From the IMG/VR virus record IMGVR_UViG_3300047554_000329, positions 1 to 64,000 of that record: a DNA stretch of 64,000 nucleotides. The stretch is one strand, 5' to 3'. The notes under the pieces were generated by a model. That model saw only the letters and a program-made list of their open reading frames with translations, was not told the origin of the DNA and made no database searches. Shown here in pieces: positions 1-64,000 of the stretch. Numbering within the stretch: position 1 is the stretch's first letter; every line of letters starts with the position of its first letter. The position numbers were made by a program, and so were the translations under genes. Origin of the DNA: a virus.

Positions 1-192
1 AAGGCTACTCACTATGCTTTTGTGTTGGAGGGTATGGTAGTAATCCTACCAACAGACCAACTAAAAGAAATAACCTATAGTAATGGAAGACCTATCGAAT
101 GTAAGATAGAACCTAACCCATCTAAGGGATACTTAATCAAGCTATCACACATTGTAGAGTATCAGCTAAAACTTTCGGGGCATCAAAAGTGA
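1..192 (+). CDS. 3' end of a gene entering from the left; possible PD-(D/E)XK-like small nuclease
   Basis: Open frame KATHYAFVLEGMVVILPT...PNPSKGYLIKL...GHQK* ending TGA at 192; not in ORF track because truncated. Confidence 0.5.
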   Translation, partial: KATHYAFVLEGMVVILPTDQLKEITYSNGRPIECKIEPNPSKGYLIKLSHIVEYQLKLSGHQK

Positions 193-309
193 GCTTCGTA
201 ATCCCTAGTATAAGATATAAAGAGTAGGAGAAACACATGGTTGTTTTTGGAATTATATGTCTGATAACGTCTGGTTTGATATGGTTTTTGCTATATAAAA
301 GATAGCCAC

Positions 310-351
310 TTATCCACAGATATCCACAAACTTATCCACATTTTATCCACA
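310..351 (+). promoter_or_regulatory. Cluster of four head-to-tail DnaA boxes
   Basis: TTATCCACA at 310, 332, 343 and ATATCCACA at 320; further ATATCCACA at 556. Confidence 0.8.
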
Positions 352-842
352 TAAATCTTACTGATTATTTAGATAGTGATTGGAAAGAGAATATGGGGAT
401 TGGATAATGGATAACTGAGCCCATTATTAACAGGCTTCGTAATCATTTTATCCCCAAACCCCCTATCCCCATATATCCAAACACCTAAAACCCCTATAAA
501 TATACCCCCAAAAACATAGCAAAAATGTCCCAAAACATTAAATAAATAAACAAATATATCCACATTTGGGGAAAAATAAACCGATATCGTAATGTTTTTA
601 TATAGGGTGTTTATTGTATATTATACTAGGGAGAATCAAGACGTATTCTCTGTATACCCTGGCATAGCCAGCCACTACGTGGGGGTAGCTAAACTATACC
701 TGATACGTATATATACTATACTAGGGATAAACACTATAAAACTTTCAGCGATTTTTTGAGCTCCATCGTAATGTCTTTTTACAAACAAGATAAACAATGT
801 TTGGGGAAATTTGTTACCCTATCGTAATAAACTTTTGGGGAA

Positions 843-867
843 AAATGTCCGAGGTTCGTAATATAAT
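843..867 (+). promoter_or_regulatory. Rightward copy of the early promoter motif
   Basis: AAATGTCCG-AGGTTCGTAA-TATAAT, same 10-nt spacing as the leftward copies. Confidence 0.55.
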
Positions 868-923
868 TGTTTGGTATAACTTGTTTGGATTCGGGCTCTG
901 GCTCCCCCAAAGGGGAGACCAGT

Positions 924-1178
924 CTACTTGTCTAACAAATCTGCGATAGTTTCAAAACCGCTGTCTTCCAAATCCAAACCAGCAAGCAATAGGTCAAATG
1001 TTTCATTGACAAACTTCTCTGCTTGTGGAGTAACCTTGACGATACTGTTGCTAAGAGCATAAGCCAAAGGCAAGCCTAAGTCGTTATACTCAACAAAATC
1101 AGTAAACTCTTCGTCTTGGCGATACTCTAGCCAAACTTCCGCTAGTATGTGGCACTTGTTATCGAATGAAGTTTCCAT
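924..1178 (-). CDS. Hypothetical acidic protein (85 codons)
   Basis: ORF track; start moved to METSFDNK behind GAGAAG. Confidence 0.7.
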   Translation of the reverse strand: METSFDNKCHILAEVWLEYRQDEEFTDFVEYNDLGLPLAYALSNSIVKVTPQAEKFVNETFDLLLAGLDLEDSGFETIADLLDK

Positions 1179-1353
1179 TATCTTCTCTTTCTGCTTTCGC
1201 ACTTTCCGCTACAATCTGTAAGCGTCTGTATGAAACGCTTTCCGCATTTCTTCCAATGTATTCGCCAACCTGTTCTAAGTCAGTTCTAAGGTCAGTAACT
1301 AGGTCAGCAATCTTCTCTGCTACTTTCTCTTCGTGTGTTTTTATCTTACGCAT
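1159..1353 (-). CDS. Hypothetical protein
   Basis: ORF track, AGGAGA RBS, early promoter at 1379-1402. Confidence 0.75.
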   Translation of the reverse strand: MRKIKTHEEKVAEKIADLVTDLRTDLEQVGEYIGRNAESVSYRRLQIVAESAKAEREDNGNFIR

Positions 1354-1416
1354 AAATCTCCTATTTAGTTGTGCTTCGATTATACCTTATACCCCAGACA
1401 TTATGGGGAAGTTTGT

Positions 1417-1456
1417 GGGGGACTAGGACAAGAAAGGAAAAGAATCCCAGTCCCCC
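1417..1456 (-). other. Stable hairpin with pyrimidine-rich loop (terminator or small RNA element)
   Basis: GGGGGACUGGGA-UUCUUUUCCUUUCUUG-UCCUAGUCCCCC; fully paired only on minus strand (G-U). Confidence 0.55.
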
Positions 1457-1509
1457 TGTAGAGCCATACCCAACCCCTTAGATATTCTCTACTGTGATAG
1501 GGAGTAAAC

Positions 1510-1839
1510 TCAACCTACCAATTCTAAACTATACTTGCTAGCATCTGGTAACGTCTTCAGCAAGCTTGCAAGCCTAGGTGGAGCAATCTGTAGAAAGTTC
1601 TCTAGAGTGTCCGTCCAGTCATAGCCGTACTCTTTTTCTGGATACTGTGACCGTAGGTAACGTGCTTCTGCAAACGTTGTCTTATAAAGAATATTAGTAT
1701 AGTCAGTCTCAGTTCTACCGTCGTCATGCTTGGTCCAGACTACTGGGTTGATTGATAGAACATCTGCACTAACATACTCTTCGTGAAGTTCGTCATACAC
1801 CTCTTCGAAGTAGATGTTTAGGTCCCAGTCTTTAATCAT
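1510..1839 (-). CDS. Hypothetical protein
   Basis: ORF track; probable start MIKDWD overlapping upstream stop, GGAAGG RBS. Confidence 0.7.
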   Translation of the reverse strand: MIKDWDLNIYFEEVYDELHEEYVSADVLSINPVVWTKHDDGRTETDYTNILYKTTFAEARYLRSQYPEKEYGYDWTDTLENFLQIAPPRLASLLKTLPDASKYSLELVG

Positions 1840-2035
1840 TGTAGACACCTTCCTGAACATCCAAAGCAGTTCGCTGTAGAAGTTCGTCAAGATAGTTAGC
1901 GACTTGTCCTTGAACATCGTCAATGATACGTAGCCATAGTTCATCTGATAGCGGTAGTTCTACTAGGTCAGCGTCAAGGTAACTCTCAAAGTTCTCCTTG
2001 TCAATCTGCCATTCTTCAAACATTCTGGGGTCCAT
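1832..2035 (-). CDS. Hypothetical acidic protein
   Basis: ORF track; probable start MDPRMFEE. Confidence 0.65.
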   Translation of the reverse strand: MDPRMFEEWQIDKENFESYLDADLVELPLSDELWLRIIDDVQGQVANYLDELLQRTALDVQEGVYND

Positions 2036-2411
2036 AGATTTCTTCCATTTCTTCTCGTGTGTCAATCCAAATAGTGATGTAGCCATTGCCACGGCATTCA
2101 TCACAATCGATTATACCCTCACCCTCAGACATACAATCACATTCCTTGTCAATACTGACAGGAATTTCAATCAGGTCATCCCAAGGCTTTACAGTGATGT
2201 AGTATTGGATACGGTTTACTAGGTGGTAGCCAGATACGATAGAGACACCTTGGTCGCCATCCATCTCAGTCCAGATGTGCTTGTCATCCTGTTGTAGCAC
2301 ATACTGTAGTTCATCGCCATAGGTTTCGAACTGGTATTGCTCATCACCAGTAATCTCATTTAGGATTGGCTGGTATTTGTCAAACCATTCGTCATAGGGT
2401 AGTCTATACAA
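2016..2411 (-). CDS. Hypothetical protein with C-terminal CxC/CxxCxGxG zinc-binding motif
   Basis: ECDC...CDECRGNG. Confidence 0.7.
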   Translation of the reverse strand: MYRLPYDEWFDKYQPILNEITGDEQYQFETYGDELQYVLQQDDKHIWTEMDGDQGVSIVSGYHLVNRIQYYITVKPWDDLIEIPVSIDKECDCMSEGEGIIDCDECRGNGYITIWIDTREEMEEIYGPQNV

Positions 2412-2539
2412 TGCGTTGTCTCAATTCTTCTAGGGTTGCTTGGTCATACTCATTATACATCTCCCCTATGACATCTAATACCATGTTGATAGCAATGTCA
2501 TAGCCAAGGTCAATGGACCTGGTTTTCTCTCCTACTGTC

Positions 2540-2728
2540 TCACTCACCCTCTACCACCTTTGAGAAATCACTAATAGAATTAGAACGCATCAAGTCCATT
2601 AGGTCATAGACCGCTTGCTCTTCTGCTTCTTCAATGAACTCACTTTCAGGGATGTCTCTGCCTGTCATAAATCGCAGGGAATCCAAGTCATAGTCTAGTT
2701 CAATAATAAACTTTACAGACTTACTCAT
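2540..2728 (-). CDS. Hypothetical acidic protein
   Basis: ORF track; start MSKSVKF after GGAGG. Confidence 0.65.
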   Translation of the reverse strand: MSKSVKFIIELDYDLDSLRFMTGRDIPESEFIEEAEEQAVYDLMDLMRSNSISDFSKVVEGE

Positions 2729-2930
2729 CTTCTTCCTCCAACTCTTCTGGAGTGTAAACATTCTCAATGTCTACTGAATACCAATCGTAGGTAACACCTT
2801 GCTCGCTTGAGTAGGGTTTCCATTGCTCTGCTAGTTCTAGTGCTAGACGCTCTGCTTCGTCATAACTATCTGCCTCTACCCTGAACTCGTCGTCAAAGTG
2901 AAAGGATACTGTTACATCAAAAGTTGCCAT
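2721..2930 (-). CDS. Small acidic protein with VEADSYDEA motif
   Basis: ORF track, purine-rich RBS. Confidence 0.75.
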   Translation of the reverse strand: MATFDVTVSFHFDDEFRVEADSYDEAERLALELAEQWKPYSSEQGVTYDWYSVDIENVYTPEELEEEDE

Positions 2931-2967
2931 TGGGGTTCTCTTTCTCTAGGTTACTATTTTATCAGGT

Positions 2968-3498
2968 TTAGAAGTGAAAGTCAACAGGGACAAGGTAAAA
3001 GTTTTCACCCTCGTTACTGTCAATCTTGCTAAGGATGTGTGAAGCGTTAGTGCTATCAGCAATCATATCGAAGAACCAACTGTCGTGCCACCACTCACCC
3101 ATTTGAAATCTAAGCAAAGCATTTAGGGCGTAGAAGTGGTAGTCGTAGGACATAGTTCCACCATAGTTATCTAGTTTGTCAATGACTTTGGTTTCCTTGA
3201 CTTCGGCAAGGTATTTCTCATAGTCAGCAACACGCTGTTGAACACACTTGTCAATCTTTGCTCGGAAAGCGTTAGGGTCTTCCTTGTATGAGATAACCAT
3301 ATTGCTCTTGGTCTTGTAGGCTTCCTCAAAGTCGTCACCCTCAGCGGTATTCCAACGTCCTCCACCTACAACATACCAATCATACCAAGTAGACGGAGCG
3401 TCGTTACCAGACATATAACTCTCTAGGTTCATGTCTACGTTTCTTACTGCGTCATCTAGGTCTTCTGCTTCTACAGCAATCCAATGTAAAGTGTGCAT
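2968..3498 (-). CDS. Conserved phage hypothetical protein (WYDWYVVGGGRW ... VPVDFHF)
   Basis: ORF track, AGGAGA RBS, own promoter. Confidence 0.8.
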   Translation of the reverse strand: MHTLHWIAVEAEDLDDAVRNVDMNLESYMSGNDAPSTWYDWYVVGGGRWNTAEGDDFEEAYKTKSNMVISYKEDPNAFRAKIDKCVQQRVADYEKYLAEVKETKVIDKLDNYGGTMSYDYHFYALNALLRFQMGEWWHDSWFFDMIADSTNASHILSKIDSNEGENFYLVPVDFHF

Positions 3499-3638
3499 AT
3501 CTCTCCTTCTTGTTGTAGTTACAGTATACGATACCCCTCAGACATTTATTCTGGGAAATTTGGGGAAACATCGTAATGAATCGTAATAGAGAAATAATAT
3601 ATATAAAGATATATTATGTTAGGTGGGTCGGGCTCCCC

Positions 3639-3761
3639 CTACTTTTTGGGGCAGACCTTATGACCTATACGCTTGTAGTAGGACTTCCATACCTGACCAC
3701 ATTCTTTACACTGGTAGTAGTCGTAGTAGTCTTCACCTTTGATTTTCCACATTGGCTTCAT
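3639..3761 (-). CDS. 40-aa zinc-finger-like protein
   Basis: MKPMWKIKGEDYYDYYQCKECGQVWKSYYKRIGHKVCPKK*; below ORF-track cutoff; start overlaps upstream stop. Confidence 0.6.
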   Translation of the reverse strand: MKPMWKIKGEDYYDYYQCKECGQVWKSYYKRIGHKVCPKK

Positions 3762-3895
3762 TCGTCATCCTCTACAGGGGCGAACATCATTTGCATACGT
3801 CTAAACTCTTCATAACTAAGTTTATTTACAATGTTCCAGACACGCTCCATACGCTCTTTCTTTTCTTCAAACATTTCTTCTAGTGTTTGTTCCAT
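3758..3895 (-). CDS. 45-aa hypothetical protein
   Basis: MEQTLEEMFEEKKERMERVWNIVNKLSYEEFRRMQMMFAPVEDDE*. Confidence 0.55.
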   Translation of the reverse strand: MEQTLEEMFEEKKERMERVWNIVNKLSYEEFRRMQMMFAPVEDDE

Positions 3896-3996
3896 TCGTC
3901 CTTTGCTTTCTTGATAGTTTCAACGGCATTGGCAATAAGGGCTAATCCAAATACCGCCATTAGTAGAGGTAGAAAAATAAAGAATAGGATTTCCAT
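3880..3996 (-). CDS. 38-aa single-pass membrane protein
   Basis: MEILFLIFLPLLMAVFGLALIANAVETIKKAKDEWNKH*; TAATG coupling to upstream gene. Confidence 0.6.
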   Translation of the reverse strand: MEILFFIFLPLLMAVFGLALIANAVETIKKAKDEWNKH

Positions 3997-4100
3997 TACT
4001 TCCCCAATCCAAAGATGTGGTCAAGGTCGTGGGTGTGGTAGGCATTGCCAATCTTTTCTGGTCTGCCACAGGTTTTGCAAATGTTGTTGTCGTTACTCAT
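3996..4100 (-). CDS. 34-aa protein with CxxC and His residues
   Basis: MSNDNNICKTCGRPEKIGNAYHTHDLDHIFGLGK*. Confidence 0.5.
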   Translation of the reverse strand: MSNDNNICKTCGRPEKIGNAYHTHDLDHIFGLGK

Positions 4101-4293
4101 TCTCTTCGTCCTCGTCTTCCTCATCTTCTTCGTCTAGGGCTTCTACTTCGATAGAGTAAACTCCGTCATAGGTGATAGGGCTGGCGTAAGTTTCTCCCCA
4201 ACTTGTCCAAGCAAGTTGCTCTGCTGCTTCTTCGCTCTCTGCTTCAATCTCACCAGAGAACTCAATCATCATTTCTACTTGGTATCTAGGCAT
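4093..4293 (-). CDS. Very acidic small protein (IEAESEEAA motif)
   Basis: ORF track; start MPRYQVE after GAAAGGAAGG. Confidence 0.75.
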   Translation of the reverse strand: MPRYQVEMMIEFSGEIEAESEEAAEQLAWTSWGETYASPITYDGVYSIEVEALDEEDEEDEDEENE

Positions 4294-4403
4294 TTGCCTT
4301 CCTTTCCTTGTTGTTACTATTTTACATCTACCCTCCGACATTTATTTGGGGAAATCGTAAGGCTATCGTAAATTGATTGGGAGCTTGTAGCCCGACCCAT
4401 CGG

Positions 4404-4474
4404 CTCCCCACCAAGGATTCGAACCTCGATAGCCAGGACCAAAACCTGGAGTCTTGCCGTTAGACGAATGGGGA
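4404..4474 (-). tRNA. tRNA-Gln(TTG), CCA not fully encoded (CCG follows)
   Basis: TCCCCATTCGTCTAACGGCAAGACTCCAGGTTTTGGTCCTGGCTATCGAGGTTCGAATCCTTGGTGGGGAG: acceptor stem, CCAGG/CCTGG anticodon stem, GGTTCGAATCC T-arm. Confidence 0.93.
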
Positions 4475-4477
4475 GTG

Positions 4478-4506
4478 TGAGCAGTTTGAAATCATACTCA
4501 GGATTT
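4478..4506 (-). ncRNA. H-type pseudoknot copy 1
   Basis: AAAUC-C-UGAGUA-U-GAUUU-CAAAC-UGCUCA. Confidence 0.7.
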
Positions 4507-4511
4507 ATGGA

Positions 4512-5531
4512 CTAAGCCATTACAACCTGCTGGACAATCTTCATCAAGCGGTTTTTCTCTGCGTTGATTACAGGGTCAAAGCCAGAAGCACTTGCGTAGA
4601 TGTTTTCGTTGTCGCCACCACGAGCAGAGCGATACCAGTCTAGGCGTTCCGTCAATGCGTTGTAAGCACCCCAAGCAGTTCCGCTAATGGTGTCGTTGAA
4701 CTGACCACGATAGATTGACTGAAGCAGGTCTACCTTGCTGTCGTGCTTCTTGAATGAACCCTTAGCGTCACGCTCAGGAGCAGGGTAGGCAAGGTTGATG
4801 ATTTCTAGGAACTGGTTGTCAGTAACAGTCTTCTCAATCATCTCGTTAGCCATTTTGCTAAACTCGTCAATGTAAGCGTTAGCCAAGCCCAATGCTTCAC
4901 GAGCAACAGCAATCTTGCCTTCTGCGGTAGAAGTGTGACGGATTTTGAATGACTGCTTGCTAGCGTTCTTGCCCTTGAATGACGAGAGAGCAAGGTTTAG
5001 AGTGTTAGCACACACTACACGAACAGGGGTAATGGAAGCCTGAATAGCAATGCTTCCGTCGTGGCTAGTGTTGATTAGCAGGTAGTTGTCAATCTTGTCA
5101 GCAATACCCTTTGGGTCAAGAGTGATTGAGTTTTGAAGAGCGATAGAGCCAAATACCTGACGACCACCCTTGATTGAACCTGCGGTTTCCCAACGACCAC
5201 CGCCGTCTAGTAGGTTGTCACCAAACGAGAATAGGTCTTCGTTCTGGAGTGGAACATAGCGTTCACCAACAACACCAAGAATGTCGTTCTGGTCTTTGTT
5301 GAATGGGTTAGTGCGAGTAACGAAAGAGTAAGACTTGTCGCTAGCAAAACCTGCTGGGACTTCTACATCTTCAAGACGGACATTCCAGTTGTCTAGGTGA
5401 GCCAACTCTAGCATTTGCTGGGTGTTTACTTCTTCTTCGAATACAGTTCCTAGATTGTGCCACGCTGGTTGGCGTAGGCTAGCGAAGGTTGCTTCGCCTG
5501 TTGCTTCGTTGATTTCTAGTTCGTGAGCCAT
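4512..5531 (-). CDS. DUF932 / TIGR03299-type phage-plasmid protein
   Basis: AWHNLG, YVPLQN, WETAGSIKGGRQVF, LLINTSHDGS, TPVRVVCANTL, IRHT, GTAWGAYNALTE motifs. Confidence 0.88.
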   Translation of the reverse strand: MAHELEINEATGEATFASLRQPAWHNLGTVFEEEVNTQQMLELAHLDNWNVRLEDVEVPAGFASDKSYSFVTRTNPFNKDQNDILGVVGERYVPLQNEDLFSFGDNLLDGGGRWETAGSIKGGRQVFGSIALQNSITLDPKGIADKIDNYLLINTSHDGSIAIQASITPVRVVCANTLNLALSSFKGKNASKQSFKIRHTSTAEGKIAVAREALGLANAYIDEFSKMANEMIEKTVTDNQFLEIINLAYPAPERDAKGSFKKHDSKVDLLQSIYRGQFNDTISGTAWGAYNALTERLDWYRSARGGDNENIYASASGFDPVINAEKNRLMKIVQQVVMA

Positions 5532-5678
5532 AAGGCTTCCTTTCATTAGTGGTGGATTGTTGATAGTTCTATTATACAGACACCCACCGACATTGTAAAT
5601 AGTTTAGGGAAATATTTCGGGGAATCGTAACATTAACGTAATAAAGCTTAGTAGGAATGGAGCCCGACCCCCAAAGGG

Positions 5679-5706
5679 GACCAGTTTTACGTCATGGTCA
5701 GGACGT
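5679..5706 (-). ncRNA. H-type pseudoknot copy 2
   Basis: ACGUC-CU-GACCA-U-GACGU-AAAAC-UGGUC. Confidence 0.7.
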
Positions 5707-5716
5707 TCATAGCCCC

Positions 5717-6190
5717 CTATGAAATCACAGTGTAGTTGGAAATGTCAAAGTCACACTCTAGCACTTCGCTGTCGCTGTCGTAGGTGTCGAAGCGAACAAC
5801 ATCACAGTAGGCGTTGTCTGCTACTTCGTCAGGGTCTTTGTCGAATGGGACTTCAAACTCAACAGTAGAAACAATGTCATACTGAATGGTTACACGCTTG
5901 GTTAGCATTACATTGTCAAAGATGTCTGCAATCTTCTGAGCGTTCTCAATGGTGATGTCTTCATCAGAAATCATTTCCTTGAGTAGGTCAGTAAGAGCGT
6001 ATTCTGCCTTGCGATACTTGTCACGAGCGTTGGTTAGTTGAGTGTTGATAAAGTTGTTCTCGTTTTTGTTAGCATCTCGTTCAGCGGAAACGATAGACAA
6101 GTCATTCTCTAACTTACTAATCTTCTCGTTGAGTGCTTGTAGAACAGGGTGAGTGCTAGGGACAAATGTTCCTATGTTGATTTCTTCCAT
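5717..6190 (-). CDS. Hypothetical coiled-coil protein
   Basis: ORF track; start at MEEINIG downstream of the promoter at about 6219. Confidence 0.75.
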   Translation of the reverse strand: MEEINIGTFVPSTHPVLQALNEKISKLENDLSIVSAERDANKNENNFINTQLTNARDKYRKAEYALTDLLKEMISDEDITIENAQKIADIFDNVMLTKRVTIQYDIVSTVEFEVPFDKDPDEVADNAYCDVVRFDTYDSDSEVLECDFDISNYTVIS

Positions 6191-6241
6191 TGGGGCTTCT
6201 TTCTCTTGGTGTGGTTCTATTATAGCGTTAGGGTCAGACAT

Positions 6242-6442
6242 TTATCTGTCTTCCCATTCGGTTAGGTCTTCGTTGTTTAGGACAGCGTGAACAAAGTCAA
6301 ACTTGGCTCCGTCGTTTAGGTTGTCTAGTAGTTCCCATTGGTCTTCGTCTAGAGCGTCTACATCAAACATTAGAACCTGACTAACTCCGTAAGAACCATC
6401 AGTTTCAATCCACGCTCCGTAGCGTGATACATATTCTGCCAT
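6242..6442 (-). CDS. Small acidic hypothetical protein
   Basis: ORF track, GGAAAGG RBS, own promoter. Confidence 0.75.
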   Translation of the reverse strand: MAEYVSRYGAWIETDGSYGVSQVLMFDVDALDEDQWELLDNLNDGAKFDFVHAVLNNEDLTEWEDR

Positions 6443-6637
6443 TTCTTTCCTTTCCTTGTTACTACTATTATAAATAGAACCACGGACATTTATTTGGGGG
6501 AACTTAATGTAGTATCGTAAATGAAATAGCTATGGATAGCCCGACCCCAGGTAGCAAAAATCCCCCTGCTATTTACTAACAAGGGGATTGCTCTGGTAGC
6601 CATATAAGTTTCACTCTGCCACACCAGCCCAGAGTTA

Positions 6638-6667
6638 GAGCCTTTTAGACACTTGCTCAGGTGTTTA
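6638..6667 (-). ncRNA. H-type pseudoknot copy 3
   Basis: ACAC-CU-GAGC-AA-GUGU-CUAAAAG-GCUC. Confidence 0.6.
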
Positions 6668-6683
6668 GGCGTAAGCCTATGGA

Positions 6684-7121
6684 CTAGATTAGGTCTAGAA
6701 CGCTGTTGTAAGTGCTTGCGTTCACAGACTCTTGGTCAGTCAGTTTGAGTAGTTTGAGGGTCTTCTCCAACTGCTCTTTGTGCTGCTTTGCTTGCCAGCC
6801 ACCAACTTCTTGTGGTCGCTCTGGCTTGTCGCCTACCTTAGCAAGCAGACCCCTGCCAAGAACAACCTGAACTGTGTTGCGGTAGTCACTCGTCACAGAA
6901 AGGTTGTCGCTCTCAAACTTGAACTCATCATAAGCAACAAACTTGTTAGCGTTCTTGCCAATCAACTCAGCGACAGCCTTGCCATAAGCCTTGATGTCTT
7001 TGTTGAAGGTAGCGAGTAGACTAGGGTAGTCTTTCTCTGCCTTAGCGATTTCTGCCAACTTGTTCTCAATCATTTCGATAACTGTTGAAGTTGGGATTTT
7101 TACTGATACGGCTCTTGCCAT
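6684..7121 (-). CDS. Hypothetical protein
   Basis: ORF track; start MARAVSVK after AGGAG. Confidence 0.8.
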   Translation of the reverse strand: MARAVSVKIPTSTVIEMIENKLAEIAKAEKDYPSLLATFNKDIKAYGKAVAELIGKNANKFVAYDEFKFESDNLSVTSDYRNTVQVVLGRGLLAKVGDKPERPQEVGGWQAKQHKEQLEKTLKLLKLTDQESVNASTYNSVLDLI

Positions 7122-7187
7122 TTTATTTCTCCTTGTTTGGGGTTGTAACTTTATTATAGTGGGGACTACGGACATTTATTTGTGTGG

Positions 7188-7214
7188 TGGGCAGTTTATA
7201 GTGATACCCAGCAC
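7188..7214 (-). ncRNA. H-type pseudoknot copy 4
   Basis: GUG-C-UGGGUA-U-CAC-UAUAAAC-UGCCCA. Confidence 0.6.
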
Positions 7215-7220
7215 ATTTGG

Positions 7221-7373
7221 TTACTTGATAGTAGACCAGCGAGGCTGACCTGCTACATCAAGACGAACTCGGAACGAGCCGTTCTTGTTAGCCACAACTT
7301 CCTGAACAATGCCAGAAACGCCTGACTTCTGAGTGGTGAACTGTGAGCCAACAGTAGGGATAGTGATTGCCAT
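7221..7373 (-). CDS. 50-aa SH3/KOW-like beta protein
   Basis: MAITIPTVGSQFTTQKSGVSGIVQEVVANKNGSFRVRLDVAGQPRWSTIK*; promoter with TTGATA -35; below ORF cutoff. Confidence 0.7.
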   Translation of the reverse strand: MAITIPTVGSQFTTQKSGVSGIVQEVVANKNGSFRVRLDVAGQPRWSTIK

Positions 7374-8128
7374 TTTTGCTTCTTTCATTAGTTATTTGAT
7401 ACCAACAGGTTTGTTGATACCTCTATTATAGCAAGGGGGTCAGACATTTATCAACTCTACTTGTAATAGAATGTAACATCTTTAGTTTTTATTGGGGAGT
7501 GAGTTTTGTCTCTCCCTTGCTACAGTTCTATTATACGGATACCCACGGACATTTATTTTGGGAAATGGGGGATTTTTATCTTAATCGTAAAAAGTTTTTT
7601 GGTTCAGCTGCCCGACCCTTTCGGGTAGCCTATGAGGAATACAAAAAGTTCTTAGCAACTAGCCAAGTGCGATACATAACTTCATCGTCTTTACCAGAGA
7701 TGTCCCACTCCAATAGTCTGCCTATCAGGTGTGAGTTGCGGTCTTCCAAGTCTGCTAAGACTAAGGCGTATGCCTGTTCTAGTTCTTCGTTCATTAGTAT
7801 CCTGCTCTCTCTAGCATTGATAGTAGTTGGTCTACTTGCTCTGGGGTTAGTTCTTCGATTGCCTGTTCGTTGATTACATTCTCAAACATTTCTCTCCCTA
7901 CATAAACTCAAATGGGTCTCGGTCTTGAAAGATTTCTTCCCAATCTTCCAAAGAGTATTCTTCTGGGTTAGCAAAATAGTCTGCTAATGCTTCACGGATT
8001 TCTTGTGCTTGTTCATCGTTCATAACTTTATTATACATTGGGGGTCAGACATTTATTTCGGGAGGTTTTTAATAGTCTACGTAAAGGAGCTTTGCCTTGC
8101 CTGGATGCCCGACCCCTTTCGGGGTAGG

Positions 8129-8605
8129 CTAATCTTCCTCGTGGTCAAAATATTTGTTTGAGCATTCTACACACATACCAAGTTCTTCTTGGTGAACAAT
8201 AGCCACAACTGGCTCTCCACACTTTTCACAAGGCTTGTAGTGGCTAAAGTGAAATAGCCCTGTTCCTGTTGGTTCATCGTGGCTCCAGCGTCTAGCGGTA
8301 AGGATGTTGTTCTCAAGATACCACTCAATACGGAAGTCACCATTCAAGGCTAATGCTCCGTGTAGTTTATCCATAGTTGTCCATTTGAAGCCTGCCTTAC
8401 GCTGCCAGCCCATTCCTGAGCCGTCAATAAGGATGTGGTCGTTGTCGTCAATGTTGTTGTCTTTCTGCCATTGACCTAGAACATAGAATACAACCTCTTT
8501 CTGCCATTCGTAGCAGTCAAGACATTCTTCGCTAGGTGTTCCGTCTTCATTCTCGCATAGGCAGTCAGTAGTAACTTCAGCGATTAGTTTTTGTGCAGTA
8601 GTCAT
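8129..8605 (-). CDS. Hypothetical protein with two Cys clusters and SHDEPTG motif
   Basis: ORF track; start MTTAQKL after GAAAGAGG. Confidence 0.75.
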   Translation of the reverse strand: MTTAQKLIAEVTTDCLCENEDGTPSEECLDCYEWQKEVVFYVLGQWQKDNNIDDNDHILIDGSGMGWQRKAGFKWTTMDKLHGALALNGDFRIEWYLENNILTARRWSHDEPTGTGLFHFSHYKPCEKCGEPVVAIVHQEELGMCVECSNKYFDHEED

Positions 8606-8779
8606 TGTCCTCTTTCTTGTTGCTTTTAGTTTATCAGTAGCCACAGACATTTTAGTCTAGGTAAGTTTCAAACGAATACAGGTCTTCATCGTGCATTTGG
8701 CAGTAAGCGAAGTAACCTTTAGATACCGCTTCGAAACTAACAACAGACTGGCATCGGTTGCATCGGTAGTATTTAGCCA

Positions 8780-8950
8780 TTAGTAACTCTCCTTGATAGC
8801 CTTTAGTTTGTTTGCTTGACGGCTACCCTTGCGGTTTTCAGGGGTAACGATGTTGTGTTTAGTTAGTAGCATAGACTCAAACAAGACCTTAGCGTGAGCC
8901 TTGCGAGTTGCTTCGTTTAGTTTGCCTAGTGGCTTCGTTCTTTTCTTCAT
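8780..8950 (-). CDS. Small basic protein, probably leaderless
   Basis: ATG 6 nt after TATAAT. Confidence 0.65.
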   Translation of the reverse strand: MKKRTKPLGKLNEATRKAHAKVLFESMLLTKHNIVTPENRKGSRQANKLKAIKESY

Positions 8951-9051
8951 AGTCTTATTATACATCTAGGTTCAGACATTTATTTTGGGAGATTTTTAAT
9001 GTGTAACGTAAAGGGGTTTGGGCTGAGGAGCCCGACCCCTGGGGGTAGCGA

Positions 9052-9573
9052 TTACTCGCCACTCCCTCTCACTACAATCCAGATTAGGGCTTGCATTGCT
9101 CTAGGGGTCATGCCGTGTTTGGTAGCCACAGCGGTTACAGCGTCTGCCATTTCCTTATACTGAGACTGAGTAGGTGTCTTTTTCTCAATGCCCAATGCTC
9201 GCAACATCCAAACATCAATCACGACTGCGTTCTCGTTACCAGCAATAGCCTTAGCAAAGTTGTTAGTCTTTAGACCTTTGAGAGCGTCGAATCCTAGTGT
9301 TAGGGCTTTTTCTGCCATACGGATGTTGTTACCCAACACTCCCTTTAGTTCGTGACCAAGTGAAAACTTCACTGCATTACTAACATTACGAGACCAACGC
9401 TCACGAGGGCTAAAAGCAGATACAACAGTTGCTCCAATCTCAAGGGTAGTGTTTAGGTTAGTTGCTACTTCACGAGCAACGGTCTCAGCGTCTAGATACC
9501 ACTTAGTGGCTTGCTCAACCTGACCAAAGGTTGCTTTCTTAGCGATGTTTGAGTAAATGTCAATGTAGTTCAT
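9052..9573 (-). CDS. Conserved phage protein, possibly DNA-glycosylase (HhH)-like fold
   Basis: WY...SAFSPRERWSRNV...GLKTNNF...VVIDVWMLR...MQALIW pattern; start MNYIDIY after GAAAGG. Confidence 0.6.
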   Translation of the reverse strand: MNYIDIYSNIAKKATFGQVEQATKWYLDAETVAREVATNLNTTLEIGATVVSAFSPRERWSRNVSNAVKFSLGHELKGVLGNNIRMAEKALTLGFDALKGLKTNNFAKAIAGNENAVVIDVWMLRALGIEKKTPTQSQYKEMADAVTAVATKHGMTPRAMQALIWIVVRGSGE

Positions 9574-9801
9574 TGGATTCCTTTCGTTGATAAGATTAGT
9601 ATACATTGGGGGTGGGACATTTATTATCGTAACGTAAAAGAGCTTTTCCCAGGCTGCCCGACCCCCAGCACACCCTAGAAGGGTGGCTGAAGTTCCTCGT
9701 TCTCTCTCCAAAGTTTAGTAACTAGCCTAACAAGGATGATGTTCACTGCCGTAAGAAAAACCACGCCAGCAAGACAAACCCAAATAAGAAAACTAAGCCA
9801 T

Positions 9802-9981
9802 TCATTCATCTCTGCCTCCCCAGCAAGCGTCTACAAACTTTTCGGTAATAAAGCGTTCGTTGTCCTCACGAAACATCTGAGCAAAATCTTCAACCAAGTT
9901 GTCGAAAGTTGTTGCCTCAAAATAGTCAAGGTAGGAGTTTAGGATTGCTGCGGTAGACACATAGTCTTTGCGTGTCATCAT
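9802..9981 (-). CDS. Small conserved phage protein (MTRKDY...DNERF...F..AC)
   Basis: ORF track, trimmed start. Confidence 0.7.
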   Translation of the reverse strand: MMTRKDYVSTAAILNSYLDYFEATTFDNLVEDFAQMFREDNERFITEKFVDACWGGRDE

Positions 9982-10495
9982 TAGTTTTGCTCTCTTTCTG
10001 ATACTTCGATTAGTTTTAGTCTGTCTTTGTCTGATAGCATAGCCCAAGCATAGCCAAAAGCATAAGCGTAGGCTTCCGAGTTGCTAAAGCCTCTGGTGGT
10101 CATTATGTTTTTGATTACTTCGCTGGTTCTGAAGATTAGTTTTTCTTCCATTAGTTTTACCTTTCGTTGTGATTACAGTTTACCAAGACCCACAGACATT
10201 TATTCTGTAGGCTCTTGCCACTCAACGCCATTTACCCAAAAGCGAGCAATACGACCTTTGTAGTATTGGTCTGATAGGTATGGCGTTTGGTCTACATCTA
10301 GAGGACCTTCAATCTCAAAGGTAACTCCATTGTCCATTTCGATTACATAGATGTTCATTGTGTCTCGCATAGTCTTCCTTTCGTGTAGTTACATTTTAGC
10401 AGTAGCCTCAGACATTTATTCTGGGGAAAAATCTGGGACATTTTTAATGGGCTACGTAAACGAGCTTGCGAGGTCGCCCGACCGCCCTGGCTGCC

Positions 10496-10657
10496 TCAGT
10501 CGAAGCAGTTGGGAGCGTCTAGGAACTCGGCATAAGCCTCTTGCAAGGCTTGCTGGCGTTCAGCCCTGTCTTGGGCTGCCAACTCCTCTGGGGAGTATTC
10601 CTCCTCCTCAAAGAAGTAGTCCTCCGAGATGTCGCCCCAGCCGTAGTCGTCTTCCAT
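10496..10657 (-). CDS. Very acidic 53-aa protein
   Basis: MEDDYGWGDISEDYFFEEEEY...; GAAAGG RBS, own promoter. Confidence 0.7.
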   Translation of the reverse strand: MEDDYGWGDISEDYFFEEEEYSPEELAAQDRAERQQALQEAYAEFLDAPNCFD

Positions 10658-10918
10658 AAGTTTTCCTTTCGTTGATAATGCAAGTGTAACAAGACCCACA
10701 GACATTTTGGGGAAAAATCTTAAATCTATTTAATAACGTTTTGGTAACGATGGGGGTCGGGCTCGCAGCTGCTAGGCAGGGCGAACGCAGAGGTTACAGA
10801 CAAACATACTCTTGGCAACTAGCCTAACGAGGTAGGCATCAGCAGGGCGATTGCACAACTCGCAGAGGTGTTGCTTACGCTCTTCGGCGGTTAGTTTGAT
10901 GGCTGGCATAGGGTCTCC

Positions 10919-11164
10919 TTAGTTAGCGTGTGGGTAGTTTGGTGATAGGTCAAGGGTGTTGTAGGTTGCTTCATTCTTGTTCAGCAGGGTCAGGCGATAG
11001 ACGATGCCAGAGTCAGAGAAACGGCGAGCAACCTCAAAGTGTTCACACAAGCCAAAGTTTTTGATGTTCTTGCCGTCTGCGTAGGCTTGGGCAAAGGTGG
11101 GGTAGGTCTGGATGCTCTGGCTCACAAAGAGCAGGTTTGGGCTAAGGGTCAAGGGGAACTCCAA
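10919..11164 (-). CDS. Hypothetical protein
   Basis: ORF track, promoter at about 11184. Confidence 0.55.
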   Translation of the reverse strand: MEFPLTLSPNLLFVSQSIQTYPTFAQAYADGKNIKNFGLCEHFEVARRFSDSGIVYRLTLLNKNEATYNTLDLSPNYPHAN

Positions 11165-11288
11165 TCAATCAACTTACGAAGTAAGTCTAACAGCCACCTC
11201 AGACATTTATTATTATTTTGGGAAACATTTCGGGACATTTTTAATGCGTTACGTAAACCGTTATCATTTCGTTATGAAGCCCGACCCC

Positions 11289-11318
11289 TGTGGATAACTT
11301 TCGCTACCCTGTGGATAA
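11289..11318 (-). promoter_or_regulatory. Two perfect DnaA boxes 21 bp apart
   Basis: TGTGGATAA at 11289 and 11310, directly after GCCCGACCC. Confidence 0.8.
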
Positions 11319-11683
11319 CTATCGTGTCTTAGTGATTAGCAAGTTGAGGTAAGCCTGTCGAATCGCTTCAGGCAGTTGCTTATAGGTTTCGCTTTCGGCA
11401 AGGGTAGTTGCTCCCTTGTGCCAGATAATAGGGTGTAGTTCATCCATAAAAGCTTTTTCGCTTTTGGTCATTCTTGGCTTTGGCATTAGATAGCCTCCTC
11501 AGTAGCGTTGGCGTAGATAGAAGCGATAGAGGCAATAGCCTCCTCATACTCTTCCCAAGTATCAAACTTTAGAACAATCATTAGTTTACCTTTCGTTAGT
11601 TACAGAATACCATTAGGGTCAGACATTTATTTGCTAGGCTCACCTTGCGGATTATTTGCTAGGCTCTTGCGTGACCCTAAAAC

Positions 11684-11827
11684 TTACTTGTTTAGTTTGT
11701 CAAACTGAAACTGAAGCCAGTGAACCTCGTCATAGTCTTCAGGCGTGTCAATGCCTAGGGCGATTAGTTTGCCTAGGTTTTCAATGGCTAGGTCTAGGGC
11801 TAGTTTTGCGTCAAGTGCTTTCTTCAT
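11684..11827 (-). CDS. 47-aa hypothetical protein
   Basis: MKKALDAKLALDLAIENLGKLIALGIDTPEDYDEVHWLQFQFDKLNK*; GAAGGA RBS, own promoter. Confidence 0.6.
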   Translation of the reverse strand: MKKALDAKLALDLAIENLGKLIALGIDTPEDYDEVHWLQFQFDKLNK

Positions 11828-11945
11828 TTATTCCTTCTTTCTATCTACCTATAAGGTATCACGAACCACGGACATTTATTATTGTTTTGATAGGCTTTTA
11901 GCCCTATTGTTACGCATTGTTACCAAAATGTTACCAAACTTGGGG

Positions 11946-11991
11946 AACTAGATGTAGTGGTCTTAAGGTAAATGGCTACTAGATGTTGTGG
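11946..11991. promoter_or_regulatory. Tandem NrdR boxes
   Basis: ACTAGATGTAGTG (11947) and ACTAGATGTTGTG (11978), 31 bp apart; fit the CwAnATnTwGTG NrdR consensus. Confidence 0.75.
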
Positions 11992-12221
11992 AGCCCGACC
12001 CACGCTGTCGGGCGTGTCGCCAGGGTAGAGCTAGAACGGTGGCTTATTCCGTTCCAACTCCTCCTCTAGTGACTTGATAACCATTGACTTGTACCAAGCA
12101 TAGGTAGCCCAGCCCATTGACAGGAATAGAATCCAAGAAAGTGTAGGTGACATTTTTTCCTTTACTGATTGACTAGAACGAATAGAGCGATTAGAAGAAG
12201 ACTACCAATGACCACAGACAT

Positions 12222-12380
12222 TTAGATTGTTCCCCCTAGTTTCTCAATGTGACGAACAAGAGCAAGCATAAAATCTAGTTCTGCCATAGACAAGTAGTCT
12301 AGGTTTTCGGCTTCACGAACGAGCGAGTTTAGTTTTAGTTTTGCTTGCTTCAGGGTCAAGTCTGCTAGTGCTGTTTCCAT
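12222..12380 (-). CDS. Small helical hypothetical protein
   Basis: ORF track; start METALAD after GAAAGG. Confidence 0.65.
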   Translation of the reverse strand: METALADLTLKQAKLKLNSLVREAENLDYLSMAELDFMLALVRHIEKLGGTI

Positions 12381-12631
12381 TTTGTTACCTTTCGATTGGT
12401 TTGAGTTTAGCATAGGGGACGGACATTTTACTTTAGGATTTCCCAAGACTGCAGAAAGCCTTGAGCAAAAAGTTTCTTTGCCCAACGCAAGTTAGCAGGA
12501 GTATTAGGAATGATAGCGGAGCGACCCTCTGGGGTGATGATTTCGATTTGCATACCTGCAGTCTATCAGACAGGTCAGACATTTTGGGAAAATATTTGGG
12601 ACTTTTTTAATTCGTTACGTAACTGTTATAT

Positions 12632-12647
12632 TCGAAATTCTGTTCGA
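12632..12647. promoter_or_regulatory. Actinobacterial LexA SOS box (1 mismatch)
   Basis: TCGAAA-TTCT-GTTCGA vs TCGAAC-N4-GTTCGA; 1 nt before GCCCGACCC. Confidence 0.7.
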
Positions 12648-12707
12648 AGCCCGACCCCAAAAAGCTGCAAATGTCAAGTCCGACACGCCACTATTTTAGA
12701 CAAAAGA

Positions 12708-12737
12708 AAAACCCCAAGGTAGCGAACCAAGGGGTTT
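12708..12737. terminator. Bidirectional intrinsic terminator
   Basis: AAACCCC...GGGGTTT stem flanked by A and T runs. Confidence 0.7.
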
Positions 12738-13249
12738 CTTTTTGAAAGAATAGAGAACAAGTTTCCGAATTGCAGTCACGGAACCTATCTAGCGAATTGC
12801 TCAAAGTCAATCATTGCTCAGAGGATACATTTCATTCTGACTAGTATCTCATCCACGGCTAACCATAGTTTGTTGTTTAACATTTCTTTTTGTTTCTCTA
12901 TTTAATTTTCAATACTTTTAGTATAGCATCTTGGACTGACATCTGTCAAATCCGACACGCCGATTAGCGGATGAAGATTGCTTCTACGCTGTAGAAGTCA
13001 TCTCCTTCATAGCCACGGAAGATTGCTTCCGCTTGCTTGAAATCAACTACTAGAGATTCAACAATCTCCTTAGTCTCTTTTACCATTACATTCACTTGAT
13101 ATTTCATCATTTGATTTTTCCTATCTCTTAGATTCTTACTTATTTACTTTTTCTTTATACCCTTATTATAGGCATAAGCTCAGACAAAAGTCAAATCGAC
13201 ACGCCGTATTTTGGGGAAATTTTTTATAGCGTTATAAAAAACGTTATAT

Positions 13250-13265
13250 TCGAACAGATTTTCGA
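13250..13265. promoter_or_regulatory. Actinobacterial LexA SOS box (1 mismatch)
   Basis: TCGAAC-AGAT-TTTCGA; 1 nt before GCCCGACCC. Confidence 0.7.
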
Positions 13266-14122
13266 AGCCCGACCCACGCTGTCGGGCGTGTCGCCCTGGT
13301 AGCCCTATGGGATTAGACCTGCTGCCCATAGCAATAGGCTAACACTGCCTAGCACTAGCACACTGGCGAGGGTAACCATTATGACAATGGTCAAGTCATC
13401 TACTAGGTTACGCATTAGTTACACCATAGGCAGTTGATGTCGTCACAAGGGTTTTCTTCTGAGTAGTCTTCGTTTTCGTTCATTTGGTTTCTCCTTCTTG
13501 ATTACAGTTTACTTGATAGGTCAGACATTTATCGGTTGCGAACAAGGTCACGAACCTTGTCGATAAACCAACCTAGGGCTGGAGCGATAAGCACAAAGCC
13601 TAAGCCTAGGGCTACTACTGTTAGGATTGCTGTTACTACTGACATTTTCTTTTCCTTTGCTTCCTTGTAGTTACAGTCTATACCACTGGGCAGACATTTT
13701 GGGGGATTTTAACGTATATCTTATGTAACAATTTGGTAACGAAGCCCGACCCCAAAATCCTGGATTTGTCAAGTCCAAGCTTGGGCGTGTCGCAGGGTAT
13801 CTAGTGAGTGTCTAGCCAGTGCATTACAAAAGCAACAGCACCAACACCTAGAGCAGTCACGCCTAAGATTATCCAGACAAATAGTTGAAACATTTCCCAG
13901 TTCATTAGTTACCTACCTTTTCGTTGATACGGATAGCAGAACCTGCCTTGATTACGCCTACTAGAGCAGTAGCCTTCTTCATTGCTTGCTCACCATAGTA
14001 AGCAGACACTACTACCTTGAACGCTTCACCGTTCATTAGGTAACCGCCTACTTGCCATTCAGTCATTCTGTTCATTAGTTTACCTTTCTTGTTGTTATTA
14101 GTTTAGCAGATACCACAGACAT

Positions 14123-14293
14123 TTAGTCACAAAAGTAGCAACCGAATGAGTCATCGACAATAGCACCACACTGGTCACAGTCAGGGTATCGCTCTGGAGT
14201 CATTGCATCAGCGAGGGCTATGTTATCACGCTCAATCTTGTCAGCGTTCAACTGTGCTACTAGGTTTGCTACATACTCTAGGTCTACTGTCAT
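14123..14293 (-). CDS. Small protein with C-terminal zinc ribbon
   Basis: CDQC...CYFC; start MTVDLEY. Confidence 0.7.
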   Translation of the reverse strand: MTVDLEYVANLVAQLNADKIERDNIALADAMTPERYPDCDQCGAIVDDSFGCYFCD

Positions 14294-14475
14294 TTTTCTG
14301 TCCTTTGCTTCCTTGTGATTACAGTCTATACCATAGCACAGACATTTATTACCAAACACGCCAAATAAATGTAACAATTTCGGGGAAAAATCGTTATAGT
14401 TCTTAGCTTGACAAATCTCAAAATTTGGGTCGGGCATTTTTTTGTGGGAATGTCAAGCGACACGCCCAAACAAAG

Positions 14476-14640
14476 TTAGTTTTTGTGAGTAACTACTTTG
14501 TTGAAAGTGTAGTTTGCATAACCACTCTTTGACTTTACAGCAACACTCGTTACTGTAGGTTCACACTTGCAAGTTCCGTTTAGAGTGTGACCACTCATTA
14601 GGTCTACTACTGAACCGTTTTCGATTTTGTTTACTAGCAT
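14476..14640 (-). CDS. Small hypothetical protein
   Basis: ORF track; start MLVNKIE; first gene downstream of the promoter at about 14706. Confidence 0.6.
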   Translation of the reverse strand: MLVNKIENGSVVDLMSGHTLNGTCKCEPTVTSVAVKSKSGYANYTFNKVVTHKN

Positions 14641-14996
14641 TTTATTTCTCATTTCTCTTAGATTCTTACTTTTTATTTTCACTATTAACTTTTCTTCTTG
14701 CTATTAGTATACAGACCCCCACGGACATTATGCAAGTTTTAGCTGTAACATTAGGTAACATTTCTATAACGGATGGGTGCATAGTGTGCTCACTAAAAAA
14801 GAGGGGTGCCGTATAGGATACGTGTATCATTCATCTTTACAAAATATTCAGATTTTTGCCAATTTGAAAATTTTTTCAGATTTTCAGATTTTGGGGGTAT
14901 CAGATGTGTACTTCTGCTCCATACCACATAGCAATAGCTGCATATAGACAAATAAAGCCTATGCCTGATACGATAAGTGCAAAGACTTCAGCCCAA

Positions 14997-15227
14997 TCAA
15001 TTTTCTTTTTCATTCATTCTCTCTTTCGCATATGCGTGGCGGTATGTTTTATGAAAAGCTTTAGCATATATATGCATTTCTACAATATCTGGAAACACAC
15101 CTAGGTCTTTCTTGATAGCAGCTAAACATTTTTCGTGGATATAATCCTTTGAAAGTTCGTTGTAATAACGTCTATATTGTTTAAATTTTCGAAGGTACAT
15201 AAAAGCGAAGCTTTCTTGATTCACCAA
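14997..15227 (-). CDS. Hypothetical protein
   Basis: ORF track. Confidence 0.55.
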   Translation of the reverse strand: MVNQESFAFMYLRKFKQYRRYYNELSKDYIHEKCLAAIKKDLGVFPDIVEMHIYAKAFHKTYRHAYAKERMNEKEN

Positions 15228-15427
15228 TGTCCTTCAGGACACTTAGCTTGAACAAGGGTAGTCTTAAGTCTCATAAAACAACCACATTTGCGACATCTTT
15301 GTAAATTTTTGGCAAACCAGGGACACGTGTTACAAATTGCTAGACGAGCTTCTACTTGTTCTCTGTCTGCTTTTTGCTGGTTATGGTCAAAAAGGTCTAA
15401 AAATTCGACATCGCCGTTATCTTTCAT
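15221..15427 (-). CDS. Cys-rich zinc-binding protein (DUF6171-like)
   Basis: RLAICNTCP...CRKCGCFM..KT....CPEGHW. Confidence 0.7.
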   Translation of the reverse strand: MKDNGDVEFLDLFDHNQQKADREQVEARLAICNTCPWFAKNLQRCRKCGCFMRLKTTLVQAKCPEGHW

Positions 15428-15568
15428 AAGATATATTATAACACATATGGGGCTGTTAAGCCCTGGTGGTGTTTGGTTTACTCTATTTTCACGCCGAAAA
15501 ACTTACGCCGAGCTTTTTACCGCCGTATTTATATTCAGAAAACTAAATAATCATATATAATTGAGAGT

Positions 15569-15841
15569 ATGACAATGTTAGAATCAGTGCTTGCTATTAC
15601 TATTAGTATTTCAACAATCATAACGACTATTGGTTTAGGAGTTAAATGGTTAGTCAAACACTACTTCGAAGAAATCAAGAAAGAAATCAAACCTAATAGT
15701 GGTTCTTCTATGAAAGACCAAGTAACTAGATTAGAATCAAGAACTGAAGCTGTAGAAGAAAAAATAGACAAACTATATGATTTGTTAATTACGCAAGGTG
15801 TAAGAACAGTTTCATCAAGAACTAAAAAATCCGACGATTGA
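15569..15841 (+). CDS. Membrane protein, DUF2746-like (holin/lysis accessory candidate)
   Basis: N-terminal TM helix followed by PNSGSSMKDQVTRLE and coiled coil; ATG 7 nt after TATAAT. Confidence 0.65.
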   Translation: MTMLESVLAITISISTIITTIGLGVKWLVKHYFEEIKKEIKPNSGSSMKDQVTRLESRTEAVEEKIDKLYDLLITQGVRTVSSRTKKSDD

Positions 15842-16014
15842 TTATTATTATATATTTAATATATATCTTATAGTTTAATATATTTATATATTATATATAT
15901 CATCTATCTATCTATTAATATATATAGTACCACACGCCGAACGTTTGTCAAGCCCTTTTTTGCATATTTTATGATAACTTTTAGATAACGATTTTATTCA
16001 CAGAGTTATCCACA
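15841..16014. other. AT-rich tract next to DnaA boxes; origin- or terminus-like region
   Basis: About 85 nt almost pure A/T (15841-15926), then TTATTCACA (15994) and TTATCCACA (16006). Confidence 0.45.
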
Positions 16015-16034
16015 GGTTGTGATATAATATATTT

Positions 16035-16090
16035 GCTAGTATCTTTGGTGTCTCTCTCACATACCCACCGCCGAGGATACTAGCTTTTTC
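16035..16090 (+). ncRNA. Candidate stand-alone hairpin sRNA
   Basis: TATAAT at 16025; 16-bp stem with G-U pairs on + strand, C/U-rich loop, U-run. Confidence 0.5.
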
Positions 16091-16120
16091 TTTGATTATA
16101 TGGTGTATAATGATATTACT

Positions 16121-19623
<3,503 letters not shown>

Positions 19624-19646
19624 TAGTATTTGAACATAGGAGAGAT

Positions 19647-20702
19647 GTGAAGATAGCAGTTTATACAATTGCACTTAATGAAGAAAAGTTTGTAGAGCGA
19701 TGGGCAGAGTCTTGCAAGGATGCCGATTATCGCCTGATTCTTGATACTGGCTCTACAGATAGCACGGTAGACAAGGCATATGAAAATGGCGTAGAAGTAT
19801 TCTCTGCATCAGTTAAACCATGGAGATTTGACGATGCTCGCAACGCATCTCTTGCCCTAATACCTGACGATATTGACATCTGCATCTCTCTTGACATGGA
19901 CGAAGTTCTTGTCCCAGGCTGGCGTGAGCACCTTGAAAAAATTAATTCAGAAACAACTAGACCAAGATATAAATATACTTGGTCATGGAATCAGGACGGT
20001 ACTCCAGGATTAGAATATGGTGGAGATAAAATTCATGCTCGTCATGGATACCGTTGGAAGCATCCAGTACACGAAGTCCTAACAACAGATAGAATAAACG
20101 AGGTTCAAGAATGGACTGATTTAGAAATTCATCATTATCCAGATAGCACAAAATCTCGTGGACAATACTTTCCGCTTCTTGAGCTTGCCATAAAGGAAGA
20201 CCCAACAGATGATAGGAATGCCTTTTATTATGCAAGAGAGCTTTTTTATCACGGTGCTTATGCAAGTGCAACAAAAGAGTTTAGACGCTACCTAGAATTG
20301 CCAAAAGCAGTTTGGGGACCAGAGCGTTCAGCAGCATATAGATTTCTTGCAAAGTGTAATCCAGAAATTGCAGATACATATTTGGTTGGGGCGATTAGAG
20401 AAGCACCAGATAGGCGAGAGCCATATGTAGATTTTTCGAAATGGTGCTATGACAATGAGCAGTGGAGCGATTGCTATAACTATGCCTTGACAGCATTGAG
20501 AATAAAGAATAAACCACTTGACTACCTTTGTGAAGACTTTGCTTGGGGAGCATTGCCATATGACCTAGCAGCAATTTCTGCGTGGCACTTAAAAAGATAT
20601 TCTAAAGCAGTTCAGTACATAAACAAAGCACTAGAGATAGAGCCAGATAATGAAAGATTTCTGAATAACTTAGCATTCTTCAAAAGCAAGATTGTGATAT
20701 AA
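19647..20702 (+). CDS. GT2 glycosyltransferase with C-terminal TPR repeats
   Basis: KIAVYTIALNEE, DTGSTD, FDDARN, LDMDE (DxD), TPR helices. Confidence 0.9.
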   Translation: MKIAVYTIALNEEKFVERWAESCKDADYRLILDTGSTDSTVDKAYENGVEVFSASVKPWRFDDARNASLALIPDDIDICISLDMDEVLVPGWREHLEKINSETTRPRYKYTWSWNQDGTPGLEYGGDKIHARHGYRWKHPVHEVLTTDRINEVQEWTDLEIHHYPDSTKSRGQYFPLLELAIKEDPTDDRNAFYYARELFYHGAYASATKEFRRYLELPKAVWGPERSAAYRFLAKCNPEIADTYLVGAIREAPDRREPYVDFSKWCYDNEQWSDCYNYALTALRIKNKPLDYLCEDFAWGALPYDLAAISAWHLKRYSKAVQYINKALEIEPDNERFLNNLAFFKSKIVI

Positions 20703-20709
20703 TCTATCT

Positions 20710-22482
20710 ATGACCACAGAACTTACCCTAAGCGATGTTACCGTAACAATCCCAGCACTTGGTGACGCTGCAAACATTGTAACTGCCTTTACTGATTATC
20801 ACACTGACATGGCAGCAGCTGTAGCAGTTCTAGCAAGGTCAACAAACACTTTTACAGGGGACGTTGCAGTTAACGGTGGGGATATTACTACTACCGCAAC
20901 AACAGCAACACTATTCAATGCAAATGCTACCACTCTAAGTTTTGGAGGTGCTGCAGCAACACTAACCATTGGTGCTACGACTGGAACAGCAACTATTAGA
21001 AATGCAACAGTAGCAATTACAAATGCTGCAACAATTGGAACAACCCTTGCTGTGACTGGTAACACTACTCTTACTGGAGACTTAGCTGTAAATGGTGGAG
21101 ACCTGACATCATCAGCATCTACCTTTAACCTATTAGCATCTCCAACAACTGTAAGTTTTGCAGCAGCAGGAGCAACATTGACAATAGGAGCAACAACAGG
21201 AACTGCAACAATCAGAAATGCTACAGTTGCAGTCACAAACGCACTAACTGTTGGAACGACATTGGCAGTAACTGGAAACACAACGCTTACTGGAGACCTT
21301 GCCGTTAATGGTGGAGACATTACAACCACAGCAACTGGAACCGCAACAGTATTTAACACAAATGCAACAACGCTAAACATTGGTGGAGCAGCCACAACAG
21401 TATCTATTGGTGCTACGACTGGAACGACTACAGTAAATAATGACCTTTTGCTAAATACTGGCAAAACAATTATTTTTGAAGGTGCTACAGCTGACGCATA
21501 TGAAACTATTCTCACAGTAGTTGACCCAACAGCAGATAGAACCATTACGCTTCCAAATGCAACTGGATATGCAGCACTAACATCTTCTACAACTGGAGTA
21601 ATTACACTAGGAACAGATACTAGCGGAAACTATGTGGCTTCTGTTGCTACAGGCTCTGGTCTTAGTGGTGGAGCTAGCGGTTCCGAGGGTGCTGCAATTA
21701 GCCTTGGTATCGATACAGCGGTAGTTACAACCCTAACTGGTTCTCAAACACTTACAAATAAAACTTTGACATCTCCATCAATAAATACAGCTATAAATAT
21801 GGCATCTGGGGCAACTATTGTTTTTGAAGGTGCTACTGCAGATGCTTACGAAACAACGCTTACTGTAGTAGACCCAACGGTAAGCGATAAAACAATTATC
21901 CTACCAGATGCAAACGGAACAGTATCTGTTCAGAATATGCTCGTCATTGCTTCAGATGTTACAGACTCTATTTCAACTACAACAAGCACTAGCAAAACAT
22001 CGGACGCACTAGGAAAACTATTTCCAGCAGCAGCAAATACAACATATAAAATTGATTTTGCTATCCATGTATATCACAGCCTTTCTGGTCCAACTGGAAA
22101 TGGAGACGCAACACTCTCATTTAGGTTTGCTTTGCCATCTGGGGCAACTATTAAGTCAGATTTTGACTACAGACTTGACGCAGCAGCAGAAGGAGACGCA
22201 GGTGCAGTTTCATCAGTATATAAAGAGATTAGCTCTTCAAGCACAGACATAATTACCATAGACTCAGTTGTCTCTACTTCAAATAACGGCTATACAGTAA
22301 TCAAGGGGGCTGGTATTGTTCGTGTTGGTGCAACTAGTGGCGACATTGGACCAACGCTATACCTTATTGCAAATAACGTAGGAAATACATCTTTAGTATC
22401 ATTTACAACAGCAGCTGATTCATATTGCATCGTTGAACCAATTGGAACTACTGGAGAAATTAATACTGGTAGCTGGGCATAA
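20710..22482 (+). CDS. Tail fibre / virion appendage protein
   Basis: Repeated TGDLAVNGGDITT and FEGATADAYET units; ends GSWA. Confidence 0.75.
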   Translation: MTTELTLSDVTVTIPALGDAANIVTAFTDYHTDMAAAVAVLARSTNTFTGDVAVNGGDITTTATTATLFNANATTLSFGGAAATLTIGATTGTATIRNATVAITNAATIGTTLAVTGNTTLTGDLAVNGGDLTSSASTFNLLASPTTVSFAAAGATLTIGATTGTATIRNATVAVTNALTVGTTLAVTGNTTLTGDLAVNGGDITTTATGTATVFNTNATTLNIGGAATTVSIGATTGTTTVNNDLLLNTGKTIIFEGATADAYETILTVVDPTADRTITLPNATGYAALTSSTTGVITLGTDTSGNYVASVATGSGLSGGASGSEGAAISLGIDTAVVTTLTGSQTLTNKTLTSPSINTAINMASGATIVFEGATADAYETTLTVVDPTVSDKTIILPDANGTVSVQNMLVIASDVTDSISTTTSTSKTSDALGKLFPAAANTTYKIDFAIHVYHSLSGPTGNGDATLSFRFALPSGATIKSDFDYRLDAAAEGDAGAVSSVYKEISSSSTDIITIDSVVSTSNNGYTVIKGAGIVRVGATSGDIGPTLYLIANNVGNTSLVSFTTAADSYCIVEPIGTTGEINTGSWA

Positions 22483-22485
22483 AAA

Positions 22486-22511
22486 TACCCTGACCTTTTG
22501 AGCCAGGGTAT
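22486..22511. terminator. Terminator between convergent genes
   Basis: ATACCCTG...CAGGGTAT. Confidence 0.65.
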
Positions 22512-22514
22512 CTT

Positions 22515-23075
22515 CTAGTTAGTTTCTATAAACCTCGTATAAGTAACTTTAGTATTCCAATTCATCTTAGCCCATTTCTTTACAGAAACAACTGCAGTCC
22601 TTTGTCCAGGAGCAGGAGCATGAATCATTTTTCCGTTACCAATGTAGATTCCAACGTGTTGTGCTCCAGAATAGTTTTTCCATCCGAAAGCAACTACGTC
22701 ACCAATTTTTGGGGTTTTATATTTTTTGCCAGCATTCTTCTGGACACTTGCACTATGTTTTAGCTCTATGCCAAGTTGCTGGTAGGTCCACATTGTAAGA
22801 CCTGAGCAGTCCCATCCTCGTGGGCTACTACCTGAGAATACGTACCAGGTTTTTCCTACATATTGCTTTAGTTTAGCAATTGTATTTTTTACTCTTTGGG
22901 TATTGCCATCAATAACCATCTGCTCTTTAAAACTAATAGCAGTTTTAATAGCAAAGTTATTGTCTTGTGTTGCATTTGAAACTATTGGTTTTGTTTGTTC
23001 AACAGCCGTTGCCGATGTTGAACACGTTGTAAGCGATAAAACCATCACGCCTACTGCAGCAAATTTTTTAATCAT
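22515..23075 (-). CDS. Secreted NlpC/P60 peptidoglycan endopeptidase
   Basis: Signal peptide; DCSGLT, GDVVAF, HVGIYIGNGKMIHA. Confidence 0.92.
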   Translation of the reverse strand: MIKKFAAVGVMVLSLTTCSTSATAVEQTKPIVSNATQDNNFAIKTAISFKEQMVIDGNTQRVKNTIAKLKQYVGKTWYVFSGSSPRGWDCSGLTMWTYQQLGIELKHSASVQKNAGKKYKTPKIGDVVAFGWKNYSGAQHVGIYIGNGKMIHAPAPGQRTAVVSVKKWAKMNWNTKVTYTRFIETN

Positions 23076-23292
23076 TTTGCTACCTCCTTATTTTTTATGT
23101 TGTTACTCTACCGCTAAACTGCAACGGTATTCTGGCAGACACTATTCTTTATGAAGTAGAATCCGATAAAGCAAAAACTTCCTTTTAAGGGGAAGTCATA
23201 GTAAATTATACCATCATTTAGACCCAAAAATCAAAATCTTAAGATTTTTAGCAATAAGTTCACAGGCTTCTTGTGATATAATATTTATTAAT

Positions 23293-25863
23293 ATGACTAC
23301 AATCCAGTTTAGACGAGGCACAGCCAGCGAATGGACAACTGCAAACCCCACATTGGCAGCAGGTGAAGCTGGCTATGAAACAGATACAGGTAAGTTTAAA
23401 ATCGGTAATGGTTCAACTGCATGGAACTCACTATCATATTTTCAAACTGGAGCAGCCAGTGCATCAAACTCATTTACAACAATCTCTACTACATCTGGAA
23501 CAGCACCAGTAGCAGACTCATCTACTGACACTTTGACACTTACTGCAGGTACTGGAATTACAATTACTGGAGACTCTTCAACAGACACCATCACAATTGC
23601 TTCAACAGTAACCGATACAAATACAACGTATACTTTAGCCAGCGGAACAAATAATGGAACTCTAAAGCTAACCCCATCATCTGGCTCAGTTCAAGACAAC
23701 ATTGCAGTTACTGGTCTTGGAACTGGTGCTTATGCCACTATCTCAAACTATGCTGCTTTGTCAGGTGCAACATTTACTGGGGATGTGGTTTTAGCTGGAA
23801 CCTCAGCTTCTACAGATGTTAGAACTCTTGAAATTACATCACAAGGTTTTGCAAGAATTGATATGACTGGTGATTCTGGTAATGCTGCTGGTGAGCCAGG
23901 AGGTGCTGCGATTACTTTTGCAAATGACTCAGCTGCAAGCACCTATGGAATTGTTTCGGCAGTAAATGCTGCTGGTAGTTCTGGTGTTTCTGGAATTTCT
24001 TATACAGGTAGCTTAGACAACTCAATGTTGGTTGGAACAAATGGAGCTTTGCCACTAACACTAGGAACAAACAACAATGTAAGAATGACAATCGATTCTG
24101 CTGGAGACGCTTCACTTACTGGAGCACTTGCGGTAACTGGAAATACTACTCTTACTGGAACACTTGCAGTAAATGGCGGTAGCATTACATCAACAGACAC
24201 CACCTTCGACCTGCTGACTGGAGCATCTACAATTACTATAGGTGCTGGTACTGGAAACGTTCTTTTCCAAGACAATATCTCTGCCGAAGGATACATCACA
24301 GCAAGAAGAGCATCAAACCAAGACTCAGTTAGATTGCTGGGTAGAGCAGGTGGAACAGGTAACTATGACGCAATCATTACTCCAACTACACTTAGTGCAA
24401 CAAGAACCTTTACCCTACCAGATGAAACTGGAACAGTAGCACTTACGGCAGACTTGGCTGACTATGCTGCTCTGGCAGGAGCAACCTTTAGTGGACAAAT
24501 ACAATCTACTCATGCATCAACCTGGTCTTCTCCAGCAATTATTGTTGGTGGTGCTCAAGGTGCAATGCTTTTAAAAGATACAGATGCAAGCCAAGCAGAT
24601 GCACTTATTGGTGCAAATGCTGGAAACTTTTATATTCTTGGAGATACCGCTAGTGATGGAACTTACGATACTGTCCCACTGACAATGAACTTAACTTCTG
24701 GAGACACAACATTCCTTGGAGTAGTTACTGCATCATCATTTAGCGGTAATGCTTCTAGTGCTACAGCTGCCACAAATATTACCATTAGCACAACAGACGG
24801 AAATACTTCAGATACGACAATGTATCCAGTATTTGTTGCTGCAAACACAACTGGCAACCAACTACCACATACAGACGTTTCTGGTATTACGTATAATGCT
24901 TCAACCAATTCATTAAATACTGGAATTATATCACTAACTGGTGACCTTGCTGTTAACGGTGGAGATATTACTTCTACAGCAGCCACGTTTAATCTTATCA
25001 ATACAAATGCCACTACTCTAAATATTGGTGGAGCAGCAGCAACATTGTCTATTGGTTCATCAACAAGCACAGTTACCTTTGGAAACATTATTTCTGCAGA
25101 TGAGGTATACTCAACAAACAACGGCAATGGAACTAACTTTAAAGTTGGTGACGATACTTGGCTTGGAGATATCAACATCTCAAATACTCTGAGCATTAGG
25201 GGACAGCAAGATGCTGCAAATGCATACATTGTTTTTGGTAATGGTGATACTAAGGCATTAGGTAGAGCTGGAACAGGAAGACTTACATATGACTCTGCCC
25301 TTGTTCCTGCAACTTATTATAAAGTCATTGATGCAACTGCAGCAGGAAGCTCATTGGGAACTGTAGCAGCTGGTGCAAGTACAACATACAGTGCTTTTGG
25401 AACTAATGGAATATCTCTTGCTGCTGGTGCATATGAAATAGATTGTTTGCTACTGCTTACTAGCGTAGCAACAGGAACAAGCGGTACTCCAGCAACACTA
25501 GTAATTACCCCTGGTTCTCCGTCTGGTCCTGCTGTTCCTACAGAAAACCAACTTTACTATACATACTCGGCAAGCACTACGGTACTAACAAATGCAGCAG
25601 CAGTTTCTGGTGTACACAGAACTGGAACAACAAGCTTTGCATCTCTGAACACAATTACGATTGGTACTGGAACTACAAGCTATTTGAGAGCAACAGTTAA
25701 GGGAATTGTTCGTATTGGAACCGCTGGAAACTTTACTTTTAGACTTGCCTATACTGGTGCTACAACTGGAAGCATTTCAGCTATCAACCTTGGTGCTGGC
25801 TCATTCCTAAAGGTCACCCCACTAGGCACTCAAACAATTACAGATATTGGTACTTGGGCATAG
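23293..25863 (+). CDS. Tail fibre with Mtd_N-type N-terminal domain
   Basis: IQFRRGTASEWTTANPTLAAGEAGYETDTGKFKIGNG..AWNSL; shares repeat units and GTWA end with 20710-22482. Confidence 0.82.
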   Translation: MTTIQFRRGTASEWTTANPTLAAGEAGYETDTGKFKIGNGSTAWNSLSYFQTGAASASNSFTTISTTSGTAPVADSSTDTLTLTAGTGITITGDSSTDTITIASTVTDTNTTYTLASGTNNGTLKLTPSSGSVQDNIAVTGLGTGAYATISNYAALSGATFTGDVVLAGTSASTDVRTLEITSQGFARIDMTGDSGNAAGEPGGAAITFANDSAASTYGIVSAVNAAGSSGVSGISYTGSLDNSMLVGTNGALPLTLGTNNNVRMTIDSAGDASLTGALAVTGNTTLTGTLAVNGGSITSTDTTFDLLTGASTITIGAGTGNVLFQDNISAEGYITARRASNQDSVRLLGRAGGTGNYDAIITPTTLSATRTFTLPDETGTVALTADLADYAALAGATFSGQIQSTHASTWSSPAIIVGGAQGAMLLKDTDASQADALIGANAGNFYILGDTASDGTYDTVPLTMNLTSGDTTFLGVVTASSFSGNASSATAATNITISTTDGNTSDTTMYPVFVAANTTGNQLPHTDVSGITYNASTNSLNTGIISLTGDLAVNGGDITSTAATFNLINTNATTLNIGGAAATLSIGSSTSTVTFGNIISADEVYSTNNGNGTNFKVGDDTWLGDINISNTLSIRGQQDAANAYIVFGNGDTKALGRAGTGRLTYDSALVPATYYKVIDATAAGSSLGTVAAGASTTYSAFGTNGISLAAGAYEIDCLLLLTSVATGTSGTPATLVITPGSPSGPAVPTENQLYYTYSASTTVLTNAAAVSGVHRTGTTSFASLNTITIGTGTTSYLRATVKGIVRIGTAGNFTFRLAYTGATTGSISAINLGAGSFLKVTPLGTQTITDIGTWA

Positions 25864-25928
25864 TGTTTTACTTTTTCTAAAACTGTGCTATAATAAATAC
25901 ATTACAGTTATGGAAAGGTGGAAACACT

Positions 25929-27947
25929 ATGTCGGAATTTTTCTCATTTACCCTACCGAATGACTTTGTAGAAAAGTACAAAACATCGGAATCACCCTTT
26001 GGATTCGTGGATGCAGGAGGTAACTCACTTGGAGAAATTACTTTCGTTCGCACCTACTCACGAGTCAAAGAAGACGGAACTAAAGAACGCTGGTACGAAG
26101 TAGTACGCAGAGTTATTGAAGGTATGTATTCTGTCCAGAAAAATCATGCAAAGGAGAACCGTCTCCCATGGAATGACTACAAGGCACAGAAGTCAGCACA
26201 GGAAGCATTCGACAGAATGTTTACCCTAAAGTGGACACCACCAGGTCGTGGTATGTGGACATTCGGTACTCCACTAACAATGGAAAAGCGTAACTCAGCT
26301 GCTCTTCAGAACTGTGCAATGGTATCAACCAAAGACTTAGATAAGAATGACCCTGGTGCTCTGTTTGCTTGGGTAATGGATGCCCTGATGCTAGGCATCG
26401 GTGTAGGCTTTGACACTCTTGGTGCAGACAAGAACTTTCCAATTTATGCACCAGTAGAGCCAGCAGTAACTTACGAGATTCCAGATACTCGTGAAGGATG
26501 GGTAGAGTCGCTACGACTTCTTCTAAATTCATTCCTTCGACCAAACCAAGCCATTCAGGAGTTTGACTATTCGCTAATTCGTCCTGAAGGTGCTCCTATC
26601 AAGGGGTTTGGTGGAACAGCATCTGGACCAGCACCACTAATCAAAGTACATAATCAGCTGCGTGAAGTTATCGGTGGACGTGCAGGAGAAAAGCTAGACT
26701 CTCGTGCTATTGTTGACATCGTTAACCTAGTTGGAACTTGCGTTGTTGCAGGTAACGTTAGACGTTCAGCTACCTTGGCACTTGGTGGTGCAGAAGATGA
26801 GGAATTCATTAACCTAAAGAACTACGAGAAGTTCCCAGACCGTGCTCCATGGGCATGGATGTCGAACAACTCTATTTCTGCAAAGGTTGGAATGGATTAC
26901 ACTCAGTATGTAGACCGCATTGCAGACAACGGAGAGCCAGGATTTATCTGGCTAGATGTTGCTCGTAACTATGGTCGTCTAGCAGACCCTGCAGATGGCA
27001 AGGATTATCGTGTTATGGGATTCAACCCATGTGCAGAGCAGCCACTAGAGTCATACGAGCTATGTACTCTAGTTGAGGTACACCTAAACCGTCACGAGAG
27101 CAAGGAAGACTTCCTACGCACTCTGAAGTTTGCCTACCTCTACGGAAAGACTGTAACTCTTCTTCCAACTCACTGGCAGCAGACAAACGGTATCATGCAG
27201 CGTAACCGTCGTATTGGAACATCGCTAACTGGTATTGCATCATTTGCTGACGCACATGGTCTACCTGCAACTCGTGAGTGGATGGACGAGGGTTATAACA
27301 AGATTCGCTTCTATGACAAGAAGTACTCAGAATGGCTATGTGTTCGTGAATCAATTCGTGTAACCACAGTTAAGCCATCTGGCTCAGTATCAATCTTGTC
27401 TGGAGCAACTCCAGGTGTCCATTGGATGCCAGGAGGTAAGTTCTACCTACGTGCTATCCGTTTTGGAAACACAGACCCAATGCTACACCTATTTAAGGCT
27501 GCAGGGTACAAGGTAGAGCCAGCACTATACTCTGACAACACTTCGGTAGTATACTTCCCAATCTCTTCAGGCATTAAGCGTTCGGAGAAGGATGTAACCA
27601 TTTTTGAGAAGATGGCACTTGCTGCTACTGCTCAGAAGTATTGGTCAGACAATGGTGTATCAGTAACCCTGTCGTTTGACAAGGAAACTGAAAAGCAGCA
27701 CGTTGCCTCAGTGCTTAATATGTACGAAGGTCAGCTAAAGGCTGTATCATTCCTTCCAATGGGAAATGACGTTTATGAGCAACAGCCATATTCTGAAATC
27801 ACAGAAGAAGAATACGACTACTACATTGGTAGAATTGCTAAGATTGACTTCTCAGCAATCTATGATGGAGTTACAAATCTAGAAGCAGAAGGCGAAGCCT
27901 ACTGTACCACAGACTACTGTGAGATTAAAATTCCAGACAAGAACTAG
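25929..27947 (+). CDS. nrdJ: Class II (B12-dependent, monomeric RTPR-type) ribonucleotide reductase
   Basis: PPGRG, NCAM, VVAGNVRRSA, GFNPCAEQ, TTVKPSG, C-terminal CxxxxC. Confidence 0.93.
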   Translation: MSEFFSFTLPNDFVEKYKTSESPFGFVDAGGNSLGEITFVRTYSRVKEDGTKERWYEVVRRVIEGMYSVQKNHAKENRLPWNDYKAQKSAQEAFDRMFTLKWTPPGRGMWTFGTPLTMEKRNSAALQNCAMVSTKDLDKNDPGALFAWVMDALMLGIGVGFDTLGADKNFPIYAPVEPAVTYEIPDTREGWVESLRLLLNSFLRPNQAIQEFDYSLIRPEGAPIKGFGGTASGPAPLIKVHNQLREVIGGRAGEKLDSRAIVDIVNLVGTCVVAGNVRRSATLALGGAEDEEFINLKNYEKFPDRAPWAWMSNNSISAKVGMDYTQYVDRIADNGEPGFIWLDVARNYGRLADPADGKDYRVMGFNPCAEQPLESYELCTLVEVHLNRHESKEDFLRTLKFAYLYGKTVTLLPTHWQQTNGIMQRNRRIGTSLTGIASFADAHGLPATREWMDEGYNKIRFYDKKYSEWLCVRESIRVTTVKPSGSVSILSGATPGVHWMPGGKFYLRAIRFGNTDPMLHLFKAAGYKVEPALYSDNTSVVYFPISSGIKRSEKDVTIFEKMALAATAQKYWSDNGVSVTLSFDKETEKQHVASVLNMYEGQLKAVSFLPMGNDVYEQQPYSEITEEEYDYYIGRIAKIDFSAIYDGVTNLEAEGEAYCTTDYCEIKIPDKN

Positions 27948-27960
27948 TCAAAATAGAGTT

Positions 27961-27994
27961 ATGCCCTGTCGTTAATTCGGCAGGGCATTTCTTT
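27961..27994 (+). terminator. Intrinsic terminator after nrdJ
   Basis: ATGCCCTGTCG...CGGCAGGGCAT followed by TTCTTT. Confidence 0.75.
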
Positions 27995-28013
27995 ATATGG
28001 TAGAATATATATC

Positions 28014-31000
28014 ATGGCTAATCCTTCTAATCTTTATGCAGAAAGGGTGTTTTCAGAACATCCAATCGCTCTATGGTCCCTAGATGACAATGCTGGATTT
28101 GCTTCATTTATATCTGATGCCAACAAAGACTTGACTACCTGGACTAAAACAGGTTCTGGAACAGTGGCAGATTTCAATAATGCAGACTTTCCTTATCCAA
28201 TACTTGAAAACGATAAGACTGCACAAGTTTCTATTTCTGGTTCAGCAAGCTCAATAACTTTGACAAGTGCTGCCACCTTTACATCTACACAAGCAGAAAC
28301 ATTTTCTATTGGATTTTATTTTTATGACAATAGCCAAAAGATTACAAAGATTGAGGTTGGCTATGGAGCAAGCCTATTTGAAGTAGACCTTCCAAAAGAA
28401 GGTAGCTATGTTACAGATAGACAATGGATACTTGTCTCAAAACAGATTACAGCAAGAGTTGCAGCAGCATCAAGCATTATAATTAAAGTAACATATGACG
28501 CTCCTACTGGAACACAGACATTTCTGATTAATGGTGTATCCATTGGAAACCATTCTGAAGAATTTAATGGCTCAACCACAGGACAATATCCAAGTACATT
28601 TCCAGCAACAGTAGCAAAAACAACTTATGCCTGGAGTGGAACCGCACAAAGTTCATCTTCAACCGCAACATATTTAGATGGAACCACTCGTACCAACTTA
28701 GTAAAAAATCCAATTCCATCTACATCAACAGCAGTGTCTCCACAAGAAAACTGGTCTGTAATCAACCGAGGAACTGGTGGTGCAGGAACTACAACATTAA
28801 CTGCTGCAGGTGCTAGTGACATTGTGACTACTGCTGCATCAACTACTGCATATTCTTTTGGTATATCAGGAACAACAAATGCTCAAAGAATTCAGGTTAC
28901 CGCTGGTCAGACATATGCAGTTTCTTTTTATGCAACATCAAGCATTAATGACGTTCGTAGAATTGCAGCCACATTTTATAACTCAGCTGGAACAAGTCTT
29001 GGAGAATTTCCAATTGCAACATTTACAATGACAGCAGGGGTAGAGGTAAGGCTTTATGGAACTGTTACTGCTCCTGCAAATGCTGTCTCAATGCGTTTTT
29101 ATGCTGGTGCTACTACTGGTTCTGTTATTCGTACACTAAACTCAACAATGATTTGGCATAGTGCTCTTGCAGAAGAAACATCTACAATAGGCACATATTT
29201 TGATGGCTCTACAAACCATACAGTAATATCTGCAGACTCATACGGTTATGCAAATTATGATGGATATTATGTTGTAAAGAATGGAAAGCTTTTAGCATCT
29301 AATTCTGGAATGCCAATGGTTTATGGTGCTTCTAATGCTACATCATGTTTTTATCAAGATGATGAAGGAGACCCATCCTTAATTCTTCCTGCTGCTGGAT
29401 TTCTACATTCAAATGGCAATGGAAATTCACTATCACTTGAAGCATGGCTAAGAATTGTATCTACAGCAACAACAGAAAAAAGAATCTTTGGTCCAATCGG
29501 TTCTACTGATGGGCTGTATGTAAGCGGTCCATTCCTAATGCTAAGAATTGACTCCAACTATGGTATGCATTATGTTGGTGAATGGGGCAGACCAATGCTA
29601 ATCAATATTAACGTATTTGATAATGGGGCAAACCTATTGGTAAACGGTGAAACAGCTATTTCTCTAAGTTTTGCAAAAGACGACATTGCGTTTAGTGAAG
29701 ACGATACAGAAGACTTTATTGGTTTCTATGCTCACAGCGATATTCCTAGAATTGATGTAGACTGTGTTGGCATCTATCCATATGTTGTTCCGCAAGAAGT
29801 TGCAAAACGTAGATACATTTATGGTCAGGGTATCGAGTTTCCAGAAGAACTAAACAAAGCCTATAACGGAGAGTCATTTCTTGTTGACTACTCTTTTGCA
29901 AACTACTCAAACAACTCTGTGTACCCAAATACCTTTAAGTGGAGCGAAGCATTAGTAGAAAATCTTGCAGTGGTAAATAACACACTGGCATTGCCAAGCT
30001 ACACTAAGCCAACAGTATTTCATGAATCGCTAACAGAGTCAGAATTTTTGTCAGCACTTTATACAACAAATATTGCAGATACTGGAAGGTCAAAAAACTT
30101 CTTTCAATTTGAAACAGGAGAAGAAGGCTACTTTATTTTTGAAAGCCTAGAGCAAATTGCAGATAAGACATCAGCGATTTATGGAGTATTCTCTAGAACT
30201 GAGTCAACAACCACAGAGCAAGTGCTAATAAAGATATTTGATAATAACTCAGGAGATTACCTAAAGGCATCTCTTCTAAACTCAAACGTAGTTTACTCAT
30301 TCTACTCTGGTGGGGTAGAGGTTTGGACAGACACAATGGCTGCCACAATATCAGTAGGAGAAGACTTTGTTTGTGGGTTTAGTATTAAGCAGATGGCTGA
30401 GAATAATAGTGTTGAGGGCTTGTCTAGATTCCTATCAAACTCTAGAAACCTAAAGGTATACATTGCTGGTGGAGACACAACATCTTCTGCTGGAAAGATT
30501 TCACTAACACACACTTTTGACGGATACATCTACTCTGTTGGATTCTCAAGTCCAAGAAACTACAACAAGATAAGTTCCTATTTTGATTCAACCAGCGGTG
30601 TAATTGAAAACGTAGATACAGGAGCAACTGTTACAGCACTGTTAGACCACTATGCGTCATACACCCTGATTGCTAAAATTATTGCAGAACAGCTAGTTAT
30701 CGATATTGCAATCGATGGATACTGGCAAGACTATATTCCACTTTCAACACTATCTAAATATATTCTAAACAGCTCATCTGAACAAGAGTACGATATTGAC
30801 TACATTCAGTTTAATATAGACTATCCAAAAGCAGTAGACACATCAAGCTCAATTGTTCGCTCATACCTAAGCTTTCAGACAATTGCTAGCGGTGCAAATT
30901 CTATACCAGGAACCAAGGTAGCCCTAGCTAGCGACAATGCAGTTATTGCAGATGCATCATGGGCAACAAAGATGTACGAAGTTGTAAATGGCGACGTTAT

Positions 31001-31988
31001 TTATCCACCATCATCAGTAGATAACCAAACTCTTGCACTAGATATTCATCTAGAGTTTCAGGTAGATGGAATTTTGTCTAATCCATTGTTCATTAGAGAG
31101 CTGCAAATTTCTTCAAAAGCACTAAACACATTTGAAAATCCAATTGACTCTAGACTAGGAACTAGTGCCTATCCATACGTTCTTGATGGAACAGAGTTTG
31201 ACTATAAAGCAAGTAATCCGATAAAGATTTATAAAGGAAAGACACCACATTTATATCTAACTGACGAGTCTGGAGTAGGACTGGTTGGAACTGCAACATC
31301 TGGAACAAGAGGAATTTACTTTAAGGTAAACAAGAAAGATGATTCCTTCTATAAGGTTAGTTCGATGAACATGGTTGTTAAATACCCAGGAACAGAGTTT
31401 CCAGCATCAGCTACAGAAATTTTTAACATAGAAGATAACGTAGTTGGAAAAATTTCTTTTTATGTAGTAGCAACAAATAGCGACGGTACAAGAGGAAAGA
31501 TTTATGCAGAAAAGGATGCTGCAGCATACTACAACGCAATCATCTTTGTTAATGGAAACAGAACAGGTCAGGCAGAGCTAAACATTGGTCAATGGAACAG
31601 TCTCGGAATATCATTTACAAGCATTCTAGATTTTGGTGGCACAGATGAAAAGAAGATTAATGTCCTAGACAAGCTACTAATAAACTCATTGTCATTCTTC
31701 CAGGTGTCAGATGAAGAATCTAACCAATCTGTTTCTATATCAACATGGAACGACATATCTGTTGATATTTGGGATGATTGGGATGCTACAACATGGTATG
31801 ACCTATTACTTACAGAAAGTGCTCCAAAGATTTATGGAATTAACCCAAAGGATATCTTCCAAATCTACACAGGAACACACAAAATTATTGCGTATTCTGA
31901 CAATGATGCAGTTATCCAGTTCACAGCAGACGGATATCGTGCATATTTGAACTATTCACCGTTAACTTATACCATCACTCCTGCATAA
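28014..31988 (+). CDS. Large virion protein with lectin/CBM-like regions
   Basis: 1324 aa; HPIALWSLDD start; Thr/Ser/Ala-rich segment beginning RTNLVKNP. Confidence 0.65.
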   Translation: MANPSNLYAERVFSEHPIALWSLDDNAGFASFISDANKDLTTWTKTGSGTVADFNNADFPYPILENDKTAQVSISGSASSITLTSAATFTSTQAETFSIGFYFYDNSQKITKIEVGYGASLFEVDLPKEGSYVTDRQWILVSKQITARVAAASSIIIKVTYDAPTGTQTFLINGVSIGNHSEEFNGSTTGQYPSTFPATVAKTTYAWSGTAQSSSSTATYLDGTTRTNLVKNPIPSTSTAVSPQENWSVINRGTGGAGTTTLTAAGASDIVTTAASTTAYSFGISGTTNAQRIQVTAGQTYAVSFYATSSINDVRRIAATFYNSAGTSLGEFPIATFTMTAGVEVRLYGTVTAPANAVSMRFYAGATTGSVIRTLNSTMIWHSALAEETSTIGTYFDGSTNHTVISADSYGYANYDGYYVVKNGKLLASNSGMPMVYGASNATSCFYQDDEGDPSLILPAAGFLHSNGNGNSLSLEAWLRIVSTATTEKRIFGPIGSTDGLYVSGPFLMLRIDSNYGMHYVGEWGRPMLININVFDNGANLLVNGETAISLSFAKDDIAFSEDDTEDFIGFYAHSDIPRIDVDCVGIYPYVVPQEVAKRRYIYGQGIEFPEELNKAYNGESFLVDYSFANYSNNSVYPNTFKWSEALVENLAVVNNTLALPSYTKPTVFHESLTESEFLSALYTTNIADTGRSKNFFQFETGEEGYFIFESLEQIADKTSAIYGVFSRTESTTTEQVLIKIFDNNSGDYLKASLLNSNVVYSFYSGGVEVWTDTMAATISVGEDFVCGFSIKQMAENNSVEGLSRFLSNSRNLKVYIAGGDTTSSAGKISLTHTFDGYIYSVGFSSPRNYNKISSYFDSTSGVIENVDTGATVTALLDHYASYTLIAKIIAEQLVIDIAIDGYWQDYIPLSTLSKYILNSSSEQEYDIDYIQFNIDYPKAVDTSSSIVRSYLSFQTIASGANSIPGTKVALASDNAVIADASWATKMYEVVNGDVIYPPSSVDNQTLALDIHLEFQVDGILSNPLFIRELQISSKALNTFENPIDSRLGTSAYPYVLDGTEFDYKASNPIKIYKGKTPHLYLTDESGVGLVGTATSGTRGIYFKVNKKDDSFYKVSSMNMVVKYPGTEFPASATEIFNIEDNVVGKISFYVVATNSDGTRGKIYAEKDAAAYYNAIIFVNGNRTGQAELNIGQWNSLGISFTSILDFGGTDEKKINVLDKLLINSLSFFQVSDEESNQSVSISTWNDISVDIWDDWDATTWYDLLLTESAPKIYGINPKDIFQIYTGTHKIIAYSDNDAVIQFTADGYRAYLNYSPLTYTITPA

Positions 31989-32006
31989 TATGGTATACTA
32001 GTGGTT

Positions 32007-32387
32007 ATGAAACAAGAAAAACTAGACCCAGTTGAGCAAGCCCTGAGCAAAGCTCGCATCCAAGTAATTGAAAAGCATTACGATTGGGGGCTTTATGTCT
32101 GGATTCGTGAGAATGGAAAACCATTTACTGACGACGATGGTAACATTTTAAACATTCCATCAAAGAAAAATGACGAGTCTCAGATTGCAAAACTTAAAGA
32201 TGCTGCAACATATTATGGAGAGCCTAACGGTCACCCAATTTTTTACCCTGGTCTTGGAAGAATTACAGACGAGGAACACAGCGAGCAAATTGACAGAATG
32301 AAGCAGGGTCTTATTCCTAACCTTAATGACCTAGGTGCTGTTCACGCTGCCAAGCAGACAATCGCACTTTACGGAGATGAAGAATAA
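32007..32387 (+). CDS. Hypothetical protein upstream of portal
   Basis: ATG 7 nt after TGGTATACT; coupled to portal. Confidence 0.7.
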   Translation: MKQEKLDPVEQALSKARIQVIEKHYDWGLYVWIRENGKPFTDDDGNILNIPSKKNDESQIAKLKDAATYYGEPNGHPIFYPGLGRITDEEHSEQIDRMKQGLIPNLNDLGAVHAAKQTIALYGDEE

Positions 32388-33985
32388 TGGAAGAATACAT
32401 TATTGGTGCTTCGCTGCCAGAATTTGATGCAGAAGAAGACCTGTTTAAAAAGCAAGACCCATTTGTAAAATCGTGGGATGACCTAAAGGGTCTAAACGGT
32501 CTTGACATCAACTTTAAGAGACGTTCAACACGTCAGCTATCTAAGGCAGACGTAACTAGCGATGCCTATCTTGACAGTGCTATGGCTGTTAGTGCAGGTA
32601 TCAATGGAGCAAAGTCTAAGGAGCTAAATCCTGGCAAAATCTTTAAGAATGGCTACGGACTATTTGACGTAATCACTCCACCATGGAATCTATACGAACT
32701 TGCAAACTACTACGACACATCATTTGCTAATCACGCTGCCATTGATGCCAAGGTAGAGAACATTGTTGGTCTTGGTTATGACTTCCACGTCACAGATAGA
32801 ACTGCTATGCGTCTAGAAGGAATGGAAGACCAGGCAGCCATCAAGCGAGCACGTAGCAGGGTAGAACGTGCCAAGGTAGAACTAAAAGACTGGCTAGAAA
32901 CTCTAAACGACGAAGATTCATTCACACACACCATGATGAAGATTTATACAGACCTTCAGGCAACTGGTAATGGATATATGGAAATTGGTAGAACTGTTAC
33001 TGGAGAAATTGGTTACGTTGGTCACATTCCAACCACCACCATGCGTGTACGCAGACTAAAGGATGGGTATGTTCAGATTATTGGCGAGAAGGTTGTTTAC
33101 TTCCGTAACTTTGGTGCAAAGAATCCAAATCCAATTACGTCTGACCAGAGACCAAACGAGATTATTCACTTCAAGGAATACTCACCACTAAACACCTACT
33201 ATGGTGTTCCAGACATCATCTCAGCAATTACAGCATTGCAGGGAGACCAGCTAGCATCGCAATATAACATTGACTACTTTGGCAACAAAGCTGTTCCACG
33301 TTATGTTGTAACTCTAAAGGGTGCAAAGCTATCGTCAGATGCAGAAGATAAGATGTTTAGATTCTTGCAGACCAGCCTAAAGGGTCAGTCACACAGAACT
33401 CTTTACATTCCACTTCCAGGAGACTCAGATACTAACAAGGTTGAGTTTAAGATGGAACCAATTGAAAATGGCGTACAGGAGGCATCATTCAATGAATATA
33501 GAGTTCGTAACCGTGACGACATCTTGGTTGCTCACCAAGTTCCACTCTCCAAGATTGGTGGCGGTGATGCAGCATCTATTGCAGCTGCCCTAGCACAGGA
33601 CCGCACGTTTAAGGAGCAGGTAGCAAGACCAGCACAAAGAAACGTAGAAAAACTTATCAATAGAATCATCAAAGAGAAGACCGACATTCTTGAACTCAAG
33701 TTTAACGAGCTTACTCTTACAGATGAGATTGCACAGTCGCAGATTCTTGAGCGTTATGTCAAGACTCAGATTATGGTTCCAAACGAAGCTCGTGAAATTC
33801 TTGGTCTGCCACAAAGACCAGATGGCGACGAGGCATTTCAGATGACACCAAGACAAGCAACTGACGCTCGTGCTAACATGGCAGATAACCGCCAGCGTGA
33901 TACAGAGCGAGCAAACAATGCATCTGACAGCACTGCAACCACCACTGGACGAAACGCCCAGGGTGAGGGTAGAGCAGTACAATAA
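32387..33985 (+). CDS. Portal protein
   Basis: ATGNGYMEI, NEIIHFK..SPLNTYYGVP, YFGNKAVP, NEAREILGLP. Confidence 0.92.
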   Translation: MEEYIIGASLPEFDAEEDLFKKQDPFVKSWDDLKGLNGLDINFKRRSTRQLSKADVTSDAYLDSAMAVSAGINGAKSKELNPGKIFKNGYGLFDVITPPWNLYELANYYDTSFANHAAIDAKVENIVGLGYDFHVTDRTAMRLEGMEDQAAIKRARSRVERAKVELKDWLETLNDEDSFTHTMMKIYTDLQATGNGYMEIGRTVTGEIGYVGHIPTTTMRVRRLKDGYVQIIGEKVVYFRNFGAKNPNPITSDQRPNEIIHFKEYSPLNTYYGVPDIISAITALQGDQLASQYNIDYFGNKAVPRYVVTLKGAKLSSDAEDKMFRFLQTSLKGQSHRTLYIPLPGDSDTNKVEFKMEPIENGVQEASFNEYRVRNRDDILVAHQVPLSKIGGGDAASIAAALAQDRTFKEQVARPAQRNVEKLINRIIKEKTDILELKFNELTLTDEIAQSQILERYVKTQIMVPNEAREILGLPQRPDGDEAFQMTPRQATDARANMADNRQRDTERANNASDSTATTTGRNAQGEGRAVQ

Positions 33986-34042
33986 AAAGTATGTTACAAT
34001 AGAGTAACAATACTTATAAAAAGGGTATATAATTAAGGTAAT

Positions 34043-35305
34043 ATGACTATTCAAAAAGCTCATTGGAACACTGAAGGCGACAACGTTCGTCTATCAATGC
34101 CATTTAACAAGGTAGATAAAGAGAGACGTATCGTCTCTGGATTTGCTACACTTGACAATCTAGATAAGCAAAATGATATTGTCACTCCAGAAGCATCTCT
34201 AAATGCTTTCTCAAAATTCCGTGGAAACATTCGTGAAATGCACCAGCCTCTTGCTGTTGGCAAAATGGTTTCCTTTAAAGAAGACAAGTTCTTCGACCCA
34301 GAGACAAAGAAGATGTACTCTGGTATTTACGTTTCAGCCTACGTATCCAAGGGTGCTCAAGACACCTGGGAAAAGGTTTTGGATGGAACCCTTTCGGGTT
34401 TCTCAATTGGTGGTAAGATGAACAAGTGGGACGATGGCTACGATGAGAAGATGGACTCCAAGGTTAGAATTATTAAAGACTATGACCTTGTTGAGCTTTC
34501 TCTTGTAGATACCCCAGCCAACCAATTTGCAAATATTCTTTCTGTTGAAAAAGTTGACGGTGTTGATGTTGTTAAAGGCATGGACACAGTTATCGAAAAC
34601 GTGTTCTGGGACTCTGAGTCTGGACTAGTTCTGCTTTCTGAAAATGAAACAGAGATTAGCCCAACTTCAGGTGTGCCTATGCAGAACATTGGCTTCGTTG
34701 AAAAATCAGACAACGAAAAAACAGAAATGCTAAAGTTCTTAGTTGATAGTGCTAAAGGCATTAAAACTTCTAAGATAACAAAGGAGGAAAGTCCTATGAC
34801 TGACGCAACAAATGAAGTGGTTGAAGAGACCACAGTTGAGACAGTAGAGGTTGCTCCAGAGGCAGATGCCGTAGTTGAAGAAGCAGTATCAGAAGAGGTT
34901 ACAGAAGAGGCTCCAGTAGTCGAAGAAGTAACAGAAGAAGCTCCTGCAGAAGAAGCTGAAGAGGTATCTCCAGCAGACGATGAAACCGAAAAGACACTAG
35001 TTGTTAACGCAGTTTCAGAAATCAAGGATACTCTAACATCAGCCTTTAGCGACCTTGCATCAATCGTAAAGAGCCTACAGGCTCAGGTTGATGAACTCAA
35101 CAAATCAATTGATTCCGTAAAAACTGAGGTAAAGGAATCAAAGGATGTATTTAACGAATTTGGAAAGAGAGTTGACGCTGTTGAAGCTGATACTGCTTTC
35201 CGCAAGTCTGGCGACATCGGTGATGTCGTACAGTTTGAACCAGAACAGGTTCAGAAATCCCTATGGGACGGTCGTTTCCTCAAAACAACCGATTTATTCA
35301 AATAA
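34043..35305 (+). CDS. Prohead protease fused to acidic scaffold
   Basis: IREMHQ, GFSIGG, ELSLVDTPAN; Glu-rich and coiled-coil C-terminal half. Confidence 0.9.
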   Translation: MTIQKAHWNTEGDNVRLSMPFNKVDKERRIVSGFATLDNLDKQNDIVTPEASLNAFSKFRGNIREMHQPLAVGKMVSFKEDKFFDPETKKMYSGIYVSAYVSKGAQDTWEKVLDGTLSGFSIGGKMNKWDDGYDEKMDSKVRIIKDYDLVELSLVDTPANQFANILSVEKVDGVDVVKGMDTVIENVFWDSESGLVLLSENETEISPTSGVPMQNIGFVEKSDNEKTEMLKFLVDSAKGIKTSKITKEESPMTDATNEVVEETTVETVEVAPEADAVVEEAVSEEVTEEAPVVEEVTEEAPAEEAEEVSPADDETEKTLVVNAVSEIKDTLTSAFSDLASIVKSLQAQVDELNKSIDSVKTEVKESKDVFNEFGKRVDAVEADTAFRKSGDIGDVVQFEPEQVQKSLWDGRFLKTTDLFK

Positions 35306-35327
35306 AAATCACTAGGAGGTGACAATT

Positions 35328-36422
35328 ATGTCGGAAGAAATTATTAAAAACTATCCAGGAGCAGGTGCTAACGAGGTTAACTCGGAAGGTGCTTTCGCTT
35401 CAGGTGGCATTGGTGGCGTTACTAACCCAGGAGCTTCAACTCTCGGAAACGTCCCAACTGCTGAATTTGGTGTACTAACTGGTCCTAACGCTGTAACCCC
35501 TAGTGGTTCTGCTGCTAGCGGTATTCTACGTCCTGAACAGGCTCGTAGATTTATCGATTATGTCTGGGACGGTACAGTCCTAGCCAAGGACGGTCGCCGT
35601 GTAACAATGCGAGCCAACACAATGGAACTTGAAAAGGTTAACGTTGGTGAGCGTGTTATTCGTGCTGCTAACCAGGGTGATGCAACATACACCAACGCTG
35701 GTGCTACATTCTCTAAGGTCGAACTTACTACAAAGAAGATTCGTCTTGACTGGGAAGTATCAGCTGAGGCTCTAGAAGACAACGTTGAAGGTGCTGCTCT
35801 TGAAGACCACCTAGTCCGTCTAATGACAAACGCATTTGCGAATGACATTGAGGACCTAGCAATCAACGGTACTGGTACAGGGGTGAACAACTTCCTTAAC
35901 ATTATGGAAGGTTTCGTAAGCCGTACCAAGACCGATGGATACGCACACGAATACGTTGCTACTATCGCTAACAACGCATTTACACCAGAGGTTCTACAGC
36001 AAGTTGTAGACCGTCTACCTCGTAAGTACCGTGCTCTAAAGAATGGTCTGAAGTTCTACGCAGGAACCTCAGCATTCCAGGGCATCGTAAGAAACCACGG
36101 AACTGCTTCGAACAACATTTGGACAGAGCAGTACCGCAACTCTTACCTAGCTGGTACTGACCAGGTAATTGGTGAGGCTCGTGCCACTCGTGTACTAGGT
36201 ATTCCTGTTATGGAAGTACCTTACTACCCAGAAGGCTTCGTAGACCTAACCTTCCCAAGCAACCGCATTTGGGGTTTCCAGAGAGACATCACTGTAAACC
36301 GTGAGTACGTTGCAAAGAAGGACACCATCGAATACACCGTCTTCGTACGTTTTGGTATTCAGTGGGAAGAGCAGGACGCTATCGCATACGTTGACAGCGA
36401 CTCTGTTGACTCAAGCCTATAA
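35328..36422 (+). CDS. Major capsid protein (HK97 fold)
   Basis: Position after protease; AGGAGG RBS; GILRPEQARRFID, FANDIEDLAINGTG. Confidence 0.9.
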   Translation: MSEEIIKNYPGAGANEVNSEGAFASGGIGGVTNPGASTLGNVPTAEFGVLTGPNAVTPSGSAASGILRPEQARRFIDYVWDGTVLAKDGRRVTMRANTMELEKVNVGERVIRAANQGDATYTNAGATFSKVELTTKKIRLDWEVSAEALEDNVEGAALEDHLVRLMTNAFANDIEDLAINGTGTGVNNFLNIMEGFVSRTKTDGYAHEYVATIANNAFTPEVLQQVVDRLPRKYRALKNGLKFYAGTSAFQGIVRNHGTASNNIWTEQYRNSYLAGTDQVIGEARATRVLGIPVMEVPYYPEGFVDLTFPSNRIWGFQRDITVNREYVAKKDTIEYTVFVRFGIQWEEQDAIAYVDSDSVDSSL

Positions 36423-36444
36423 TCTTGAGTTGCCCAACTTGGAG

Positions 36445-36475
36445 GGGGTAGGAGCTTCGGCTTCTACCCCTTTCT
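36445..36475 (+). terminator. Terminator after capsid gene
   Basis: GGGGTAGGAGC-TTCG-GCTTCTACCCC followed by TTT. Confidence 0.8.
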
Positions 36476-36511
36476 ACTTTTTATCTGCTATAATGTAAAT
36501 TGGAGGAAATC

Positions 36512-36952
36512 ATGTCAAATGAAACACTAAACGAGTCTACGACAGAAATTACAGTAGACGCAACAGAAGCAACTGAAGTTGCAGTAGATGATGTACAGGT
36601 AAGCCTAGAGGTAACCGCATCAGGAACAAAAGCTGGTATTGAAACAAATGAGGCTGGTGTAATTGCATCGCCATCAAAGAAAAAAGGTAAGCCAGGACCA
36701 TCAGTAGTAGTCGTAAATGGAGCTATTGGTTCTCCAGGAGCAGAGCGTAAAGACGCTCCCAAAGTCGTGGCAGAGCCAAAGAAAAAGGAAACAGTTGCAC
36801 TATTCTCAACAAAGAACGTTTATTGGGAAAACGTTGGAGAGATTAAGCGTGGCTACAACTTTGTAACACCAGAACAAGCTAAGTATTGGCTAAAGAGAAC
36901 CCACGTTCGTGAAGCTACCGCAGCAGAAATCAAAGAGGCGTTGAACAATTAG
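36512..36952 (+). CDS. Head-associated hypothetical protein
   Basis: GGAGG RBS, extended -10 at 36486. Confidence 0.7.
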   Translation: MSNETLNESTTEITVDATEATEVAVDDVQVSLEVTASGTKAGIETNEAGVIASPSKKKGKPGPSVVVVNGAIGSPGAERKDAPKVVAEPKKKETVALFSTKNVYWENVGEIKRGYNFVTPEQAKYWLKRTHVREATAAEIKEALNN

Positions 36953-37875
36953 TGGAGATTCTTAGAGTAGATACAGCAACAACACCATTTCAGCTGGGGA
37001 CACAGAAGTTCCAGTTCCCAATCGTTGTTGATGGGTATGCCAGTACAGCAGTAACAGTAAATGTTACAGACCTTTCAGATTCCACTCTTGTAATGGATGC
37101 TGTACAAGCTACCACTACTTCTGCATCAAAGCTAACTATCTCAGTGCCACTAAAGTATGACGCTGATTACAAAATTCAGGTCTATAACACTCATGGGGCA
37201 GTTGCAGCAGCCAACCTAGTCTACGAGGACTTCTACGAGGTCCGTAGACCCTATGTAGACCCAAATACAAAGGCTACTACAGCTACAGACATTGCTGCTT
37301 ACGCAGCTAACGAACAGCTGGCTAGAGCAATCATTGACTCAATCGTAACTGATGGATTTTACTACAAGAAGAAGGCTATTCTTGCAATCGGCAACGGTAG
37401 CGACTTTATCCCAGTATGGGACAACGTAAAGAGTATTCTTTCTGTGTACGAAAATAACGTTTTGGTAACAGCCAAGACATTTGAGCTTACCAGAGATGGC
37501 TCTGCAATTACTCAGGTATACACAGGAGAACTAAATAGAAGCGAGTCAGCACCAGTATTGCTACCAGCATCTAGCTCTGACTATACAGAGTTAATCTATG
37601 GATATACTGGTTTTCCAAGAGAGTATGACTATAAGATTATTGCTGAAGTTGGATATCTAAATATTCCAGCAGATATCAAGAAGGCTACAGAGCTACTTAT
37701 TGACGACATTAACTGCGGAAGACTTGACTACTACAAGAGATACATTGGCTCGTACAACACAGACCAGTTTAGAATTCAGTTTGACAAGGCAGTATTTGAG
37801 GGAACTGGAAATATTCTAGTAGACAAGATTCTAGAAAAATATAAGAAGCCAGTGACACGTCCAGGAGTGTTGTAA
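36952..37875 (+). CDS. Head-tail adaptor
   Basis: Synteny; GYLNIPADIKKATELL, ILVDKILEKY. Confidence 0.7.
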   Translation: MEILRVDTATTPFQLGTQKFQFPIVVDGYASTAVTVNVTDLSDSTLVMDAVQATTTSASKLTISVPLKYDADYKIQVYNTHGAVAAANLVYEDFYEVRRPYVDPNTKATTATDIAAYAANEQLARAIIDSIVTDGFYYKKKAILAIGNGSDFIPVWDNVKSILSVYENNVLVTAKTFELTRDGSAITQVYTGELNRSESAPVLLPASSSDYTELIYGYTGFPREYDYKIIAEVGYLNIPADIKKATELLIDDINCGRLDYYKRYIGSYNTDQFRIQFDKAVFEGTGNILVDKILEKYKKPVTRPGVL

Positions 37876-37876
37876 A

Positions 37877-38326
37877 GTGGTCATATGCGAAACTCCAGAC
37901 TTTGCCTTCCCAATGCTTGCAGACGTTTACTATCCAATTGTTGAGCAGGGTGCTTATGGCGATGTCAAAAAAAACTGGGTACTAGATAAGACCATTGCCT
38001 GTCAGTTTAACACAGCAGGAACAGCAAACAAGGAAGAGCTTAGACCAGAAGTAAAACTAATTCAAGATAGTTCGCTAATCGGTAGGGTTAAGAGCGATAT
38101 CCGTTTTTCTAGTGAAGAACAAAAGAATGCTCTTACAAATATCGTAGTCACAAATATCCGTGACAAGAATGGCAATCTAATTTATTTAGAGGTATCTGGT
38201 CCACGTGCTGGTCAGCCAACAATCTTTGAGCTAGCAACCTTTGACCCATTTATGGGACCATTTGGAAACGTAGAGTACTACAAAATATTGCTAAGGCGTT
38301 CAGAGAATCAGGGAAGTGACCTATGA
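37877..38326 (+). CDS. Head closure / stopper protein
   Basis: Synteny and size. Confidence 0.6.
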   Translation: MVICETPDFAFPMLADVYYPIVEQGAYGDVKKNWVLDKTIACQFNTAGTANKEELRPEVKLIQDSSLIGRVKSDIRFSSEEQKNALTNIVVTNIRDKNGNLIYLEVSGPRAGQPTIFELATFDPFMGPFGNVEYYKILLRRSENQGSDL

Positions 38327-39003
38327 TAACTCTAACTATTGACTCTAATGAATTTTACCAAGACATGAAGAACATCATTGATTATTCGAATGGATTTCTT
38401 GAAGGAACACAAGCTGGAAAGAAAAAGTTTTTGGATGGTCTGGGACAAGACCTATCAGAGTTTCTAAAAAACTTTATAGACTCAAACGCAAGGGTAAATC
38501 CAGAAGTTCTTCACCACGTTTATGAGTGGCATCAGATTGGTCAGCCAGGTGCAAGACTATTTGACATCCAGTACACAGTATCAGACAGTGGGTTGTCTTT
38601 TTCTGGAACACTATCACAGTCTAAGTCAATTAAGAATGGCTCTACCGTTCCATTCTACAATAAGGCAAGCATCATGGAAAATGGCGTTCCAGTAACCATT
38701 AGACCAAAGAGAGGCAGAGTCCTAAGATTTGAGCAAGATGGGCAAGTCTATTACGTCTCTGGAAAAGTTTCTGTTCAAAATCCTGGTGGAGATTACGCCA
38801 AAGATGGATTTAGAAATGTGTTCGACTCATTCTTTAGCAACCCTGTAACTCAGTCTTTCTTGGAGTCTAGCGGTATCGCTAAGTATATTGAAACACCAGC
38901 AGTCTTTAAGAAGAACATTAGGGCTGGAAAAAATAGCGGTAGAGCAGTAGGCTTTGACACAGGATACAAGTGGATTGCTAACGCTGCAGGAGGAGTTCTA
39001 TAA
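38323..39003 (+). CDS. Neck / tail completion protein
   Basis: Synteny; TIRPKRGRVLRF motif. Confidence 0.6.
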   Translation: MITLTIDSNEFYQDMKNIIDYSNGFLEGTQAGKKKFLDGLGQDLSEFLKNFIDSNARVNPEVLHHVYEWHQIGQPGARLFDIQYTVSDSGLSFSGTLSQSKSIKNGSTVPFYNKASIMENGVPVTIRPKRGRVLRFEQDGQVYYVSGKVSVQNPGGDYAKDGFRNVFDSFFSNPVTQSFLESSGIAKYIETPAVFKKNIRAGKNSGRAVGFDTGYKWIANAAGGVL

Positions 39004-39533
39004 TGACAACAACATCAATTCTAAATACCCCAATGCTATGGGTTAACCACTACCTAAAAGAAAAGCTAGAGACACTAGGCTTTGACACGGTTCCATTCTT
39101 TCCAAGCACACCATCAACTATTGACAACCTGACATCATCATTTCCAGATGGTGGTATCATGTGTACTTACGACAGACTTATTCGTATGCGTAGAAAGGCA
39201 TTCCCACACATCAAGTGTGAGCAGGGGCTGTACTACTTCTATGCAACAGCAGAAAATTCAGTAGTCAATATGATTAAGATTACAGAAAAGGTTCTTAGGC
39301 TAATGGACCGTTCAGACGAAACAGCAGAAGAAGTAAATGAGTGGGCAAGGCAAAAAGGCTCAATCATTGTAAACGGAGAAACCATTGAGCCTAATTTTTA
39401 CTTCCACAATTTCAAGGTATATCAGCTTGAAGAGGTGAGAGACATTATTGATTTTGGTACTGCTAGAACATATGGCGGTAACAAGATTATTATTGAGTAT
39501 GACTACCATATGGTTGATAAAGACTTTATTTAA
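39003..39533 (+). CDS. Tail terminator candidate
   Basis: Synteny before tail tube. Confidence 0.55.
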   Translation: MTTTSILNTPMLWVNHYLKEKLETLGFDTVPFFPSTPSTIDNLTSSFPDGGIMCTYDRLIRMRRKAFPHIKCEQGLYYFYATAENSVVNMIKITEKVLRLMDRSDETAEEVNEWARQKGSIIVNGETIEPNFYFHNFKVYQLEEVRDIIDFGTARTYGGNKIIIEYDYHMVDKDFI

Positions 39534-39607
39534 TTCATAAAAGGTCGTTATACTTATATTGAGGAAACACCCCCATTAATTCCATAAGAATAAGAGGTGA
39601 AAAAATT

Positions 39608-40282
39608 ATGGCATATACACGTGGTTCAAGTGCCAACATTATTGTTGGTGCAGCAGCACTATTTGCTTTTGAGAACGGTGAAATGACCGATGCAGACCTT
39701 CCAACGTCTGCAACAGGAGTTTCGTACAAGACCACTCTAAGCACAGACACCGACTTCCGCAACGTTGGTTATACTTCAAACGGTATCGAACTAACCTTCG
39801 CTCCTGACTTTGGAGAAGTTTCTGTTGACCAGGTTCTTGACGTAGCTAAACTCTACAAGCAAGGAATGACAGTCAACCTAAACACCAGCTTCGCAGAAGC
39901 AACCATGGAGAACCTTCTTCTAGCCTTGGCTCGTCCAAGAACAGACGCTTTCGTTAGCGACCCAGGAGGAGCTCTTGGTGGAGAAGATACTCTAAACCTT
40001 TCAGCAGGTGAGCTGGGCGAATGTCCAGTCGAACGTGGATTGGTAGCAGTTGGTCCTGGTACAGGTGACTGCGAGATTGGTACAGGCATTGAGCGTATCT
40101 ATCTTGCATACCGTGCTCTTTCAATCGAAAGCGTAACCGTATCAGCAAAGCGTGACGAAGCGACAATGTTTGACGTTTCGTTCCGTCTACTTCCAAATGA
40201 CTCAGCGTCATACGGAAAGATTGTTGACAGAACTCTGGCTCTCGGTCAGAAGAATGGCAACTTCCCAGCATCATCAATCTAA
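39608..40282 (+). CDS. Major tail tube protein
   Basis: NIIVGAA, VGYTSNG, FAEATMENL, FDVSFRLL; followed by terminator. Confidence 0.85.
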   Translation: MAYTRGSSANIIVGAAALFAFENGEMTDADLPTSATGVSYKTTLSTDTDFRNVGYTSNGIELTFAPDFGEVSVDQVLDVAKLYKQGMTVNLNTSFAEATMENLLLALARPRTDAFVSDPGGALGGEDTLNLSAGELGECPVERGLVAVGPGTGDCEIGTGIERIYLAYRALSIESVTVSAKRDEATMFDVSFRLLPNDSASYGKIVDRTLALGQKNGNFPASSI

Positions 40283-40295
40283 TAACTTAATAGTT

Positions 40296-40332
40296 GAGAC
40301 TCCCCTTACTTCGGTAGGGGGAGTTTCTTTTT
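40296..40332 (+). terminator. Terminator after tail tube gene
   Basis: GAGACTCCCC...TTCG...GGGGAGTTTC followed by T run. Confidence 0.8.
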
Positions 40333-40347
40333 TGGTATACTAGATAG

Positions 40348-41049
40348 ATGGCTACTAAAATATACGAAAGTGCAATCATAGAAACTATCTATGGACAAAA
40401 GATTTATATTACTCCTCTTAAGATTAAATATCTTAGGCAGTTTATGGATGTATTCGATTCTGTAAAAACTGCACAAGATAGCGACGAACTGCTAAACCAC
40501 ATACTTGAGTGTGCGGTGGTAGCCATGCAACAGTATGCTCCAGAAATTAATAGTGTAGAAAAGATTGAGGATAGTTTTGATATCAAGACTATTTATAAAA
40601 TCTTAGATATTGCTGCTGGCATCAAGCTAGACCAAGAAAAAGAAGAAGGTCAAGAGGAAGAGGCAAAGCAGGTTAAAAAAGAAGACGTAAAGCAAAGTGC
40701 TACTTGGGACACAATGGACTTGGCTAAACTAGAGGCAGAGGTTTTTCAGCTAGGTATCTGGAAAGACTATGATGAGCTAGAGTGTTCTTTGTCAATGTCT
40801 GAAATAACAGCAACGCTTGAAGCAAAAAGAGAGCAAGACTATGCCGATAAAAAATTCTTTGCAGCAATCCAAGGCGTTGATTTGGATAAGCAATCAGGTA
40901 AGTCAAATGCTTGGGAAGAAATGAAAGCCAGGGTATTTAGTGGTGGAGCATCAAGCGACCCCAATGACATTCTTGCTCTACAGGGACACAATGCAGCTAA
41001 GGCAGGTTTTGGTATTGGTGCTGGATTATCCTACGAAAAATGGGACTAG
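40348..41049 (+). CDS. Tail assembly chaperone, long (G+T-like) form
   Basis: Between tail tube and TMP; N-terminal about 95 aa homologous to 41089-41403. Confidence 0.75.
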   Translation: MATKIYESAIIETIYGQKIYITPLKIKYLRQFMDVFDSVKTAQDSDELLNHILECAVVAMQQYAPEINSVEKIEDSFDIKTIYKILDIAAGIKLDQEKEEGQEEEAKQVKKEDVKQSATWDTMDLAKLEAEVFQLGIWKDYDELECSLSMSEITATLEAKREQDYADKKFFAAIQGVDLDKQSGKSNAWEEMKARVFSGGASSDPNDILALQGHNAAKAGFGIGAGLSYEKWD

Positions 41050-41088
41050 TATGTGCTATAATTTAATTACTAACCTATAGGAGGAACA

Positions 41089-41403
41089 ATGGCTACGACC
41101 ATTAATGAAGCAAAAGAAATCGCATTGCTAGATGGAACTGTTATCGCAGTTCGACCACTAAAAATCTCACTACTTCGTGACTTTATGAAGTCTTTTGAGA
41201 AAATTTCTGGAGTGGCAGACGACAACGAGAAGTCTATGGACCTTCTCCTTGAGTGTGTTGTTATCGCTCTAAAGCAGTACAAGCCAGAACTGGCTGAAGA
41301 CCCAAAGAAGCTTGAAGAGCTTCTAGACCTACCTACCGTATACAAAATTGTAGAGGAAGCATCTGGTATCCCAATGGGAGCCAACTTGCTAGGGGTAGCG
41401 TAA
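41089..41403 (+). CDS. Tail assembly chaperone, short (G-like) form
   Basis: AGGAGG RBS, own extended -10; paralog of preceding gene. Confidence 0.75.
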   Translation: MATTINEAKEIALLDGTVIAVRPLKISLLRDFMKSFEKISGVADDNEKSMDLLLECVVIALKQYKPELAEDPKKLEELLDLPTVYKIVEEASGIPMGANLLGVA

Positions 41404-41424
41404 TAAAAAACAGGTGCTTATGGA

Positions 41425-44400
41425 ATGACTGATATCAACTCAAACATTAATTTAAATATTGATACTAATGAAGCAATTCAAAGTATCAAGAATTTGCAGA
41501 GACAGATATCAGTCTTCCATCAGCAAATGCTGCGTTCTGGAAGTGCAGCAAACGAACAGATTTCAAGAAATCTTCAATCAAACTTGATGAAGAATATTGA
41601 TGCTACTGGTAAATTTAGAACACAAATAAAAACAATTCAAGATGAAACTGAGTCATTTACTCAGTCACTTGAAAAGAACCAAATGTCCTTGGGACAGTAC
41701 TTTAGGTATGCAGGTGGAGCAACAAAGTCTTTTGGAAAACTATTTTCCAAAGAATTCAATACTATTGAAAAAGTTGCAATTGAACGTGTAAAGACCCTAC
41801 AGACACAATATATCAAACTTGGTAGAGATGCCAATGGTGCTCTTAAGGCTATTGCTGTTAGACCACTAGCACTTGACATGGACAATCTTGCTACTAAGAC
41901 TGCCATTGCTGCACAAAAGCAGCAACTACTAAACCAACTTCTAAAGCAAGGTTCTACAAACCTTCTAAACTTTGGTAAAAATACTCAGTGGGCTGGTCGT
42001 CAGCTCATGGTTGGTTTTACAATCCCTCTTGGTATTGCTGCTACAACTGCAGCAAAAGCGTACATGGATATTGAGAAAGCATCTATTAAGTTTAGACGTG
42101 TTTATGGTGACTTGAATACAGGTGCTGATGAAGCAACACGTATGTCAGAAGAAGTTAAGCGATTGGCTATGGAGTTTACTAAGTACGGCGTTGCAGTTAA
42201 AGACACTATGGAAATGGCTGCAACTGCTGCAGCAACTGGTGCGTCTGGTGCAGCACTTCTAGCACAAATTCAGCAAGCATCAAAGCTTGCAGTTCTTGGT
42301 CAGGTAGACCAGCAACAGGCACTTGAGACAACAATCTCGCTAACAAACGCTTTCCAAATTGCAACAGAAGACCTGGCAGGAAGTATTAGCTTCTTGAACG
42401 CAGTTGAAAACCAGACTGTAACATCCATTGAAGACCTTACAATTGCTATTCCAAAAGCAGCTCCAGTAGTCAAGCAGCTTGGTGGAGATGTTAAAGACCT
42501 ATCCTTCTTCCTAACCGCAATGAAGGAAGGTGGAATCAACGCATCAGAAGGTGCTAACGCACTTAAGTCTGGTCTTGCATCCCTGATTAACCCAACTGCA
42601 AAAGCATCAGAATTTTTGCAAGGATTTGGAATCAATATCAGTGGTATTGTTGAAGCCAACAAGGGAGACGTTAAGGGACTAGTAGTAGACTTTGCTCAAG
42701 CACTTGATACCCTAGACCCATTAAACCGTGCTCGTGCTATTGAACAGCTATTTGGTAAATTCCAGTTTGCTCGTCTATCTACATTGTTCCAAAACGTTAT
42801 TGCAGAGGGTAGCCAGGCACAAACAGTACTAAGTCTAGCAAAAGCCACATCAGAAGAACTTGCTGTTCTATCTGAGCGAGAATTGAAAAAGGTAGAAAGC
42901 TCGCCAGTATTCAAATTCCAAAAAGCTATTGAGCAGATTCAAGCAAAACTTGCCCCAGTTGGTGAAGCATTCCTAAAGGCTATTACCCCAATTGTTGAGC
43001 AAGTAGGAAAAATCCTTGATGGTTTTAATAACATGGGTGATGGAGCAAAACAATTTGCCGTAATTGCAACTACAGTTATTGCTGGTATTGGTCCAATCGC
43101 ACTTATGACATTCGGTCTTATTGCTAACGGTGTTGCAAACCTTATTAAGATGTTTGCTAGCATTAAGAACTTCTTTAACAAGACAGGCAGCAGCACAGCA
43201 GACTTAGGAGAAACTACTGAGTACATGACTCAGGCACAGCTTGAGGCACAGGCAGTAGCAGCAGCACTTGACGAAACTCACGCAAAGCTTGTCCAATCGT
43301 TTACTCTTGAAGCAGAAGCAATTAATAAGCTTGTTGGTGAATATGAAAAAGCTATTGCTGCACAGTCTAGATATAATGCTGGTGCAAAGCCAACTGAAGG
43401 CGGAACACCTCCTGGTGGAGGAGCAGGTCCTACTACTAGTTCGCCAACTCCAACCAAACCATCAGGAACAGAGAAAAAAGAAGACAAAAGAAAATCAATT
43501 CCAACAACCTTTTCTGTATCTGGTGGAAATTTTGAGAAACAAACATACTCTAGTTCAGCAATGTATGCACCAGGAAATACTCCTGGTGGATTTGGTCTAG
43601 ATACTGAATGGCTAAAAAACTCAAAAGACGCTCCGCTATCTTGGGCTGCAAGCCTTATGGGTGGAATGAGAAAGTCAACAAAATCTGGTGGTTCTTTAGC
43701 AGCATTTGAAGAAAAAACTACAGCAAAATTTGGTGGAATATTTGACGAACTTTTTGAAATATATAAGTCTGGTGTAGATGATGCGAAAGATGTGGTTGAG
43801 CTAGGACAACAAACATATCCAGCATTAAAGGCAAAACTTGATGAAGCAGTAAAGTCTGGAGCAATCACACTAAGAGAAGCAGCACACGTTAATAACGCAC
43901 TAAGAACACTAGTTAATCCAAGAGCATCGGATAGAACAGAGTATACTTCTGCACCACGATACGAAGGTGGCTTTGACGAAGCTGGAAATGCAGTACTAAA
44001 AAGAGCTGGTGCTACCGAAAGAGCTGGAAAAACATCAAAAAATACTATTTCAAAACTTTATGATATGCTCAGAGAAAAAGCTGGCATGGGGGCAAGACCA
44101 AAAGAGCAAACCTATGCTCACTTGGCTGCGTCTGGTTCAGAAGGAATGGTCTTTCAAGAGCCTAGAATTAGAACAGCAGTCTCAGATGCAGACCAGGCTT
44201 TAGCACAAGGTCTTTCTCAAACACTAGCAGCTGGAGGAAAAGTTGGACAGGGACAGGTTGAACTAGGTCCAGAAGGTTTGCTGCAAAATGTAAAACAAGA
44301 AATGAAAAACGTTTCTAAAGAACTTGTTCCAGAAGCAGCACAGGTTGGTAAAAACACAGGAGATGGAATTCTTAATGGTGCTAAAGAAACTCTAGACACA

Positions 44401-47400
44401 AACTCACCATCTAGAAAGATGTACGAGGTTGGTCAAGATGGAGCACAGGGTCTTATCAATGGTGCAAGAGATGGATTCCTAAAACCACCTCCAGGTTCTG
44501 GCATTATCCCTCCAGGTAGCCAAGCAAAGGGTGTTCTTCCTCCACCACCATCTTCTATTCCAGGAGTAGCTGCTCCAACCTATACAGCCCCTCAAAAAGG
44601 CAAGATGGCTGGACTATTCGATAAAGCCAAGGGTATGGCAGGACAGGCAGCATCTAAGGTAGGCGAAGTAGCTAAAAAAGCAGGTTCAAGCCTTTACCAA
44701 GCAGCAGACAAAGCATTTAGCGAACACATGACAGCTGTCATGGAAGAAGAAGACAGAGCAAGAGAAATAAGACAAGCACAATTCTCTAACCTACTTGAAG
44801 AAGCAAGACTAAATGATGCAGAGTTTGCAGCAGCTGCAGACAAGCGTGACCAGCTAATTAAGCTTGCACAAAGTGGTAAAGAACTAAGTGCAGAGCAGCA
44901 AGCAGAACTAGAGCAAGCCTATAAAGTAATTGACAAAAAGAAGAGATTGCTGTCTGCTGAAATTGATGCTGGAAATATGCAAGAGGCAGCCGTCGGTGGT
45001 GCTGGAAATCAAAAAGTTCCGTATGGACAACTAAGCAAATCTGGTAGAAAAGACTACTGGAAATCTTTTGGAAATAAGGTTGGTAAGGGTGCTATGGGGC
45101 TTTCTGCAGTAGCAGGTGTAGCCTCTATGATTCCAGGACCAGTTGGTGAAGCTGCATCTTCAGCACTTCCATTGCTTGGAACGTTGTCTACACTTTCTAA
45201 CCTTATCGCTGGTCCAGTATCTGCTTCATTTGTAGGGGTAGCAGCAGTAATTGCTGCAATGATTACTGTAATGCTTAAGCTTAACGAAGCATATTCTCAA
45301 GCAAGAGACAAGTCAATGGCTCTGACAGAAGCCACAGGAGCAAGCACAAAGGCAATTAGAGGTCTTGCTGAGTTTGCTGGCAAAGTTTCTGCTGGCGAAT
45401 TTATGGATAAGGTTAGACAAGATAGAGCCAAGATTACATACGCAGCCCCAGGAAAAACAACTTTTGGAGAATCTTTTGTTGCCTCAGATTCTGGCAAGGC
45501 TCTTGTAGAACAGTATAAGTCATTAATGAAGTCTGGCGGTGCAAAAGAAGTTACTAGAGATATGGCAAGCCAGCTAACAACAGCTGTAGTCTCTGGTGCA
45601 TTGTCTGCTGACCAAGCAAAATCTATTGCTGCAAACATAGCATATGAACTTGGAAATATGACTGTTGGGCTAAAAGTTAGAGCAGAAATTGTAGAACTTG
45701 TTGGGGCAGACGGAAAAGCTTTTGAGAAAAATCCAGTTGAGGTATCTGCGAAACTAACAGAAAAGTCAGTCCAAAATATGCAAGACAGCTTCGGCATGAT
45801 GAACAAAAATATTTATTCTAATGTTCTTACAAATACTGAAATTGGAAGAACTGTTACTGCTGGAGCAACGATTGCTGCAGCAACTGCTGCTGGTGCTATG
45901 ATTGGAACTGCTGTTGGTGGACCAATTGGAACTCTTGTTGGTGGAGGTCTTGCAGCAATTGGTAGTTCAATTATAGCTTTGGAAACTATGAAAGAAGCAG
46001 CAGCAAAGGCTGGGCAGCTGTCTGGCGTTGCAGTAGCCGATATGAACTTGCTGACGCAACAACAAAATGAACTAGCGGATGCTCTAGATGCGTATTATAT
46101 TAAAAAAATTAGAGAAGCAGAAGTAGAAGGAAAAATTACTGAAGCAAAGAGGCTGCAGGTAGAGTATGACACAGAAAAAAACAAACAAAATAAAGTTCTT
46201 GCAGATGCTACTCAAAAAATGCTAGACCTATACGACCAAGCAGCAGAAAAAGATAAAGTTATACAAGGAATGGAGTCAAGTATAACTAATAAGTTTAAAG
46301 ATGATGTTAATGCATCAATGTATATAGAACCAATTAGACAAGCAATGAATACTGTTGGTCTAAATGAAAAACAAAAAGTGCAGCTAAACCTAGCCATACT
46401 TTCAGAATCAATGACACCAGGAGAGGTTTCTGGACTGCTGACAATGATGAGTAAAGATAGCTCATTGAAGGATGTTACATTTGATATCCTAACAAGGTTC
46501 CCTGGAAAAACTGGTGCAGAAGCAATTGGCATTTCTCAAATGTTTAACAATGAAGCTCTTCAAAAAGACTTTATTCTAGCGGTTCAAAAAGCAAACACCC
46601 CTTCTGAAGTAGATGACTTAACAAGAATGGCACTTCAAGTTCAATCTCTTGGTGGAGTAGCAGAGCAGTCAATTAACACAATGCTTAACTATGCAATTAC
46701 AAATAAAGATGCAGCCAAGGAAGTAAACAGAGTTCTTGACGCACTTGATACTCAGGAAGTAACAACAGTAGAACAGGCATTTGAAATTGTGCCAAAACTA
46801 AAAGTTAATCCAGAAGCATTTAATCAAGAATACTTTAAAACACTCAAAAATACTGAACAAAAAGAGCTTTATATTTCTACAATTACAACAGTGCTAAACA
46901 CAGTTGATAATGTTACAACAGATAAGTCTTTCCAAAAGTGGTGGGCAGAAGAAGGAAGCAAATACGGAAAGATTTCAGACCATAGCCCAATATTCTGGAA
47001 AAATGTATATGCTGAAGCCATGGGACAAAAGGTTACAGAAGGTGTTGTAGATACAACTCTAGCAGTAAATCCAGAAACTCCAGCTGGTGGTGGCGGTGGA
47101 GCAAAAGAAGTTTCATTCCTAGATGCAATCGTAAAACGCATTCGTGACGTTCTAAAATATACTCAGCAACTTACAGAAGGTTGGGCTAAATCAAAGAAGG
47201 CTATTGAAGACTTTGCTAAGACTGGCATGAATGTATTTGACGGTCTTGAGATGAAGCTAAAACGAGCAGGTGCTACAGATGAACTTACTGGTGCAATTCT
47301 TGGACTAAGCAAAGAAGACTACGACAAATACAAGTCACGACTTATGGATGCAAAGGGTAATCTAACAGACTTTGCCAAAACTCTTATTAAGGTTACTAAT

Positions 47401-48891
47401 CAACTTGCCTTTGGTGACGCTATTGTTCAAAATGACAAGATTGTTCTACAGGCTAAAACAATGTCACAAGCATTCTCTGGTGCAAAAAATGGTATGCAAT
47501 CGTTTATTGACAAGGGCATTGTAAGTGCTGCAGATGCTTATGAAATTCTTTCAGATGCAACACTTGCTTCAGCATTTGCTGCCGATAAAGAGGGTAAATC
47601 TAGAAAAGCTCTAATTAACTCATACATGATGGCAAAGAAAGCACAATGGCTAATGCTATCTGCTGAACAAAAGAGACAGAAGTATGTTGAGATGTACAAT
47701 GCTAATCTTGAAGTAATTGCTTTGCAAGAAGAAGAAATTAACAAGAAGTACGATAAGAGAAACGAGGCTCTTGACAAGATTCAGGCAGCTAACGATGCAA
47801 TTGCTAAACAAAACCAGGCACAGCTATCTTTGTCAGAAGCGTTGTCACGTGGAGACCTATCTGGTGCTGTTCGTGCTGCAAAAGAAATGGAAAGCCTGTC
47901 AGCCACCCAAGCAGTCGAAGCAAGACGTGCTGCAATGGAAAAAGCTAGACAAGATGAATTAGGAAAAATTACAACCGATGTCAATGGCGTTCTTATGACA
48001 AGAAAAGACATTGAAGACCAAATTAAAGCTGCTAATGAAGCGACTGTGCTTGCTAAGGCTGCACAACTAGAAAAAGAGATTGCAATTGGAAAGCAAGCTG
48101 AAGCAAACAGGTCAGCAATTCTTGCCTGGGCAGCAAGCAAGGATAATCCAGCAAATGGAGCTATTGGTGGCGGTACAGGTGGTGGTCCAGGTGGTGGTCC
48201 AGTAGTTCCTCCTCCACCACCACCACCAACACCAGTAGTACTTACCCCAGCACAACAAGCAGCAGCTGTTCAAAGCAGTGCCATTGCTGCAATTCGTGCA
48301 GACGATAAAAACTTTGACCCTAAAAAGGTAAAGGGTAAGACATACGACAATCCAATTACTACTGGAATTCCAGACAACTCTTCTATTCCAGAGACCAAGA
48401 AACTCTTTTCTCTTGGACAGTATGTAAAACTTCCTAAAGGCGTTTATATGCAAACAATGGTTGTTAAGCCAAACAAAATTGTTGAACTAACCTTTAGCTC
48501 AGAACCAAATGCAGCAAAGATTAAGACTAAGGGAAACTCAGTCAGGCTTGAAACAGACATGGCTGGAAATCTTCCACCGTATCAACGTTTTGCCAGTGGT
48601 GGAATGGTTATGCCAAAGTATATGTCGGTTGGTGGACAAGCAGTGGGAACAGACACCGTTCCAGCAATGCTAACTCCTGGAGAATTTATTGTTAGCCAGC
48701 CAGCAGTTGAAGACTTTGGAATCAACAACCTAAAGGCAATTAACAATGGCACATACGGAGGCAATTCAGTGTATAATTATAGTGTCAACGTTAATGCTGG
48801 CTCTAATGCAAGTGCTGACGATATTGCAAGGGCAGTTATGAATAAGATTAACGAAGTTGACGCAAGAAGAGTAAGAGGTAATAATTTCTAA
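41425..48891 (+). CDS. Tape measure protein
   Basis: 2488 aa, Ala/Gly-rich, TP901-like core, C-terminal DTVPAMLTPGEFIV. Confidence 0.95.
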   Translation: MTDINSNINLNIDTNEAIQSIKNLQRQISVFHQQMLRSGSAANEQISRNLQSNLMKNIDATGKFRTQIKTIQDETESFTQSLEKNQMSLGQYFRYAGGATKSFGKLFSKEFNTIEKVAIERVKTLQTQYIKLGRDANGALKAIAVRPLALDMDNLATKTAIAAQKQQLLNQLLKQGSTNLLNFGKNTQWAGRQLMVGFTIPLGIAATTAAKAYMDIEKASIKFRRVYGDLNTGADEATRMSEEVKRLAMEFTKYGVAVKDTMEMAATAAATGASGAALLAQIQQASKLAVLGQVDQQQALETTISLTNAFQIATEDLAGSISFLNAVENQTVTSIEDLTIAIPKAAPVVKQLGGDVKDLSFFLTAMKEGGINASEGANALKSGLASLINPTAKASEFLQGFGINISGIVEANKGDVKGLVVDFAQALDTLDPLNRARAIEQLFGKFQFARLSTLFQNVIAEGSQAQTVLSLAKATSEELAVLSERELKKVESSPVFKFQKAIEQIQAKLAPVGEAFLKAITPIVEQVGKILDGFNNMGDGAKQFAVIATTVIAGIGPIALMTFGLIANGVANLIKMFASIKNFFNKTGSSTADLGETTEYMTQAQLEAQAVAAALDETHAKLVQSFTLEAEAINKLVGEYEKAIAAQSRYNAGAKPTEGGTPPGGGAGPTTSSPTPTKPSGTEKKEDKRKSIPTTFSVSGGNFEKQTYSSSAMYAPGNTPGGFGLDTEWLKNSKDAPLSWAASLMGGMRKSTKSGGSLAAFEEKTTAKFGGIFDELFEIYKSGVDDAKDVVELGQQTYPALKAKLDEAVKSGAITLREAAHVNNALRTLVNPRASDRTEYTSAPRYEGGFDEAGNAVLKRAGATERAGKTSKNTISKLYDMLREKAGMGARPKEQTYAHLAASGSEGMVFQEPRIRTAVSDADQALAQGLSQTLAAGGKVGQGQVELGPEGLLQNVKQEMKNVSKELVPEAAQVGKNTGDGILNGAKETLDTNSPSRKMYEVGQDGAQGLINGARDGFLKPPPGSGIIPPGSQAKGVLPPPPSSIPGVAAPTYTAPQKGKMAGLFDKAKGMAGQAASKVGEVAKKAGSSLYQAADKAFSEHMTAVMEEEDRAREIRQAQFSNLLEEARLNDAEFAAAADKRDQLIKLAQSGKELSAEQQAELEQAYKVIDKKKRLLSAEIDAGNMQEAAVGGAGNQKVPYGQLSKSGRKDYWKSFGNKVGKGAMGLSAVAGVASMIPGPVGEAASSALPLLGTLSTLSNLIAGPVSASFVGVAAVIAAMITVMLKLNEAYSQARDKSMALTEATGASTKAIRGLAEFAGKVSAGEFMDKVRQDRAKITYAAPGKTTFGESFVASDSGKALVEQYKSLMKSGGAKEVTRDMASQLTTAVVSGALSADQAKSIAANIAYELGNMTVGLKVRAEIVELVGADGKAFEKNPVEVSAKLTEKSVQNMQDSFGMMNKNIYSNVLTNTEIGRTVTAGATIAAATAAGAMIGTAVGGPIGTLVGGGLAAIGSSIIALETMKEAAAKAGQLSGVAVADMNLLTQQQNELADALDAYYIKKIREAEVEGKITEAKRLQVEYDTEKNKQNKVLADATQKMLDLYDQAAEKDKVIQGMESSITNKFKDDVNASMYIEPIRQAMNTVGLNEKQKVQLNLAILSESMTPGEVSGLLTMMSKDSSLKDVTFDILTRFPGKTGAEAIGISQMFNNEALQKDFILAVQKANTPSEVDDLTRMALQVQSLGGVAEQSINTMLNYAITNKDAAKEVNRVLDALDTQEVTTVEQAFEIVPKLKVNPEAFNQEYFKTLKNTEQKELYISTITTVLNTVDNVTTDKSFQKWWAEEGSKYGKISDHSPIFWKNVYAEAMGQKVTEGVVDTTLAVNPETPAGGGGGAKEVSFLDAIVKRIRDVLKYTQQLTEGWAKSKKAIEDFAKTGMNVFDGLEMKLKRAGATDELTGAILGLSKEDYDKYKSRLMDAKGNLTDFAKTLIKVTNQLAFGDAIVQNDKIVLQAKTMSQAFSGAKNGMQSFIDKGIVSAADAYEILSDATLASAFAADKEGKSRKALINSYMMAKKAQWLMLSAEQKRQKYVEMYNANLEVIALQEEEINKKYDKRNEALDKIQAANDAIAKQNQAQLSLSEALSRGDLSGAVRAAKEMESLSATQAVEARRAAMEKARQDELGKITTDVNGVLMTRKDIEDQIKAANEATVLAKAAQLEKEIAIGKQAEANRSAILAWAASKDNPANGAIGGGTGGGPGGGPVVPPPPPPPTPVVLTPAQQAAAVQSSAIAAIRADDKNFDPKKVKGKTYDNPITTGIPDNSSIPETKKLFSLGQYVKLPKGVYMQTMVVKPNKIVELTFSSEPNAAKIKTKGNSVRLETDMAGNLPPYQRFASGGMVMPKYMSVGGQAVGTDTVPAMLTPGEFIVSQPAVEDFGINNLKAINNGTYGGNSVYNYSVNVNAGSNASADDIARAVMNKINEVDARRVRGNNF

Positions 48892-49715
48892 TGGCAACTT
48901 CAACCTATATGGCAGGTCGTAAAAAATATTCTCGCCCACAGGCAATGCTTTGGTCAGAGAACCCTGGTGAGATTAGCAACGGTGTTTTTGTTCCTAGTGG
49001 ATATGAAACAGGTAGCTTAATTAGCATTACCGCAGTTACTCCAAGCAGCCCTACATCTGGCAAGGTAACCTATACAGCAGATAATACTCTAAGTGAAGGA
49101 GATATTGTATTTATTCAAGGATTAACTCCAACAGAATACAATGGAAGCTATAGCGTTGTCTCTGCAACATCCACTGCCTTTGTAGTTACAAATGCTACAA
49201 CCACAACGGTTACCGATGGTGTAGGAGATGCTCTTCCAGCAGGAAACTTTATCATTCTTTCTGACGACAATCGTTCAGACATCCAGTTTACACCACAAAG
49301 AATTGAGCAACGCAAGCGTATGGTTAATGGTCGTATGCGTTCATATCACATTGCGGATAAGCTGCAAATTAGCACATCTTGGCAAATGCTTCCATCACGC
49401 TCTGCAATCTATGACCAAGACTTTGACACCAATGGTGCAACAGCACTACTACGTTCACAGATTCACACTAGCGATGGTGGTGCAGGTGGGGTAGAGCTTT
49501 TGGACTGGTATGAAAACCACAAGGGACCATTCTGGGTATTCCTATCATATGACAAATATACAAATTTCCCAAAGGGTGACGGAAAGTATGGACATCTATC
49601 TCAGTATAGCCAGATAATTGAAATGTATATTTCTAACTTTACCTATACTGTTCAAAAACGTGGTGGAACAAACTATGATTTTTGGAACGTTTCTGTTACA
49701 CTAGAAGAGGTATAA
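48891..49715 (+). CDS. Distal tail protein-like with inserted beta domain
   Basis: Follows TMP; RMVNGRMRSYHI, WNVSVTLEEV. Confidence 0.7.
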   Translation: MATSTYMAGRKKYSRPQAMLWSENPGEISNGVFVPSGYETGSLISITAVTPSSPTSGKVTYTADNTLSEGDIVFIQGLTPTEYNGSYSVVSATSTAFVVTNATTTTVTDGVGDALPAGNFIILSDDNRSDIQFTPQRIEQRKRMVNGRMRSYHIADKLQISTSWQMLPSRSAIYDQDFDTNGATALLRSQIHTSDGGAGGVELLDWYENHKGPFWVFLSYDKYTNFPKGDGKYGHLSQYSQIIEMYISNFTYTVQKRGGTNYDFWNVSVTLEEV

Positions 49716-49716
49716 A

Positions 49717-52700
49717 ATGTTCACTAACTCAACCCTTAAAGCACACCTAGAATCTAGCTCAACAATTAAAACAGAGTCGCTAGTACTCGCTGAGTGGAAT
49801 CTAAACAATGCAGACAACATAGAAAAGATTGGTAACTATCGTTTTAGACCAACTCTTTCTACTAAGACAGAAACAAACTTTGGAACGGTAGCATCGACAT
49901 ATGACGCTAACGATAGCCTTGGAGCATATACAAATGCAACCAATGCAGACATTGTTCTAGATGGTGGATACAATAACGACGGAACAAAGGAAGATTACCT
50001 TGTTACCTCAGACCAAAAAATGAAGTCTTTGTTTTCACTAGAGCAATGCTTTGACAGGTTTAGACCTCGCTCAGGAATCAACAAGATAATGTATTTTGAT
50101 GGAAGGGTTTTACCACCATTTAGCCCTGATATGTTTAAAAGACCAAGATACTACTTTGCAGGTAAAGACGATAACTTTAAGTACTGGACTTCAGCAAGAG
50201 GAGAGTCCGATGGTTCTAGCACAGAAAAACAGCGAGGCATCTCAAGAAACTTTAATGGTGCTGGAACATACTACATTGACGACGCAGCACCATTCATAAA
50301 ATACTCAAATCCAATTTTTACAAATAGAATTGTAGTAAAGATGCAAACACACACTAGCGAAATTAATGCTGGTAATTTTATCATTAATGGAGTTTCAACA
50401 GCAGACCCATTCTATGAAGGTGCAAGTGGTCAGAACAAGAAGGTTCCAAAAGTATGGAAAGTCCAATACTTAAATGCTCTAACAAACGTGTGGACAGACG
50501 CTTATTCTTTTGACGGAACCTCTTTGATTGACAGCGACGGATATGTAGAGCTTGCTTATGGAATGACAAATAAGCCAGCAAGTTTTATTTATGTTCAGAC
50601 ACTATCATCTGTAAATGCCTTGCCAGAAATTTCAGTTGAGGGATATGCCTATCTAGTAAAAGCAAACTCAACAGACCAGGGTGTGTTTTATGTTTGGAAT
50701 GGAACAGGCTATGACGACTTTGTTCCTCAGTATGGATGGATACTTCTTTCTACAGAAGACGTATCATCCAGTACGCCATACATTACAGACTTTACAGACC
50801 CAGACTACTATGTAGCAGGTGCAGAAAGAGTCTATCGTGAACTTCAAAGAATTCTTGGCTTAAGAGTTGTTGTTACAACAATGAACACTAATGACTCATC
50901 GTTCGACCTAATCGAACTATCTCCAAGACTTGCTGCAAACATCACAGACATTACAGAATCATTTAGTGCAAAGAAGGTTGCATCAGACTTAGGTCTAAGT
51001 GGTTTGCCTGTAGGACAGCTTATTGCTGGCGGTGGACAGGTAAACATATTTGACTATGACCAATCATTTAACCCAAACAATGCGTATGACTACAGCACGG
51101 CTAGTGGAAGCATTGTTGCAACACTAAGCACAAAGAATATTCAGTTTAAGCTTTATCAGATTGTCAAAGATGTTTCTGGGGTAGACTACTACGTGCCACA
51201 GAAAACACTTTACTCAGACATTTTCCCAGAGTATAACTCAAAAACAAGACAGATTTCTATTACTACAAGAGACCTCTTCTTTTTACTAGAGTCTAAAGAG
51301 TGCAATAACCTGCTAATTACAAATGGGTCATTATCATATATTGTTGGCTCTATCCTAGACTCAATTGGATACTCTAATTTTATATTCTACAGAGATAGTT
51401 CTGCAAAAGACTTTGTAGTTCCATACTTCTTTGTTGCTCCAAAAACTACTGTTGCCCAGGCTTTGCAGGACCTGGCTAGAGCCAGCCAAACAGCAATGTT
51501 CTTCGACGAGTACAACAACTTTGTTGTTATGTCAAAAGAATACCTTATGCCTGACACGGTTGCAAATGGTGGTAGAGCAACAAACATTACACTTTATGGA
51601 ACAAAAGACTTTGCCAAGAGCACATTAGATGCATATAGCGATGGCATCTATAATAACGAATCTTCTAATCCAACAAACCTAACAAACATTGTAGACATTG
51701 CATCTCAGAGCAATGACGTATACAATGATGGAAGAATTAGTTATACAACTAGAAACATTCTTAGAGCACCGTCTGACCCACTAGCAGACAATCTTTCAGA
51801 CAGAGAAATCTCTTGGGTGTATCAACCAACAAAACTTTGGGAAATATCGGCAGACACCTTAACAAAAGATAGAGGAAATCAAAGCGAATACACGCTAAAC
51901 GCTATGCCACTAAACTCAGACTTGTCAGCAACTGTTCCAACCTATTCTGGTGGAGCTGTAATCAACAACGTAATTGACTTTGGTGAAAACATTTTCTGGC
52001 AATCAATGAACAGATACTCTGGATATTTCTACGCAAATGGTGAAATTATTAAATACGATGCAATTCAGTATGACGTTGCTGGAGTTGGCAAGGTATGGAT
52101 TACAAGCCAGTTAGAATACGAAGACTATAAAAACAATCTAGAGTTCTTAGGAAAAATGTATGCAACTGGTCTAGTTAGAATTTACTCAGAGGTAAAAGAT
52201 AGCGTTGTTGTCAAGCATGGTCGTGGACAATTTGGAACAACTCCAGTCTATCACTCAGCAAAAACATCTCGCAGTGCTAGTAGCAATCCACAGACAAGAG
52301 TTTTTGTAAATGATTGGACAGACCAGTCGTTCATTACTGGATGTACAATGAACTCAGCATACATCTTTGAAGGGCTAGACTCAATTACAGATGTTACCAA
52401 TGAGGCATCTGGAACACTAGCATCATCTGTAACTGGACGCACAAGCTCTGGTAGAGCAATGTCTGCACAGGTAAGTACTACAATCAAAAACCCATTCATA
52501 ACTGATAGCAAAGGTGAGGTTGCCACTGAAAGAAAAGAACTTGCTCCTCAGACTGTTTCTGCTTCGGCATTGGTTATGAACGGACCAACATTTGCATCTA
52601 GCGATGTTGCTCCAAAAGATTTTATTACGTATTCCTATAAAGATTTGGGTAAACCATATCAGCACGTTGGAACAAGAGTAAGAATTATTGGAACAATTAA

Positions 52701-54111
52701 ATCCCAAGAGAGTGGCTCTCAGCTGGCTTATGGTGCAATGCCATACTTTACGCTTACAGGAGAGGCTGCAGAGCTTCCTACAATTTCTGGTGGTAGTGCA
52801 GGGCTAGGCATTATGACTAACCCAGATACTAATACAGGATACTATTTTGAACTGGTAGCTCTTTCAGAAGATAATGTAAAAGATTACAGCGATGGTAACG
52901 TTGCAACAGTATTTTTCTACAAGCTAAACAGAAAGAGTGGTGAGCTAGCAACAGTAGCATCTATCCCTACAGTTCTTTATAGAGGATTGTACTCAGTACT
53001 TACTGACAGCGGAGATTTCTATGGTGCAGGAACAATACCAACCGATAAAGAGCAGCCAAGAGTTTATGATATTGCTGTAGAGTACCAAAAGATTAGCAAT
53101 AAGGTTTATAGATTCTATCTTTATATTAACAATAATCTAATTGCTACAGTAGACGACGAGGACTTTTTAGAGGGAACTAATACAAATAAAATTTCTCTTT
53201 TTGTTCGTGGAACTTCCAGGGCAATGTTTGAAAATGTTTATGCAGTTACACCAGTAAATAGCAAAAAGCCATTTGAACTAATTAAACACAAGACCAACAA
53301 TCTTTCTAAAACATTTAACTCAGATGGAAACTTTTCAAGCTCCGAAAATCTTTCTAGCTATGGAATTAGTGAGCTAATTAAAACAACATTCCTGGGAACA
53401 TCTAGTACAAACGGACCTGAGTATAATTTGTATTATGAAGAGTTTGGAACAATTATGAGAGAGTGTTCATATTTGAACATTAAGTTTGATAAAGCATATC
53501 CATCGTTGCTCTCAAAGGTTGTTACTCCATTTAGCAATTCAAGCTATACTGTTTCTGGATTTACGTCAACTCCATATGGTGCAGAATTTATCATCTTTAA
53601 CCACACAGACAAGCCAATATCCATTGGGGCTGGAACATTTAATCCACTAACAATTCTTGGACTAACCCTTACAAACGATACCCAAAACGAATTAACGGTT
53701 GACGACTACTTTTCAAAACGAAGCGATTTGTCAGACACAGAGTTCGTATCTGACTCATTGTTTAACAATCCGTCATTGGCTAGAGATGCTTATATTGATG
53801 TTAAAAACAGTAGAATAACGTATGGCAAAAAAGACTTTAGCCTAGACTCTATTTACATTCAAACACATGATGCAGCAAACAATATCATGGGGTGGATAAT
53901 TAAAAAGATTATGAGACCTAGACGCTCAGTTGGAGTTGAGGTATTTGGACTACCAATTCTACAACTAGGTGACATTGTTGAGATAGAATATGATGTAGAT
54001 GGAGTAAACCAGATAGCAGCAGGAGACACTAGATTTGTGGTATACTCTATTGAAAATAATGTAGATGCAAATGGTCCAACAATGAATGTTTACTTGAGTG
54101 AGGTGGTATAG
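49717..54111 (+). CDS. Tail tip / baseplate hub protein
   Basis: 1464 aa; AMFFDEYNNFVV, GLPILQLGDIVEI. Confidence 0.75.
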   Translation: MFTNSTLKAHLESSSTIKTESLVLAEWNLNNADNIEKIGNYRFRPTLSTKTETNFGTVASTYDANDSLGAYTNATNADIVLDGGYNNDGTKEDYLVTSDQKMKSLFSLEQCFDRFRPRSGINKIMYFDGRVLPPFSPDMFKRPRYYFAGKDDNFKYWTSARGESDGSSTEKQRGISRNFNGAGTYYIDDAAPFIKYSNPIFTNRIVVKMQTHTSEINAGNFIINGVSTADPFYEGASGQNKKVPKVWKVQYLNALTNVWTDAYSFDGTSLIDSDGYVELAYGMTNKPASFIYVQTLSSVNALPEISVEGYAYLVKANSTDQGVFYVWNGTGYDDFVPQYGWILLSTEDVSSSTPYITDFTDPDYYVAGAERVYRELQRILGLRVVVTTMNTNDSSFDLIELSPRLAANITDITESFSAKKVASDLGLSGLPVGQLIAGGGQVNIFDYDQSFNPNNAYDYSTASGSIVATLSTKNIQFKLYQIVKDVSGVDYYVPQKTLYSDIFPEYNSKTRQISITTRDLFFLLESKECNNLLITNGSLSYIVGSILDSIGYSNFIFYRDSSAKDFVVPYFFVAPKTTVAQALQDLARASQTAMFFDEYNNFVVMSKEYLMPDTVANGGRATNITLYGTKDFAKSTLDAYSDGIYNNESSNPTNLTNIVDIASQSNDVYNDGRISYTTRNILRAPSDPLADNLSDREISWVYQPTKLWEISADTLTKDRGNQSEYTLNAMPLNSDLSATVPTYSGGAVINNVIDFGENIFWQSMNRYSGYFYANGEIIKYDAIQYDVAGVGKVWITSQLEYEDYKNNLEFLGKMYATGLVRIYSEVKDSVVVKHGRGQFGTTPVYHSAKTSRSASSNPQTRVFVNDWTDQSFITGCTMNSAYIFEGLDSITDVTNEASGTLASSVTGRTSSGRAMSAQVSTTIKNPFITDSKGEVATERKELAPQTVSASALVMNGPTFASSDVAPKDFITYSYKDLGKPYQHVGTRVRIIGTIKSQESGSQLAYGAMPYFTLTGEAAELPTISGGSAGLGIMTNPDTNTGYYFELVALSEDNVKDYSDGNVATVFFYKLNRKSGELATVASIPTVLYRGLYSVLTDSGDFYGAGTIPTDKEQPRVYDIAVEYQKISNKVYRFYLYINNNLIATVDDEDFLEGTNTNKISLFVRGTSRAMFENVYAVTPVNSKKPFELIKHKTNNLSKTFNSDGNFSSSENLSSYGISELIKTTFLGTSSTNGPEYNLYYEEFGTIMRECSYLNIKFDKAYPSLLSKVVTPFSNSSYTVSGFTSTPYGAEFIIFNHTDKPISIGAGTFNPLTILGLTLTNDTQNELTVDDYFSKRSDLSDTEFVSDSLFNNPSLARDAYIDVKNSRITYGKKDFSLDSIYIQTHDAANNIMGWIIKKIMRPRRSVGVEVFGLPILQLGDIVEIEYDVDGVNQIAAGDTRFVVYSIENNVDANGPTMNVYLSEVV

Positions 54112-54689
54112 TGCCAAGACTAACTAGTTCAATTGACGGTGGAAGCAGCTTTCCATCTAGTCAGCCAATAACATCCAAAATATCAGCAATTCCAGATTTG
54201 CCAGAGTCAGCATCTTCTGCACTGTATTTTATTAGAACAAGCGAACAGGCTAGAGCTATAAAGTCTGCCCCACCAATTCAAGATTTGACTACCGACACAA
54301 CAATTTTAGACACAAGCAGGGCACAGTTTAACAGAGAGTTTGAATACTTTAATGCCAAAGCCTTGTCAACAATTCTTAGAAATGATATGGTAAATGGTCA
54401 AACAATTAAGTATAATCCCATCACTAACATATCTGACATAAGCCAAAGGTACAATCCAAACAATCTTATTAGTCTTCAGTCAACCCTGCAGTCATATTTT
54501 GACGCATTTGAGTTAAACCTGGATAAATATATTCCAGTGGCTGCAGAGCCAACAGAAGAGTATACTGCAACTGAGACAAGTGCAGAATATGAGATTGAAG
54601 TTTCTTTTGCTGACATATCTGGAACAGAAAGGGTAGAAGTAGAATTCTTAGTCATGGACACGGCTTTTAATGATACAATATATACATAA
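54111..54689 (+). CDS. Tail-associated hypothetical protein
   Basis: ORF track, coupled. Confidence 0.65.
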   Translation: MPRLTSSIDGGSSFPSSQPITSKISAIPDLPESASSALYFIRTSEQARAIKSAPPIQDLTTDTTILDTSRAQFNREFEYFNAKALSTILRNDMVNGQTIKYNPITNISDISQRYNPNNLISLQSTLQSYFDAFELNLDKYIPVAAEPTEEYTATETSAEYEIEVSFADISGTERVEVEFLVMDTAFNDTIYT

Positions 54690-55864
54690 TGATTACTGAT
54701 ACTGGAAAATCCATTTTAACAAAATATATGCTTGGGCAGACCACAAGCTATGCGTCATACATTGCCCTAGGCTGTGGTGCAAAGCCAATATCTAGCACCT
54801 ATAACTGGACAACAGATTCAAGCGGATACAAAGCAGCATTTAAGGCAAAAACCGAAATGGACTTTGAGATGCTAAGAGTTCCAATTATTTCTCGTGGCTA
54901 TGCAGACGGTCAGCTAGTTTTGACAGCAGAGCTTCCAACAACTGAAAGGTATGAGATTTCCGAAATTGGTCTTTATCCAGCAGTTCAGAATCCATCTGCT
55001 GGTATAGCAGACAGTAGAAATCTATTCACATTTTCGACTACAGAAAAGTGGTATTCACAAGAAGGAACGGCATCTCCACAGGTAGAGCTTACAACAGTCT
55101 CCTCAGCACTTGACGAAGAGTCAGTTGATAACTCAATTAATTTTACTGATGGTGTCTTTACAGAGTCTTCGGCAGCCTTTAGAGCAAGTGCAACGAATGT
55201 TCTTTTTTCAAACACTGAAAGAATTGGTAGGTATGAACTGCCAAGATTCTTTGACAGTTCAATTTTTGTTCTTGGTAATGGGGTTGCTATGGCAAGCACA
55301 GTTGACACAGATGCAGAAGTTTTAGCTTATAGCGTTCAGGCTACTGACAACTTCATTACACTAGAAAACACTCAAGCTGACCTAACCAGAAACTCACCAG
55401 CAGATAAGATTAAGGTTGCTTTATCGCTGGTAAATAAAGATGGTGCAGGAACAACAAATCATCCAGACAGAGTAAATGTGATTGTTGACTTTATAGCCTC
55501 TAATAATGGCTCTTACGCACGATTTGGTAAGACAGAAGATGTGAGCGGATACTCTTCTTCAAATAGATACGTTGTGCTATCACAAACATTGGGAGAAATG
55601 ACAATTACAAATTCTGGCTCTGGCTTTAAATGGAGAAACGTAAATACTATAAAAGTTTATGTATCTGTTTTTGACGGAGGCTCACTATCTACAAACCACT
55701 ATGTTTCTTTGGATGCTATTAGAATGGAAAATGTTTCGTCCCCAAATCCCCTATATGGTCTTACAGGATATACTGTTATTGAAAATACATCTTCTCAAAC
55801 ATTTGTAAAAGAAAACAACACACAGGCACTTGTTGAGTTTAGGTTCTCAATGGATGTGGTCTAA
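54689..55864 (+). CDS. Tail/baseplate structural protein
   Basis: MITDTGK, YIALGCG, ISEIGLY motifs. Confidence 0.65.
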   Translation: MITDTGKSILTKYMLGQTTSYASYIALGCGAKPISSTYNWTTDSSGYKAAFKAKTEMDFEMLRVPIISRGYADGQLVLTAELPTTERYEISEIGLYPAVQNPSAGIADSRNLFTFSTTEKWYSQEGTASPQVELTTVSSALDEESVDNSINFTDGVFTESSAAFRASATNVLFSNTERIGRYELPRFFDSSIFVLGNGVAMASTVDTDAEVLAYSVQATDNFITLENTQADLTRNSPADKIKVALSLVNKDGAGTTNHPDRVNVIVDFIASNNGSYARFGKTEDVSGYSSSNRYVVLSQTLGEMTITNSGSGFKWRNVNTIKVYVSVFDGGSLSTNHYVSLDAIRMENVSSPNPLYGLTGYTVIENTSSQTFVKENNTQALVEFRFSMDVV

Positions 55865-56391
55865 TGGTAGACGCATTTCAAAACAACATTAAAAAGATTA
55901 GGATTAAGCCAGAAAGCTTGCCACCAATCATTGTAACTACTGATGGAACGACTCTTGGTCAATACTATTTTAGATACAGGATTGTTTCAGAAGATGGGAC
56001 TAGAAAGTCTGCATATTCGCCAGTACAGGCGGTAAATGCAAGAGACTTCTCTTCAGTAACTGTAAATCTAAACACGGTATCTGACGGAACAAAGTTTATT
56101 TTATCCTGGACAATCCCAGACGTATATATGACACAATACGACATTTATGTTGCATGGTCTTCTAACTCTGGCTCTACCTATACCTCATATTCATATATTG
56201 GCAGGTCAACAGGAAACAGCTTTGTTATTGATATTCCAGCAATATATCAGTCAGAGCTTGGAACAAAGATGGCAAAATTTATAATTCAGTTGCCAACAAG
56301 TCCACAGGTGCTAAACACAAAAGCAGAAATCTATGAGTCTTCTGTAGGAGTTTCTACACAAATAACCCCAGTAGACGGTGGAACCGTCTAG
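55864..56391 (+). CDS. Fn3-like virion protein
   Basis: YYFRYRIVSEDG.RKSAYSP; ends VDGGTV like the collagen fibre. Confidence 0.55.
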   Translation: MVDAFQNNIKKIRIKPESLPPIIVTTDGTTLGQYYFRYRIVSEDGTRKSAYSPVQAVNARDFSSVTVNLNTVSDGTKFILSWTIPDVYMTQYDIYVAWSSNSGSTYTSYSYIGRSTGNSFVIDIPAIYQSELGTKMAKFIIQLPTSPQVLNTKAEIYESSVGVSTQITPVDGGTV

Positions 56392-56410
56392 CTTATGCTA
56401 TAATAAAGAC

Positions 56411-56830
56411 ATGACAATTATTCCAGGACAGCCAATTGACTTGGCAACAATCACGCAAGCTATTAATGACCTTAACGACTTAACAGCAGTTGTAAAGACA
56501 TCAACCAGTAACTCTATTTATATTGGTCAGGATGCTGTGTCTGTTCAAAACTCTACATCAAAAATGTCAATGGAGGCAGCCTACGTCAACCTTGACAAAA
56601 CAGAAACAAAAGCAGACAGTGTTCCATTTAGACATACCTTTAAGACCAATTTTACAAAGCCACCAGTAGTCACAGCAACTCTATTTGAAAAATCTTCATC
56701 AGCAGTTGTTCAGAATCACTCAGTGGTCATTACCAATATTACAACTCAGGAAATTATTGGTTATGTAAAGTTTGAGGCAAGCGGAAAATTTAATTCATCA
56801 ATTAATCTTATTGCCATCGGATACGTATAA
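56411..56830 (+). CDS. Virion protein with H-lectin/gp53-like C-terminus
   Basis: FTKPPVVTAT...INLIAIG; ATG 6 nt after TGCTATAAT. Confidence 0.6.
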   Translation: MTIIPGQPIDLATITQAINDLNDLTAVVKTSTSNSIYIGQDAVSVQNSTSKMSMEAAYVNLDKTETKADSVPFRHTFKTNFTKPPVVTATLFEKSSSAVVQNHSVVITNITTQEIIGYVKFEASGKFNSSINLIAIGYV

Positions 56831-56832
56831 CA

Positions 56833-57360
56833 ATGAGCATGGATAGAGAAGCATATAACAGTGCTCCTGTAATCCCAGGCAGCAAAAAGGTTTGGTTTCT
56901 AAATGGAGACCTAGTAAGAATACATCACTTAAATCGTTCCAACGGAATTATGTCAGTTTATAATATAAACAAAGATAGACTTGAGAGTTGCCTAGTTACT
57001 GACTTTAAGCGTAATCGCAAGAAAGCATATACTGTTGGAGAGACAGCAACTTTAGTAAATCGTCACAAAAAGTATTTACCTAATCTTATGAAACGTGGGA
57101 TTATTCCACATCCAACAGGCGGTCAAAAAGGTGGGGCAACTGGATGGCAGGTCAGAAGCTATTACTCTGAGTTGCAGGTTCACGAAATTCGTGATATACT
57201 AGCCACCTACCACATTGGACAGCCACGCAAAGATAAGCTGATTACCAATGATATAACTCCTACTAAACAGGAGTTGACAAGGCGTATGGGTGATGGTATA
57301 CTTACTTATACAAGGACCGAAGACGGTCGCTTCATTCCTGTTTGGAACGAAGAAATTTAA
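56833..57360 (+). CDS. DNA-binding protein with MerR-like HTH
   Basis: YTVGETATLVNRHKKYL...RGIIPHP...RSYYSE. Confidence 0.65.
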   Translation: MSMDREAYNSAPVIPGSKKVWFLNGDLVRIHHLNRSNGIMSVYNINKDRLESCLVTDFKRNRKKAYTVGETATLVNRHKKYLPNLMKRGIIPHPTGGQKGGATGWQVRSYYSELQVHEIRDILATYHIGQPRKDKLITNDITPTKQELTRRMGDGILTYTRTEDGRFIPVWNEEI

Positions 57361-57377
57361 CGAGAGAGCAGTAGGGT

Positions 57378-57587
57378 ATGAACAACGAAGAAACTAAGGT
57401 AACAGTAGGTCTAGGCTATACGCTTAACCTAGGCAACTTTCAGTCGCTACGCATTGACATTAGCGTAACCGACAACAAGCGTGAGGGTGAAAACACCAAT
57501 GACGCATTTGAGCGTGTCTACGGATTTGTAGAGAAGAAGCTCACAGAAAAGGTAGCAGAAGCACAGTCAGAGACTGACGGTAAATAA
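57378..57587 (+). CDS. Small conserved phage protein
   Basis: TLNLGNFQSLRID; TTGACA...TATACT promoter at 57274-57302. Confidence 0.7.
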   Translation: MNNEETKVTVGLGYTLNLGNFQSLRIDISVTDNKREGENTNDAFERVYGFVEKKLTEKVAEAQSETDGK

Positions 57588-57895
57588 TGGCTGAACGCAA
57601 AGACCGAATGGCTTTGCTTTCTCGTTACGCAAAGCTTCACACTAAACACTATGAAGAACGAGTAACACTCAACCTTAACGTTGAGCAGTGGGCTGCAGAC
57701 GCTCTGATTGAATCCTATGGTTTACCAGAATGCTATGACCTATTAGAGTATTACTTTTCAGTTAGCCAGACTCCAACTTGGAAATACTTTGCTAACTATG
57801 CAGACAAAATTATAGATGCTAGAGAGCAGCTACAGCAAGACATTAAAGAAAGAGCAGAACGTAGGGCGAAAGCCAAGGAGTGGTTAAATGACTAA
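57587..57895 (+). CDS. Hypothetical protein, possible helicase loader
   Basis: Coupled directly upstream of helicase. Confidence 0.6.
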   Translation: MAERKDRMALLSRYAKLHTKHYEERVTLNLNVEQWAADALIESYGLPECYDLLEYYFSVSQTPTWKYFANYADKIIDAREQLQQDIKERAERRAKAKEWLND

Positions 57896-59108
57896 TACAG
57901 AATCAAAGCTAATTTCAGCGGTACTACAGGATAAGCAGGTTCACGTACTGCTACAAGCAAACGTAGAGAACATTCTTAGAACTCATACTGATATCTGGAC
58001 ATTTGTTCGTAACTATTCTGAGGCAAATGGCACTGTGCCACCAACCTCATTGGTTGTAGAGAAGTTCCGTGACTTTATTCCTGTAGAGGGTGTTGGGGCT
58101 ACCAAGTATCACTTAGAAGAACTACAGGCAGAGTTTTTGAATGACAGCCTTAAAGATGTTCTACGCTCAACTGCTGCAGAGGTTCAGGCTGGGCAGGGAA
58201 CTAAGGCACTAGAAGACCTTATTCAAAAGACCTCAGAGCTAAAGAAGAACACAGCAGTTATTCGTGACATTGATGCAACAGACCTTGACTCAGCAGTAAT
58301 CTACTTTGAAAACCTAGCAAAGCAACAGGCACTAGGTGCTATTGGTATTAAGACTGGCTTGGCTGGTTTTGACAACTATCTACCTGCTGGTATTACTCCA
58401 GGTCAGCTAGGCGTATTCCTAGCCTATCCTGGTATTGGTAAGTCATGGATGGCTCTATACTTTGCTGTACAAGCATGGAAGCAAGGCAAGTCACCACTAA
58501 TCATCTCTCTAGAAATGTCGGAGACAGAAGTCCGTAACCGTGTATTTACAATCATGGGTGAGGGTTTGTGGTCACACAGAAAGATGTCCAATGGTCAGGT
58601 AGAGATTGAAGACCTAAAGCGTTGGCACAAGAAGGAACTTGCTGGCAAGCCAGAGTTCCACATCATCTCTAATGATTCTGGTGGTGAAGTTACTCCATCA
58701 GTTATCCGTGGTAAGATTGACCAGTACAAGCCAGACCTAGTTATTGTGGACTACCTACAGCTTATGTCGCCTAACCAAAAGTCGGATAACGAAACGGTAC
58801 GCATGAAGAACCTGTCTCGTGAACTAAAGCTTATGGCTATTAGCGAAGAGATGCCTATCATTGCTATCTCTTCTGCAACACCTGACGACGTTAACAAGCT
58901 TGATACTGTTCCTACACTTGGACAGACTGCTTGGTCACGTCAGATTGCATACGACGCTGACTGGGTGCTTGCTCTAGGTCGTGCTACCAACTCTGATGTC
59001 ATTGAGTGTGTGTTCCGTAAGAACCGTAATGGTTTTATGGGTGAGTTTATTGTCCAGGCTGACTTTGATAAAGGCTACTACCGATACAAGGACTTTGAAG
59101 AAAACTAG
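57888..59108 (+). CDS. dnaB: Replicative DNA helicase, DnaB family
   Basis: AYPGIGKS Walker A, SLEM, VDYLQLM, KNRNG. Confidence 0.93.
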   Translation: MTNTESKLISAVLQDKQVHVLLQANVENILRTHTDIWTFVRNYSEANGTVPPTSLVVEKFRDFIPVEGVGATKYHLEELQAEFLNDSLKDVLRSTAAEVQAGQGTKALEDLIQKTSELKKNTAVIRDIDATDLDSAVIYFENLAKQQALGAIGIKTGLAGFDNYLPAGITPGQLGVFLAYPGIGKSWMALYFAVQAWKQGKSPLIISLEMSETEVRNRVFTIMGEGLWSHRKMSNGQVEIEDLKRWHKKELAGKPEFHIISNDSGGEVTPSVIRGKIDQYKPDLVIVDYLQLMSPNQKSDNETVRMKNLSRELKLMAISEEMPIIAISSATPDDVNKLDTVPTLGQTAWSRQIAYDADWVLALGRATNSDVIECVFRKNRNGFMGEFIVQADFDKGYYRYKDFEEN

Positions 59109-59120
59109 TTATAATGGAGT

Positions 59121-59462
59121 ATGGTCAACTTACACCATAAGCCAATTAAACACTTTTTCTTGGATGGTCAAATCCACGATGAAGCAGCTATCGGTAGACT
59201 TAAAACTGAATACATCAGACTAGTCACCGCAGAAATGCGTCTATCTGGATATGTGCCAAGGCTTGACATTGACCCAGATTTTACGATAGAATTTAATAGC
59301 AAAACAGAATATTTTACATTTCAATTATCAATGTACGGAACATATGTAGGAAGAAGAAAGAGCGAATGGATTACAGGAATAGACGGAACAGTAGCGTATA
59401 CACGCCAGAACAAATCAAACGAGTCCTTGCAGGGTCAGGAATCAACGTCGAATCAGAAGTAG
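59121..59462 (+). CDS. Hypothetical protein
   Basis: ATG 5 nt after TATAAT. Confidence 0.65.
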   Translation: MVNLHHKPIKHFFLDGQIHDEAAIGRLKTEYIRLVTAEMRLSGYVPRLDIDPDFTIEFNSKTEYFTFQLSMYGTYVGRRKSEWITGIDGTVAYTRQNKSNESLQGQESTSNQK

Positions 59463-60307
59463 ATTCAGACTACATTATCTTCTGCCCATTCCACAATAAC
59501 CATCGCTCACCTGCTGGAGAAATTGACAAGCGTTCTGGGTTCTTCTTTTGCTTCTCCTGTCAGCACGTTTGTGACCTAACTGCTTTTGTTATGCATACTT
59601 CTAGTCGTACCTACTTTGAGGCGGTACGCTTTATTAAATCCAAGGAAACAGAGACTGACCTTTCTTATCAAATTAATCAAGCATTGGTGGTCAAGCCAGA
59701 CTACACACCATACGATGAATTGCAGATTAAACGACTAAACCAGCAAGCTCTAGACTCTCCTAGAGCATTAAGATACTACTCTGGAAGGCTCATAAACGAG
59801 GCTTCAATCCGCAAATTCGACTTGGGGTATAGTGAGAAGCAAGACATGGTTACAATCCCTGTAGCGTCCCCTGAAGGCGTTTCAGTGGGGTTTGTGGGCA
59901 GGTCCGTAGAGGGTAAAGACTTTAAAAATACACCAGGACTGCCAAAGAGCAAAGTCCTATTTAACCTACACAGAGTAAAAGCATCTAGTAAAGTCTATGT
60001 GGTTGAATCATCATTTGATGCAATTCGACTTGACCAGTGTGGCTTTCCTGCTGTAGCAACTCTTGGAGCAAACGTATCCAAGATACAAACAGACCTACTT
60101 CAAAAGTATTTCAATGAGATATATGTCATTGCAGATAACGATGAAGCTGGCGGTAACATGAAAGACAAGCTTATTGAAAGACTTGGCAGCCGTGTTAGCG
60201 TTATCAAATTAGATAAACAATATAAGGATATTGGCGATATGTCAGATGAAGCAATCAAGAATCTTGAGGAATCATTTGACAATACTATCGCTGGTATGCT
60301 AAACTAG
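59366..60307 (+). CDS. dnaG: DNA primase (CHC2 zinc finger + TOPRIM)
   Basis: CPFH...CFSC, VVESSFDA, DNDEAG, KDIGD. Confidence 0.92.
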   Translation: MDYRNRRNSSVYTPEQIKRVLAGSGINVESEVDSDYIIFCPFHNNHRSPAGEIDKRSGFFFCFSCQHVCDLTAFVMHTSSRTYFEAVRFIKSKETETDLSYQINQALVVKPDYTPYDELQIKRLNQQALDSPRALRYYSGRLINEASIRKFDLGYSEKQDMVTIPVASPEGVSVGFVGRSVEGKDFKNTPGLPKSKVLFNLHRVKASSKVYVVESSFDAIRLDQCGFPAVATLGANVSKIQTDLLQKYFNEIYVIADNDEAGGNMKDKLIERLGSRVSVIKLDKQYKDIGDMSDEAIKNLEESFDNTIAGMLN

Positions 60308-60336
60308 TAATCCGCTAAAAACATAAGGAGAATATT

Positions 60337-61002
60337 ATGAGCGTAATTAGAGGGCTAAAAGACATCAACGCACTAGTTGACAAGCCAAAGTATGACAGCA
60401 CCGCAAACGGTGGACAGAAGATTCGCTGGGTAAAACTAGCTGATGGACAGTCTGCTAAGATTCGTTTTGTTGAAGAGCTAGACAGCGAATCAGCGAACTA
60501 TAACGAGGGTCGTGGACTTTCGGTAGTAATCGCAGAACACACCAATCCAAAGGATTACAAGCTTAAGGCAGCCTGTACCATTGACTCAGAGGGTCGTTGC
60601 TACGGTTGTGAGATGGCTCGCAAGGAGCCAAAGTCAGGTTGGCGTTCACGCCTCCGCTTCTACTGCAACGTTATCATTGACGACAGCACAGAAGCACCTT
60701 ATGTGGCTGTTTGGTCACAGGGTATCAGCAAGCAGTCAGCATTCAACACCATTCGTGAGTATGCTCTAGAGACTGGTTCTATCTCAAACCTTGAGTGGAA
60801 GATTAAGCGTAACGGTCAGGGAACTGAGACCAGCTACACCTTGCTTCCAACCAAGCCAGACTCAGAGCCATATGCCTGGGGAGAGGTTGAAGCATTTGAC
60901 CTTGAGAAGGTTGTCCGTGAGATTCCTTACGCAGAGCAGGAGAACTTCTACTTCGGCTTTGGTCAGACCGCTTCGGTAACTTCAAGCAACACCGACTGGT
61001 AA
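60337..61002 (+). CDS. Single-stranded DNA-binding protein (gp32-like)
   Basis: Zn-binding H/C residues (AAC...CYGC), KIKRNGQGTETSYTL, position in replication module. Confidence 0.75.
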   Translation: MSVIRGLKDINALVDKPKYDSTANGGQKIRWVKLADGQSAKIRFVEELDSESANYNEGRGLSVVIAEHTNPKDYKLKAACTIDSEGRCYGCEMARKEPKSGWRSRLRFYCNVIIDDSTEAPYVAVWSQGISKQSAFNTIREYALETGSISNLEWKIKRNGQGTETSYTLLPTKPDSEPYAWGEVEAFDLEKVVREIPYAEQENFYFGFGQTASVTSSNTDW

Positions 61003-61006
61003 AACA

Positions 61007-61034
61007 TAGAGCTGGGCATCTCTACAAACTGCCC
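61007..61034 (+). ncRNA. H-type pseudoknot copy 5
   Basis: UAGAG-CU-GGGCA-U-CUCUA-CAAAC-UGCCC. Confidence 0.7.
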
Positions 61035-61066
61035 CACACAAACTTTTATTACTAGCGAAGGAAACA

Positions 61067-64000
61067 ATGAGCTACGCTCCACTTCACGTTCACACACACT
61101 ATAGCCTATTCGATGGCATTGCTACACCACAGGAGTACGTTGACCGTGCTGTGTCTGTGGGTATGACCTCTATCTCAATCACAGACCACGGTTCTCTATC
61201 TGGTCACCGTGAGATGTATCGTGCTGCCAAAGCAGCAGGTATCAAGCCAATCCTTGGAGTTGAAGGATATATCTGTAAAGACCGCTTTGACCACGAAGAA
61301 AAGGATAAGACAGACCTACTCAACCTAAACTACAACCACCTTATCATTCTTGCCAAGAACAAGGTAGGTCTAGAAAACCTTAACAAGCTTAATGAGCTTG
61401 CCTGGACAGAGGGTTTCTTTAAGAAGCCTCGTATGGACTGGAGCATTCTAGAGCAATACAAAGAGGGTCTAGTCATTACTTCTGGATGTCTTTCAGGATT
61501 TCTTTGCAAGGCTATCGAAGCAGACAACCTAGCAGTAGCCAAGGAACACATCAAGTGGGCTAAGGATACTTTTGGTGACGACTACTACATTGAAGTTATG
61601 CCACACAACCCTGCAGAAGTAAACAAGATGCTACTTGACCTTGCAGATGAATTTGGTATCAAGCCTGTAATTACTCCAGACTGCCACCACGCAGACAAGT
61701 CACAGCGTGACATTCAAGAACTCAAGCTTATCCTAAACTCATACTCTAACAAAACTGAGAAAGAAGTAACTTTCGCTGGTACTCAGAAGTACGACAACCT
61801 TATGGACAAGCTAGACTACTTGTATGGTGCAGACCGTCAGATGTCTTTCAAGAACTTTGAGATTCACCTATTGTCTGACGAAGAGATGCGTAACGCCATG
61901 CTTGCTCAGGGCATTGACCGTGAAGATATGTACCAGAACAGCAAGGACATTGCAGACCAGATTGAAGACTATGAGATTCAAGATAATCTAGATTTGCTTC
62001 CAGCACAGTATGTTAACCCAGACCAAGAGCTATATGAACTAGCGATTGAGGGGCTTACTAAGCGTGGACTACACACTAACCAGGAGTACCTAGACAGACT
62101 TGATGAAGAGCTTTCTGTTATCAAAGACAAGAAGTTTGGACCTTACTTCCTAGTTGTTCGTAATATGATTAACTGGGCTAAGAAAGAAGACATCATGGTA
62201 GGACCAGGACGTGGTTCTGCTGCGGGTTCACTGCTCTGCTATGCTCTTGGTATCACAGACGTAGACCCAATTCAGCATGGTCTTCTGTTCTTCCGATTCA
62301 TTAACCCAGAGCGTAACGACTTCCCAGATATCGATACAGATATCCAGGACTCACGCCGAGAAGAGGTTAAGGACTACCTTGTTCGCCAATACCGTCACGT
62401 TGCATCTATTGCAACATTCCTTGAGTTCAAGGGCAAGGGTATTGTTCGTGACGTGGCTCGTGTTCTAAACATTCCGCTACCTGACGTTAACAAGGTTCTT
62501 AAGCTTGTAGACGACTGGGACGAGTACCTAACGTCTAAGTCAACAGCAGAGTTCCGTGAGAAGTATCCAGAGATTGAAGAGTATGGCGAGCAATTGCGTG
62601 GTCGTATTCGTGGTACTGGTATCCACGCTGCAGGTGTTGTAACGTCTAAGGAGCCTATCTTTAAGTTCGCACCACTAGAAACACGTACCAGTCCTGGCAA
62701 TAAGGAGCGTATCCCTGTTGTGGCGGTAGACATGGAAGAAGCAGAGCGTATCGGTCTGATTAAGATTGACGCACTTGGTCTAAAGACTCTATCCGTTATT
62801 CAGGACACGCTAAAGATTATTGAAGAGCGTACTAACGAGAAGATTGACCTACACAAGATTGACATGGAAGACAAAAAGGTTTACGCCATGTTGTCTGACG
62901 GATTCACCAAGGGCGTGTTCCAGTGTGAAGCCACACCATACACAAACCTGCTAGTTAAGATGGGTGTTAAAAACTTTAATGAGTTGGCTGCATCTAACGC
63001 TCTAGTTCGCCCAGGTGCTATGAACACCATTGGTAAAGACTACATTGCTCGTAAGCATGGTAAGCAAAACCTAGACTACAAGCACGTCAACATGAAGAAG
63101 TTTACCGAAGAGACTTACGGATGTATTCTTTATCAGGAACAAGTTATGCTTGCTTGTACTGAACTTGGTGGAATGACCATGGCAGAAGCTGACAAGGTTC
63201 GTAAGATTATTGGTAAGAAAAAGGATGCTAAAGAGTTCAAGCAGTTCCAAGACAAGTTTGTTGAGGGTGCTTCACGCTTCCTATCTCCAAACGTTGCAGA
63301 AGACCTGTGGCACGACTTTGAGGCTCACGCAGGGTACTCGTTCAACAAGTCTCACGCTGTAGCATACTCAACGCTATCATACTGGACAGCATGGCTAAAG
63401 TATCACTATCCAATTGAGTTTATGTATTCATTGCTCAAGAACGAGGGCGACAAGGATGCTCGCACAGAGTACCTAATCGAAGCAAAGCGTATGGGTATTC
63501 CTATCCGTCTACCACACATCAACGACTCAGACATTGACTTTACAATCGAAGGAAAGGGAATCCGCTTTGGACTTTCAGCAATCAAATACATTTCTGACAA
63601 CATTGCTTCTAAGTATATTGCTGCTCGCCCTTTTAGCTCCTACAAACAACTTGAGGAGTTTAGTTTTGGCAAGGGCAATGGTGTTAATAGCCGTGCCTTG
63701 CAAGCTCTTCGTCTTATTGGTGCTGCAACTTTTGATGATAATCCTAGGAATGATGAAGAAGTTAAAGAAAATCTTTACGAATACCTAAACCTACCAGAGT
63801 TTAACGTATCGATTCCACAGCACTACCACGCATTTATTAATGACGTAGAAGAGTATGAGGAAAAGGGTTCGTTTATCCTAATGGGTATGGTCAAGGGTAT
63901 CAAGCGTGGCAAAGGTTGGTCACGAGTTGAGATTCTAGATAAGACTGGTAGTGTTGGCATCTTCGATGAAGAGCAGTCAACTATCGAAGCAGGTCGCACT
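61067..64000 (+). CDS. dnaE: DNA polymerase III alpha subunit, truncated by window end
   Basis: PHP LHVHTHYSLFDG...ITDHG, GPGRGSAAGS, FPDIDTD, FNKSHAVAY; absent from ORF track because it lacks a stop. Confidence 0.95.
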   Translation, partial: MSYAPLHVHTHYSLFDGIATPQEYVDRAVSVGMTSISITDHGSLSGHREMYRAAKAAGIKPILGVEGYICKDRFDHEEKDKTDLLNLNYNHLIILAKNKVGLENLNKLNELAWTEGFFKKPRMDWSILEQYKEGLVITSGCLSGFLCKAIEADNLAVAKEHIKWAKDTFGDDYYIEVMPHNPAEVNKMLLDLADEFGIKPVITPDCHHADKSQRDIQELKLILNSYSNKTEKEVTFAGTQKYDNLMDKLDYLYGADRQMSFKNFEIHLLSDEEMRNAMLAQGIDREDMYQNSKDIADQIEDYEIQDNLDLLPAQYVNPDQELYELAIEGLTKRGLHTNQEYLDRLDEELSVIKDKKFGPYFLVVRNMINWAKKEDIMVGPGRGSAAGSLLCYALGITDVDPIQHGLLFFRFINPERNDFPDIDTDIQDSRREEVKDYLVRQYRHVASIATFLEFKGKGIVRDVARVLNIPLPDVNKVLKLVDDWDEYLTSKSTAEFREKYPEIEEYGEQLRGRIRGTGIHAAGVVTSKEPIFKFAPLETRTSPGNKERIPVVAVDMEEAERIGLIKIDALGLKTLSVIQDTLKIIEERTNEKIDLHKIDMEDKKVYAMLSDGFTKGVFQCEATPYTNLLVKMGVKNFNELAASNALVRPGAMNTIGKDYIARKHGKQNLDYKHVNMKKFTEETYGCILYQEQVMLACTELGGMTMAEADKVRKIIGKKKDAKEFKQFQDKFVEGASRFLSPNVAEDLWHDFEAHAGYSFNKSHAVAYSTLSYWTAWLKYHYPIEFMYSLLKNEGDKDARTEYLIEAKRMGIPIRLPHINDSDIDFTIEGKGIRFGLSAIKYISDNIASKYIAARPFSSYKQLEEFSFGKGNGVNSRALQALRLIGAATFDDNPRNDEEVKENLYEYLNLPEFNVSIPQHYHAFINDVEEYEEKGSFILMGMVKGIKRGKGWSRVEILDKTGSVGIFDEEQSTIEAGRT

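Follow-up and report, generated by a model that had tools for sequence, protein, structure and literature searches.

The window analysed here, a stretch of 64,000 nucleotides, belongs to the 92,924-bp (about 93 kb) genome of an uncultured phage, and its leftmost 16 kb forms the early arm, read leftward, of a phage of lytic type. The early-arm genes run leftward, many of the early proteins are without a known family, and the small genes are separated by repeated regulatory cassettes, about 15 promoter units that make up the early region. The phage is related to the Stanwilliamsviridae and its host is probably an actinobacterium; Streptomyces phages are its closest relatives in culture, leaderless starts (TATAAT, 6 nt, ATG) can be read off the sequence for several genes, and the closest sequences to its PstS come from Actinomycetota MAGs, at just 33-35% identity. 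The phage encodes its own replication and nucleotide set, consisting of class II RNR (nrdJ, 25929-27947), Pol III alpha, DnaB, primase, RecA and ThyX. The preliminary description had stated that the window has no gene for any of the regulators it named, and this holds over the complete phage genome for LexA DNA-binding, DnaA C-terminal, ATP-cone (NrdR-type) and OmpR-type domains. No integrase was found among the phage proteins, no repressor is present, and the genome lacks a recognisable replication initiator despite its DnaB, primase and Pol III alpha. The promoter and anchor features of the early arm are as follows.

1379..14730, minus strand: about 31 leftward non-canonical promoters, TGTCN(G/A), 9-11 nt, TAnnnT
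4390, 5662, 6539, 7610, 8107, 9030, 9656, 11279, 11993, 12649, 13267 and 13744, plus strand: anchor GCCCGACCC, from a pattern search
3625, 10754 and 14427, read on the plus strand: complement form of the anchor, GGGTCGGGC, from a pattern search
4402..4474, minus strand: tRNA-Gln(UUG) inside the cassette array, with the anchor at 4390 directly after the tRNA 3' end
12920..12960, minus strand: second promoter form, GGCGTGTCG, 3 nt, TTGACA, 18 nt, TATACT, with 11/12 sigma-70 matches
13165-13205, minus strand: the same second-form element again, as at 12920..12960
12660-12690, 13760-13795 and 14440-14465, minus strand: copies of the second form with the anchor in the place of the -10

Read leftward, a module consists of a G-run or small hairpin, the anchor, a slot, TTACG(A/T) boxes, TCCCC(A/G)AA boxes, an (A)AATGTCYG core and, about 10 nt further, TAnnnT. 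This layout was common to all 15 anchors, and a strict regular expression recovered the core at 14 of them. A good -35 is usually absent from the TGTC-type promoters; the TCCCC(A/G)AA boxes and phased TTACG(A/T) boxes precede the core instead. Within 1-16100 we counted 31 promoter cores on the minus strand versus 4 on the plus strand, and 22 versus 1 for AAATGTCYG, with no enrichment of canonical sigma-70 promoters (35 versus 30.5). The junctions are not canonical intrinsic terminators (10 terminator-like sites versus 13.4 in shuffles, none at an anchor). The preliminary description had read GACAC/TGTCAA at 12672 and 14451 as WhiA/MtrA sites, but these are the reverse complement of a family-wide promoter element, GGCGTGTCG fixed 10-12 nt ahead of the TGTC core, plus a TTGACA -35, and are not demonstrably WhiA or MtrA sites.

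The anchor is a GC-rich word of 8-10 bp that occurs in either orientation and in the early arm only. The word or its complement was found 15 times in the 92,924-bp genome (12 on the plus strand, 3 on the minus strand), always within 3625-14435 and always upstream of a leftward promoter core, at 48-119 nt, while a back-to-front control pattern had no copies in the whole genome. The word differs from relative to relative, through precise swaps, in either orientation, within otherwise identical orthologous spacers. Its reader is probably a factor that recognises double-stranded DNA, with phage- or host-dependent specificity; no cognate protein turned up. Among known elements the stoperator of Cluster A mycobacteriophages comes closest to the anchor, being likewise a short asymmetric intergenic word in many copies that differs among related phages (PMC9283540, PMC6550527), although stoperators are 13-14 bp in length, follow the direction of transcription and are bound by the immunity repressor of the phage, whereas the anchor is shorter, used in both orientations and confined to the early arm.

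Sites resembling those of host regulators lie next to several of the anchors and at both edges of the arm.

310..351, plus strand: DnaA-box cluster, perfect at 310, 332 and 343, one mismatch at 320
10733..10749: RTAACR-N5-RTAACR direct repeat, GlnR-box-like, 11-bp period, 4 nt from the anchor at 10754
11260..11276: RTAACR-type direct repeat, 2 nt from the anchor at 11279
11289..11318, minus strand: pair of perfect DnaA boxes, TGTGGATAA on the plus strand at 11289 and 11310
11909..11934, minus strand: three GTAAC half-sites, spaced 11 and 10 nt, between the NrdR pair and the promoter of a 47-aa gene
11945..11991: NrdR-type double box, two 16-bp boxes with a 15-bp linker, 1 nt from the anchor at 11993
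12632..12647: LexA (SOS) box TCGAAATTCTGTTCGA, 11/12 to TCGAAC-N4-GTTCGA, 1 nt from the anchor at 12649
13250..13265: LexA (SOS) box TCGAACAGATTTTCGA, 11/12 to TCGAAC-N4-GTTCGA, 1 nt from the anchor at 13267
13725..13741: RTAACR-type direct repeat, 2 nt from the anchor at 13744
15994..16014, plus strand: DnaA boxes, TTATTCACA with one mismatch at 15994 and perfect TTATCCACA at 16006

The NrdR double box, which reads leftward as CCACAACATCTAGTAG-N15-CCACTACATCTAGTTC, has no mismatch over the 12 key positions (C4 A6 A8 T9 T11 G13, twice) defined for such sites together with the linker (PMC13584703), and it is the sole such site in the genome. In its two 16-bp boxes, key positions, 15-16 bp linker and AT-rich core it matches the NrdR operators of bacterial RNR promoters (PMC13584703, PMC12051234); it differs from them in being carried by a phage, away from an nrd gene, about 95-140 nt upstream of the start and without promoter overlap. 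We found no paper on NrdR operators away from nrd genes in phages. The two LexA boxes are 16-bp palindromes of the actinobacterial/Gram-positive type (tCGAAC-N4-GNNCGa; PMC9380542) and the only sites in the whole genome with at most one mismatch; their modules are paralogous and therefore count as one event, not two. In 200 Markov shuffles of the genome we obtained 0.06 LexA sites and about 0.01 perfect NrdR pairs. Some genes of temperate phages are LexA-controlled; in contrast, the phage described here has no integrase or repressor, and its boxes lie at the cassette junction, not over the -10/-35.

Perfect DnaA boxes were found at 310, 332, 343, 11289, 11310 and 16006 and nowhere else in the genome, against an expectation of 1.0 in 200 Markov shuffles of the genome and 0.15 in shuffles of the early arm alone. 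The pair at 11289 starts 1 nt past the anchor at 11279-11287, on its promoter-distal side. The cluster at 310..351 lies at the far end of the early arm within a 620-bp non-coding stretch (300-920) and is a candidate origin or DnaA-controlled region; an orthologous cluster follows 'CAGTAAGAT' in five relatives (L009, L010, L011, L012 and L015). The boxes at 15994..16014 lie where the early arm and the structural genes diverge, with equivalent clusters in L014, L015 and L017. Host-type sites were present within 55 nt of 6 of the 15 anchors, compared to 0.024 with shuffled flanks and 0.69 at randomly chosen positions of the arm; all six of these anchors fall in 10.7-13.8 kb, and the other anchors have none.

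We extended the analysis to 82 relatives (1.33 Mb); the cassette design is common to more than 80 related phages. Perfect NrdR pairs numbered 42 at 15/16-bp linkers and none at 12, 13, 14, 17, 18 or 20 bp; one-mismatch pairs were not in excess, and 30 of the NrdR sites were distinct in sequence. We counted 27 LexA boxes, perfect copies among them, where the reversed control gave 2 and spacings of N3 or N5 gave 0-1. Nearly all of the NrdR and LexA sites were full-consensus. DnaA boxes numbered 303 versus 12 in the control, with pairs next to anchors again, and RTAACR-N5-RTAACR, the commonest element of the family, 287 versus at most 14 at other spacings. Between 25 and 51% of the sites lay within 6 nt of the local anchor, compared to 7% of random upstream places. 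The operator array beside a fixed anchor, as proposed in the preliminary description, is borne out with all its coordinates, as are the NrdR, LexA and DnaA assignments, which agree with published sequence definitions at counts far above chance; the enrichment and conservation that it had named as a test were both found, with sites recurring beside the local anchor in many relatives. Its single layout for the slots does not extend to the DnaA pair, which lies on the opposite side of the anchor from the other slots.

The sites at 10733, 11260 and 13725, previously given as GTnAY-N6-GTnAY, are RTAACR-N5-RTAACR pairs, and that at 10733 is kept in the orthologous module of L009. Among the 82 relatives the distances from these pairs to the core were 22, 31-33, 42-43 and 53 nt in forward orientation and 16-17, 26-28 and 36-39 nt in reverse; the phasing persists among modules less than 80% identical, and the TTACG and TTAAGA boxes resemble the pairs in phasing, box-to-core distances being fixed or phased throughout. 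This helical phasing to the promoter, the signature of a putative face-of-helix activator, argues for activation at these promoters and against the decoy role suggested earlier. The pairs fit the GlnR box of actinomycetes (GTnAC-n6-GTnAC; t/gTAAC-n6-Gc/aAAC; PMC10704036). They share its half-site and 11-bp period and its helically phased placement upstream of weak -35 regions, whereas ATAAC half-sites are commoner than GTAAC in the phage family. By motif likeness the reader is probably this nitrogen regulator; possible alternatives are MtrA, PhoP, a different member of the OmpR family or a phage protein that escaped recognition.

The reading that we prefer, with belief and doubt about evenly balanced, is that these are early promoter cassettes wired to the state of the host, i.e. 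that they sense it. Each cassette would open with a junction (G-run or small hairpin plus anchor), in some cases followed by a slot, continue with helically phased boxes and a -35 that is weak or missing, and close with TGTCNG and the -10; the slot and upstream boxes would be cis-regulatory inputs read by host proteins. The GlnR-type repeats would be activator sites, as their phasing suggests, and the high-affinity LexA, NrdR and DnaA sites in a subset of cassettes may be repressive or gating inputs. The latter are found some 40-140 nt upstream of the core with no phasing to it, so classical occlusion of that promoter is unlikely; gating might instead proceed by hindering adjacent activator boxes or by blocking read-through from the upstream cassette. 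If so, single early genes would be tied to DNA damage, to dNTP and replication status and to nutrient state. The same downstream gene family can carry different slot contents across phages, which makes for a weak case for gene-specific regulation. A literature search found no paper describing such cassettes with host-regulator sites.

A choice between sensing and decoy is beyond what sequence alone can decide. We consider it rather unlikely that the sites have no cis role and that multiplying phage DNA titrates host NrdR, LexA and DnaA, which would lift repression from host nrd and SOS genes and upset initiation in the host, much as the E. coli datA locus acts on DnaA. The near-universal full consensus, with weaker copies not in excess, also suits such titration, as do the remote and unphased positions, the loose link to downstream gene identity, the location of the NrdR pair nowhere near nrdJ, the lack of any such regulator in the phage, and the fact that an arm can hold 3 NrdR pairs, or as many as 14 DnaA boxes, in some relatives. 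The copy number in the present phage is low, however (1 NrdR pair, 2 LexA boxes, 6 DnaA boxes), and among near-complete arms a perfect NrdR pair occurs in about 31% and a LexA box in about 31%, only about a third, which also tells against the sensing reading. The sites are limited to one fixed place in early-arm promoter cassettes and never occur elsewhere, DnaA pairs are strongly oriented with respect to transcription (64 versus 8), and the adjoining RTAACR boxes behave like true promoter elements. The derepression of host RNR proposed earlier meets no obvious need, since the phage supplies its own RNR, ThyX, RecA and replisome.

The sites adjoin the junction and not the promoter, and a host protein bound past a junction that is no canonical terminator might plausibly help to stop RNA polymerase arriving from the upstream cassette. 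Release by LexA cleavage, loss of dATP-NrdR or a change of DnaA state would then allow read-through and serve as an early-to-middle timer. The orientation bias of the DnaA pairs is in keeping with such a conditional insulator, and the stoperators provide a precedent as protein-mediated elongation blocks at intergenic sites (PMC9283540). We regard it as improbable: most cassettes carry no such site, and in the window the DnaA pair is placed across the anchor from the other slots, with an orientation opposite to that in most relatives.

We give slightly less credence to the proposal that the edge DnaA clusters, and perhaps those at anchors, are replication elements of an origin loaded via host DnaA and play no part in transcription, with the LexA- and NrdR-like sites read by look-alike phage proteins. 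The edge clusters are conserved in position among relatives and lie in non-coding, repeat-rich DNA, several relatives have the NrdR pair about 100 nt from the terminal DnaA cluster, and the early proteins of no known family could supply look-alike readers. The replication genes without a recognisable initiator decide neither way. The DnaA pairs in many cassettes of a single arm in L077 would be odd for origins, and convergence would not easily arrive at the strict 15-16 bp linker and six-position rule of NrdR, nor at an exact SOS palindrome of the actinobacterial kind. Controls with shuffled sequence, reversed patterns and altered spacing, run on the window as well as on the relatives, effectively refute chance resemblance in repetitive, functionless intergenic DNA, even with the paralogous LexA modules taken as one event and with several motifs having been tried earlier after the sequence was viewed.

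Besides the host-wired promoter function that we favour, the cassettes may double as joints for mosaic exchange, like the promoter-early stem-loop cassettes (PeSLs) of T4-type phages (PMC2839356, PMC4122927). In both cases a composite intergenic unit, made up of a stem-loop or junction and an early promoter, recurs and flanks small genes within a plastic early region. The two differ in phage lineage and in promoter, the junction of the present phage does not qualify as a canonical terminator, and interchangeable host-regulator sites with a genome-specific word are not described for PeSLs. Mosaic breakpoints fall at the cassettes in both systems, and the homology blocks shared with L009 often begin 6-26 nt past an anchor.

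The phage record is complete (92,924 bp, direct terminal repeats of 127 bp, about 42% G+C). Its closest cultured relatives are Streptomyces phages of about 130 kb in the Stanwilliamsviridae, with a protease 42-55% identical and a DUF932 protein 54% identical. We found no tyrosine or serine recombinase in the phage genome, and it therefore looks lytic. The genes at 900-15,430 are all small and leftward, nearly all of them without an assigned family, and the rightward structural and replication genes start at about 16.1 kb. The main genes placed outside the early arm (the left ~16 kb) are as follows.

Within the rightward gene set: portal, protease and capsid proteins
Within the rightward structural/replication set: phage-encoded DnaB and primase
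25929-27947: class II ribonucleotide reductase NrdJ
61067 onward: Pol III alpha
Final 29 kb of the genome: RecA, ThyX, PstS and pyrimidine-dimer glycosylase

Since the early genes run leftward, the minus strand is the one on which to read the array of repeated intergenic cassettes. Following transcription, the order is a G-run, the anchor (a short GC-rich word specific to each phage genome), a variable slot, TTACG(A/T) boxes, TCCCC(A/G)AA boxes and a promoter core consisting of (A)AATGTCYG, about 10 nt and TAnnnT. This layout and the core were common to all analysed relatives, and within the early arm 31 cores lie on the minus strand versus four on the plus strand. A scan revealed no enrichment of canonical sigma-70 promoters or of canonical intrinsic terminators. 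The G-run ahead of the anchor often closes a small hairpin with a GAAA or TTCG loop; RNA folds of 15 anchor junctions gave inconsistent stem-loops, and terminator-like sites were absent from every anchor, so that the junction was rejected as a canonical intrinsic terminator.

The anchor of this phage, GCCCGACCC or its complement, occurs in 15 copies in the whole genome, confined to 3625-14435, and the control pattern does not occur. The preliminary description had reported operators of several host regulators arrayed at this fixed word, and we compared them with published rules. NrdR operators consist of two 16-bp boxes, each with C4, A6, A8, T9, T11 and G13, separated by a 15-16 bp linker and with an A+T content of at least 63% from C4 to G13 (PMC13584703). 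The actinobacterial LexA SOS box is a 16-bp palindrome, tCGAAC-N4-GNNCGa (PMC9380542). The following sites were recovered.

11945-11991: NrdR-type double box, 0 mismatches at the 12 most conserved positions, 15-bp linker
12632 and 13250: LexA-type boxes, 11/12 to TCGAAC-N4-GTTCGA
1-16.1 kb (early arm): six perfect copies of the DnaA box 9-mer TTATCCACA, all those found on scanning the whole genome

Shuffled sequence would yield 0.01 NrdR pairs, 0.06 LexA boxes and, in the early arm, 0.15 DnaA boxes; the two LexA modules are paralogous and were counted as one event. Both boxes of the NrdR-type pair have 6/8 A+T (75%) between C4 and G13. The pair is located upstream of a 47-aa gene, does not overlap the promoter of any ribonucleotide reductase operon, and ends 71 nt upstream of a promoter core that ends at 11874. 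No second pair with up to one mismatch was found elsewhere in the whole genome, nrdJ included. The reported array was confirmed: six of the 15 anchors, all within 10.7-13.8 kb, have an NrdR, LexA or DnaA site or an RTAACR pair (described below) within 55 nt, compared to 0.024 in shuffled flanks. The earlier observation that the window encodes none of these regulators extends to the complete phage genome, in which we detected no LexA DNA-binding, DnaA C-terminal, ATP-cone or OmpR-type domain; the readers of the sites should therefore be host proteins.

Conservation of the sites in related phages had been named as one check on this array, and it was found. A DUF932 profile search of IMG/VR returned 503 related stretches, and we analysed 82 loci (1.33 Mb) oriented by early transcription. 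These loci hold 42 perfect NrdR double boxes, whose linker is 15 bp in 25 cases and 16 bp in 17; across the 82 loci the reversed pattern gives one, and linkers of 12, 13, 14, 17, 18 or 20 bp give none. The NrdR sites comprise 30 distinct sequences. Pairs with one mismatch were not in excess in the relatives, suggesting that real sites are those of full consensus. Of the 27 LexA boxes, 7 are perfect and 20 have a single mismatch, compared with two boxes in the reversed control and 0-1 at N3 or N5; many of the 27 directly follow the local anchor, which in some cases has a DnaA pair on its other side. Perfect DnaA boxes numbered 303 versus 12 in the control, and most were paired as TGTGGATAA-N3-TGTG(G/T)ATAA; 64 such pairs point along transcription and 8 against it. 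Overall, 25-51% of the NrdR, LexA and DnaA sites are no more than 6 nt away from the local anchor, versus 7% for random upstream positions. Jay2Jay, a cultured relative, shares the syntenic arm but lacks NrdR, LexA and DnaA boxes, and so provides no cultured model of the array. In one relative (L010:2480-2545), the anchor is directly followed by a pair of perfect GTTCACC units spaced 11 bp apart, arranged as in the PhoP PHO box of Streptomyces. PHO boxes (GTTCACC-N4-GTTCACC) were rejected, with only two in the 1.33 Mb.

The repeats first described as GTnAY-N6-GTnAY are RTAACR-N5-RTAACR pairs, of which the relatives contain 287 versus at most 14 at other spacings. Their distances to the core are quantised, at 22, 31-33, 42-43 and 53 nt in the forward orientation and at 16-17, 26-28 and 36-39 nt in the reverse, and this holds among modules less than 80% identical too. 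The pairs look like face-of-helix activator sites. GlnR boxes have the form GTnAC-n6-GTnAC or gTAAC-n6-G(c/a)AAC and lie upstream of the promoter (PMC10704036); the RTAACR pairs resemble them in motif and spacing and are candidate GlnR sites, although ATAAC half-sites outnumber GTAAC and similar repeats are also used by other OmpR-type proteins. The TTACG and TTAAGA boxes are helically phased to the core, much like the RTAACR pairs. Because RTAACR and TTACG boxes are phased, they show the anchor-to-core stretch to be, as far as its sequence indicates, a working upstream regulatory region. NrdR, LexA and DnaA sites, unlike the RTAACR pairs, are unphased relative to the core.

A GACAC/TGTCAA motif had been assigned to WhiA and MtrA, and this assignment failed. 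GACAC is part of an invariant 9-mer, GGCGTGTCG, and TGTCAA is the complement of a TTGACA -35, so that the motif is a reverse-strand reading of the two. The 9-mer occurs 234 times versus none in the control and is fixed 10-12 nt ahead of the core; the MtrA-type direct repeat GTCACA-N5-GTCACA was not found. Judged by this fixed position, GGCGTGTCG plus TTGACA is a promoter element of the phage family, not a demonstrable WhiA (GACAC) or MtrA (two ~6-bp direct repeats) site, and we rejected both as independent operators. The preliminary interpretation is supported in part: the NrdR, LexA and DnaA motifs agree with their consensus, and WhiA and MtrA sites are not demonstrable.

The anchor word of this phage was found in only one relative (L049); others carry words of their own, for example GGTGCCCC, GAGCGCCC, GGCCGACC, GGGGCCCC and GCTCGGGC. 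About 12 anchor classes recur and do not track protein identity. In spacers orthologous between the window and the related locus L009, the flanks are near-identical and only the anchor word is exchanged. At one and the same module position the word can face either way, and 21% of 519 anchors lie 14-16 nt past TTGAC(A/T), at the place of a -10. Together, the exchange of words, their free orientation and this spacing point to recognition of the anchor as double-stranded DNA by a factor of changeable specificity. A screen for an early protein co-varying with anchor class gave no clear candidate. Several other identities were rejected for the anchor: a strand-specific -10 of a TTGACA promoter, since both orientations occur even though the spacing is real; one arm of a decayed perfect hairpin, which holds only at the modules at 11993 and 13267; and a Chi-like or restriction-like word, given the fixed module position and mixed orientation.

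We consider that the LexA, NrdR and DnaA sites have about an even chance of serving as cis-regulatory gates of the early cassettes. Such a gate could counteract activation at the neighbouring boxes (anti-activation), or could stop read-through where the joint has no proper terminator. We propose more tentatively that a putative trans-acting factor reads the anchor, its specificity swapped between close relatives, and that with host DnaA, LexA, NrdR or GlnR adjoining it the junction would become programmable, an insulator, roadblock or regulator trap giving a lytic phage the means to read four global host circuits or to rewire them. That the sites act as a sponge titrating host regulators is unlikely in our view: their full-consensus quality, their lack of phase with the core, their loose link to the downstream gene and the distance of the NrdR pair from nrdJ would all suit a sponge, but the sites are strictly restricted to one cassette position and are missing in two thirds of relatives.

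Phage use of single host regulators is familiar, LexA in temperate phages and DnaA at lambda promoters and origins. Our literature search found no paper on phage NrdR boxes away from nrd genes, nor on the combined array. The cassettes resemble in architecture the PeSL cassettes of T4-type phages, in which a repeated intergenic unit made up of a stem-loop and an early promoter flanks small variable genes and acts as a joint for recombination (PMC2839356, PMC4122927); they differ in that the stem-loop here is inconsistent and not a canonical terminator. Homology blocks shared with L009 often begin 6-26 nt past an anchor; of the 23 blocks, 6 have breakpoints close to an anchor. In copy number and genome specificity the anchor is like the stoperators of Cluster A mycobacteriophages, but those asymmetric sites follow the direction of transcription and have a phage repressor as their reader. 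The anchor was rejected as a stoperator-like site because it occurs in both orientations at the same module place and no co-varying phage protein was found. Host-regulated phage promoters and PeSL-like cassettes are known kinds, and the anchor is possibly a new element.

What sets this lytic-type family of 503 IMG/VR stretches apart is that one defined place in the early cassette holds near-perfect sites for several global regulators unrelated to each other. NrdR-, LexA- and DnaA-type sites are shuffled among cassettes and among genomes. The NrdR operators, distant from every gene for a reductase, are 'orphans', and the word at the cassette joint is peculiar to each genome and rewritten in concert. 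As sensors, the sites would be a compact case in which a virus times its programme to the state of its host with respect to DNA damage, dNTPs, replication and nutrients; if they are sponges, the host would be taken over without any protein. If the junction is indeed programmable, phages would have a regulatory architecture of a new kind, present in several hundred uncultured genomes.

The DnaA clusters that border the arm on either side (310-351 and 15994-16014) are conserved in relatives and may be replication elements. The first falls in a 620-bp non-coding stretch (300-920) at the arm's far end, with four direct DnaA boxes, runs of TATCCCC/ACCCC repeats and five CGTAA boxes, and this stretch is a candidate origin or control region. 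Several relatives have a perfect NrdR pair about 100 nt from the orthologous cluster; in the window this pair appears to have decayed. Adjoining the second cluster is an extremely AT-rich (TA)n/TATC repeat tract (15840-15960), between the last leftward and the first rightward gene.

Searches of 20 early proteins with Pfam and PHROGs matched DUF932 and DUF7178 only. A 163-aa early protein (6684-7175) shares 36-42% identity with the versions of the closest relatives versus 70-95% for the flanking proteins; it belongs to no known family and by this comparison is fast-evolving. Past the arm, a 1040-aa protein (16501-19623) with long collagen-like Gly-X-Y repeats and an 856-aa protein (23293-25863) with an N-terminal domain of the Mtd (major tropism determinant) type are probable fibre or receptor-binding proteins. 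A tRNA-Gln(UUG) gene lies within the cassette array at 4402-4474, an anchor beginning 4 nt past its 3' end, and is 83% identical to Gordonia phage tRNA genes. The nearest cellular relatives of the PstS-like phosphate-binding protein (90662-91663 of the whole genome; L021:8662-9663) are 33-35% identical and mostly from Actinomycetota MAGs; PstS and RecA comparisons are a weak pointer to an Actinomycetota host. Leaderless gene starts, with the ATG 6 nt past the -10 and no Shine-Dalgarno sequence, occur at 8020-8040, 8945-8965 and 12545-12575. Leaderless genes are common in Actinobacteria, and these starts are consistent with an actinobacterial host.

Follow-up and report, generated by a model that had tools for sequence, protein, structure and literature searches.

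The early region of the uncultured actinobacterial phage analysed here is organized as an array of gene cassettes whose joints carry a single GC-rich word of nine letters, GCCCGACCC; the word is genome-specific, and among related phages it switches in concert across joints. In the window, by which we mean the whole 64,000-nucleotide stretch of viral DNA that was analysed, GCCCGACCC occurs in 15 exact copies, 12 on the plus and 3 on the minus strand, whereas dinucleotide shuffles of the window average 0.03 copies and never exceed 1. A further copy at 10476, GCCCGACCG, has one mismatch and occupies an equivalent junction, so that the 16 intergenic copies of the preliminary description are confirmed as 15 exact copies and one variant, giving an orientation ratio of 13:3. 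All 16 lie in gaps between minus-strand early genes, 278-1272 bp apart and 5-46 nt past a stop codon or tRNA. The whole record of 92,924 bp (92.9 kb) holds no further exact copy outside positions 3625-14435; the genome-wide count thus stands at 15, all in an 11-kb region and not evenly spread, and the restriction to the early region that had been proposed is borne out. The array and the word copies are as follows.

3625-14435, genes on minus strand: early-gene cassette array, split by the 16 word copies
3625-3633, minus strand: word copy, GCCCGACCC on the minus strand and inverted relative to the majority, 5 nt past the stop of the ORF at 3639-3761
4390-4398, plus strand: word copy; tRNA-Gln (4402-4474, minus strand) has its 3' end 3 nt away
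5662-5670, plus strand: word copy
6539-6547, plus strand: word copy
7610-7618, plus strand: word copy; an ACCC-GAAA-GGGT mini-hairpin comes before it on the sense strand
8107-8115, plus strand: word copy; a CCCC-GAAA-GGGG mini-hairpin comes before it on the sense strand
9030-9038, plus strand: word copy
9656-9664, plus strand: word copy
10476-10484, plus strand: variant word copy with one mismatch
10754-10762, minus strand: word copy, inverted
11279-11287, plus strand: word copy, adjoined by two DnaA-box-like TGTGGATAAC sites at 11290-11330
11993-12001, plus strand: word copy, with local inverted partner GTCGGGC at 12007
12649-12657, plus strand: word copy, with TTGACA 14 nt before it and TTCGAA-N6-TTCGAA after it on the sense strand
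13267-13275, plus strand: word copy, with local inverted partner at 13281
13744-13752, plus strand: word copy, with TTGACA 14 nt before it on the sense strand
14427-14435, minus strand: word copy, inverted, first joint of the array, with TTGACA arms on both sides

Read along the sense (minus) strand, the joints share one order: first a stop codon or tRNA, next a 3' structure and the word, then a variable segment of 20-60 nt, and last a PafBC-type promoter and the genes. The variable segment has an operator-like appearance, with DnaA-box pairs, LexA-like and NrdR-like boxes and TAACG repeats. The promoter core, TGTCYG-N10-TAnnnT, follows each of the 16 words at a distance of 36-118 nt.

3523-3544, minus strand: promoter core, 80 nt downstream of the word at 3625
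4319-4340, minus strand: promoter core, 49 nt past the word at 4390
5571-5592, minus strand: promoter core, 69 nt past the word at 5662, driving the DUF932 gene at 4512-5546
6467-6488, minus strand: promoter core, 50 nt past the word at 6539
7530-7551, minus strand: promoter core, 58 nt past the word at 7610
8030-8051, minus strand: promoter core, 55 nt past the word at 8107
8957-8978, minus strand: promoter core, 51 nt past the word at 9030
9598-9619, minus strand: variant promoter core (TGTCCC), 36 nt past the word at 9656
10393-10414, minus strand: promoter core, 61 nt past the variant word at 10476
10683-10704, minus strand: promoter core, 49 nt past the word at 10754
11184-11205, minus strand: promoter core, 73 nt past the word at 11279
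11853-11874, minus strand: promoter core, 118 nt past the word at 11993
12560-12581, minus strand: promoter core, 67 nt past the word at 12649
13165-13186, minus strand: promoter core, 80 nt past the word at 13267
13675-13696, minus strand: promoter core, 47 nt past the word at 13744
14323-14344, minus strand: promoter core, 82 nt past the word at 14427

The flanks had been described as varying independently on the two sides of the word. This holds for the 20-60 nt that touch it, and fails on the gene-proximal side, where the same promoter core recurs at every copy. Fifteen of the 16 copies are identical although the flanks touching them differ. About 13 other PafBC-type promoters sit directly on the preceding stop codon and have neither an upstream operator-like region nor a word.

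The reading that we tentatively prefer is that the word is a docking site on double-stranded DNA for a putative phage-specified factor that insulates each cassette. As the genome-specific core of the joint between cassettes, it would be read by this sequence-specific factor as duplex DNA, and the word, when occupied, would insulate each regulated promoter region at its upstream edge, or form a roadblock there, keeping transcription from the preceding cassette from running through it. Such an arrangement would resemble a stoperator or operator array. The specificity of the factor would shift fast between relatives while all joints of a genome stay matched to it, and the re-joining of cassettes at the word would be a by-product. 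The sequences establish where the word lies and how exact it is, its independence of orientation and of RNA pairing, its concerted replacement between genomes and its link to breakpoints; both the existence of the factor and its insulating effect are what we infer. The placement of all 16 copies, each bounded by the end of a gene or tRNA on one side and by a promoter core on the other, and the lack of an operator-like region at wordless promoters, lend the docking-site reading some tentative support.

Comparison with related phages revealed how rapidly the word is replaced. GCCCGACCC was found in none of 10 relatives; each of them carries, at the equivalent position, a GC-rich 8-13-mer of its own. 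Among 55 genomes there are at least 21 word classes, in mixed orientation, and at least 31 word switches are required on the 55-tip tree; in most relatives the two orientations are about equally frequent (about 50:50). Eight junctions were matched between the phage under study (G000) and its closest relative (G001): identity is 85-100% in most of their flanks, but in all eight 4-5 of the 9 word positions differ, a pattern that neutral drift cannot give. Words change via single-nucleotide steps and some genomes hold two variants, which is what a tolerant binding protein would allow. GCCCGACC is common to G000 and a second genome, G016. Cultured Streptomyces phages of the BE cluster also carry words of their own, that of phage Bmoc being GGCCGCCCCGGCC. 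A search of the phage collection for nearly matching DNA returned tRNA matches only, and a scan of the same collection for the word together with TTACG returned only single chance matches.

Nearly all words called are strongly G+C-rich, with at least 8 of 9 positions in G000, and one could regard the word as a structural clamp in need of no reader: a non-meltable GC block, sited immediately behind a 3' hairpin or terminator, that slows or stops RNA polymerase or blocks DNA opening. A third of the copies stand where the -10 element would be relative to a -35-like hexamer. Within-genome identity would then be a side-effect of joints having been copied from one another, with gene conversion keeping the clamp uniform. 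Orientation would be immaterial to such a block. In 130 of 363 copies a TTGAC[AT] hexamer at a distance of 13-16 bp is directed towards the word, regardless of the word's own direction, and word orientation is not coupled to the side that bears TTGACA. A GC hairpin and a short T run immediately precede the word in BE-cluster phages, and the failure to find a trans-acting factor in DUF932 neighbourhoods or BE-cluster terminal repeats also fits a clamp. However, GC-richness alone explains neither 15 of 16 identical copies beside divergent flanks nor the replacement of 4-5 of 9 positions at all eight matched joints; conversion tracts of 9 bp are hard to picture, and intrinsic terminators are not enriched in the window. 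We consider a clamp improbable.

Several copies overlap small CCCC-loop-GGGG hairpins, and two of the 16 have an inverted partner, at 11993/12007 and 13267/13281 as the preliminary description had it, with 7-bp arms and a 7-nt spacer. The word might therefore act in RNA, as an arm of a terminator or processing hairpin in early transcripts. This is the least credible of the readings weighed here. When foreign words were swapped into the flanks, folding energy was unchanged (ddG -0.11 kcal/mol, n=75, p=0.60); the flanks are thus not adapted to pair with the word, and the word is not an RNA hairpin arm. The left arm CTACCCC remains constant between genomes while the word changes, either orientation occurs, Rfam yielded zero matches, and a terminator scan found no excess of intrinsic terminators in the window. 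The word-swap control and the Rfam result rule out a hairpin arm; together with the balanced orientation in relatives, the lack of word-adapted pairing supports the earlier view of an orientation-independent site at the DNA level.

Of the candidates put forward at that stage, a phage-protein binding site and a cassette crossover point stay in contention. Others were a host-nuclease (Chi-like) signal, a programmed nick site and a DNA-entry stop signal. The confinement of the word to the early region, which in the relative G003 and in BE-cluster phages lies in or beside a long terminal repeat, and the orientation bias in G000 would suit such roles, all of which we nevertheless hold to be very unlikely. 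The Chi-like proposal is not supported by the comparison: the word is found only at cassette joints of the 11-kb region, not in the host-determined, co-oriented and genome-wide dispersed pattern of Chi-type sites, and the number of words and switches among close relatives does not fit a host-determined signal. Mixed orientation in relatives argues against the strand-specific role of a programmed nick of the T5/tf type and gives no support to staged injection.

The association of the word with gene-order breakpoints speaks for a different view. Neighbouring genes stay together in 37% of comparisons when a word joint lies between them, compared with 67% for other gaps (p=2e-17) and 57% for other gaps of at least 60 nt (p=1e-9); gene order breaks more often at the word, the point that the preliminary description had proposed checking. 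Cassette order differs among relatives, with the word marking block starts or ends, and the same left-flank types are paired with different right-flank types. Joint 59958 of G001, for instance, combines the upstream flank of the G000 joint at 13267 (63/68) with the downstream flank of that at 14427 (75/78). These mosaics could mean that the word is itself a recombination joint, a short identical sequence where PeSL-like mobile regulatory cassettes are cut and joined anew, either through microhomology or by a site-specific system that escaped recognition; the copies would match each other, not a reader, and would drift together via gene conversion. The phage encodes a RecA. RecA-type exchange, however, needs homology far longer than nine base pairs. 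Exchange between non-palindromic words, present in both orientations in most genomes, would invert cassettes, and the early genes all lie on one strand. No recombinase or integrase was found with Pfam, and distant genomes with a common word do not have more early gene families in common. We regard recombination at the word as a doubtful explanation of it. Separately, the idea that words define compatibility groups was rejected, distant genomes with the same word having no excess of common cassettes.

The precedent for a recombination joint is the promoter-early stem-loop (PeSL) of T4-type phages, in which a stem-loop and a sigma-70 promoter are conserved (Arbiol 2010, PMC2839356; Comeau 2014, PMC4122927). 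Like the PeSL, the element described here is a composite that links one unit's end to the promoter that follows, is repeated between small accessory early genes, coincides with breakpoints of insertion, deletion and reshuffling between relatives, and has a consensus that differs by phage group. The breakpoints fall at the element between variable accessory ORFs, as in PeSLs, and a promoter follows every copy, but the PeSL arrangement of a conserved stem-loop directly before the promoter is not what is seen: the invariant part is a single 9-mer in either orientation and not a hairpin arm, and the promoter is of the PafBC type. Copies of the word agree exactly inside one genome, and close relatives have it replaced as a whole.

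Comparable in some respects are the stoperators of Cluster A mycobacteriophages, 13-14 bp sites found over the whole genome, which mostly face one way with respect to transcription and to which a known, covarying immunity repressor binds (PMC6550527, PMC9283540); their motifs vary between phage subclusters together with the repressor (PMC6550527). Both systems consist of many short asymmetric sites in short intergenic gaps of an actinobacteriophage, with a motif that is lineage-specific and varies between related phages. In contrast, the word is 9 bp long, confined to the early array and mixed in orientation, with no single predominant direction across the relatives; Pfam gave no repressor, and no covarying protein was found in the DUF932 neighbourhoods or BE-cluster terminal repeats. 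Taken with genome-specific replacement, mixed orientation and unchanged folding energy, the stoperator precedent (PMC6550527) gives the docking-site reading further, still tentative, support. The likeness extends to operators of the phiC31 type, in that highly conserved copies lie between early genes of an actinophage beside a non-canonical early promoter family. Ingham et al. are said to have described these phiC31 CIRs (conserved inverted repeats) in 1994 as 17-bp palindromes to which the c repressor of this temperate Streptomyces phage binds. Compared with a CIR the word is shorter, in many cases asymmetric, and peculiar to its genome; lysogeny genes are not seen in the phage. In integrons, the attC sites are imperfect inverted repeats folding in single-stranded form, the cassettes have no promoters of their own, and an integrase is required. 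Integrons and integrase-less attC clusters (CALINs) resemble the present array in having small gene cassettes with a recurring site between them, but none of those three properties holds here, given the two inverted partners among 16 copies and the absence of an integrase by Pfam.

What speaks against a docking site comes from the search for its reader, and keeps our preference for it tentative. No protein family within 10 kb on either side of the DUF932 gene covaries with word class, as judged by family-by-family identity residuals and by class-specific families at the approximately 55 loci, of 80, that could be classified. G000 and G016, despite GCCCGACC, have no specially similar protein in common; a hypervariable ORF of 1324 aa lacks a homologue in the contig of G016, which is 84% complete, and no BE-cluster terminal-repeat protein tracks the word. 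Pfam revealed no HTH protein or repressor, and the whole record contains no extra word copy away from the joints, such as an autoregulatory site. A CCHC zinc-finger mini-protein was rejected as reader; it is conserved whatever the word class.

A bolder proposal, which we think unlikely, sees in the word a self-identity code that switches fast: one arbitrary GC-rich word, read by a putative factor, would label every early cassette of a phage, and its concerted switching would make the early regions of relatives mutually incompatible. Such a factor might travel in the virion, have its gene at a distance from the early region, or be something other than a protein. If true, this would amount to exclusion, or to a kind of immunity, among Stanwilliamsviridae-like actinophages that are apparently lytic. 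An actinobacterial host phylum is indicated by the PafBC-type promoters, by the LexA-like boxes and by the relatives among Streptomyces phages. A host search via PstS gave weak matches only (32-46% identity), mostly to Actinomycetota.

Repeated elements at early-gene joints are already known, and a word of this kind is not described in the literature examined on these phages. It is exact within a genome, arbitrary between genomes, orientation-free, and replaced in concert where flanks barely change. If a reader exists, word and reader would form a new, highly evolvable recognition pair, protein-DNA or other, controlling host-takeover genes, and could explain how close relatives avoid cross-regulation. 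If there is none, the word would be a clean case of concerted evolution of a 9-bp site, for which a mechanism is needed. Either way, the Streptomyces phages Bmoc and Yaboi offer bench models for the element.

Exact counting bore out the array of a GC-rich 9-mer (the word) that had been described from the sequence alone: perfect matches to GCCCGACCC number 15 across the window (12 on the + strand, 3 on the - strand) against 0.03 expected from shuffles, and a gap of the equivalent type holds, at position 10476, a 16th copy that departs from it by one base, GCCCGACCG. The described restriction to the early region also holds, since the complete record (92,924 bp, 41.9% G+C, the window being its first 64 kb) contains no other exact copy. 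Small minus-strand ORFs fill ~1-15.5 kb and + strand genes follow from 16.5 kb onward: first collagen-like fibre, NrdJ, portal, protease, capsid and tape measure, then DnaB, primase, Pol III alpha and RecA, with ThyX, PstS and glycosyltransferases past the window end. None of the phage genes was recognisable as coding for an RNA polymerase, an integrase or a repressor.

Read along the sense (minus) strand, the word lies 5-46 nt past a stop codon, or 3 nt past tRNA-Gln, and a core TGTCYG-N10-TAnnnT stands 36-118 nt beyond it at 16/16 copies. Early minus-strand promoter cores, (A)AATGTCYG-N10-TAnnnT, number ~29 between 1379 and 14730. In the 16 word-bearing cases, 20-60 nt of variable, operator-like DNA separates word from core; the ~13 remaining cores immediately abut the stop codon before them, with neither operator-like region nor word.

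Features of the early array and its joints
3639-3761 (-): CCHC zinc-finger mini-protein, 40 aa, CxxC-x12-H-x3-C
4402-4474 (-): tRNA-Gln(UUG), inside the array, a word copy lying 3 nt off its 3' end
4478-4506, 5679-5706, 6638-6667, 7188-7214 (-): CTGRGYAT...AAACTG...CCC, just upstream of several word copies, also seen in relatives
11290-11330: DnaA-box-like TGTGGATAAC pair touching the word, operator-like
11946-11991: two ACATCTAGT-type boxes ~31 bp apart, touching the word, operator-like
12632-12648, 13250-13266: two TTCGAA-N6-TTCGAA sites, Gram-positive LexA-like, touching the word
12010, 13284, 13783 (+) and 14457 (-): motif GGCGTGTCG, also at many related loci

The word-to-core DNA also holds TAACG repeats spaced about one helical turn. 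GGCGTGTCG, often followed by CTTGACA, is conserved family-wide and, unlike the word, unchanged among genomes with differing words. Judged by its sequence, the early core resembles the PafBC-read hybrid promoters of actinobacteria, in which a canonical -10 is combined with a -26 element recognised through a GTC triplet and a -35 is lacking (PMC8635444); promoters of relatives carry TGTCGGTGG or TGTCAGTGG in place of the window's form.

Ten relatives were gathered via the portal protein and analysed individually by k-mer enrichment. GCCCGACCC was absent from all ten, each of which had its own top GC-rich word in the early region, at the equal place in the joint: GGGG[TG/CA]CCCC in G001 (portal 97% identical), GCCCGAGCC in G002 and GGGCTAGCCC in G003. 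From 80 early-region loci gathered via the conserved early protein DUF932, at least 21 word classes were distinguished in 55 genomes, including GGGGGTACCCCC (15 copies), GGGGGCCCCC (17), GGGGCGCCCC (12), GGTCGGCA, GGGGCGCA and GGCCGACC; word orientation is mixed in most genomes. GCCCGACC is common to one other locus only, in the distant relative G016 (DUF932 78%, portal 72% identical), whose 13 copies all fall within one 14-kb stretch. Placing the 21 classes on the DUF932 tree takes at least 31 changes versus a shuffled mean of 44.4, so the word switches often and follows the tree only loosely.

At eight junctions matched between the window and G001, flank identity is mostly 85-100% (at 11279, for example, 66/70 upstream and 90/95 downstream), and all eight show 4-5 of the word's 9 positions changed. 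In another pair of loci (L285/L287), with flanks ~93% identical, the differences within the word are single nucleotides, and two one-base variants coexist in some genomes. These steps and paired variants indicate that the word evolves stepwise yet stays near-uniform inside a genome, a combination that requires the copies to be selected to match, be it a reader or one another. Elsewhere, a 1324-aa ORF (28014-31988, +), unmatched in Pfam or PHROG, is only 32-37% identical to homologues in seven relatives, G001 included; its neighbours (NrdJ and a 128-aa ORF before portal) are 97-99% identical to G001, and it is a hypervariable, swapped allele.

The hexamer TTGAC[AT], directed at the word from one side or both, lies 13-16 bp away (mode 14-15) at 130/363 copies (47 genomes), which places the word where the extended -10 and -10 of a sigma-A promoter would fall. 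Word orientation is independent of the hexamer's side. A GC clamp acting without any reader would suit this -10 placement and the composition, but not the exactness and concerted replacement of the word; we regard it as improbable.

The preliminary description had listed a crossover point among its candidates, and homology blocks do begin or stop at the word, cassette order varying among relatives. Neighbouring gene families remain adjacent in other genomes in 37% of comparisons across the word versus 67% without it (56 loci). Per-joint mean adjacency was 0.39 with the word versus 0.60 without (p=2e-17) and 0.57 at gaps of ≥60 nt that lack the word (p=1e-9 versus word joints), p-values that are optimistic because related genomes do not supply independent joints. 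In G001, one joint has the flank that lies upstream at the window's joint 13267 and the flank that lies downstream at its joint 14427, a re-joining at the word. A recombination joint would account for these breakpoints but fits neither the mixed orientation nor the 9-bp length, and we hold it possible though doubtful.

A small CCCC-loop-GGGG hairpin overlaps some copies, and a 7-bp inverted partner accompanies two of them. When each genome's word was replaced by those of other genomes (75 joints, 10 genomes), predicted folding energy changed by a mean of -0.11 kcal/mol and was lower in 41/75 (p=0.60); the left arm CTACCCC is retained even where the genome's word no longer pairs with it. Rfam matched only the tRNA, and terminator-like sites were no commoner than in shuffles. 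The word was rejected as an RNA hairpin arm, and we give action at the RNA level scarcely any credence.

By DUF932 and portal, the phage falls close to the Streptomyces BE-cluster phages (Stanwilliamsviridae), which carry their early genes inside a ~11-kb terminal repeat (PMC5764925). Their joints follow the same plan as the window's: stop, GC hairpin with TTCG loop, short T run and word, with a -35/-10 promoter 15-25 nt further on. The word is GGCCGCCCCGGCC in Bmoc (11-16 copies), CCGCCCCGG in Yaboi (17 copies) and, with more variation, [GC]CCCGGAC(A) in Evy, Angela and Navo; two papers describing these phages, PMC5764925 being one, make no mention of the element. In Yaboi, at least six joints within 3312-9604 carry a palindrome-containing box, TCAAAAGATCTT, directly after the word, which may be a further operator. 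G003 has a ~8.5-kb direct terminal repeat (1-8517 = 116024-124540) that includes part of the cassette array, like the long repeats of T5 and BE-cluster phages, whereas in the window's record only the last ~130 bases repeat the first (direct terminal repeats in IMG/VR). That the word is a Chi, nick or DNA-entry signal seems very unlikely.

No reader protein was found near DUF932, between the window and G016, or in BE-cluster terminal repeats. Among families encoded up to 10 kb from DUF932 in either direction, none covaries with word class more than general relatedness predicts, and none restricted to one class recurs at a fixed position; the window and G016 have no specially similar protein in common, and distant same-word genomes share no more early families than otherwise. 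Of the Bmoc terminal-repeat proteins, none is nearer to Yaboi, which has Bmoc's word, than to Evy, Angela or Navo. The CCHC mini-protein, whose family is present in ~15 related loci with a nearly invariant finger, was rejected as reader, its finger being conserved across word classes.

Some reading outside those considered here is, like the clamp, improbable. Tentatively, we favour the word as a site in double-stranded DNA where a factor specified by the phage would dock and insulate each regulated cassette; junction words of this kind extend across the whole phage family.

Follow-up and report, generated by a model that had tools for sequence, protein, structure and literature searches.

The five short repeats that follow stop codons in one stretch of a phage genome (IMGVR_UViG_3300047554_000329; the stretch of 64,000 nucleotides is called the window here) belong to a large, apparently uncatalogued RNA family that spans bacterial phyla. 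Covariation shows that the 29-nt element almost certainly folds as a compact H-type pseudoknot, a structure read from aligned sequences, and a sixth copy lies in the same genome outside the window.

Copies and fold of the element

The copies and neighboring features are listed below. All window copies are given in a common 29-nt register; S1 and S2 are the two stems, and scores are those of our covariance model R1.

4402..4474, minus strand: tRNA-Gln (UUG), directly downstream of copy 1
4478..4506, minus strand: pseudoknot copy 1, S1 AAAUC/GAUUU, S2 UGAGUA/UGCUCA, 40.3 bits; past the TAG of the DUF932 gene and 3 nt ahead of tRNA-Gln
4512..5546, minus strand: DUF932 gene, with copy 1 at its 3' end
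5664..5684, minus strand: hairpin CUGG-U-CCCC / GGGG-UCGG, which re-uses the S2' strand of copy 2
5678..5706, minus strand: pseudoknot copy 2, S1 ACGUC/GACGU, S2 GACCA/UGGUC, 35.3 bits; past the TAG of a 174-aa ORF
6556..6589, minus strand: terminator-like hairpin AAUCCCC...GGGGGAUU followed by a U-run, read by eye from the sequence
6637..6665, minus strand: pseudoknot copy 3 (variant), S1 ACAC/GUGU, S2 GAGC/GCUC, 28.3 bits; past the TAG of the ORF ahead of it
7188..7216, minus strand: pseudoknot copy 4, S1 GUG/CAC, S2 UGGGUA/UGCCCA, 37.4 bits; past the TAA of a 55-aa ORF, with an early promoter directly 3'
60337..61002, plus strand: SSB gene (phrog_9721), with copy 5 at its 3' end
61007..61035, plus strand: pseudoknot copy 5, S1 UAGAG/CUCUA, S2 GGGCA/UGCCC, 35.5 bits; past the SSB TAA, its end 31 nt ahead of the dnaE ATG at 61067
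83662-83690 of the genome, plus strand: pseudoknot copy 6, outside the window; 5 nt after a 131-aa ORF

All six copies lie on the sense strand. Run with filters off over the 64-kb window, R1 returned exactly five matches (28.3 to 40.3 bits), and the next best scored 8.8. Both the model and the sequence itself bear out the five sense-strand copies and the stems of the preliminary description, and its placement after stop codons holds as well; the distance, given there as 4 to 16 nt, measures 4 to 18 nt (5, 10, 18, 4, and 4 nt for copies 1 to 5, from the stop codon to column 1 of the register).

The layout of the 29 nt is fixed: S1 (5 nt), C, S2 (UGNNYA), W, S1', N-AAA-C, and S2' (UGNNNN). Within the family, S1 has 3 to 5 bp and S2, which pairs the S1 loop with the 3' tail, has 5 to 6 bp. 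Loop 1 is a single nucleotide, invariably C, that spans S2; the single junction base is U or A; and loop 3, which probably sits in the minor groove of S1, has 5 to 10 nt, with AAAC always kept at its end across the family model matches. About 11 bases of the fold are near invariant. The constant loop and AAAC linker reported before are features of the family, and copy 3 is a variant with UAAAA-GG instead of NAAAC-UG and only 4 bp in each of S1 and S2, a form that is also present in relatives. Copy 4 has merely three S1 pairs.

The arrangement is that of an H-type pseudoknot: the S2 strand lies inside the S1 loop, both helices show compensatory change, and the loops are long enough to span the grooves (at least 1 nt for loop 1 over a 6-bp S2 and at least 3 nt for loop 3 over a 5-bp S1). 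The single helices are weak, and the nested folding energies of the element (−4 to −11 kcal/mol, z-scores −0.6 to −1.6) are unremarkable.

The compensatory changes first seen among the five copies are supported far more strongly by hundreds of homologues. When IMG/VR was scanned with patterns that left S1 free, 243 of 245 distinct matches had at least three contiguous S1 pairs, and pairing was maintained through about 200 different S1 sequences; both helices were present in 113 of 123 matches from GTDB genomes. In 142 distinct sequences, 89.7% of cells were paired, compared with 30 to 38% when the partners were slid. Two-sided change occurred in these sequences at all five S1 pairs and at S2 pairs 9-27 and 10-26, which was reached in none of 500 shuffles. 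Compensatory change was seen at every variable S2 pair, and lower-scoring model matches added A8-U28, U11-A25, and a fully compensated UAAACA/UGUUUG. G·U pairs are frequent (pair 11-25 is G·U in 55 of the 142 sequences), and together with an orientation that always follows the genes they identify the element as an RNA feature of the sense strand.

A control pattern that fixes only unpaired or invariant positions had 47 distinct matches in 664 kb of the phage and its relatives, with both helices paired in 34; the same pattern on reversed or shuffled sequence gave 0 to 1 paired matches, which excludes chance resemblance. At the two bases after S2', G is nearly absent (2 to 3%). A G at these positions would lengthen S2 into loop 1 and S1.

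Breadth of the family and genomic context

Applied beyond the window, as the preliminary description had proposed, the covariance model found the sixth copy. In all, we gathered 409 distinct copies, which come from IMG/VR contigs, from GTDB genomes representing many phyla, and from cultured phages. Phages of Actinobacteria, Firmicutes, Cyanobacteria, and Bacteroidota carry the element, as do bacterial chromosomes. The cultured carriers are phages of Staphylococcus, Lactobacillus, Corynebacterium, Synechococcus, and crAss-like groups and include Corynebacterium phage phi673, Staphylococcus aureus SAP3-type phages, Lactobacillus phage phig1e, and Synechococcus phage S-EIVl. No convincing copy was found in T4, S-PM2, Syn9, P-SSM2, BillNye, 80alpha, or phi11, and a BLAST search with one 31-mer gave no match in E. 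coli genomes.

The Rfam comparison suggested in the preliminary description found no family for the element: Rfam 15 had no match to it, either at gathering thresholds on the window and 18 bacterial loci or at an E-value of ≤10 on 3 kb and on 56 nt, and the searches returned nothing but tRNA, a single hammerhead, and noise. Literature searches, run both by topic and with sequence strings, turned up no account of the element; a set of 10,006 candidate viral RNAs (PMC10690425) lay outside this comparison. We also considered two associations that were dropped. A link with diversity-generating retroelements (DGR) or TnpB omega-RNA was suggested by the taxa and a Cys-rich peptide, but the neighbors are ordinary metabolic genes. 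The other was the "drum" motif, considered for a supposed association with tRNAs or hammerheads. Its paper describes a terminator-flanked, protein-associated motif, and we rejected the identity.

The element keeps a sharp distance to the stop codon upstream and a broad one to the next start. The gap from the stop has its mode at 4 to 5 nt (107 of 307) and a floor of 4, and about one third of the copies, copy 3 of the window among them, lie more than 12 nt away. Judged by established ribosome footprints, a gap of 4 to 5 nt puts the helix at about +11 for a ribosome with the stop codon in its A site. The genes end in any of the three stop codons, mainly TAA (207/307). The upstream genes are unrelated and encode DUF932, Hsp20, ArdA, and capsid proteins, among others. 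In a bacterial micro-ORF family the frame enters the element in a fixed register and the stop codon lies inside the pseudoknot, so that ribosomes must unfold the element there; the peptide encoded by the micro-ORF falls into no Pfam or NCBIfam family.

Downstream, a same-strand tRNA starts within 2 to 13 nt in 30 of 326 copies (9%), and a tRNA lies upstream in one. A type III hammerhead is found near five copies, with its cleavage site 5 to 12 nt past the pseudoknot. A convergent ORF comes next after 14% of the copies, and 37% lie 10 to 40 nt ahead of the next start codon, with an unstructured A/U-rich, G-poor stretch up to the ribosome-binding site. The 3' flank is C-rich and G-poor (as in A-CCAC at copy 4) and has no conserved CCA, with C at 48% and 37% at two positions and T at 28 to 44%. 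No U-tract of the kind expected of an intrinsic terminator follows the window copies, and elsewhere in the family U-tracts follow only a subset.

In relatives, the sites after SSB and after DUF932 hold the pseudoknot in some cases and a GC-rich hairpin or terminator in others, and DUF932 retains the pseudoknot while its downstream neighbor varies among relatives. The hairpin at 5664..5684 is possibly an alternative fold to that of copy 2; orthologues of this site keep a CCCC-UUU-GGGG hairpin in the same position. The terminator-like hairpin at 6556..6589 lies about 50 nt downstream of copy 3 and fell outside our hairpin scan because of its long loop.

A putative boundary at the cistron end

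What does the element do? Its context leads us to propose, tentatively, a cistron-end boundary that protects the upstream mRNA. Each copy would be transcribed within the mRNA of its upstream gene and would then fold, as near to the stop codon as is possible without being unwound by the terminating ribosome. As a 3'-terminal cap, the pseudoknot would shield the upstream message from 3'-to-5' exonucleases. The end itself would arise just downstream, through RNase P cleavage at a tRNA, a hammerhead, an endonuclease, or termination. At tRNA-Gln, an RNase P cut at the tRNA 5' end would yield a DUF932 mRNA ending in copy 1 plus 3 nt. In related phages, GC-rich hairpins found at the same sites would be the structures for which the element stands in. 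Of the roles suggested in the preliminary description, an exonuclease roadblock on the 3' side or a processing boundary appears to fit the context best, because a tRNA or hammerhead lies directly downstream and hairpins replace the element at orthologous sites. Autoregulation in the manner of T4 gene 32 is not supported: the element is found 3' of SSB, and the genes it follows, in many unrelated phages and in bacterial chromosomes, are numerous and unrelated.

Several points argue against a cap. The predicted stability of the element is much below that of the hairpins it replaces, and specific loop bases that stay the same across phyla point to a specific partner, or to a demanding tertiary structure, more than to a simple roadblock. 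The 37% of copies close to a start codon may act on the downstream cistron, and in the micro-ORF family ribosomes have to open the structure. More speculatively, the element may represent a class of cis-acting RNA that is both new and very widespread: a universal "full stop" of the message, spaced to suit the leading edge of the terminating ribosome and recognized by machinery that all bacteria share (the ribosome, RNase P, or exonucleases). Phages and some chromosomal micro-genes across many phyla would use it to define and protect mRNA 3' ends or to control post-termination events.

The conserved spacing could also mean that the element is directed at the ribosome itself, although we regard this as unlikely. 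At the mRNA entrance it would modulate termination or recycling, or block post-termination sliding and re-initiation into the next tRNA, ribozyme, or cistron. The 4-to-5-nt spacing with its floor of 4 has the geometry of recoding pseudoknots, conservation across phyla fits a universal partner such as the ribosome, and the micro-ORF frame has a fixed register relative to the fold. However, the third of the copies that are distant from the stop and the use of all three stop codons speak against it, and a slippery heptamer is absent. In-frame extensions beyond the stop are short (median, 13 codons; at least 60 codons in 7%), and their slight excess over the other frames arises because, with a gap of 4 or 5 nt, the UGA and UAA of the motif itself do not stand in the reading frame. 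With neither a slippery heptamer nor a supporting in-frame extension, we rejected a stimulator of readthrough or frameshifting.

Two further explanations are both improbable. In the first, the coaxial stack of S1 and S2 would be a mini tRNA-like substrate for RNase P or another universal RNase, splitting polycistronic phage RNA into single-gene pieces. Bacterial RNase P is reported to cleave small H-type pseudoknots with a 3' RCCA in loop 1 (PMC12710915). The C-rich, G-poor bases after S2' are in line with this, and the same gaps hold tRNAs, tRNA-like RNAs, or hammerheads in other phages; yet the conserved CCA is missing. RNase P usually favors U at −1, whereas loop 1 is C. Moreover, a cleavage signal 2 to 8 nt ahead of a tRNA or hammerhead would be redundant, and a cut in loop 1 would strip the upstream mRNA of its protecting structure.

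In the second, the element would be an operator bound by a protein or small ligand, acting as a site where a translational repressor like T4 gp32 or RegA would control the next cistron, as an antitermination signal of the nut/put type, or as a sensor akin to a riboswitch. So many near-invariant bases in a 29-nt fold, the unstructured run to the next ribosome-binding site, and the position of λ nutR, which likewise lies directly after a stop codon, favor such a role. The carriers, however, share no gene family, their hosts belong to many phyla, and the chromosomal neighbors are ordinary genes. It is the distance to the upstream stop that is sharp and not that to the next start; many copies are followed by a tRNA, by a convergent gene, or by nothing at all; and copy 5 follows SSB instead of preceding it. 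Terminator-like hairpins occur after 4.8% of the pseudoknots compared with 6.2% of control gene ends, by which we rejected a terminator or antiterminator.

A DNA-level repeat (interleaved inverted repeats bound by a protein, or a promoter variant) or a chance resemblance is very improbable, even though CTG-N11-AAACTG also fits the early promoters of the phage: these promoters show no S2 pairing and stay under 9 bits in R1, the G·U pairs would turn into A·C mismatches on the opposite strand, the orientation is strictly that of the genes, and shuffled and reversed controls are nearly devoid of paired matches. The CTG-N11-AAACTG matches at 10176, 13505, and elsewhere are such early promoters (AAATGTC-N12-TAAACT) and not members of the family.

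RNA motifs of about 30 nt usually escape comparative screens. This one offers several hundred independent examples, textbook pseudoknot covariation, and a nucleotide-precise relation to the stop codon. A true 3'-end cap or termination-coupled signal would be a new element in the basic grammar of bacterial and phage operons, would explain stable single-gene phage messages beside tRNAs and ribozymes, and would provide synthetic biology with a portable part of 29 nt. Carriers in cultivable systems make the function directly testable.

Comparison with known systems

The geometry is that of the T2/T4 gene 32 mRNA pseudoknot and of the SRV-1 and MMTV frameshift pseudoknots, which share an S1 of about 5 bp, a 1-nt loop 1 across a 6-bp S2, 0 to 1 junction base, an A-rich loop 3, and a place a few nucleotides from the A-site codon. 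In contrast to these, our element is not upstream of ssb, has no slippery site or extended frame, is multicopy after unrelated genes, and has loop bases conserved across phyla. The gene 32 operator occurs once per genome, in the 5' leader of its SSB gene; here there are six copies, five of them after other genes.

Like the intercistronic and 3'-terminal stem-loop mRNA stabilizers (REP hairpins in malE-malF, T7 RNase III sites, and terminator hairpins), the element comes right after a stop codon, within operons or where transcripts end, and at orthologous sites it and GC-rich hairpins are interchangeable. It differs from stem-loop stabilizers in being a pseudoknot with conserved unpaired bases and not a long GC-rich hairpin, in its fixed spacing from the stop, in the missing U-tract of the window copies, and in a far lower predicted stability. 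The preQ1-I riboswitch aptamer (RF00522) is also a very small H-type pseudoknot: it has about 30 nt, its P1 has 5 bp, and its 3' tail is rich in A. Its loop sequence differs, however, a 56-nt stretch with the element had no Rfam match at an E-value of ≤10, and the element, which is not linked to queuosine genes, is found 3' of genes instead of in 5' leaders.

The tRNA-like pseudoknot of the TYMV acceptor arm and, as an RNase P substrate, a biotin-aptamer pseudoknot (PMC12710915) resemble the element in their stacked two-helix form of about 11 to 12 bp and a C-rich 3' flank, and the element occupies phage gaps that hold tRNAs elsewhere. Unlike tRNA-like pseudoknots, it has no conserved CCA, T-loop, or other tRNA features, and ARAGORN and the Rfam tRNA models did not match it. 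The exoribonuclease-resistant RNAs (xrRNAs) of flaviviruses and plant viruses are alike in the proposed role, a folded RNA that halts an exonuclease and defines an RNA end; they block 5'-to-3' Xrn1 by a ring around the 5' end and span 45 to 70 nt, whereas the element has 29 nt, lies at 3' ends, and has no Rfam match.

The space that separates a stop codon from the following gene is a niche shared with the intergenic hammerheads and tRNA "punctuation" of phage operons (Perreault et al. 2011, PMC3088659). Rfam models for self-cleaving ribozymes (hammerhead, pistol, twister, and others) found no core within the element, and hammerheads only adjoin it. In about 10% of cases a hammerhead or tRNA is physically adjacent, and the element then precedes the cleaving element and does not replace it.

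Pseudoknot copies and their sites

The phage genome measures 92,924 bp with direct terminal repeats, and the window covers its first 64 kb. The host is probably an actinobacterium, because the DnaE encoded in the window is closest to Streptomyces phage DnaEs, at about 58% amino-acid identity. Direct reading of the sites showed that all five copies in the window share a single 29-nt register without gaps, on the same strand as the genes around them. The register runs from the 5′ strand of helix 1 (S1, 5 nt) through C, the 5′ strand of helix 2 (S2, U-G-N-N-Y-A), W, S1′ (5 nt) and N-A-A-A-C to the 3′ strand of helix 2 (S2′, U-G-N-N-N-N); base and pair numbers refer to its columns.

Pseudoknot copies; the gap is counted from the upstream stop codon to column 1
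4478-4506, minus strand: copy 1, after a DUF932 protein gene (gap 5 nt), ending 3 nt before tRNA-Gln
5678-5706, minus strand: copy 2, after a 174-aa ORF (gap 10 nt)
6637-6665, minus strand: copy 3, after an ORF of roughly 145-163 aa (gap 18 nt)
7188-7216, minus strand: copy 4, after a 55-aa ORF (gap 4 nt)
61007-61035, plus strand: copy 5, after SSB (gap 4 nt), ending 31 nt ahead of the dnaE ATG
83662-83690, outside the window: copy 6, S1 AACUC/GAGUU, 5 nt past a 131-aa ORF

The preliminary description had placed the five copies on the sense strand 4 to 16 nt after stop codons. The strand and the post-stop placement stand, but the range does not, the gaps being 5, 10, 18, 4 and 4 nt. Copy 1 does adjoin a tRNA, and copy 5 does lie between SSB (a phrog_9721 match, E = 1.5e-44) and dnaE, as had been noted.

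The ORF ahead of copy 3 (6684-7175, minus strand) has a mechanical start at 7175 that falls within a promoter box, AAATAAATGTCC; translation more likely begins at an ATG near 7121, preceded by AAGGAGAAATAAA, which would give a protein of about 145 aa. A decamer, GGGTCGGGCT (GCCCGACCC on the plus strand), occurs on the minus strand at about 4388-4397, 5661-5670 and 6544-6553, between gene-end structures of the early region and the next promoter, and is followed by a TTACGAT box.

A conserved mRNA pseudoknot at the 3′ ends of ORFs

Pairing alone is no evidence for the element, since searching for arbitrary pairs of interleaved helices with this geometry gives about 145 matches across the genome. 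When only the unpaired and invariant positions were fixed, 664 kb of sequence from the phage and its relatives held 47 distinct matches, of which 34 were paired in both helices; the number of such paired matches fell to 0-1 when the sequence was reversed or shuffled. Two IMG/VR pattern scans that left S1 wholly free returned at least 120 loci each, and among the matches listed at least three contiguous S1 pairs were present in 243 of 245 distinct matches, with about 200 different S1 sequences. A scan of 185,579 species genomes found both helices in 113 of 123 matches, among the matches listed. Loci with SSB or DUF932 homologues contributed 34 distinct copies, and at least 409 distinct 29-mers were collected overall.

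Across 142 distinct rows, pairing holds in 89.7% of cells and drops to 30-38% with the partners slid, and none of 500 shuffles attains the observed pairing and covariation values. All five S1 pairs change on both sides, as do S2 pairs 9-27 (GC 77, AU 65) and 10-26 (GC, AU, CG), which bears out the earlier claim of an H-type pseudoknot with compensatory change in both stems. Because these rows had been selected for pairing, the fixed-position pattern and the S1-free scans are the unbiased tests. The covariance model that had been proposed as a check (R1, built from 143 diverse copies) scores the six genomic copies at 28-40 bits and everything else at 8.8 bits or less. Its lower-scoring matches add pairs A8-U28 and U11-A25, include a fully compensated UAAACA/UGUUUG stem and extend loop 3 to as much as 10 nt, always keeping the AAAC end; a Staphylococcus phage copy has an S2 of 7 bp. 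A conserved pseudoknot on mRNA, tied to the 3′ ends of ORFs, is established.

The two bases that follow S2′ are hardly ever G (2-3%). Since a G there would lengthen S2 at the expense of loop 1 and the closing pair of S1, its avoidance looks like negative design in favor of the pseudoknot. Several bases are invariant (C6, U7, G8, A12, AAAC, U24 and G25), a hint that the tertiary fold is demanding, perhaps with A-minor contacts or a C+ triple, or that the element has a specific partner of universal occurrence.

All other exact matches to CTG-N11-AAACTG belong to early promoters (AAATGTC-N12-TAAACT), which lack S2 pairing and resemble the pseudoknot by coincidence. Their form is unusual, with (A/T)AAATGTC, 12 nt and then TAAACT or TATAAT, about 25-30 nt ahead of each small early gene.

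Early promoters in the window
8627-8646, minus strand: early promoter
10176-10195, minus strand: early promoter
10392-10411, minus strand: early promoter
10682-10701, minus strand: early promoter
13505-13524, minus strand: early promoter
14099-14118, minus strand: early promoter

Gene-end placement and possible function

Among 307 copies with upstream ORFs of 40 codons or more, 107 have gaps of 4-5 nt, which form a sharp mode; gaps below 4 nt are almost absent, and a tail extends towards longer ones. A ribosome with a stop codon in its A site encloses the mRNA to about +10 and unwinds it from about +11. By these established footprints the first S1 base falls at +11 when the gap is 4 nt, and we infer that this is the nearest a helix can be to the stop without being opened. 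The upstream genes are heterogeneous (DUF932, Hsp20, DUF7249, DUF3768, ArdA, capsid proteins), for the most part without a Pfam family.

Downstream, a same-strand tRNA starts 2-13 nt after 30 of 326 copies; only one copy has a tRNA upstream. Type III hammerheads follow 5 of 409 copies, with the cleavage site 5-12 nt past S2′.

Type III hammerheads starting 0-7 nt after a pseudoknot, by collected locus
L345:3468-3530
L377
L381
L221:13774-13850
L224

A second, separate hammerhead, confirmed by Rfam, lies about 190 nt upstream in L381, making a small unit with a ribozyme on each flank. The next start codon is 10-40 nt off in 37% of copies, and a convergent ORF comes next after 14%. Terminator-like hairpins follow 4.8%, on a par with other gene ends.

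At the post-SSB site the pseudoknot is kept, with differing S1 sequences, in relatives at about 87% identity or more and in L085 (76%); more distant relatives have a GC-rich hairpin there, sometimes together with a U-run and promoter. The post-DUF932 site carries a 9-12-bp hairpin or else a pseudoknot, which occurs in four S1 versions (one of them with A8-U28) and stays with DUF932 while the downstream neighbor varies (tRNA-Gln, tRNA-Glu or no tRNA). In L093, L094 and L097, which lack the pseudoknot, a 12-bp hairpin stands in for it at about 5015-5060, past the DUF932 stop, and has the −35-like hexamer TTGACA as its loop; similar TTGACA-loop hairpins recur in relatives.

We tentatively hypothesize, at somewhat less than an even chance, that the pseudoknot marks the boundary of the upstream cistron or caps it, because cutting devices downstream, hairpin replacement and spacing converge on this reading. 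RNase P acting at the tRNA, or the hammerhead, would cut the RNA just downstream, so that the message would now end in the pseudoknot and a tail of 2-12 nt. According to the literature on PNPase and RNase R, 3′ exonucleases do not load efficiently on so short a tail. Stable hairpins stand in its place at orthologous sites, and the spacing would keep the pseudoknot folded during termination, with no naked RNA between ribosome and structure. Weak points are the modest thermodynamic stability of the helices and the invariant bases, with the tertiary fold or specific partner at which they hint.

An element acting in ribosome termination or against sliding, to which the gap mode is also relevant, seems unlikely; readthrough or frameshifting by the pseudoknot is unsupported. 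Still less probable is an RNase P-type punctuation signal, in favor of which small pseudoknots bearing 3′ RCCA serve as RNase P substrates (PMC12710915). We consider a protein or ligand operator just as doubtful. The architecture is that of a classical compact H-type pseudoknot, nearest to T2/T4 gene 32 and SRV-1/MMTV, but it does not qualify as a gene 32 operator, and the gene 32-like autoregulation once suggested for copy 5 is not supported. Searches with Rfam models placed it in neither preQ1-I nor any other Rfam 15 family, and it does not qualify as an intrinsic terminator, a recoding signal or a ribozyme. A DNA-level element is effectively excluded; an orientation strictly that of the genes, together with many G·U pairs, indicates that the element acts in RNA.

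No description of the pseudoknot was found in the searchable literature, and the 10,006 viral candidates that PMC10690425 leaves unnamed may include it. We regard it as a pseudoknot form of a known kind, the structured mRNA 3′-end element, whose distribution is unusually wide and whose ribosome-scale spacing rule is unusual.

Distribution and possible mobility

Among the matches listed, the genome-scan hosts include Saccharibacteria, Omnitrophota, Desulfobacterales, Planctomycetota, Chloroflexota, Cyanobacteria, Firmicutes, Bacteroidota, Actinobacteria and some archaeal MAGs. Cultured carriers, sought by BLAST with two 31-mers, include about 90 S. aureus siphophage records (between minor head and scaffold genes), Lactobacillus phages phig1e, KC5a and Lj771, Corynebacterium phages phi673 and phi674, Microbacterium phage Count, Nostoc, Moorella, Anoxybacillus and D6E phages, cyanophages S-H35, S-RIM4 and S-SM2, and crAss-like phages. 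No convincing copy was found in T4, S-PM2, Syn9, P-SSM2, BillNye, 80alpha or phi11.

Copies cluster within genomes, with six in this phage and 4-6 in several IMG/VR contigs. Synechococcus phage S-EIVl, a cultured polar freshwater cyanophage and possible experimental system, has seven candidate matches, three strong (31-34 bits) and four weak (17-21 bits).

KJ410740.1 25893-43014, all minus strand: up to seven S-EIVl copies, early region

One MAG contig (G005:C138:8250-11994; loci L464, L468, L471 and L473) holds seven copies within 3.7 kb, some 90-200 nt apart; they accompany repeated short ORFs (…PRHSGLS.YG.P..VLGLCPEHDVKLL…) whose reading frames continue through the pseudoknot. In a relative of 95% identity, the pseudoknot that follows SSB (L012:3671-3699) matches copy 4 at 28 of 29 positions, although copy 4 follows a 55-aa gene unrelated to the SSB of L012. 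Copies may therefore pass from site to site or undergo conversion.

A conserved chromosomal micro-ORF of about 17-25 codons (M-K/T-R-F/Y-M/I-I/V-P-R-V/T-A-H-C-x-x-G-C-(H)) enters the pseudoknot in a fixed register at its 3′ end. Its peptide matches no Pfam or NCBIfam family. It occurs at L343:1016, L344:1391, L376, L387, L394, L403 and 15 other GTDB loci, in Desulfobacterales, Planctomycetota, Omnitrophota, Aminicenantes and others. Its neighbors are ordinary (geranylgeranyl-reductase-like, peptidase C26, LPG synthase C-terminal), at times with an Rrf2 regulator downstream.

Follow-up and report, generated by a model that had tools for sequence, protein, structure and literature searches.

The stretch of DNA analysed here, referred to below as the window, comprises positions 1-64,000 of a complete viral genome of 92,924 bp (IMG/VR). 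Bases 1-16,000 were found to form an early-type region of approximately 50 small genes on the minus strand, after which the plus strand carries structural genes, a class II ribonucleotide reductase (RNR) gene (nrdJ) and others. The early region is made up of repeated intergenic modules. Along the direction of transcription, these consist of a hairpin containing GGGTCGGGC, a variable slot, TTACG or GTAAC repeats, TCCCCAAA, TAAATGTCYG-N10, a -10 hexamer, a ribosome-binding site and a small gene. In the module situated ahead of a 47-aa ORF, the variable slot is occupied by a pair of NrdR boxes. The features of this locus, together with nrdJ, are as follows:

12031..12153, minus strand, upstream 40-aa ORF, whose transcript would read into the hairpin and the boxes
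11993..12013, minus strand, anchor hairpin GCCCGAC-CCACGCT-GTCGGGC at the 3' end of the upstream 40-aa gene, containing GCCCGACCC
11976..11991, NrdR box 2 (distal), CTACTAGATGTTGTGG, with six of six core positions
11961..11975, linker of 15 bp, TCTTAAGGTAAATGG, canonical in length, its letters not conserved
11945..11960, NrdR box 1 (promoter-proximal), GAACTAGATGTAGTGG, with C4, A6, A8, T9, T11 and G13 all present and a C4-G13 interval of 75% A+T
11907..11946, minus strand, GTAAC direct repeats (GTTAC on the plus strand at 11909, 11919 and 11930) plus TTGGGGA, between the boxes and the promoter
11853..11874, minus strand, predicted early promoter TGTCCG (11874-11869)-N10-TACCTT (11858-11853), with a start site near 11846
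11684..11827, minus strand, 47-aa ORF with a strong ribosome-binding site, GAAAGAAGGA
11627..11666, minus strand, GAGCCTAGCAAATAA x2 element, 3' of the 47-aa gene
25929..27947, plus strand, nrdJ, class II ribonucleotide reductase (Pfam RNR_Alpha, RNR-II_ins_dom)

Repeated promoter-stem-loop cassettes ahead of many small genes, with shuffling of modules among relatives, are a feature of the early regions of T4-type phages. Compared with those cassettes, the modules described here are similar in the repetition of an early promoter and stem-loop and in their signs of shuffling, but differ in sequence and promoter type and in having a slot that takes an NrdR pair or DnaA boxes. Two other modules were found to hold palindromes in their slots, TTCGAAATTCTGTTCGAA (12632-12649) and TTCGAACAGATTTTCGAA (13250-13267), each with one mismatch from what we take to be the actinobacterial/Gram-positive LexA box.

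The motif GCCCGACCC is present in 15 copies in the window, one of which begins at 11993 within the anchor hairpin, 2 nt past the second 13-mer of the pair, as had been stated in the original prediction made for this site. The hairpin possesses no U-tract and a terminator scan of 11400-12600 was empty. Using the DUF7178 protein (9052-9711) as query, 73 related viral loci were obtained; GCCCGACCC was absent from 73 of 73, and is therefore unusable for tracing the module among relatives. A scan of 11400-12600 for sigma-70 consensus promoters likewise gave none, and for this reason the promoter at 11853..11874 is a predicted one, with a motif common to other early modules and an orthologous promoter in the related loci L028 and L095. 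On neither strand did consensus scanning and inspection reveal a convincing promoter inside the boxes or next to them. The box centres are located ~107 and ~138 bp 5' of the predicted start site.

None of the 47-aa, 40-aa and 55-aa proteins had a Pfam or PHROG match. A homolog of the 47-aa protein was found in L028 (56% identity, E = 1e-11), and freshwater contigs carry the ORF in identical or nearly identical form. Proteins of ~45 aa with a CxxC...CxxC zinc-ribbon pattern and no family match are recurrent in the early region and in relatives, examples being the gene at 10772-10909 (minus strand) and the L028 gene that follows the orthologous promoter. The GAGCCTAGCAAATAA x2 element is a direct repeat with a short hairpin-like spacer, the second copy of which overlaps the next promoter. 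It is kept in nine relatives (L028, L039, L040, L056, L062, L078, L085, L088 and L095), where it is situated just 3' of an early promoter.

NrdR operators have been described as two 16-bp boxes, each with six conserved positions (C4, A6, A8, T9, T11 and G13), a distance of 8 bp from C4 to G13 and at least 63% A+T between them (PMC13584703), separated by a linker of 15-16 bp, with 14-17 bp tolerated and 24-27 bp representing an alternative phase (PMC12051234). The original prediction had described two 13-mers 31 bp apart at the established NrdR spacing, upstream of a 47-aa gene. This description holds, the sites being present and only their positions having been off by one: on the plus strand ACTAGATGTAGTG lies at 11947-11959 and ACTAGATGTTGTG at 11978-11990, the start-to-start distance of 31 bp corresponding to the 15-bp linker, and the 47-aa ORF (11827..11684) follows on the minus strand. 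The whole operator element is 47 bp in length (11945-11991). All 12 of the 12 core positions across both boxes were identified, the gap from C4 to G13 is 8 bp in each, and the intervals TAGATGTA and TAGATGTT are each 75% A+T. The published synthetic consensus box, ACACAACATCTAGTGG, agrees in reverse complement with box 2 at 14 of 16 positions. The pair therefore conforms to all published sequence and spacing rules for an NrdR operator, while its location is not the promoter of an RNR operon. NrdR is present in 77% of bacterial genomes, and NrdR proteins of different phyla bind heterologous operators, as well as the synthetic consensus, about as well as their own (PMC13584703). By analogy with this cross-species binding to near-identical boxes, NrdR loaded with dATP and ATP is likely to bind the pair.

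In the whole 92,924-bp genome, the 13-mer occurs twice at up to one mismatch, both occurrences being in the pair, and a rule-based scan found only one full-core pair with an allowed linker, along with a weak second pair (11 of 12 core positions) at 83261. Lone full-core boxes numbered 28 in the genome, which is the chance rate, so that a full-core pair at a linker of 15-16 bp is expected ~0.02 times per genome. A chance origin was ruled out on this basis (one pair in 92.9 kb against ~0.02 expected, with the 13-mer present twice in the genome). At two mismatches the 13-mer count (6 versus 4.1 expected) is not informative. An RNA element at the site was also rejected, there being no Rfam match, no tRNA and a minus-strand fold of 11935-12040 no better than that of shuffled sequences (z = 0.76).

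Species-representative bacterial genomes were searched with the pattern ACTAGATGTWGTG-N16-20-ACTAGATGTWGTG. The exact 13-mer pair was identified in 15 genomes from several phyla, two being Microbacteriaceae, with linkers of 15-17 bp. An RNR gene flanking the pair (NrdJ, NrdB or ATP-cone) was confirmed with Pfam at 8 of the 15 loci. Among these, one Paenibacillus and one gammaproteobacterial MAG have NrdJ beside the pair, Gulosibacter (Microbacteriaceae), one Opitutales MAG and a Parcubacteria MAG have the RNR small chain, and one further MAG has an ATP-cone protein. At five more bacterial loci the neighbour is a putative RNR gene, based on ORF N-termini or ORF similarity; N-termini of the adjacent ORF were identical or near-identical for L016, L018, L022 and L024-L026, and for L019 the adjacent ORF was merely similar. 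Actinobacterial loci L014 and L016 have the same 13-mer pair at an RNR gene. The two exceptions among the 15 are Longispora and a Chloroflexia MAG. Judged from this gene context, the exact pair in bacterial cells is an RNR operator. In Longispora albida (L015, 1626-1669) the gene beside the exact pair encodes a phage-type integrase, not an RNR, and the pair may be part of a prophage.

The phage site resembles the bacterial RNR operators (S. coelicolor nrdRJ and nrdAB; E. coli nrdAB, nrdHIEF and nrdDG; L. monocytogenes) in having two 16-bp, partly palindromic boxes with C4/A6/A8/T9/T11/G13, an A/T-rich centre and a 15-bp linker. Its 13-mer pair is identical to pairs found 5' of RNR genes in Paenibacillus, Microbacteriaceae, Verrucomicrobia, Gammaproteobacteria and Parcubacteria. 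Unlike these operators, it is situated away from an RNR gene in the early region of a lytic-type phage, its boxes lie at the above distances from the predicted start site with no promoter overlap, and its regulator has to be supplied by the host.

The nearest RNR gene to the pair is nrdJ, 14 kb away and on the opposite strand. No NrdR pair was found 5' of nrdJ, where the best relaxed match (4+5 of 12) is inside the preceding ORF. Control of nrdJ by an NrdR pair was consequently ruled out, and the earlier statements that no such box precedes nrdJ and that the site does not regulate the phage RNR are both borne out. Furthermore, the phage was not found to encode an NrdR of its own, with no ATP-cone and no match to TIGR00244 even at E = 10, meaning that the site would be readable only by host NrdR.

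With regard to this host, a WhiB-family gene was identified on the plus strand at genome positions 77527-77700, beyond the window (44.9 bits, above the Pfam cut-off), a family which to our knowledge is confined to Actinobacteria and their phages. The portal protein has 47% identity to portals of large Streptomyces phages, and distant relatives of the DUF7178 protein are found mainly in Mycobacterium, Gordonia and Microbacterium phages. These three gene products suggest that the host is probably an actinobacterium. A megablast of 9000-15000 against an isolate phage collection gave no match, and the sequence occurs in freshwater metagenomes of several studies.

Among the related loci, L095 (56% identity) was found to possess an orthologous module that reads GGGCTATATGTAGTAT-15-GTACTATATATAGATT, CCCCAG, GTAAC repeats and ATGTCCGTGGTCTCGATTATAAT. 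Between the window and L095, none of the 12 core positions differ, as against 13 of the 20 non-core box positions (Fisher p = 2e-4), and 10 of the 15 linker positions are changed. In L095 this cassette drives no ORF and the GAGCCTAGCAAATAA x2 element comes directly after it. The homologous cassette of L046, ACCCTAGATCTAGTGC-15-GCACTAGGTCTTGTGG, is likewise followed by GTAAC repeats, as is the pair in L095, and drives the DUF7178 gene. The window and L095 both have 133 nt between the distal box and the -10, and L046 has 135 nt. As the cassettes are homologous, common descent, and not constraint, may account for this equal spacing.

Locus L028 is the closest available relative (84% identity) and retains the orthologous promoter and hairpin, with the slot taken up by a DnaA box and TTACG repeats. 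Its homolog of the 47-aa gene is situated elsewhere, behind a plain promoter with no boxes. In L039 and L040, the promoter ahead of the GAGCCTAGCAAATAA element has two DnaA boxes. Compared across these loci, the upstream slot of the cassette is exchangeable, holding either an NrdR pair or one or two DnaA boxes, depending on the phage. As the cassette drives other genes in relatives and the L028 homolog lacks boxes, the pair can be assigned to the promoter cassette and not to the gene. The link to the small gene that was originally proposed is accordingly upheld insofar as the cassette drives the 47-aa gene here, and is corrected insofar as the association is with the cassette, which precedes the DUF7178 gene in L046 and no ORF in L095.

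NrdR pairs were also found in a gene-poor region adjoining a DnaA-box cluster in L028, L063, L075 and L095, and one of these pairs directs a promoter into the cluster. Within the pair at L095:19458, L063:12516 and L075:10432 lies TGGACA-N17-TATAGT, whose -35 falls in the linker and whose -10 falls in the second box, an arrangement that is a classical repressor layout. A further pair, at L095:4562-4609, overlaps the -35 of a TATAAT promoter and ends 9 nt before TATAAT, which itself lies 9 nt ahead of the ATG of a small membrane-protein gene, so that the mRNA would be nearly leaderless. Nearly leaderless mRNAs are typical of Actinobacteria. Up to four NrdR pairs are present within 20 kb in L095. 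In 1.25 Mb of family sequence, ten full-core pairs were found at linkers of 15-16 bp against two at the other 29 linkers (5-35), with ~0.13 full-core pairs per linker in shuffled family sequence.

Perfect DnaA boxes (TTATCCACA) were identified six times against ~1 expected, at 310-351 (plus strand), 11289-11318 (minus strand) and 16006 (plus strand), those at 11289 and 11310 being 650 bp from the NrdR pair. The three perfect boxes at 310-351 are homologous to the DnaA region of relatives that also holds NrdR pairs, and may represent an origin region; no NrdR boxes were found at this cluster in the window.

Natural variation at the locus was investigated by comparing, over 11300-12600, contigs from four runs (four studies) of freshwater or estuarine origin. 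The X4 contig (393 nt), with which X5 and X10 are consistent, differs from the window at 12 of the 47 operator positions and at none of the 12 core positions (p = 0.016). One change is at position 10 of box 1, four are in the linker and seven are in box 2, at positions 1, 2, 3, 5, 10 and 14 plus the flank. The variant box 2 reads ACCCCAGATTTTGGGG, with its core intact, and resembles the S. coelicolor nrdRJ boxes listed in PMC13584703. The anchor hairpin of the X4 contig has several indels, so that this adjacent element is less well preserved than the operator core. In an estuarine contig of run X12, position 11934 is joined to 12032 via 38 unrelated letters, with the pair and the anchor hairpin gone, and the site therefore displays a presence/absence polymorphism in nature.

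The original prediction had made conservation of the pair at homologous loci its test, and the outcome supports it, all core positions being kept both by the L095 module and by the freshwater variants. With 12 of 12 retained while other positions vary, the core positions are, on this comparative evidence, under selection. In combination with the published rules for NrdR operators, this makes it very probable that 11945-11991 is a functional NrdR-binding site kept by selection.

The occurrence of the pair was also surveyed among viruses. Ten viral contigs contained the exact pattern, six of them as intergenic pairs with linkers of 13-16 bp, the neighbours of which were a pyrimidine-dimer glycosylase, terminase, portal and unknowns, with RNR at none. 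The other four matches (L003, L004, L007 and L010) were rejected as operators, being coding or tandem repeats. A degenerate full-pair pattern with a 15-bp linker matched at least 112 viral contigs (L101-L279), a number in which A/T-rich contigs inflate chance matches. Among the matches listed, only 1 of 122 ORFs within 400 bp of a pair was an RNR, with PcfJ, antirepressors, a gp5.9-like protein and a methyltransferase among the others. A variable-gap scan placed 41 of 83 pairs at 15-16 bp and 11 at 26 bp, with four or fewer at any other length, among the matches listed. This histogram is the published NrdR helical-phase signature (PMC12051234). A literature search found no published description of NrdR sites in phage genomes. 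Orphan NrdR operators in phages thus appear to be an unpublished phenomenon, of which the present site is a well-documented new instance.

The reading that we favour, with a probability of roughly 0.5, is that the pair is an operator for host NrdR which would act in cis on early transcription of the cassette according to dATP/ATP state. A host NrdR tetramer loaded with dATP and ATP would bind both boxes and bend the DNA sharply. Bound NrdR would most likely lower transcription of the 47-aa gene and the GAGCCTAGCAAATAA element, possibly through interference with a factor bound at the upstream repeats, or through a block to polymerases arriving from the upstream gene. As phage DNA synthesis drains the pool and dATP falls relative to ATP, NrdR would be released and the unit expressed, and the element would thereby couple an early transcription unit to dNTP or replication state. 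In vivo binding, the direction of the effect and the mechanism at such a distance are the inferred parts of this reading. Cis control is favoured by the fixed place of the pair in a promoter cassette, the repressor geometry of its sister pairs and the exchange of the slot with DnaA boxes, and the distance from the promoter suggests anti-activation or a read-through block instead of simple occlusion. In lytic infection of S. pneumoniae the host NrdR regulon is strongly induced or derepressed (PMC6755750), which supports release of NrdR from DNA during phage replication. Against cis control, the boxes are ~86 bp 5' of the predicted -10, which is well beyond the polymerase footprint and unlike most RNR operators, and the promoter is only a predicted one. 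The L028 promoter without a pair and the X12 allele additionally indicate that the pair is dispensable.

The same distance would suit a decoy, which we consider unlikely. The pair would then control no phage gene, and replicating copies would titrate NrdR and derepress host RNR, so that dNTP supply would rise with phage copy number. A near-consensus site outside the polymerase footprint, without promoter constraints, is consistent with this, as are the multiple pairs of relatives such as L095, the lack of conservation of the gene 3' of the cassette and the rise of the host NrdR regulon in lytically infected S. pneumoniae (PMC6755750). The genome described here has a single pair, however, and its place within the promoter cassette is fixed. 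In addition, other pairs of the family overlap promoters in classical repressor geometry, and with the phage nrdJ outside NrdR control the need for host RNR is less obvious.

The polymorphism at the X12 joint and the orthologous promoter of the closest relative, which has no pair, would also be expected of a passenger or relic without present function, acquired when the locus recombined with another cassette or with an nrd promoter of host or phage origin. Alternatively, the site could belong to a phage protein other than NrdR, given the many small unassigned proteins encoded in the early region, among them those of the CxxC zinc-ribbon type. This explanation, in either form, appears improbable, somewhat more so than a decoy: the core has been kept while neighbouring positions, the linker and the anchor hairpin changed, the NrdR spacing signature is evident in the family and across viral contigs, and the phage encodes no NrdR-like protein. 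Least probable of all is a replication-linked or architectural role, in which bending by NrdR would mark or modulate origin firing or cassette recombination instead of mRNA output; the pairs beside the gene-poor DnaA-box cluster of four relatives (one with its promoter aimed at the cluster), the DnaA boxes in the orthologous slot of L028, L039 and L040 and the perfect boxes at 11289 and 11310 fit such a role, but the homologous cluster at 310-351 is without NrdR boxes and ordinary early transcription units surround the pair at 11945.

Cis control by host NrdR can be extended to the family in a more tentative proposal, which we regard as doubtful as a whole. Early and origin-proximal promoters would be built from cassettes with interchangeable sensors of host replication state (an NrdR operator or DnaA boxes), the NrdR version would serve as a dNTP-drain timer that switches its unit on once dATP drops, and orphan NrdR operators would be a common, unpublished route by which phages access host nucleotide status.

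Sites for host regulators that the phage does not itself encode have been described in phage control regions before, namely CtrA sites in phages of Alphaproteobacteria (PMC9437464), PhoB boxes in cyanophages (PMC10976474) and LexA boxes in GIL01 (PMC4551915). Such sites apparently serve to read host physiology, and they recur in unrelated phage lineages, as NrdR pairs do. The same description applies here, as the sites are selected and situated in a phage control region, NrdR pairs are enriched at NrdR spacing family-wide and no phage NrdR is present. The present case differs in its sensor, NrdR, which responds to the dATP/ATP ratio, and in consisting of one pair with no dense array.

The literature treats NrdR as a repressor dedicated to RNR genes, and here an operator of textbook quality is found at a non-RNR early promoter. 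What the present case adds is population-level evidence of selection on the operator, the swap of an NrdR pair for DnaA boxes in one promoter slot, and a likely actinobacterial host, for which S. coelicolor NrdR reagents are available. The phage probably reads or manipulates the dNTP state of its host. A selected operator, along with more than 100 further viral contigs in which pairs with the NrdR spacing signature almost never flank an RNR gene, suggests that phages routinely use the host dATP/ATP sensor. If this is true, nucleotide status would join SOS, phosphate and cell cycle among the host signals read by phages.
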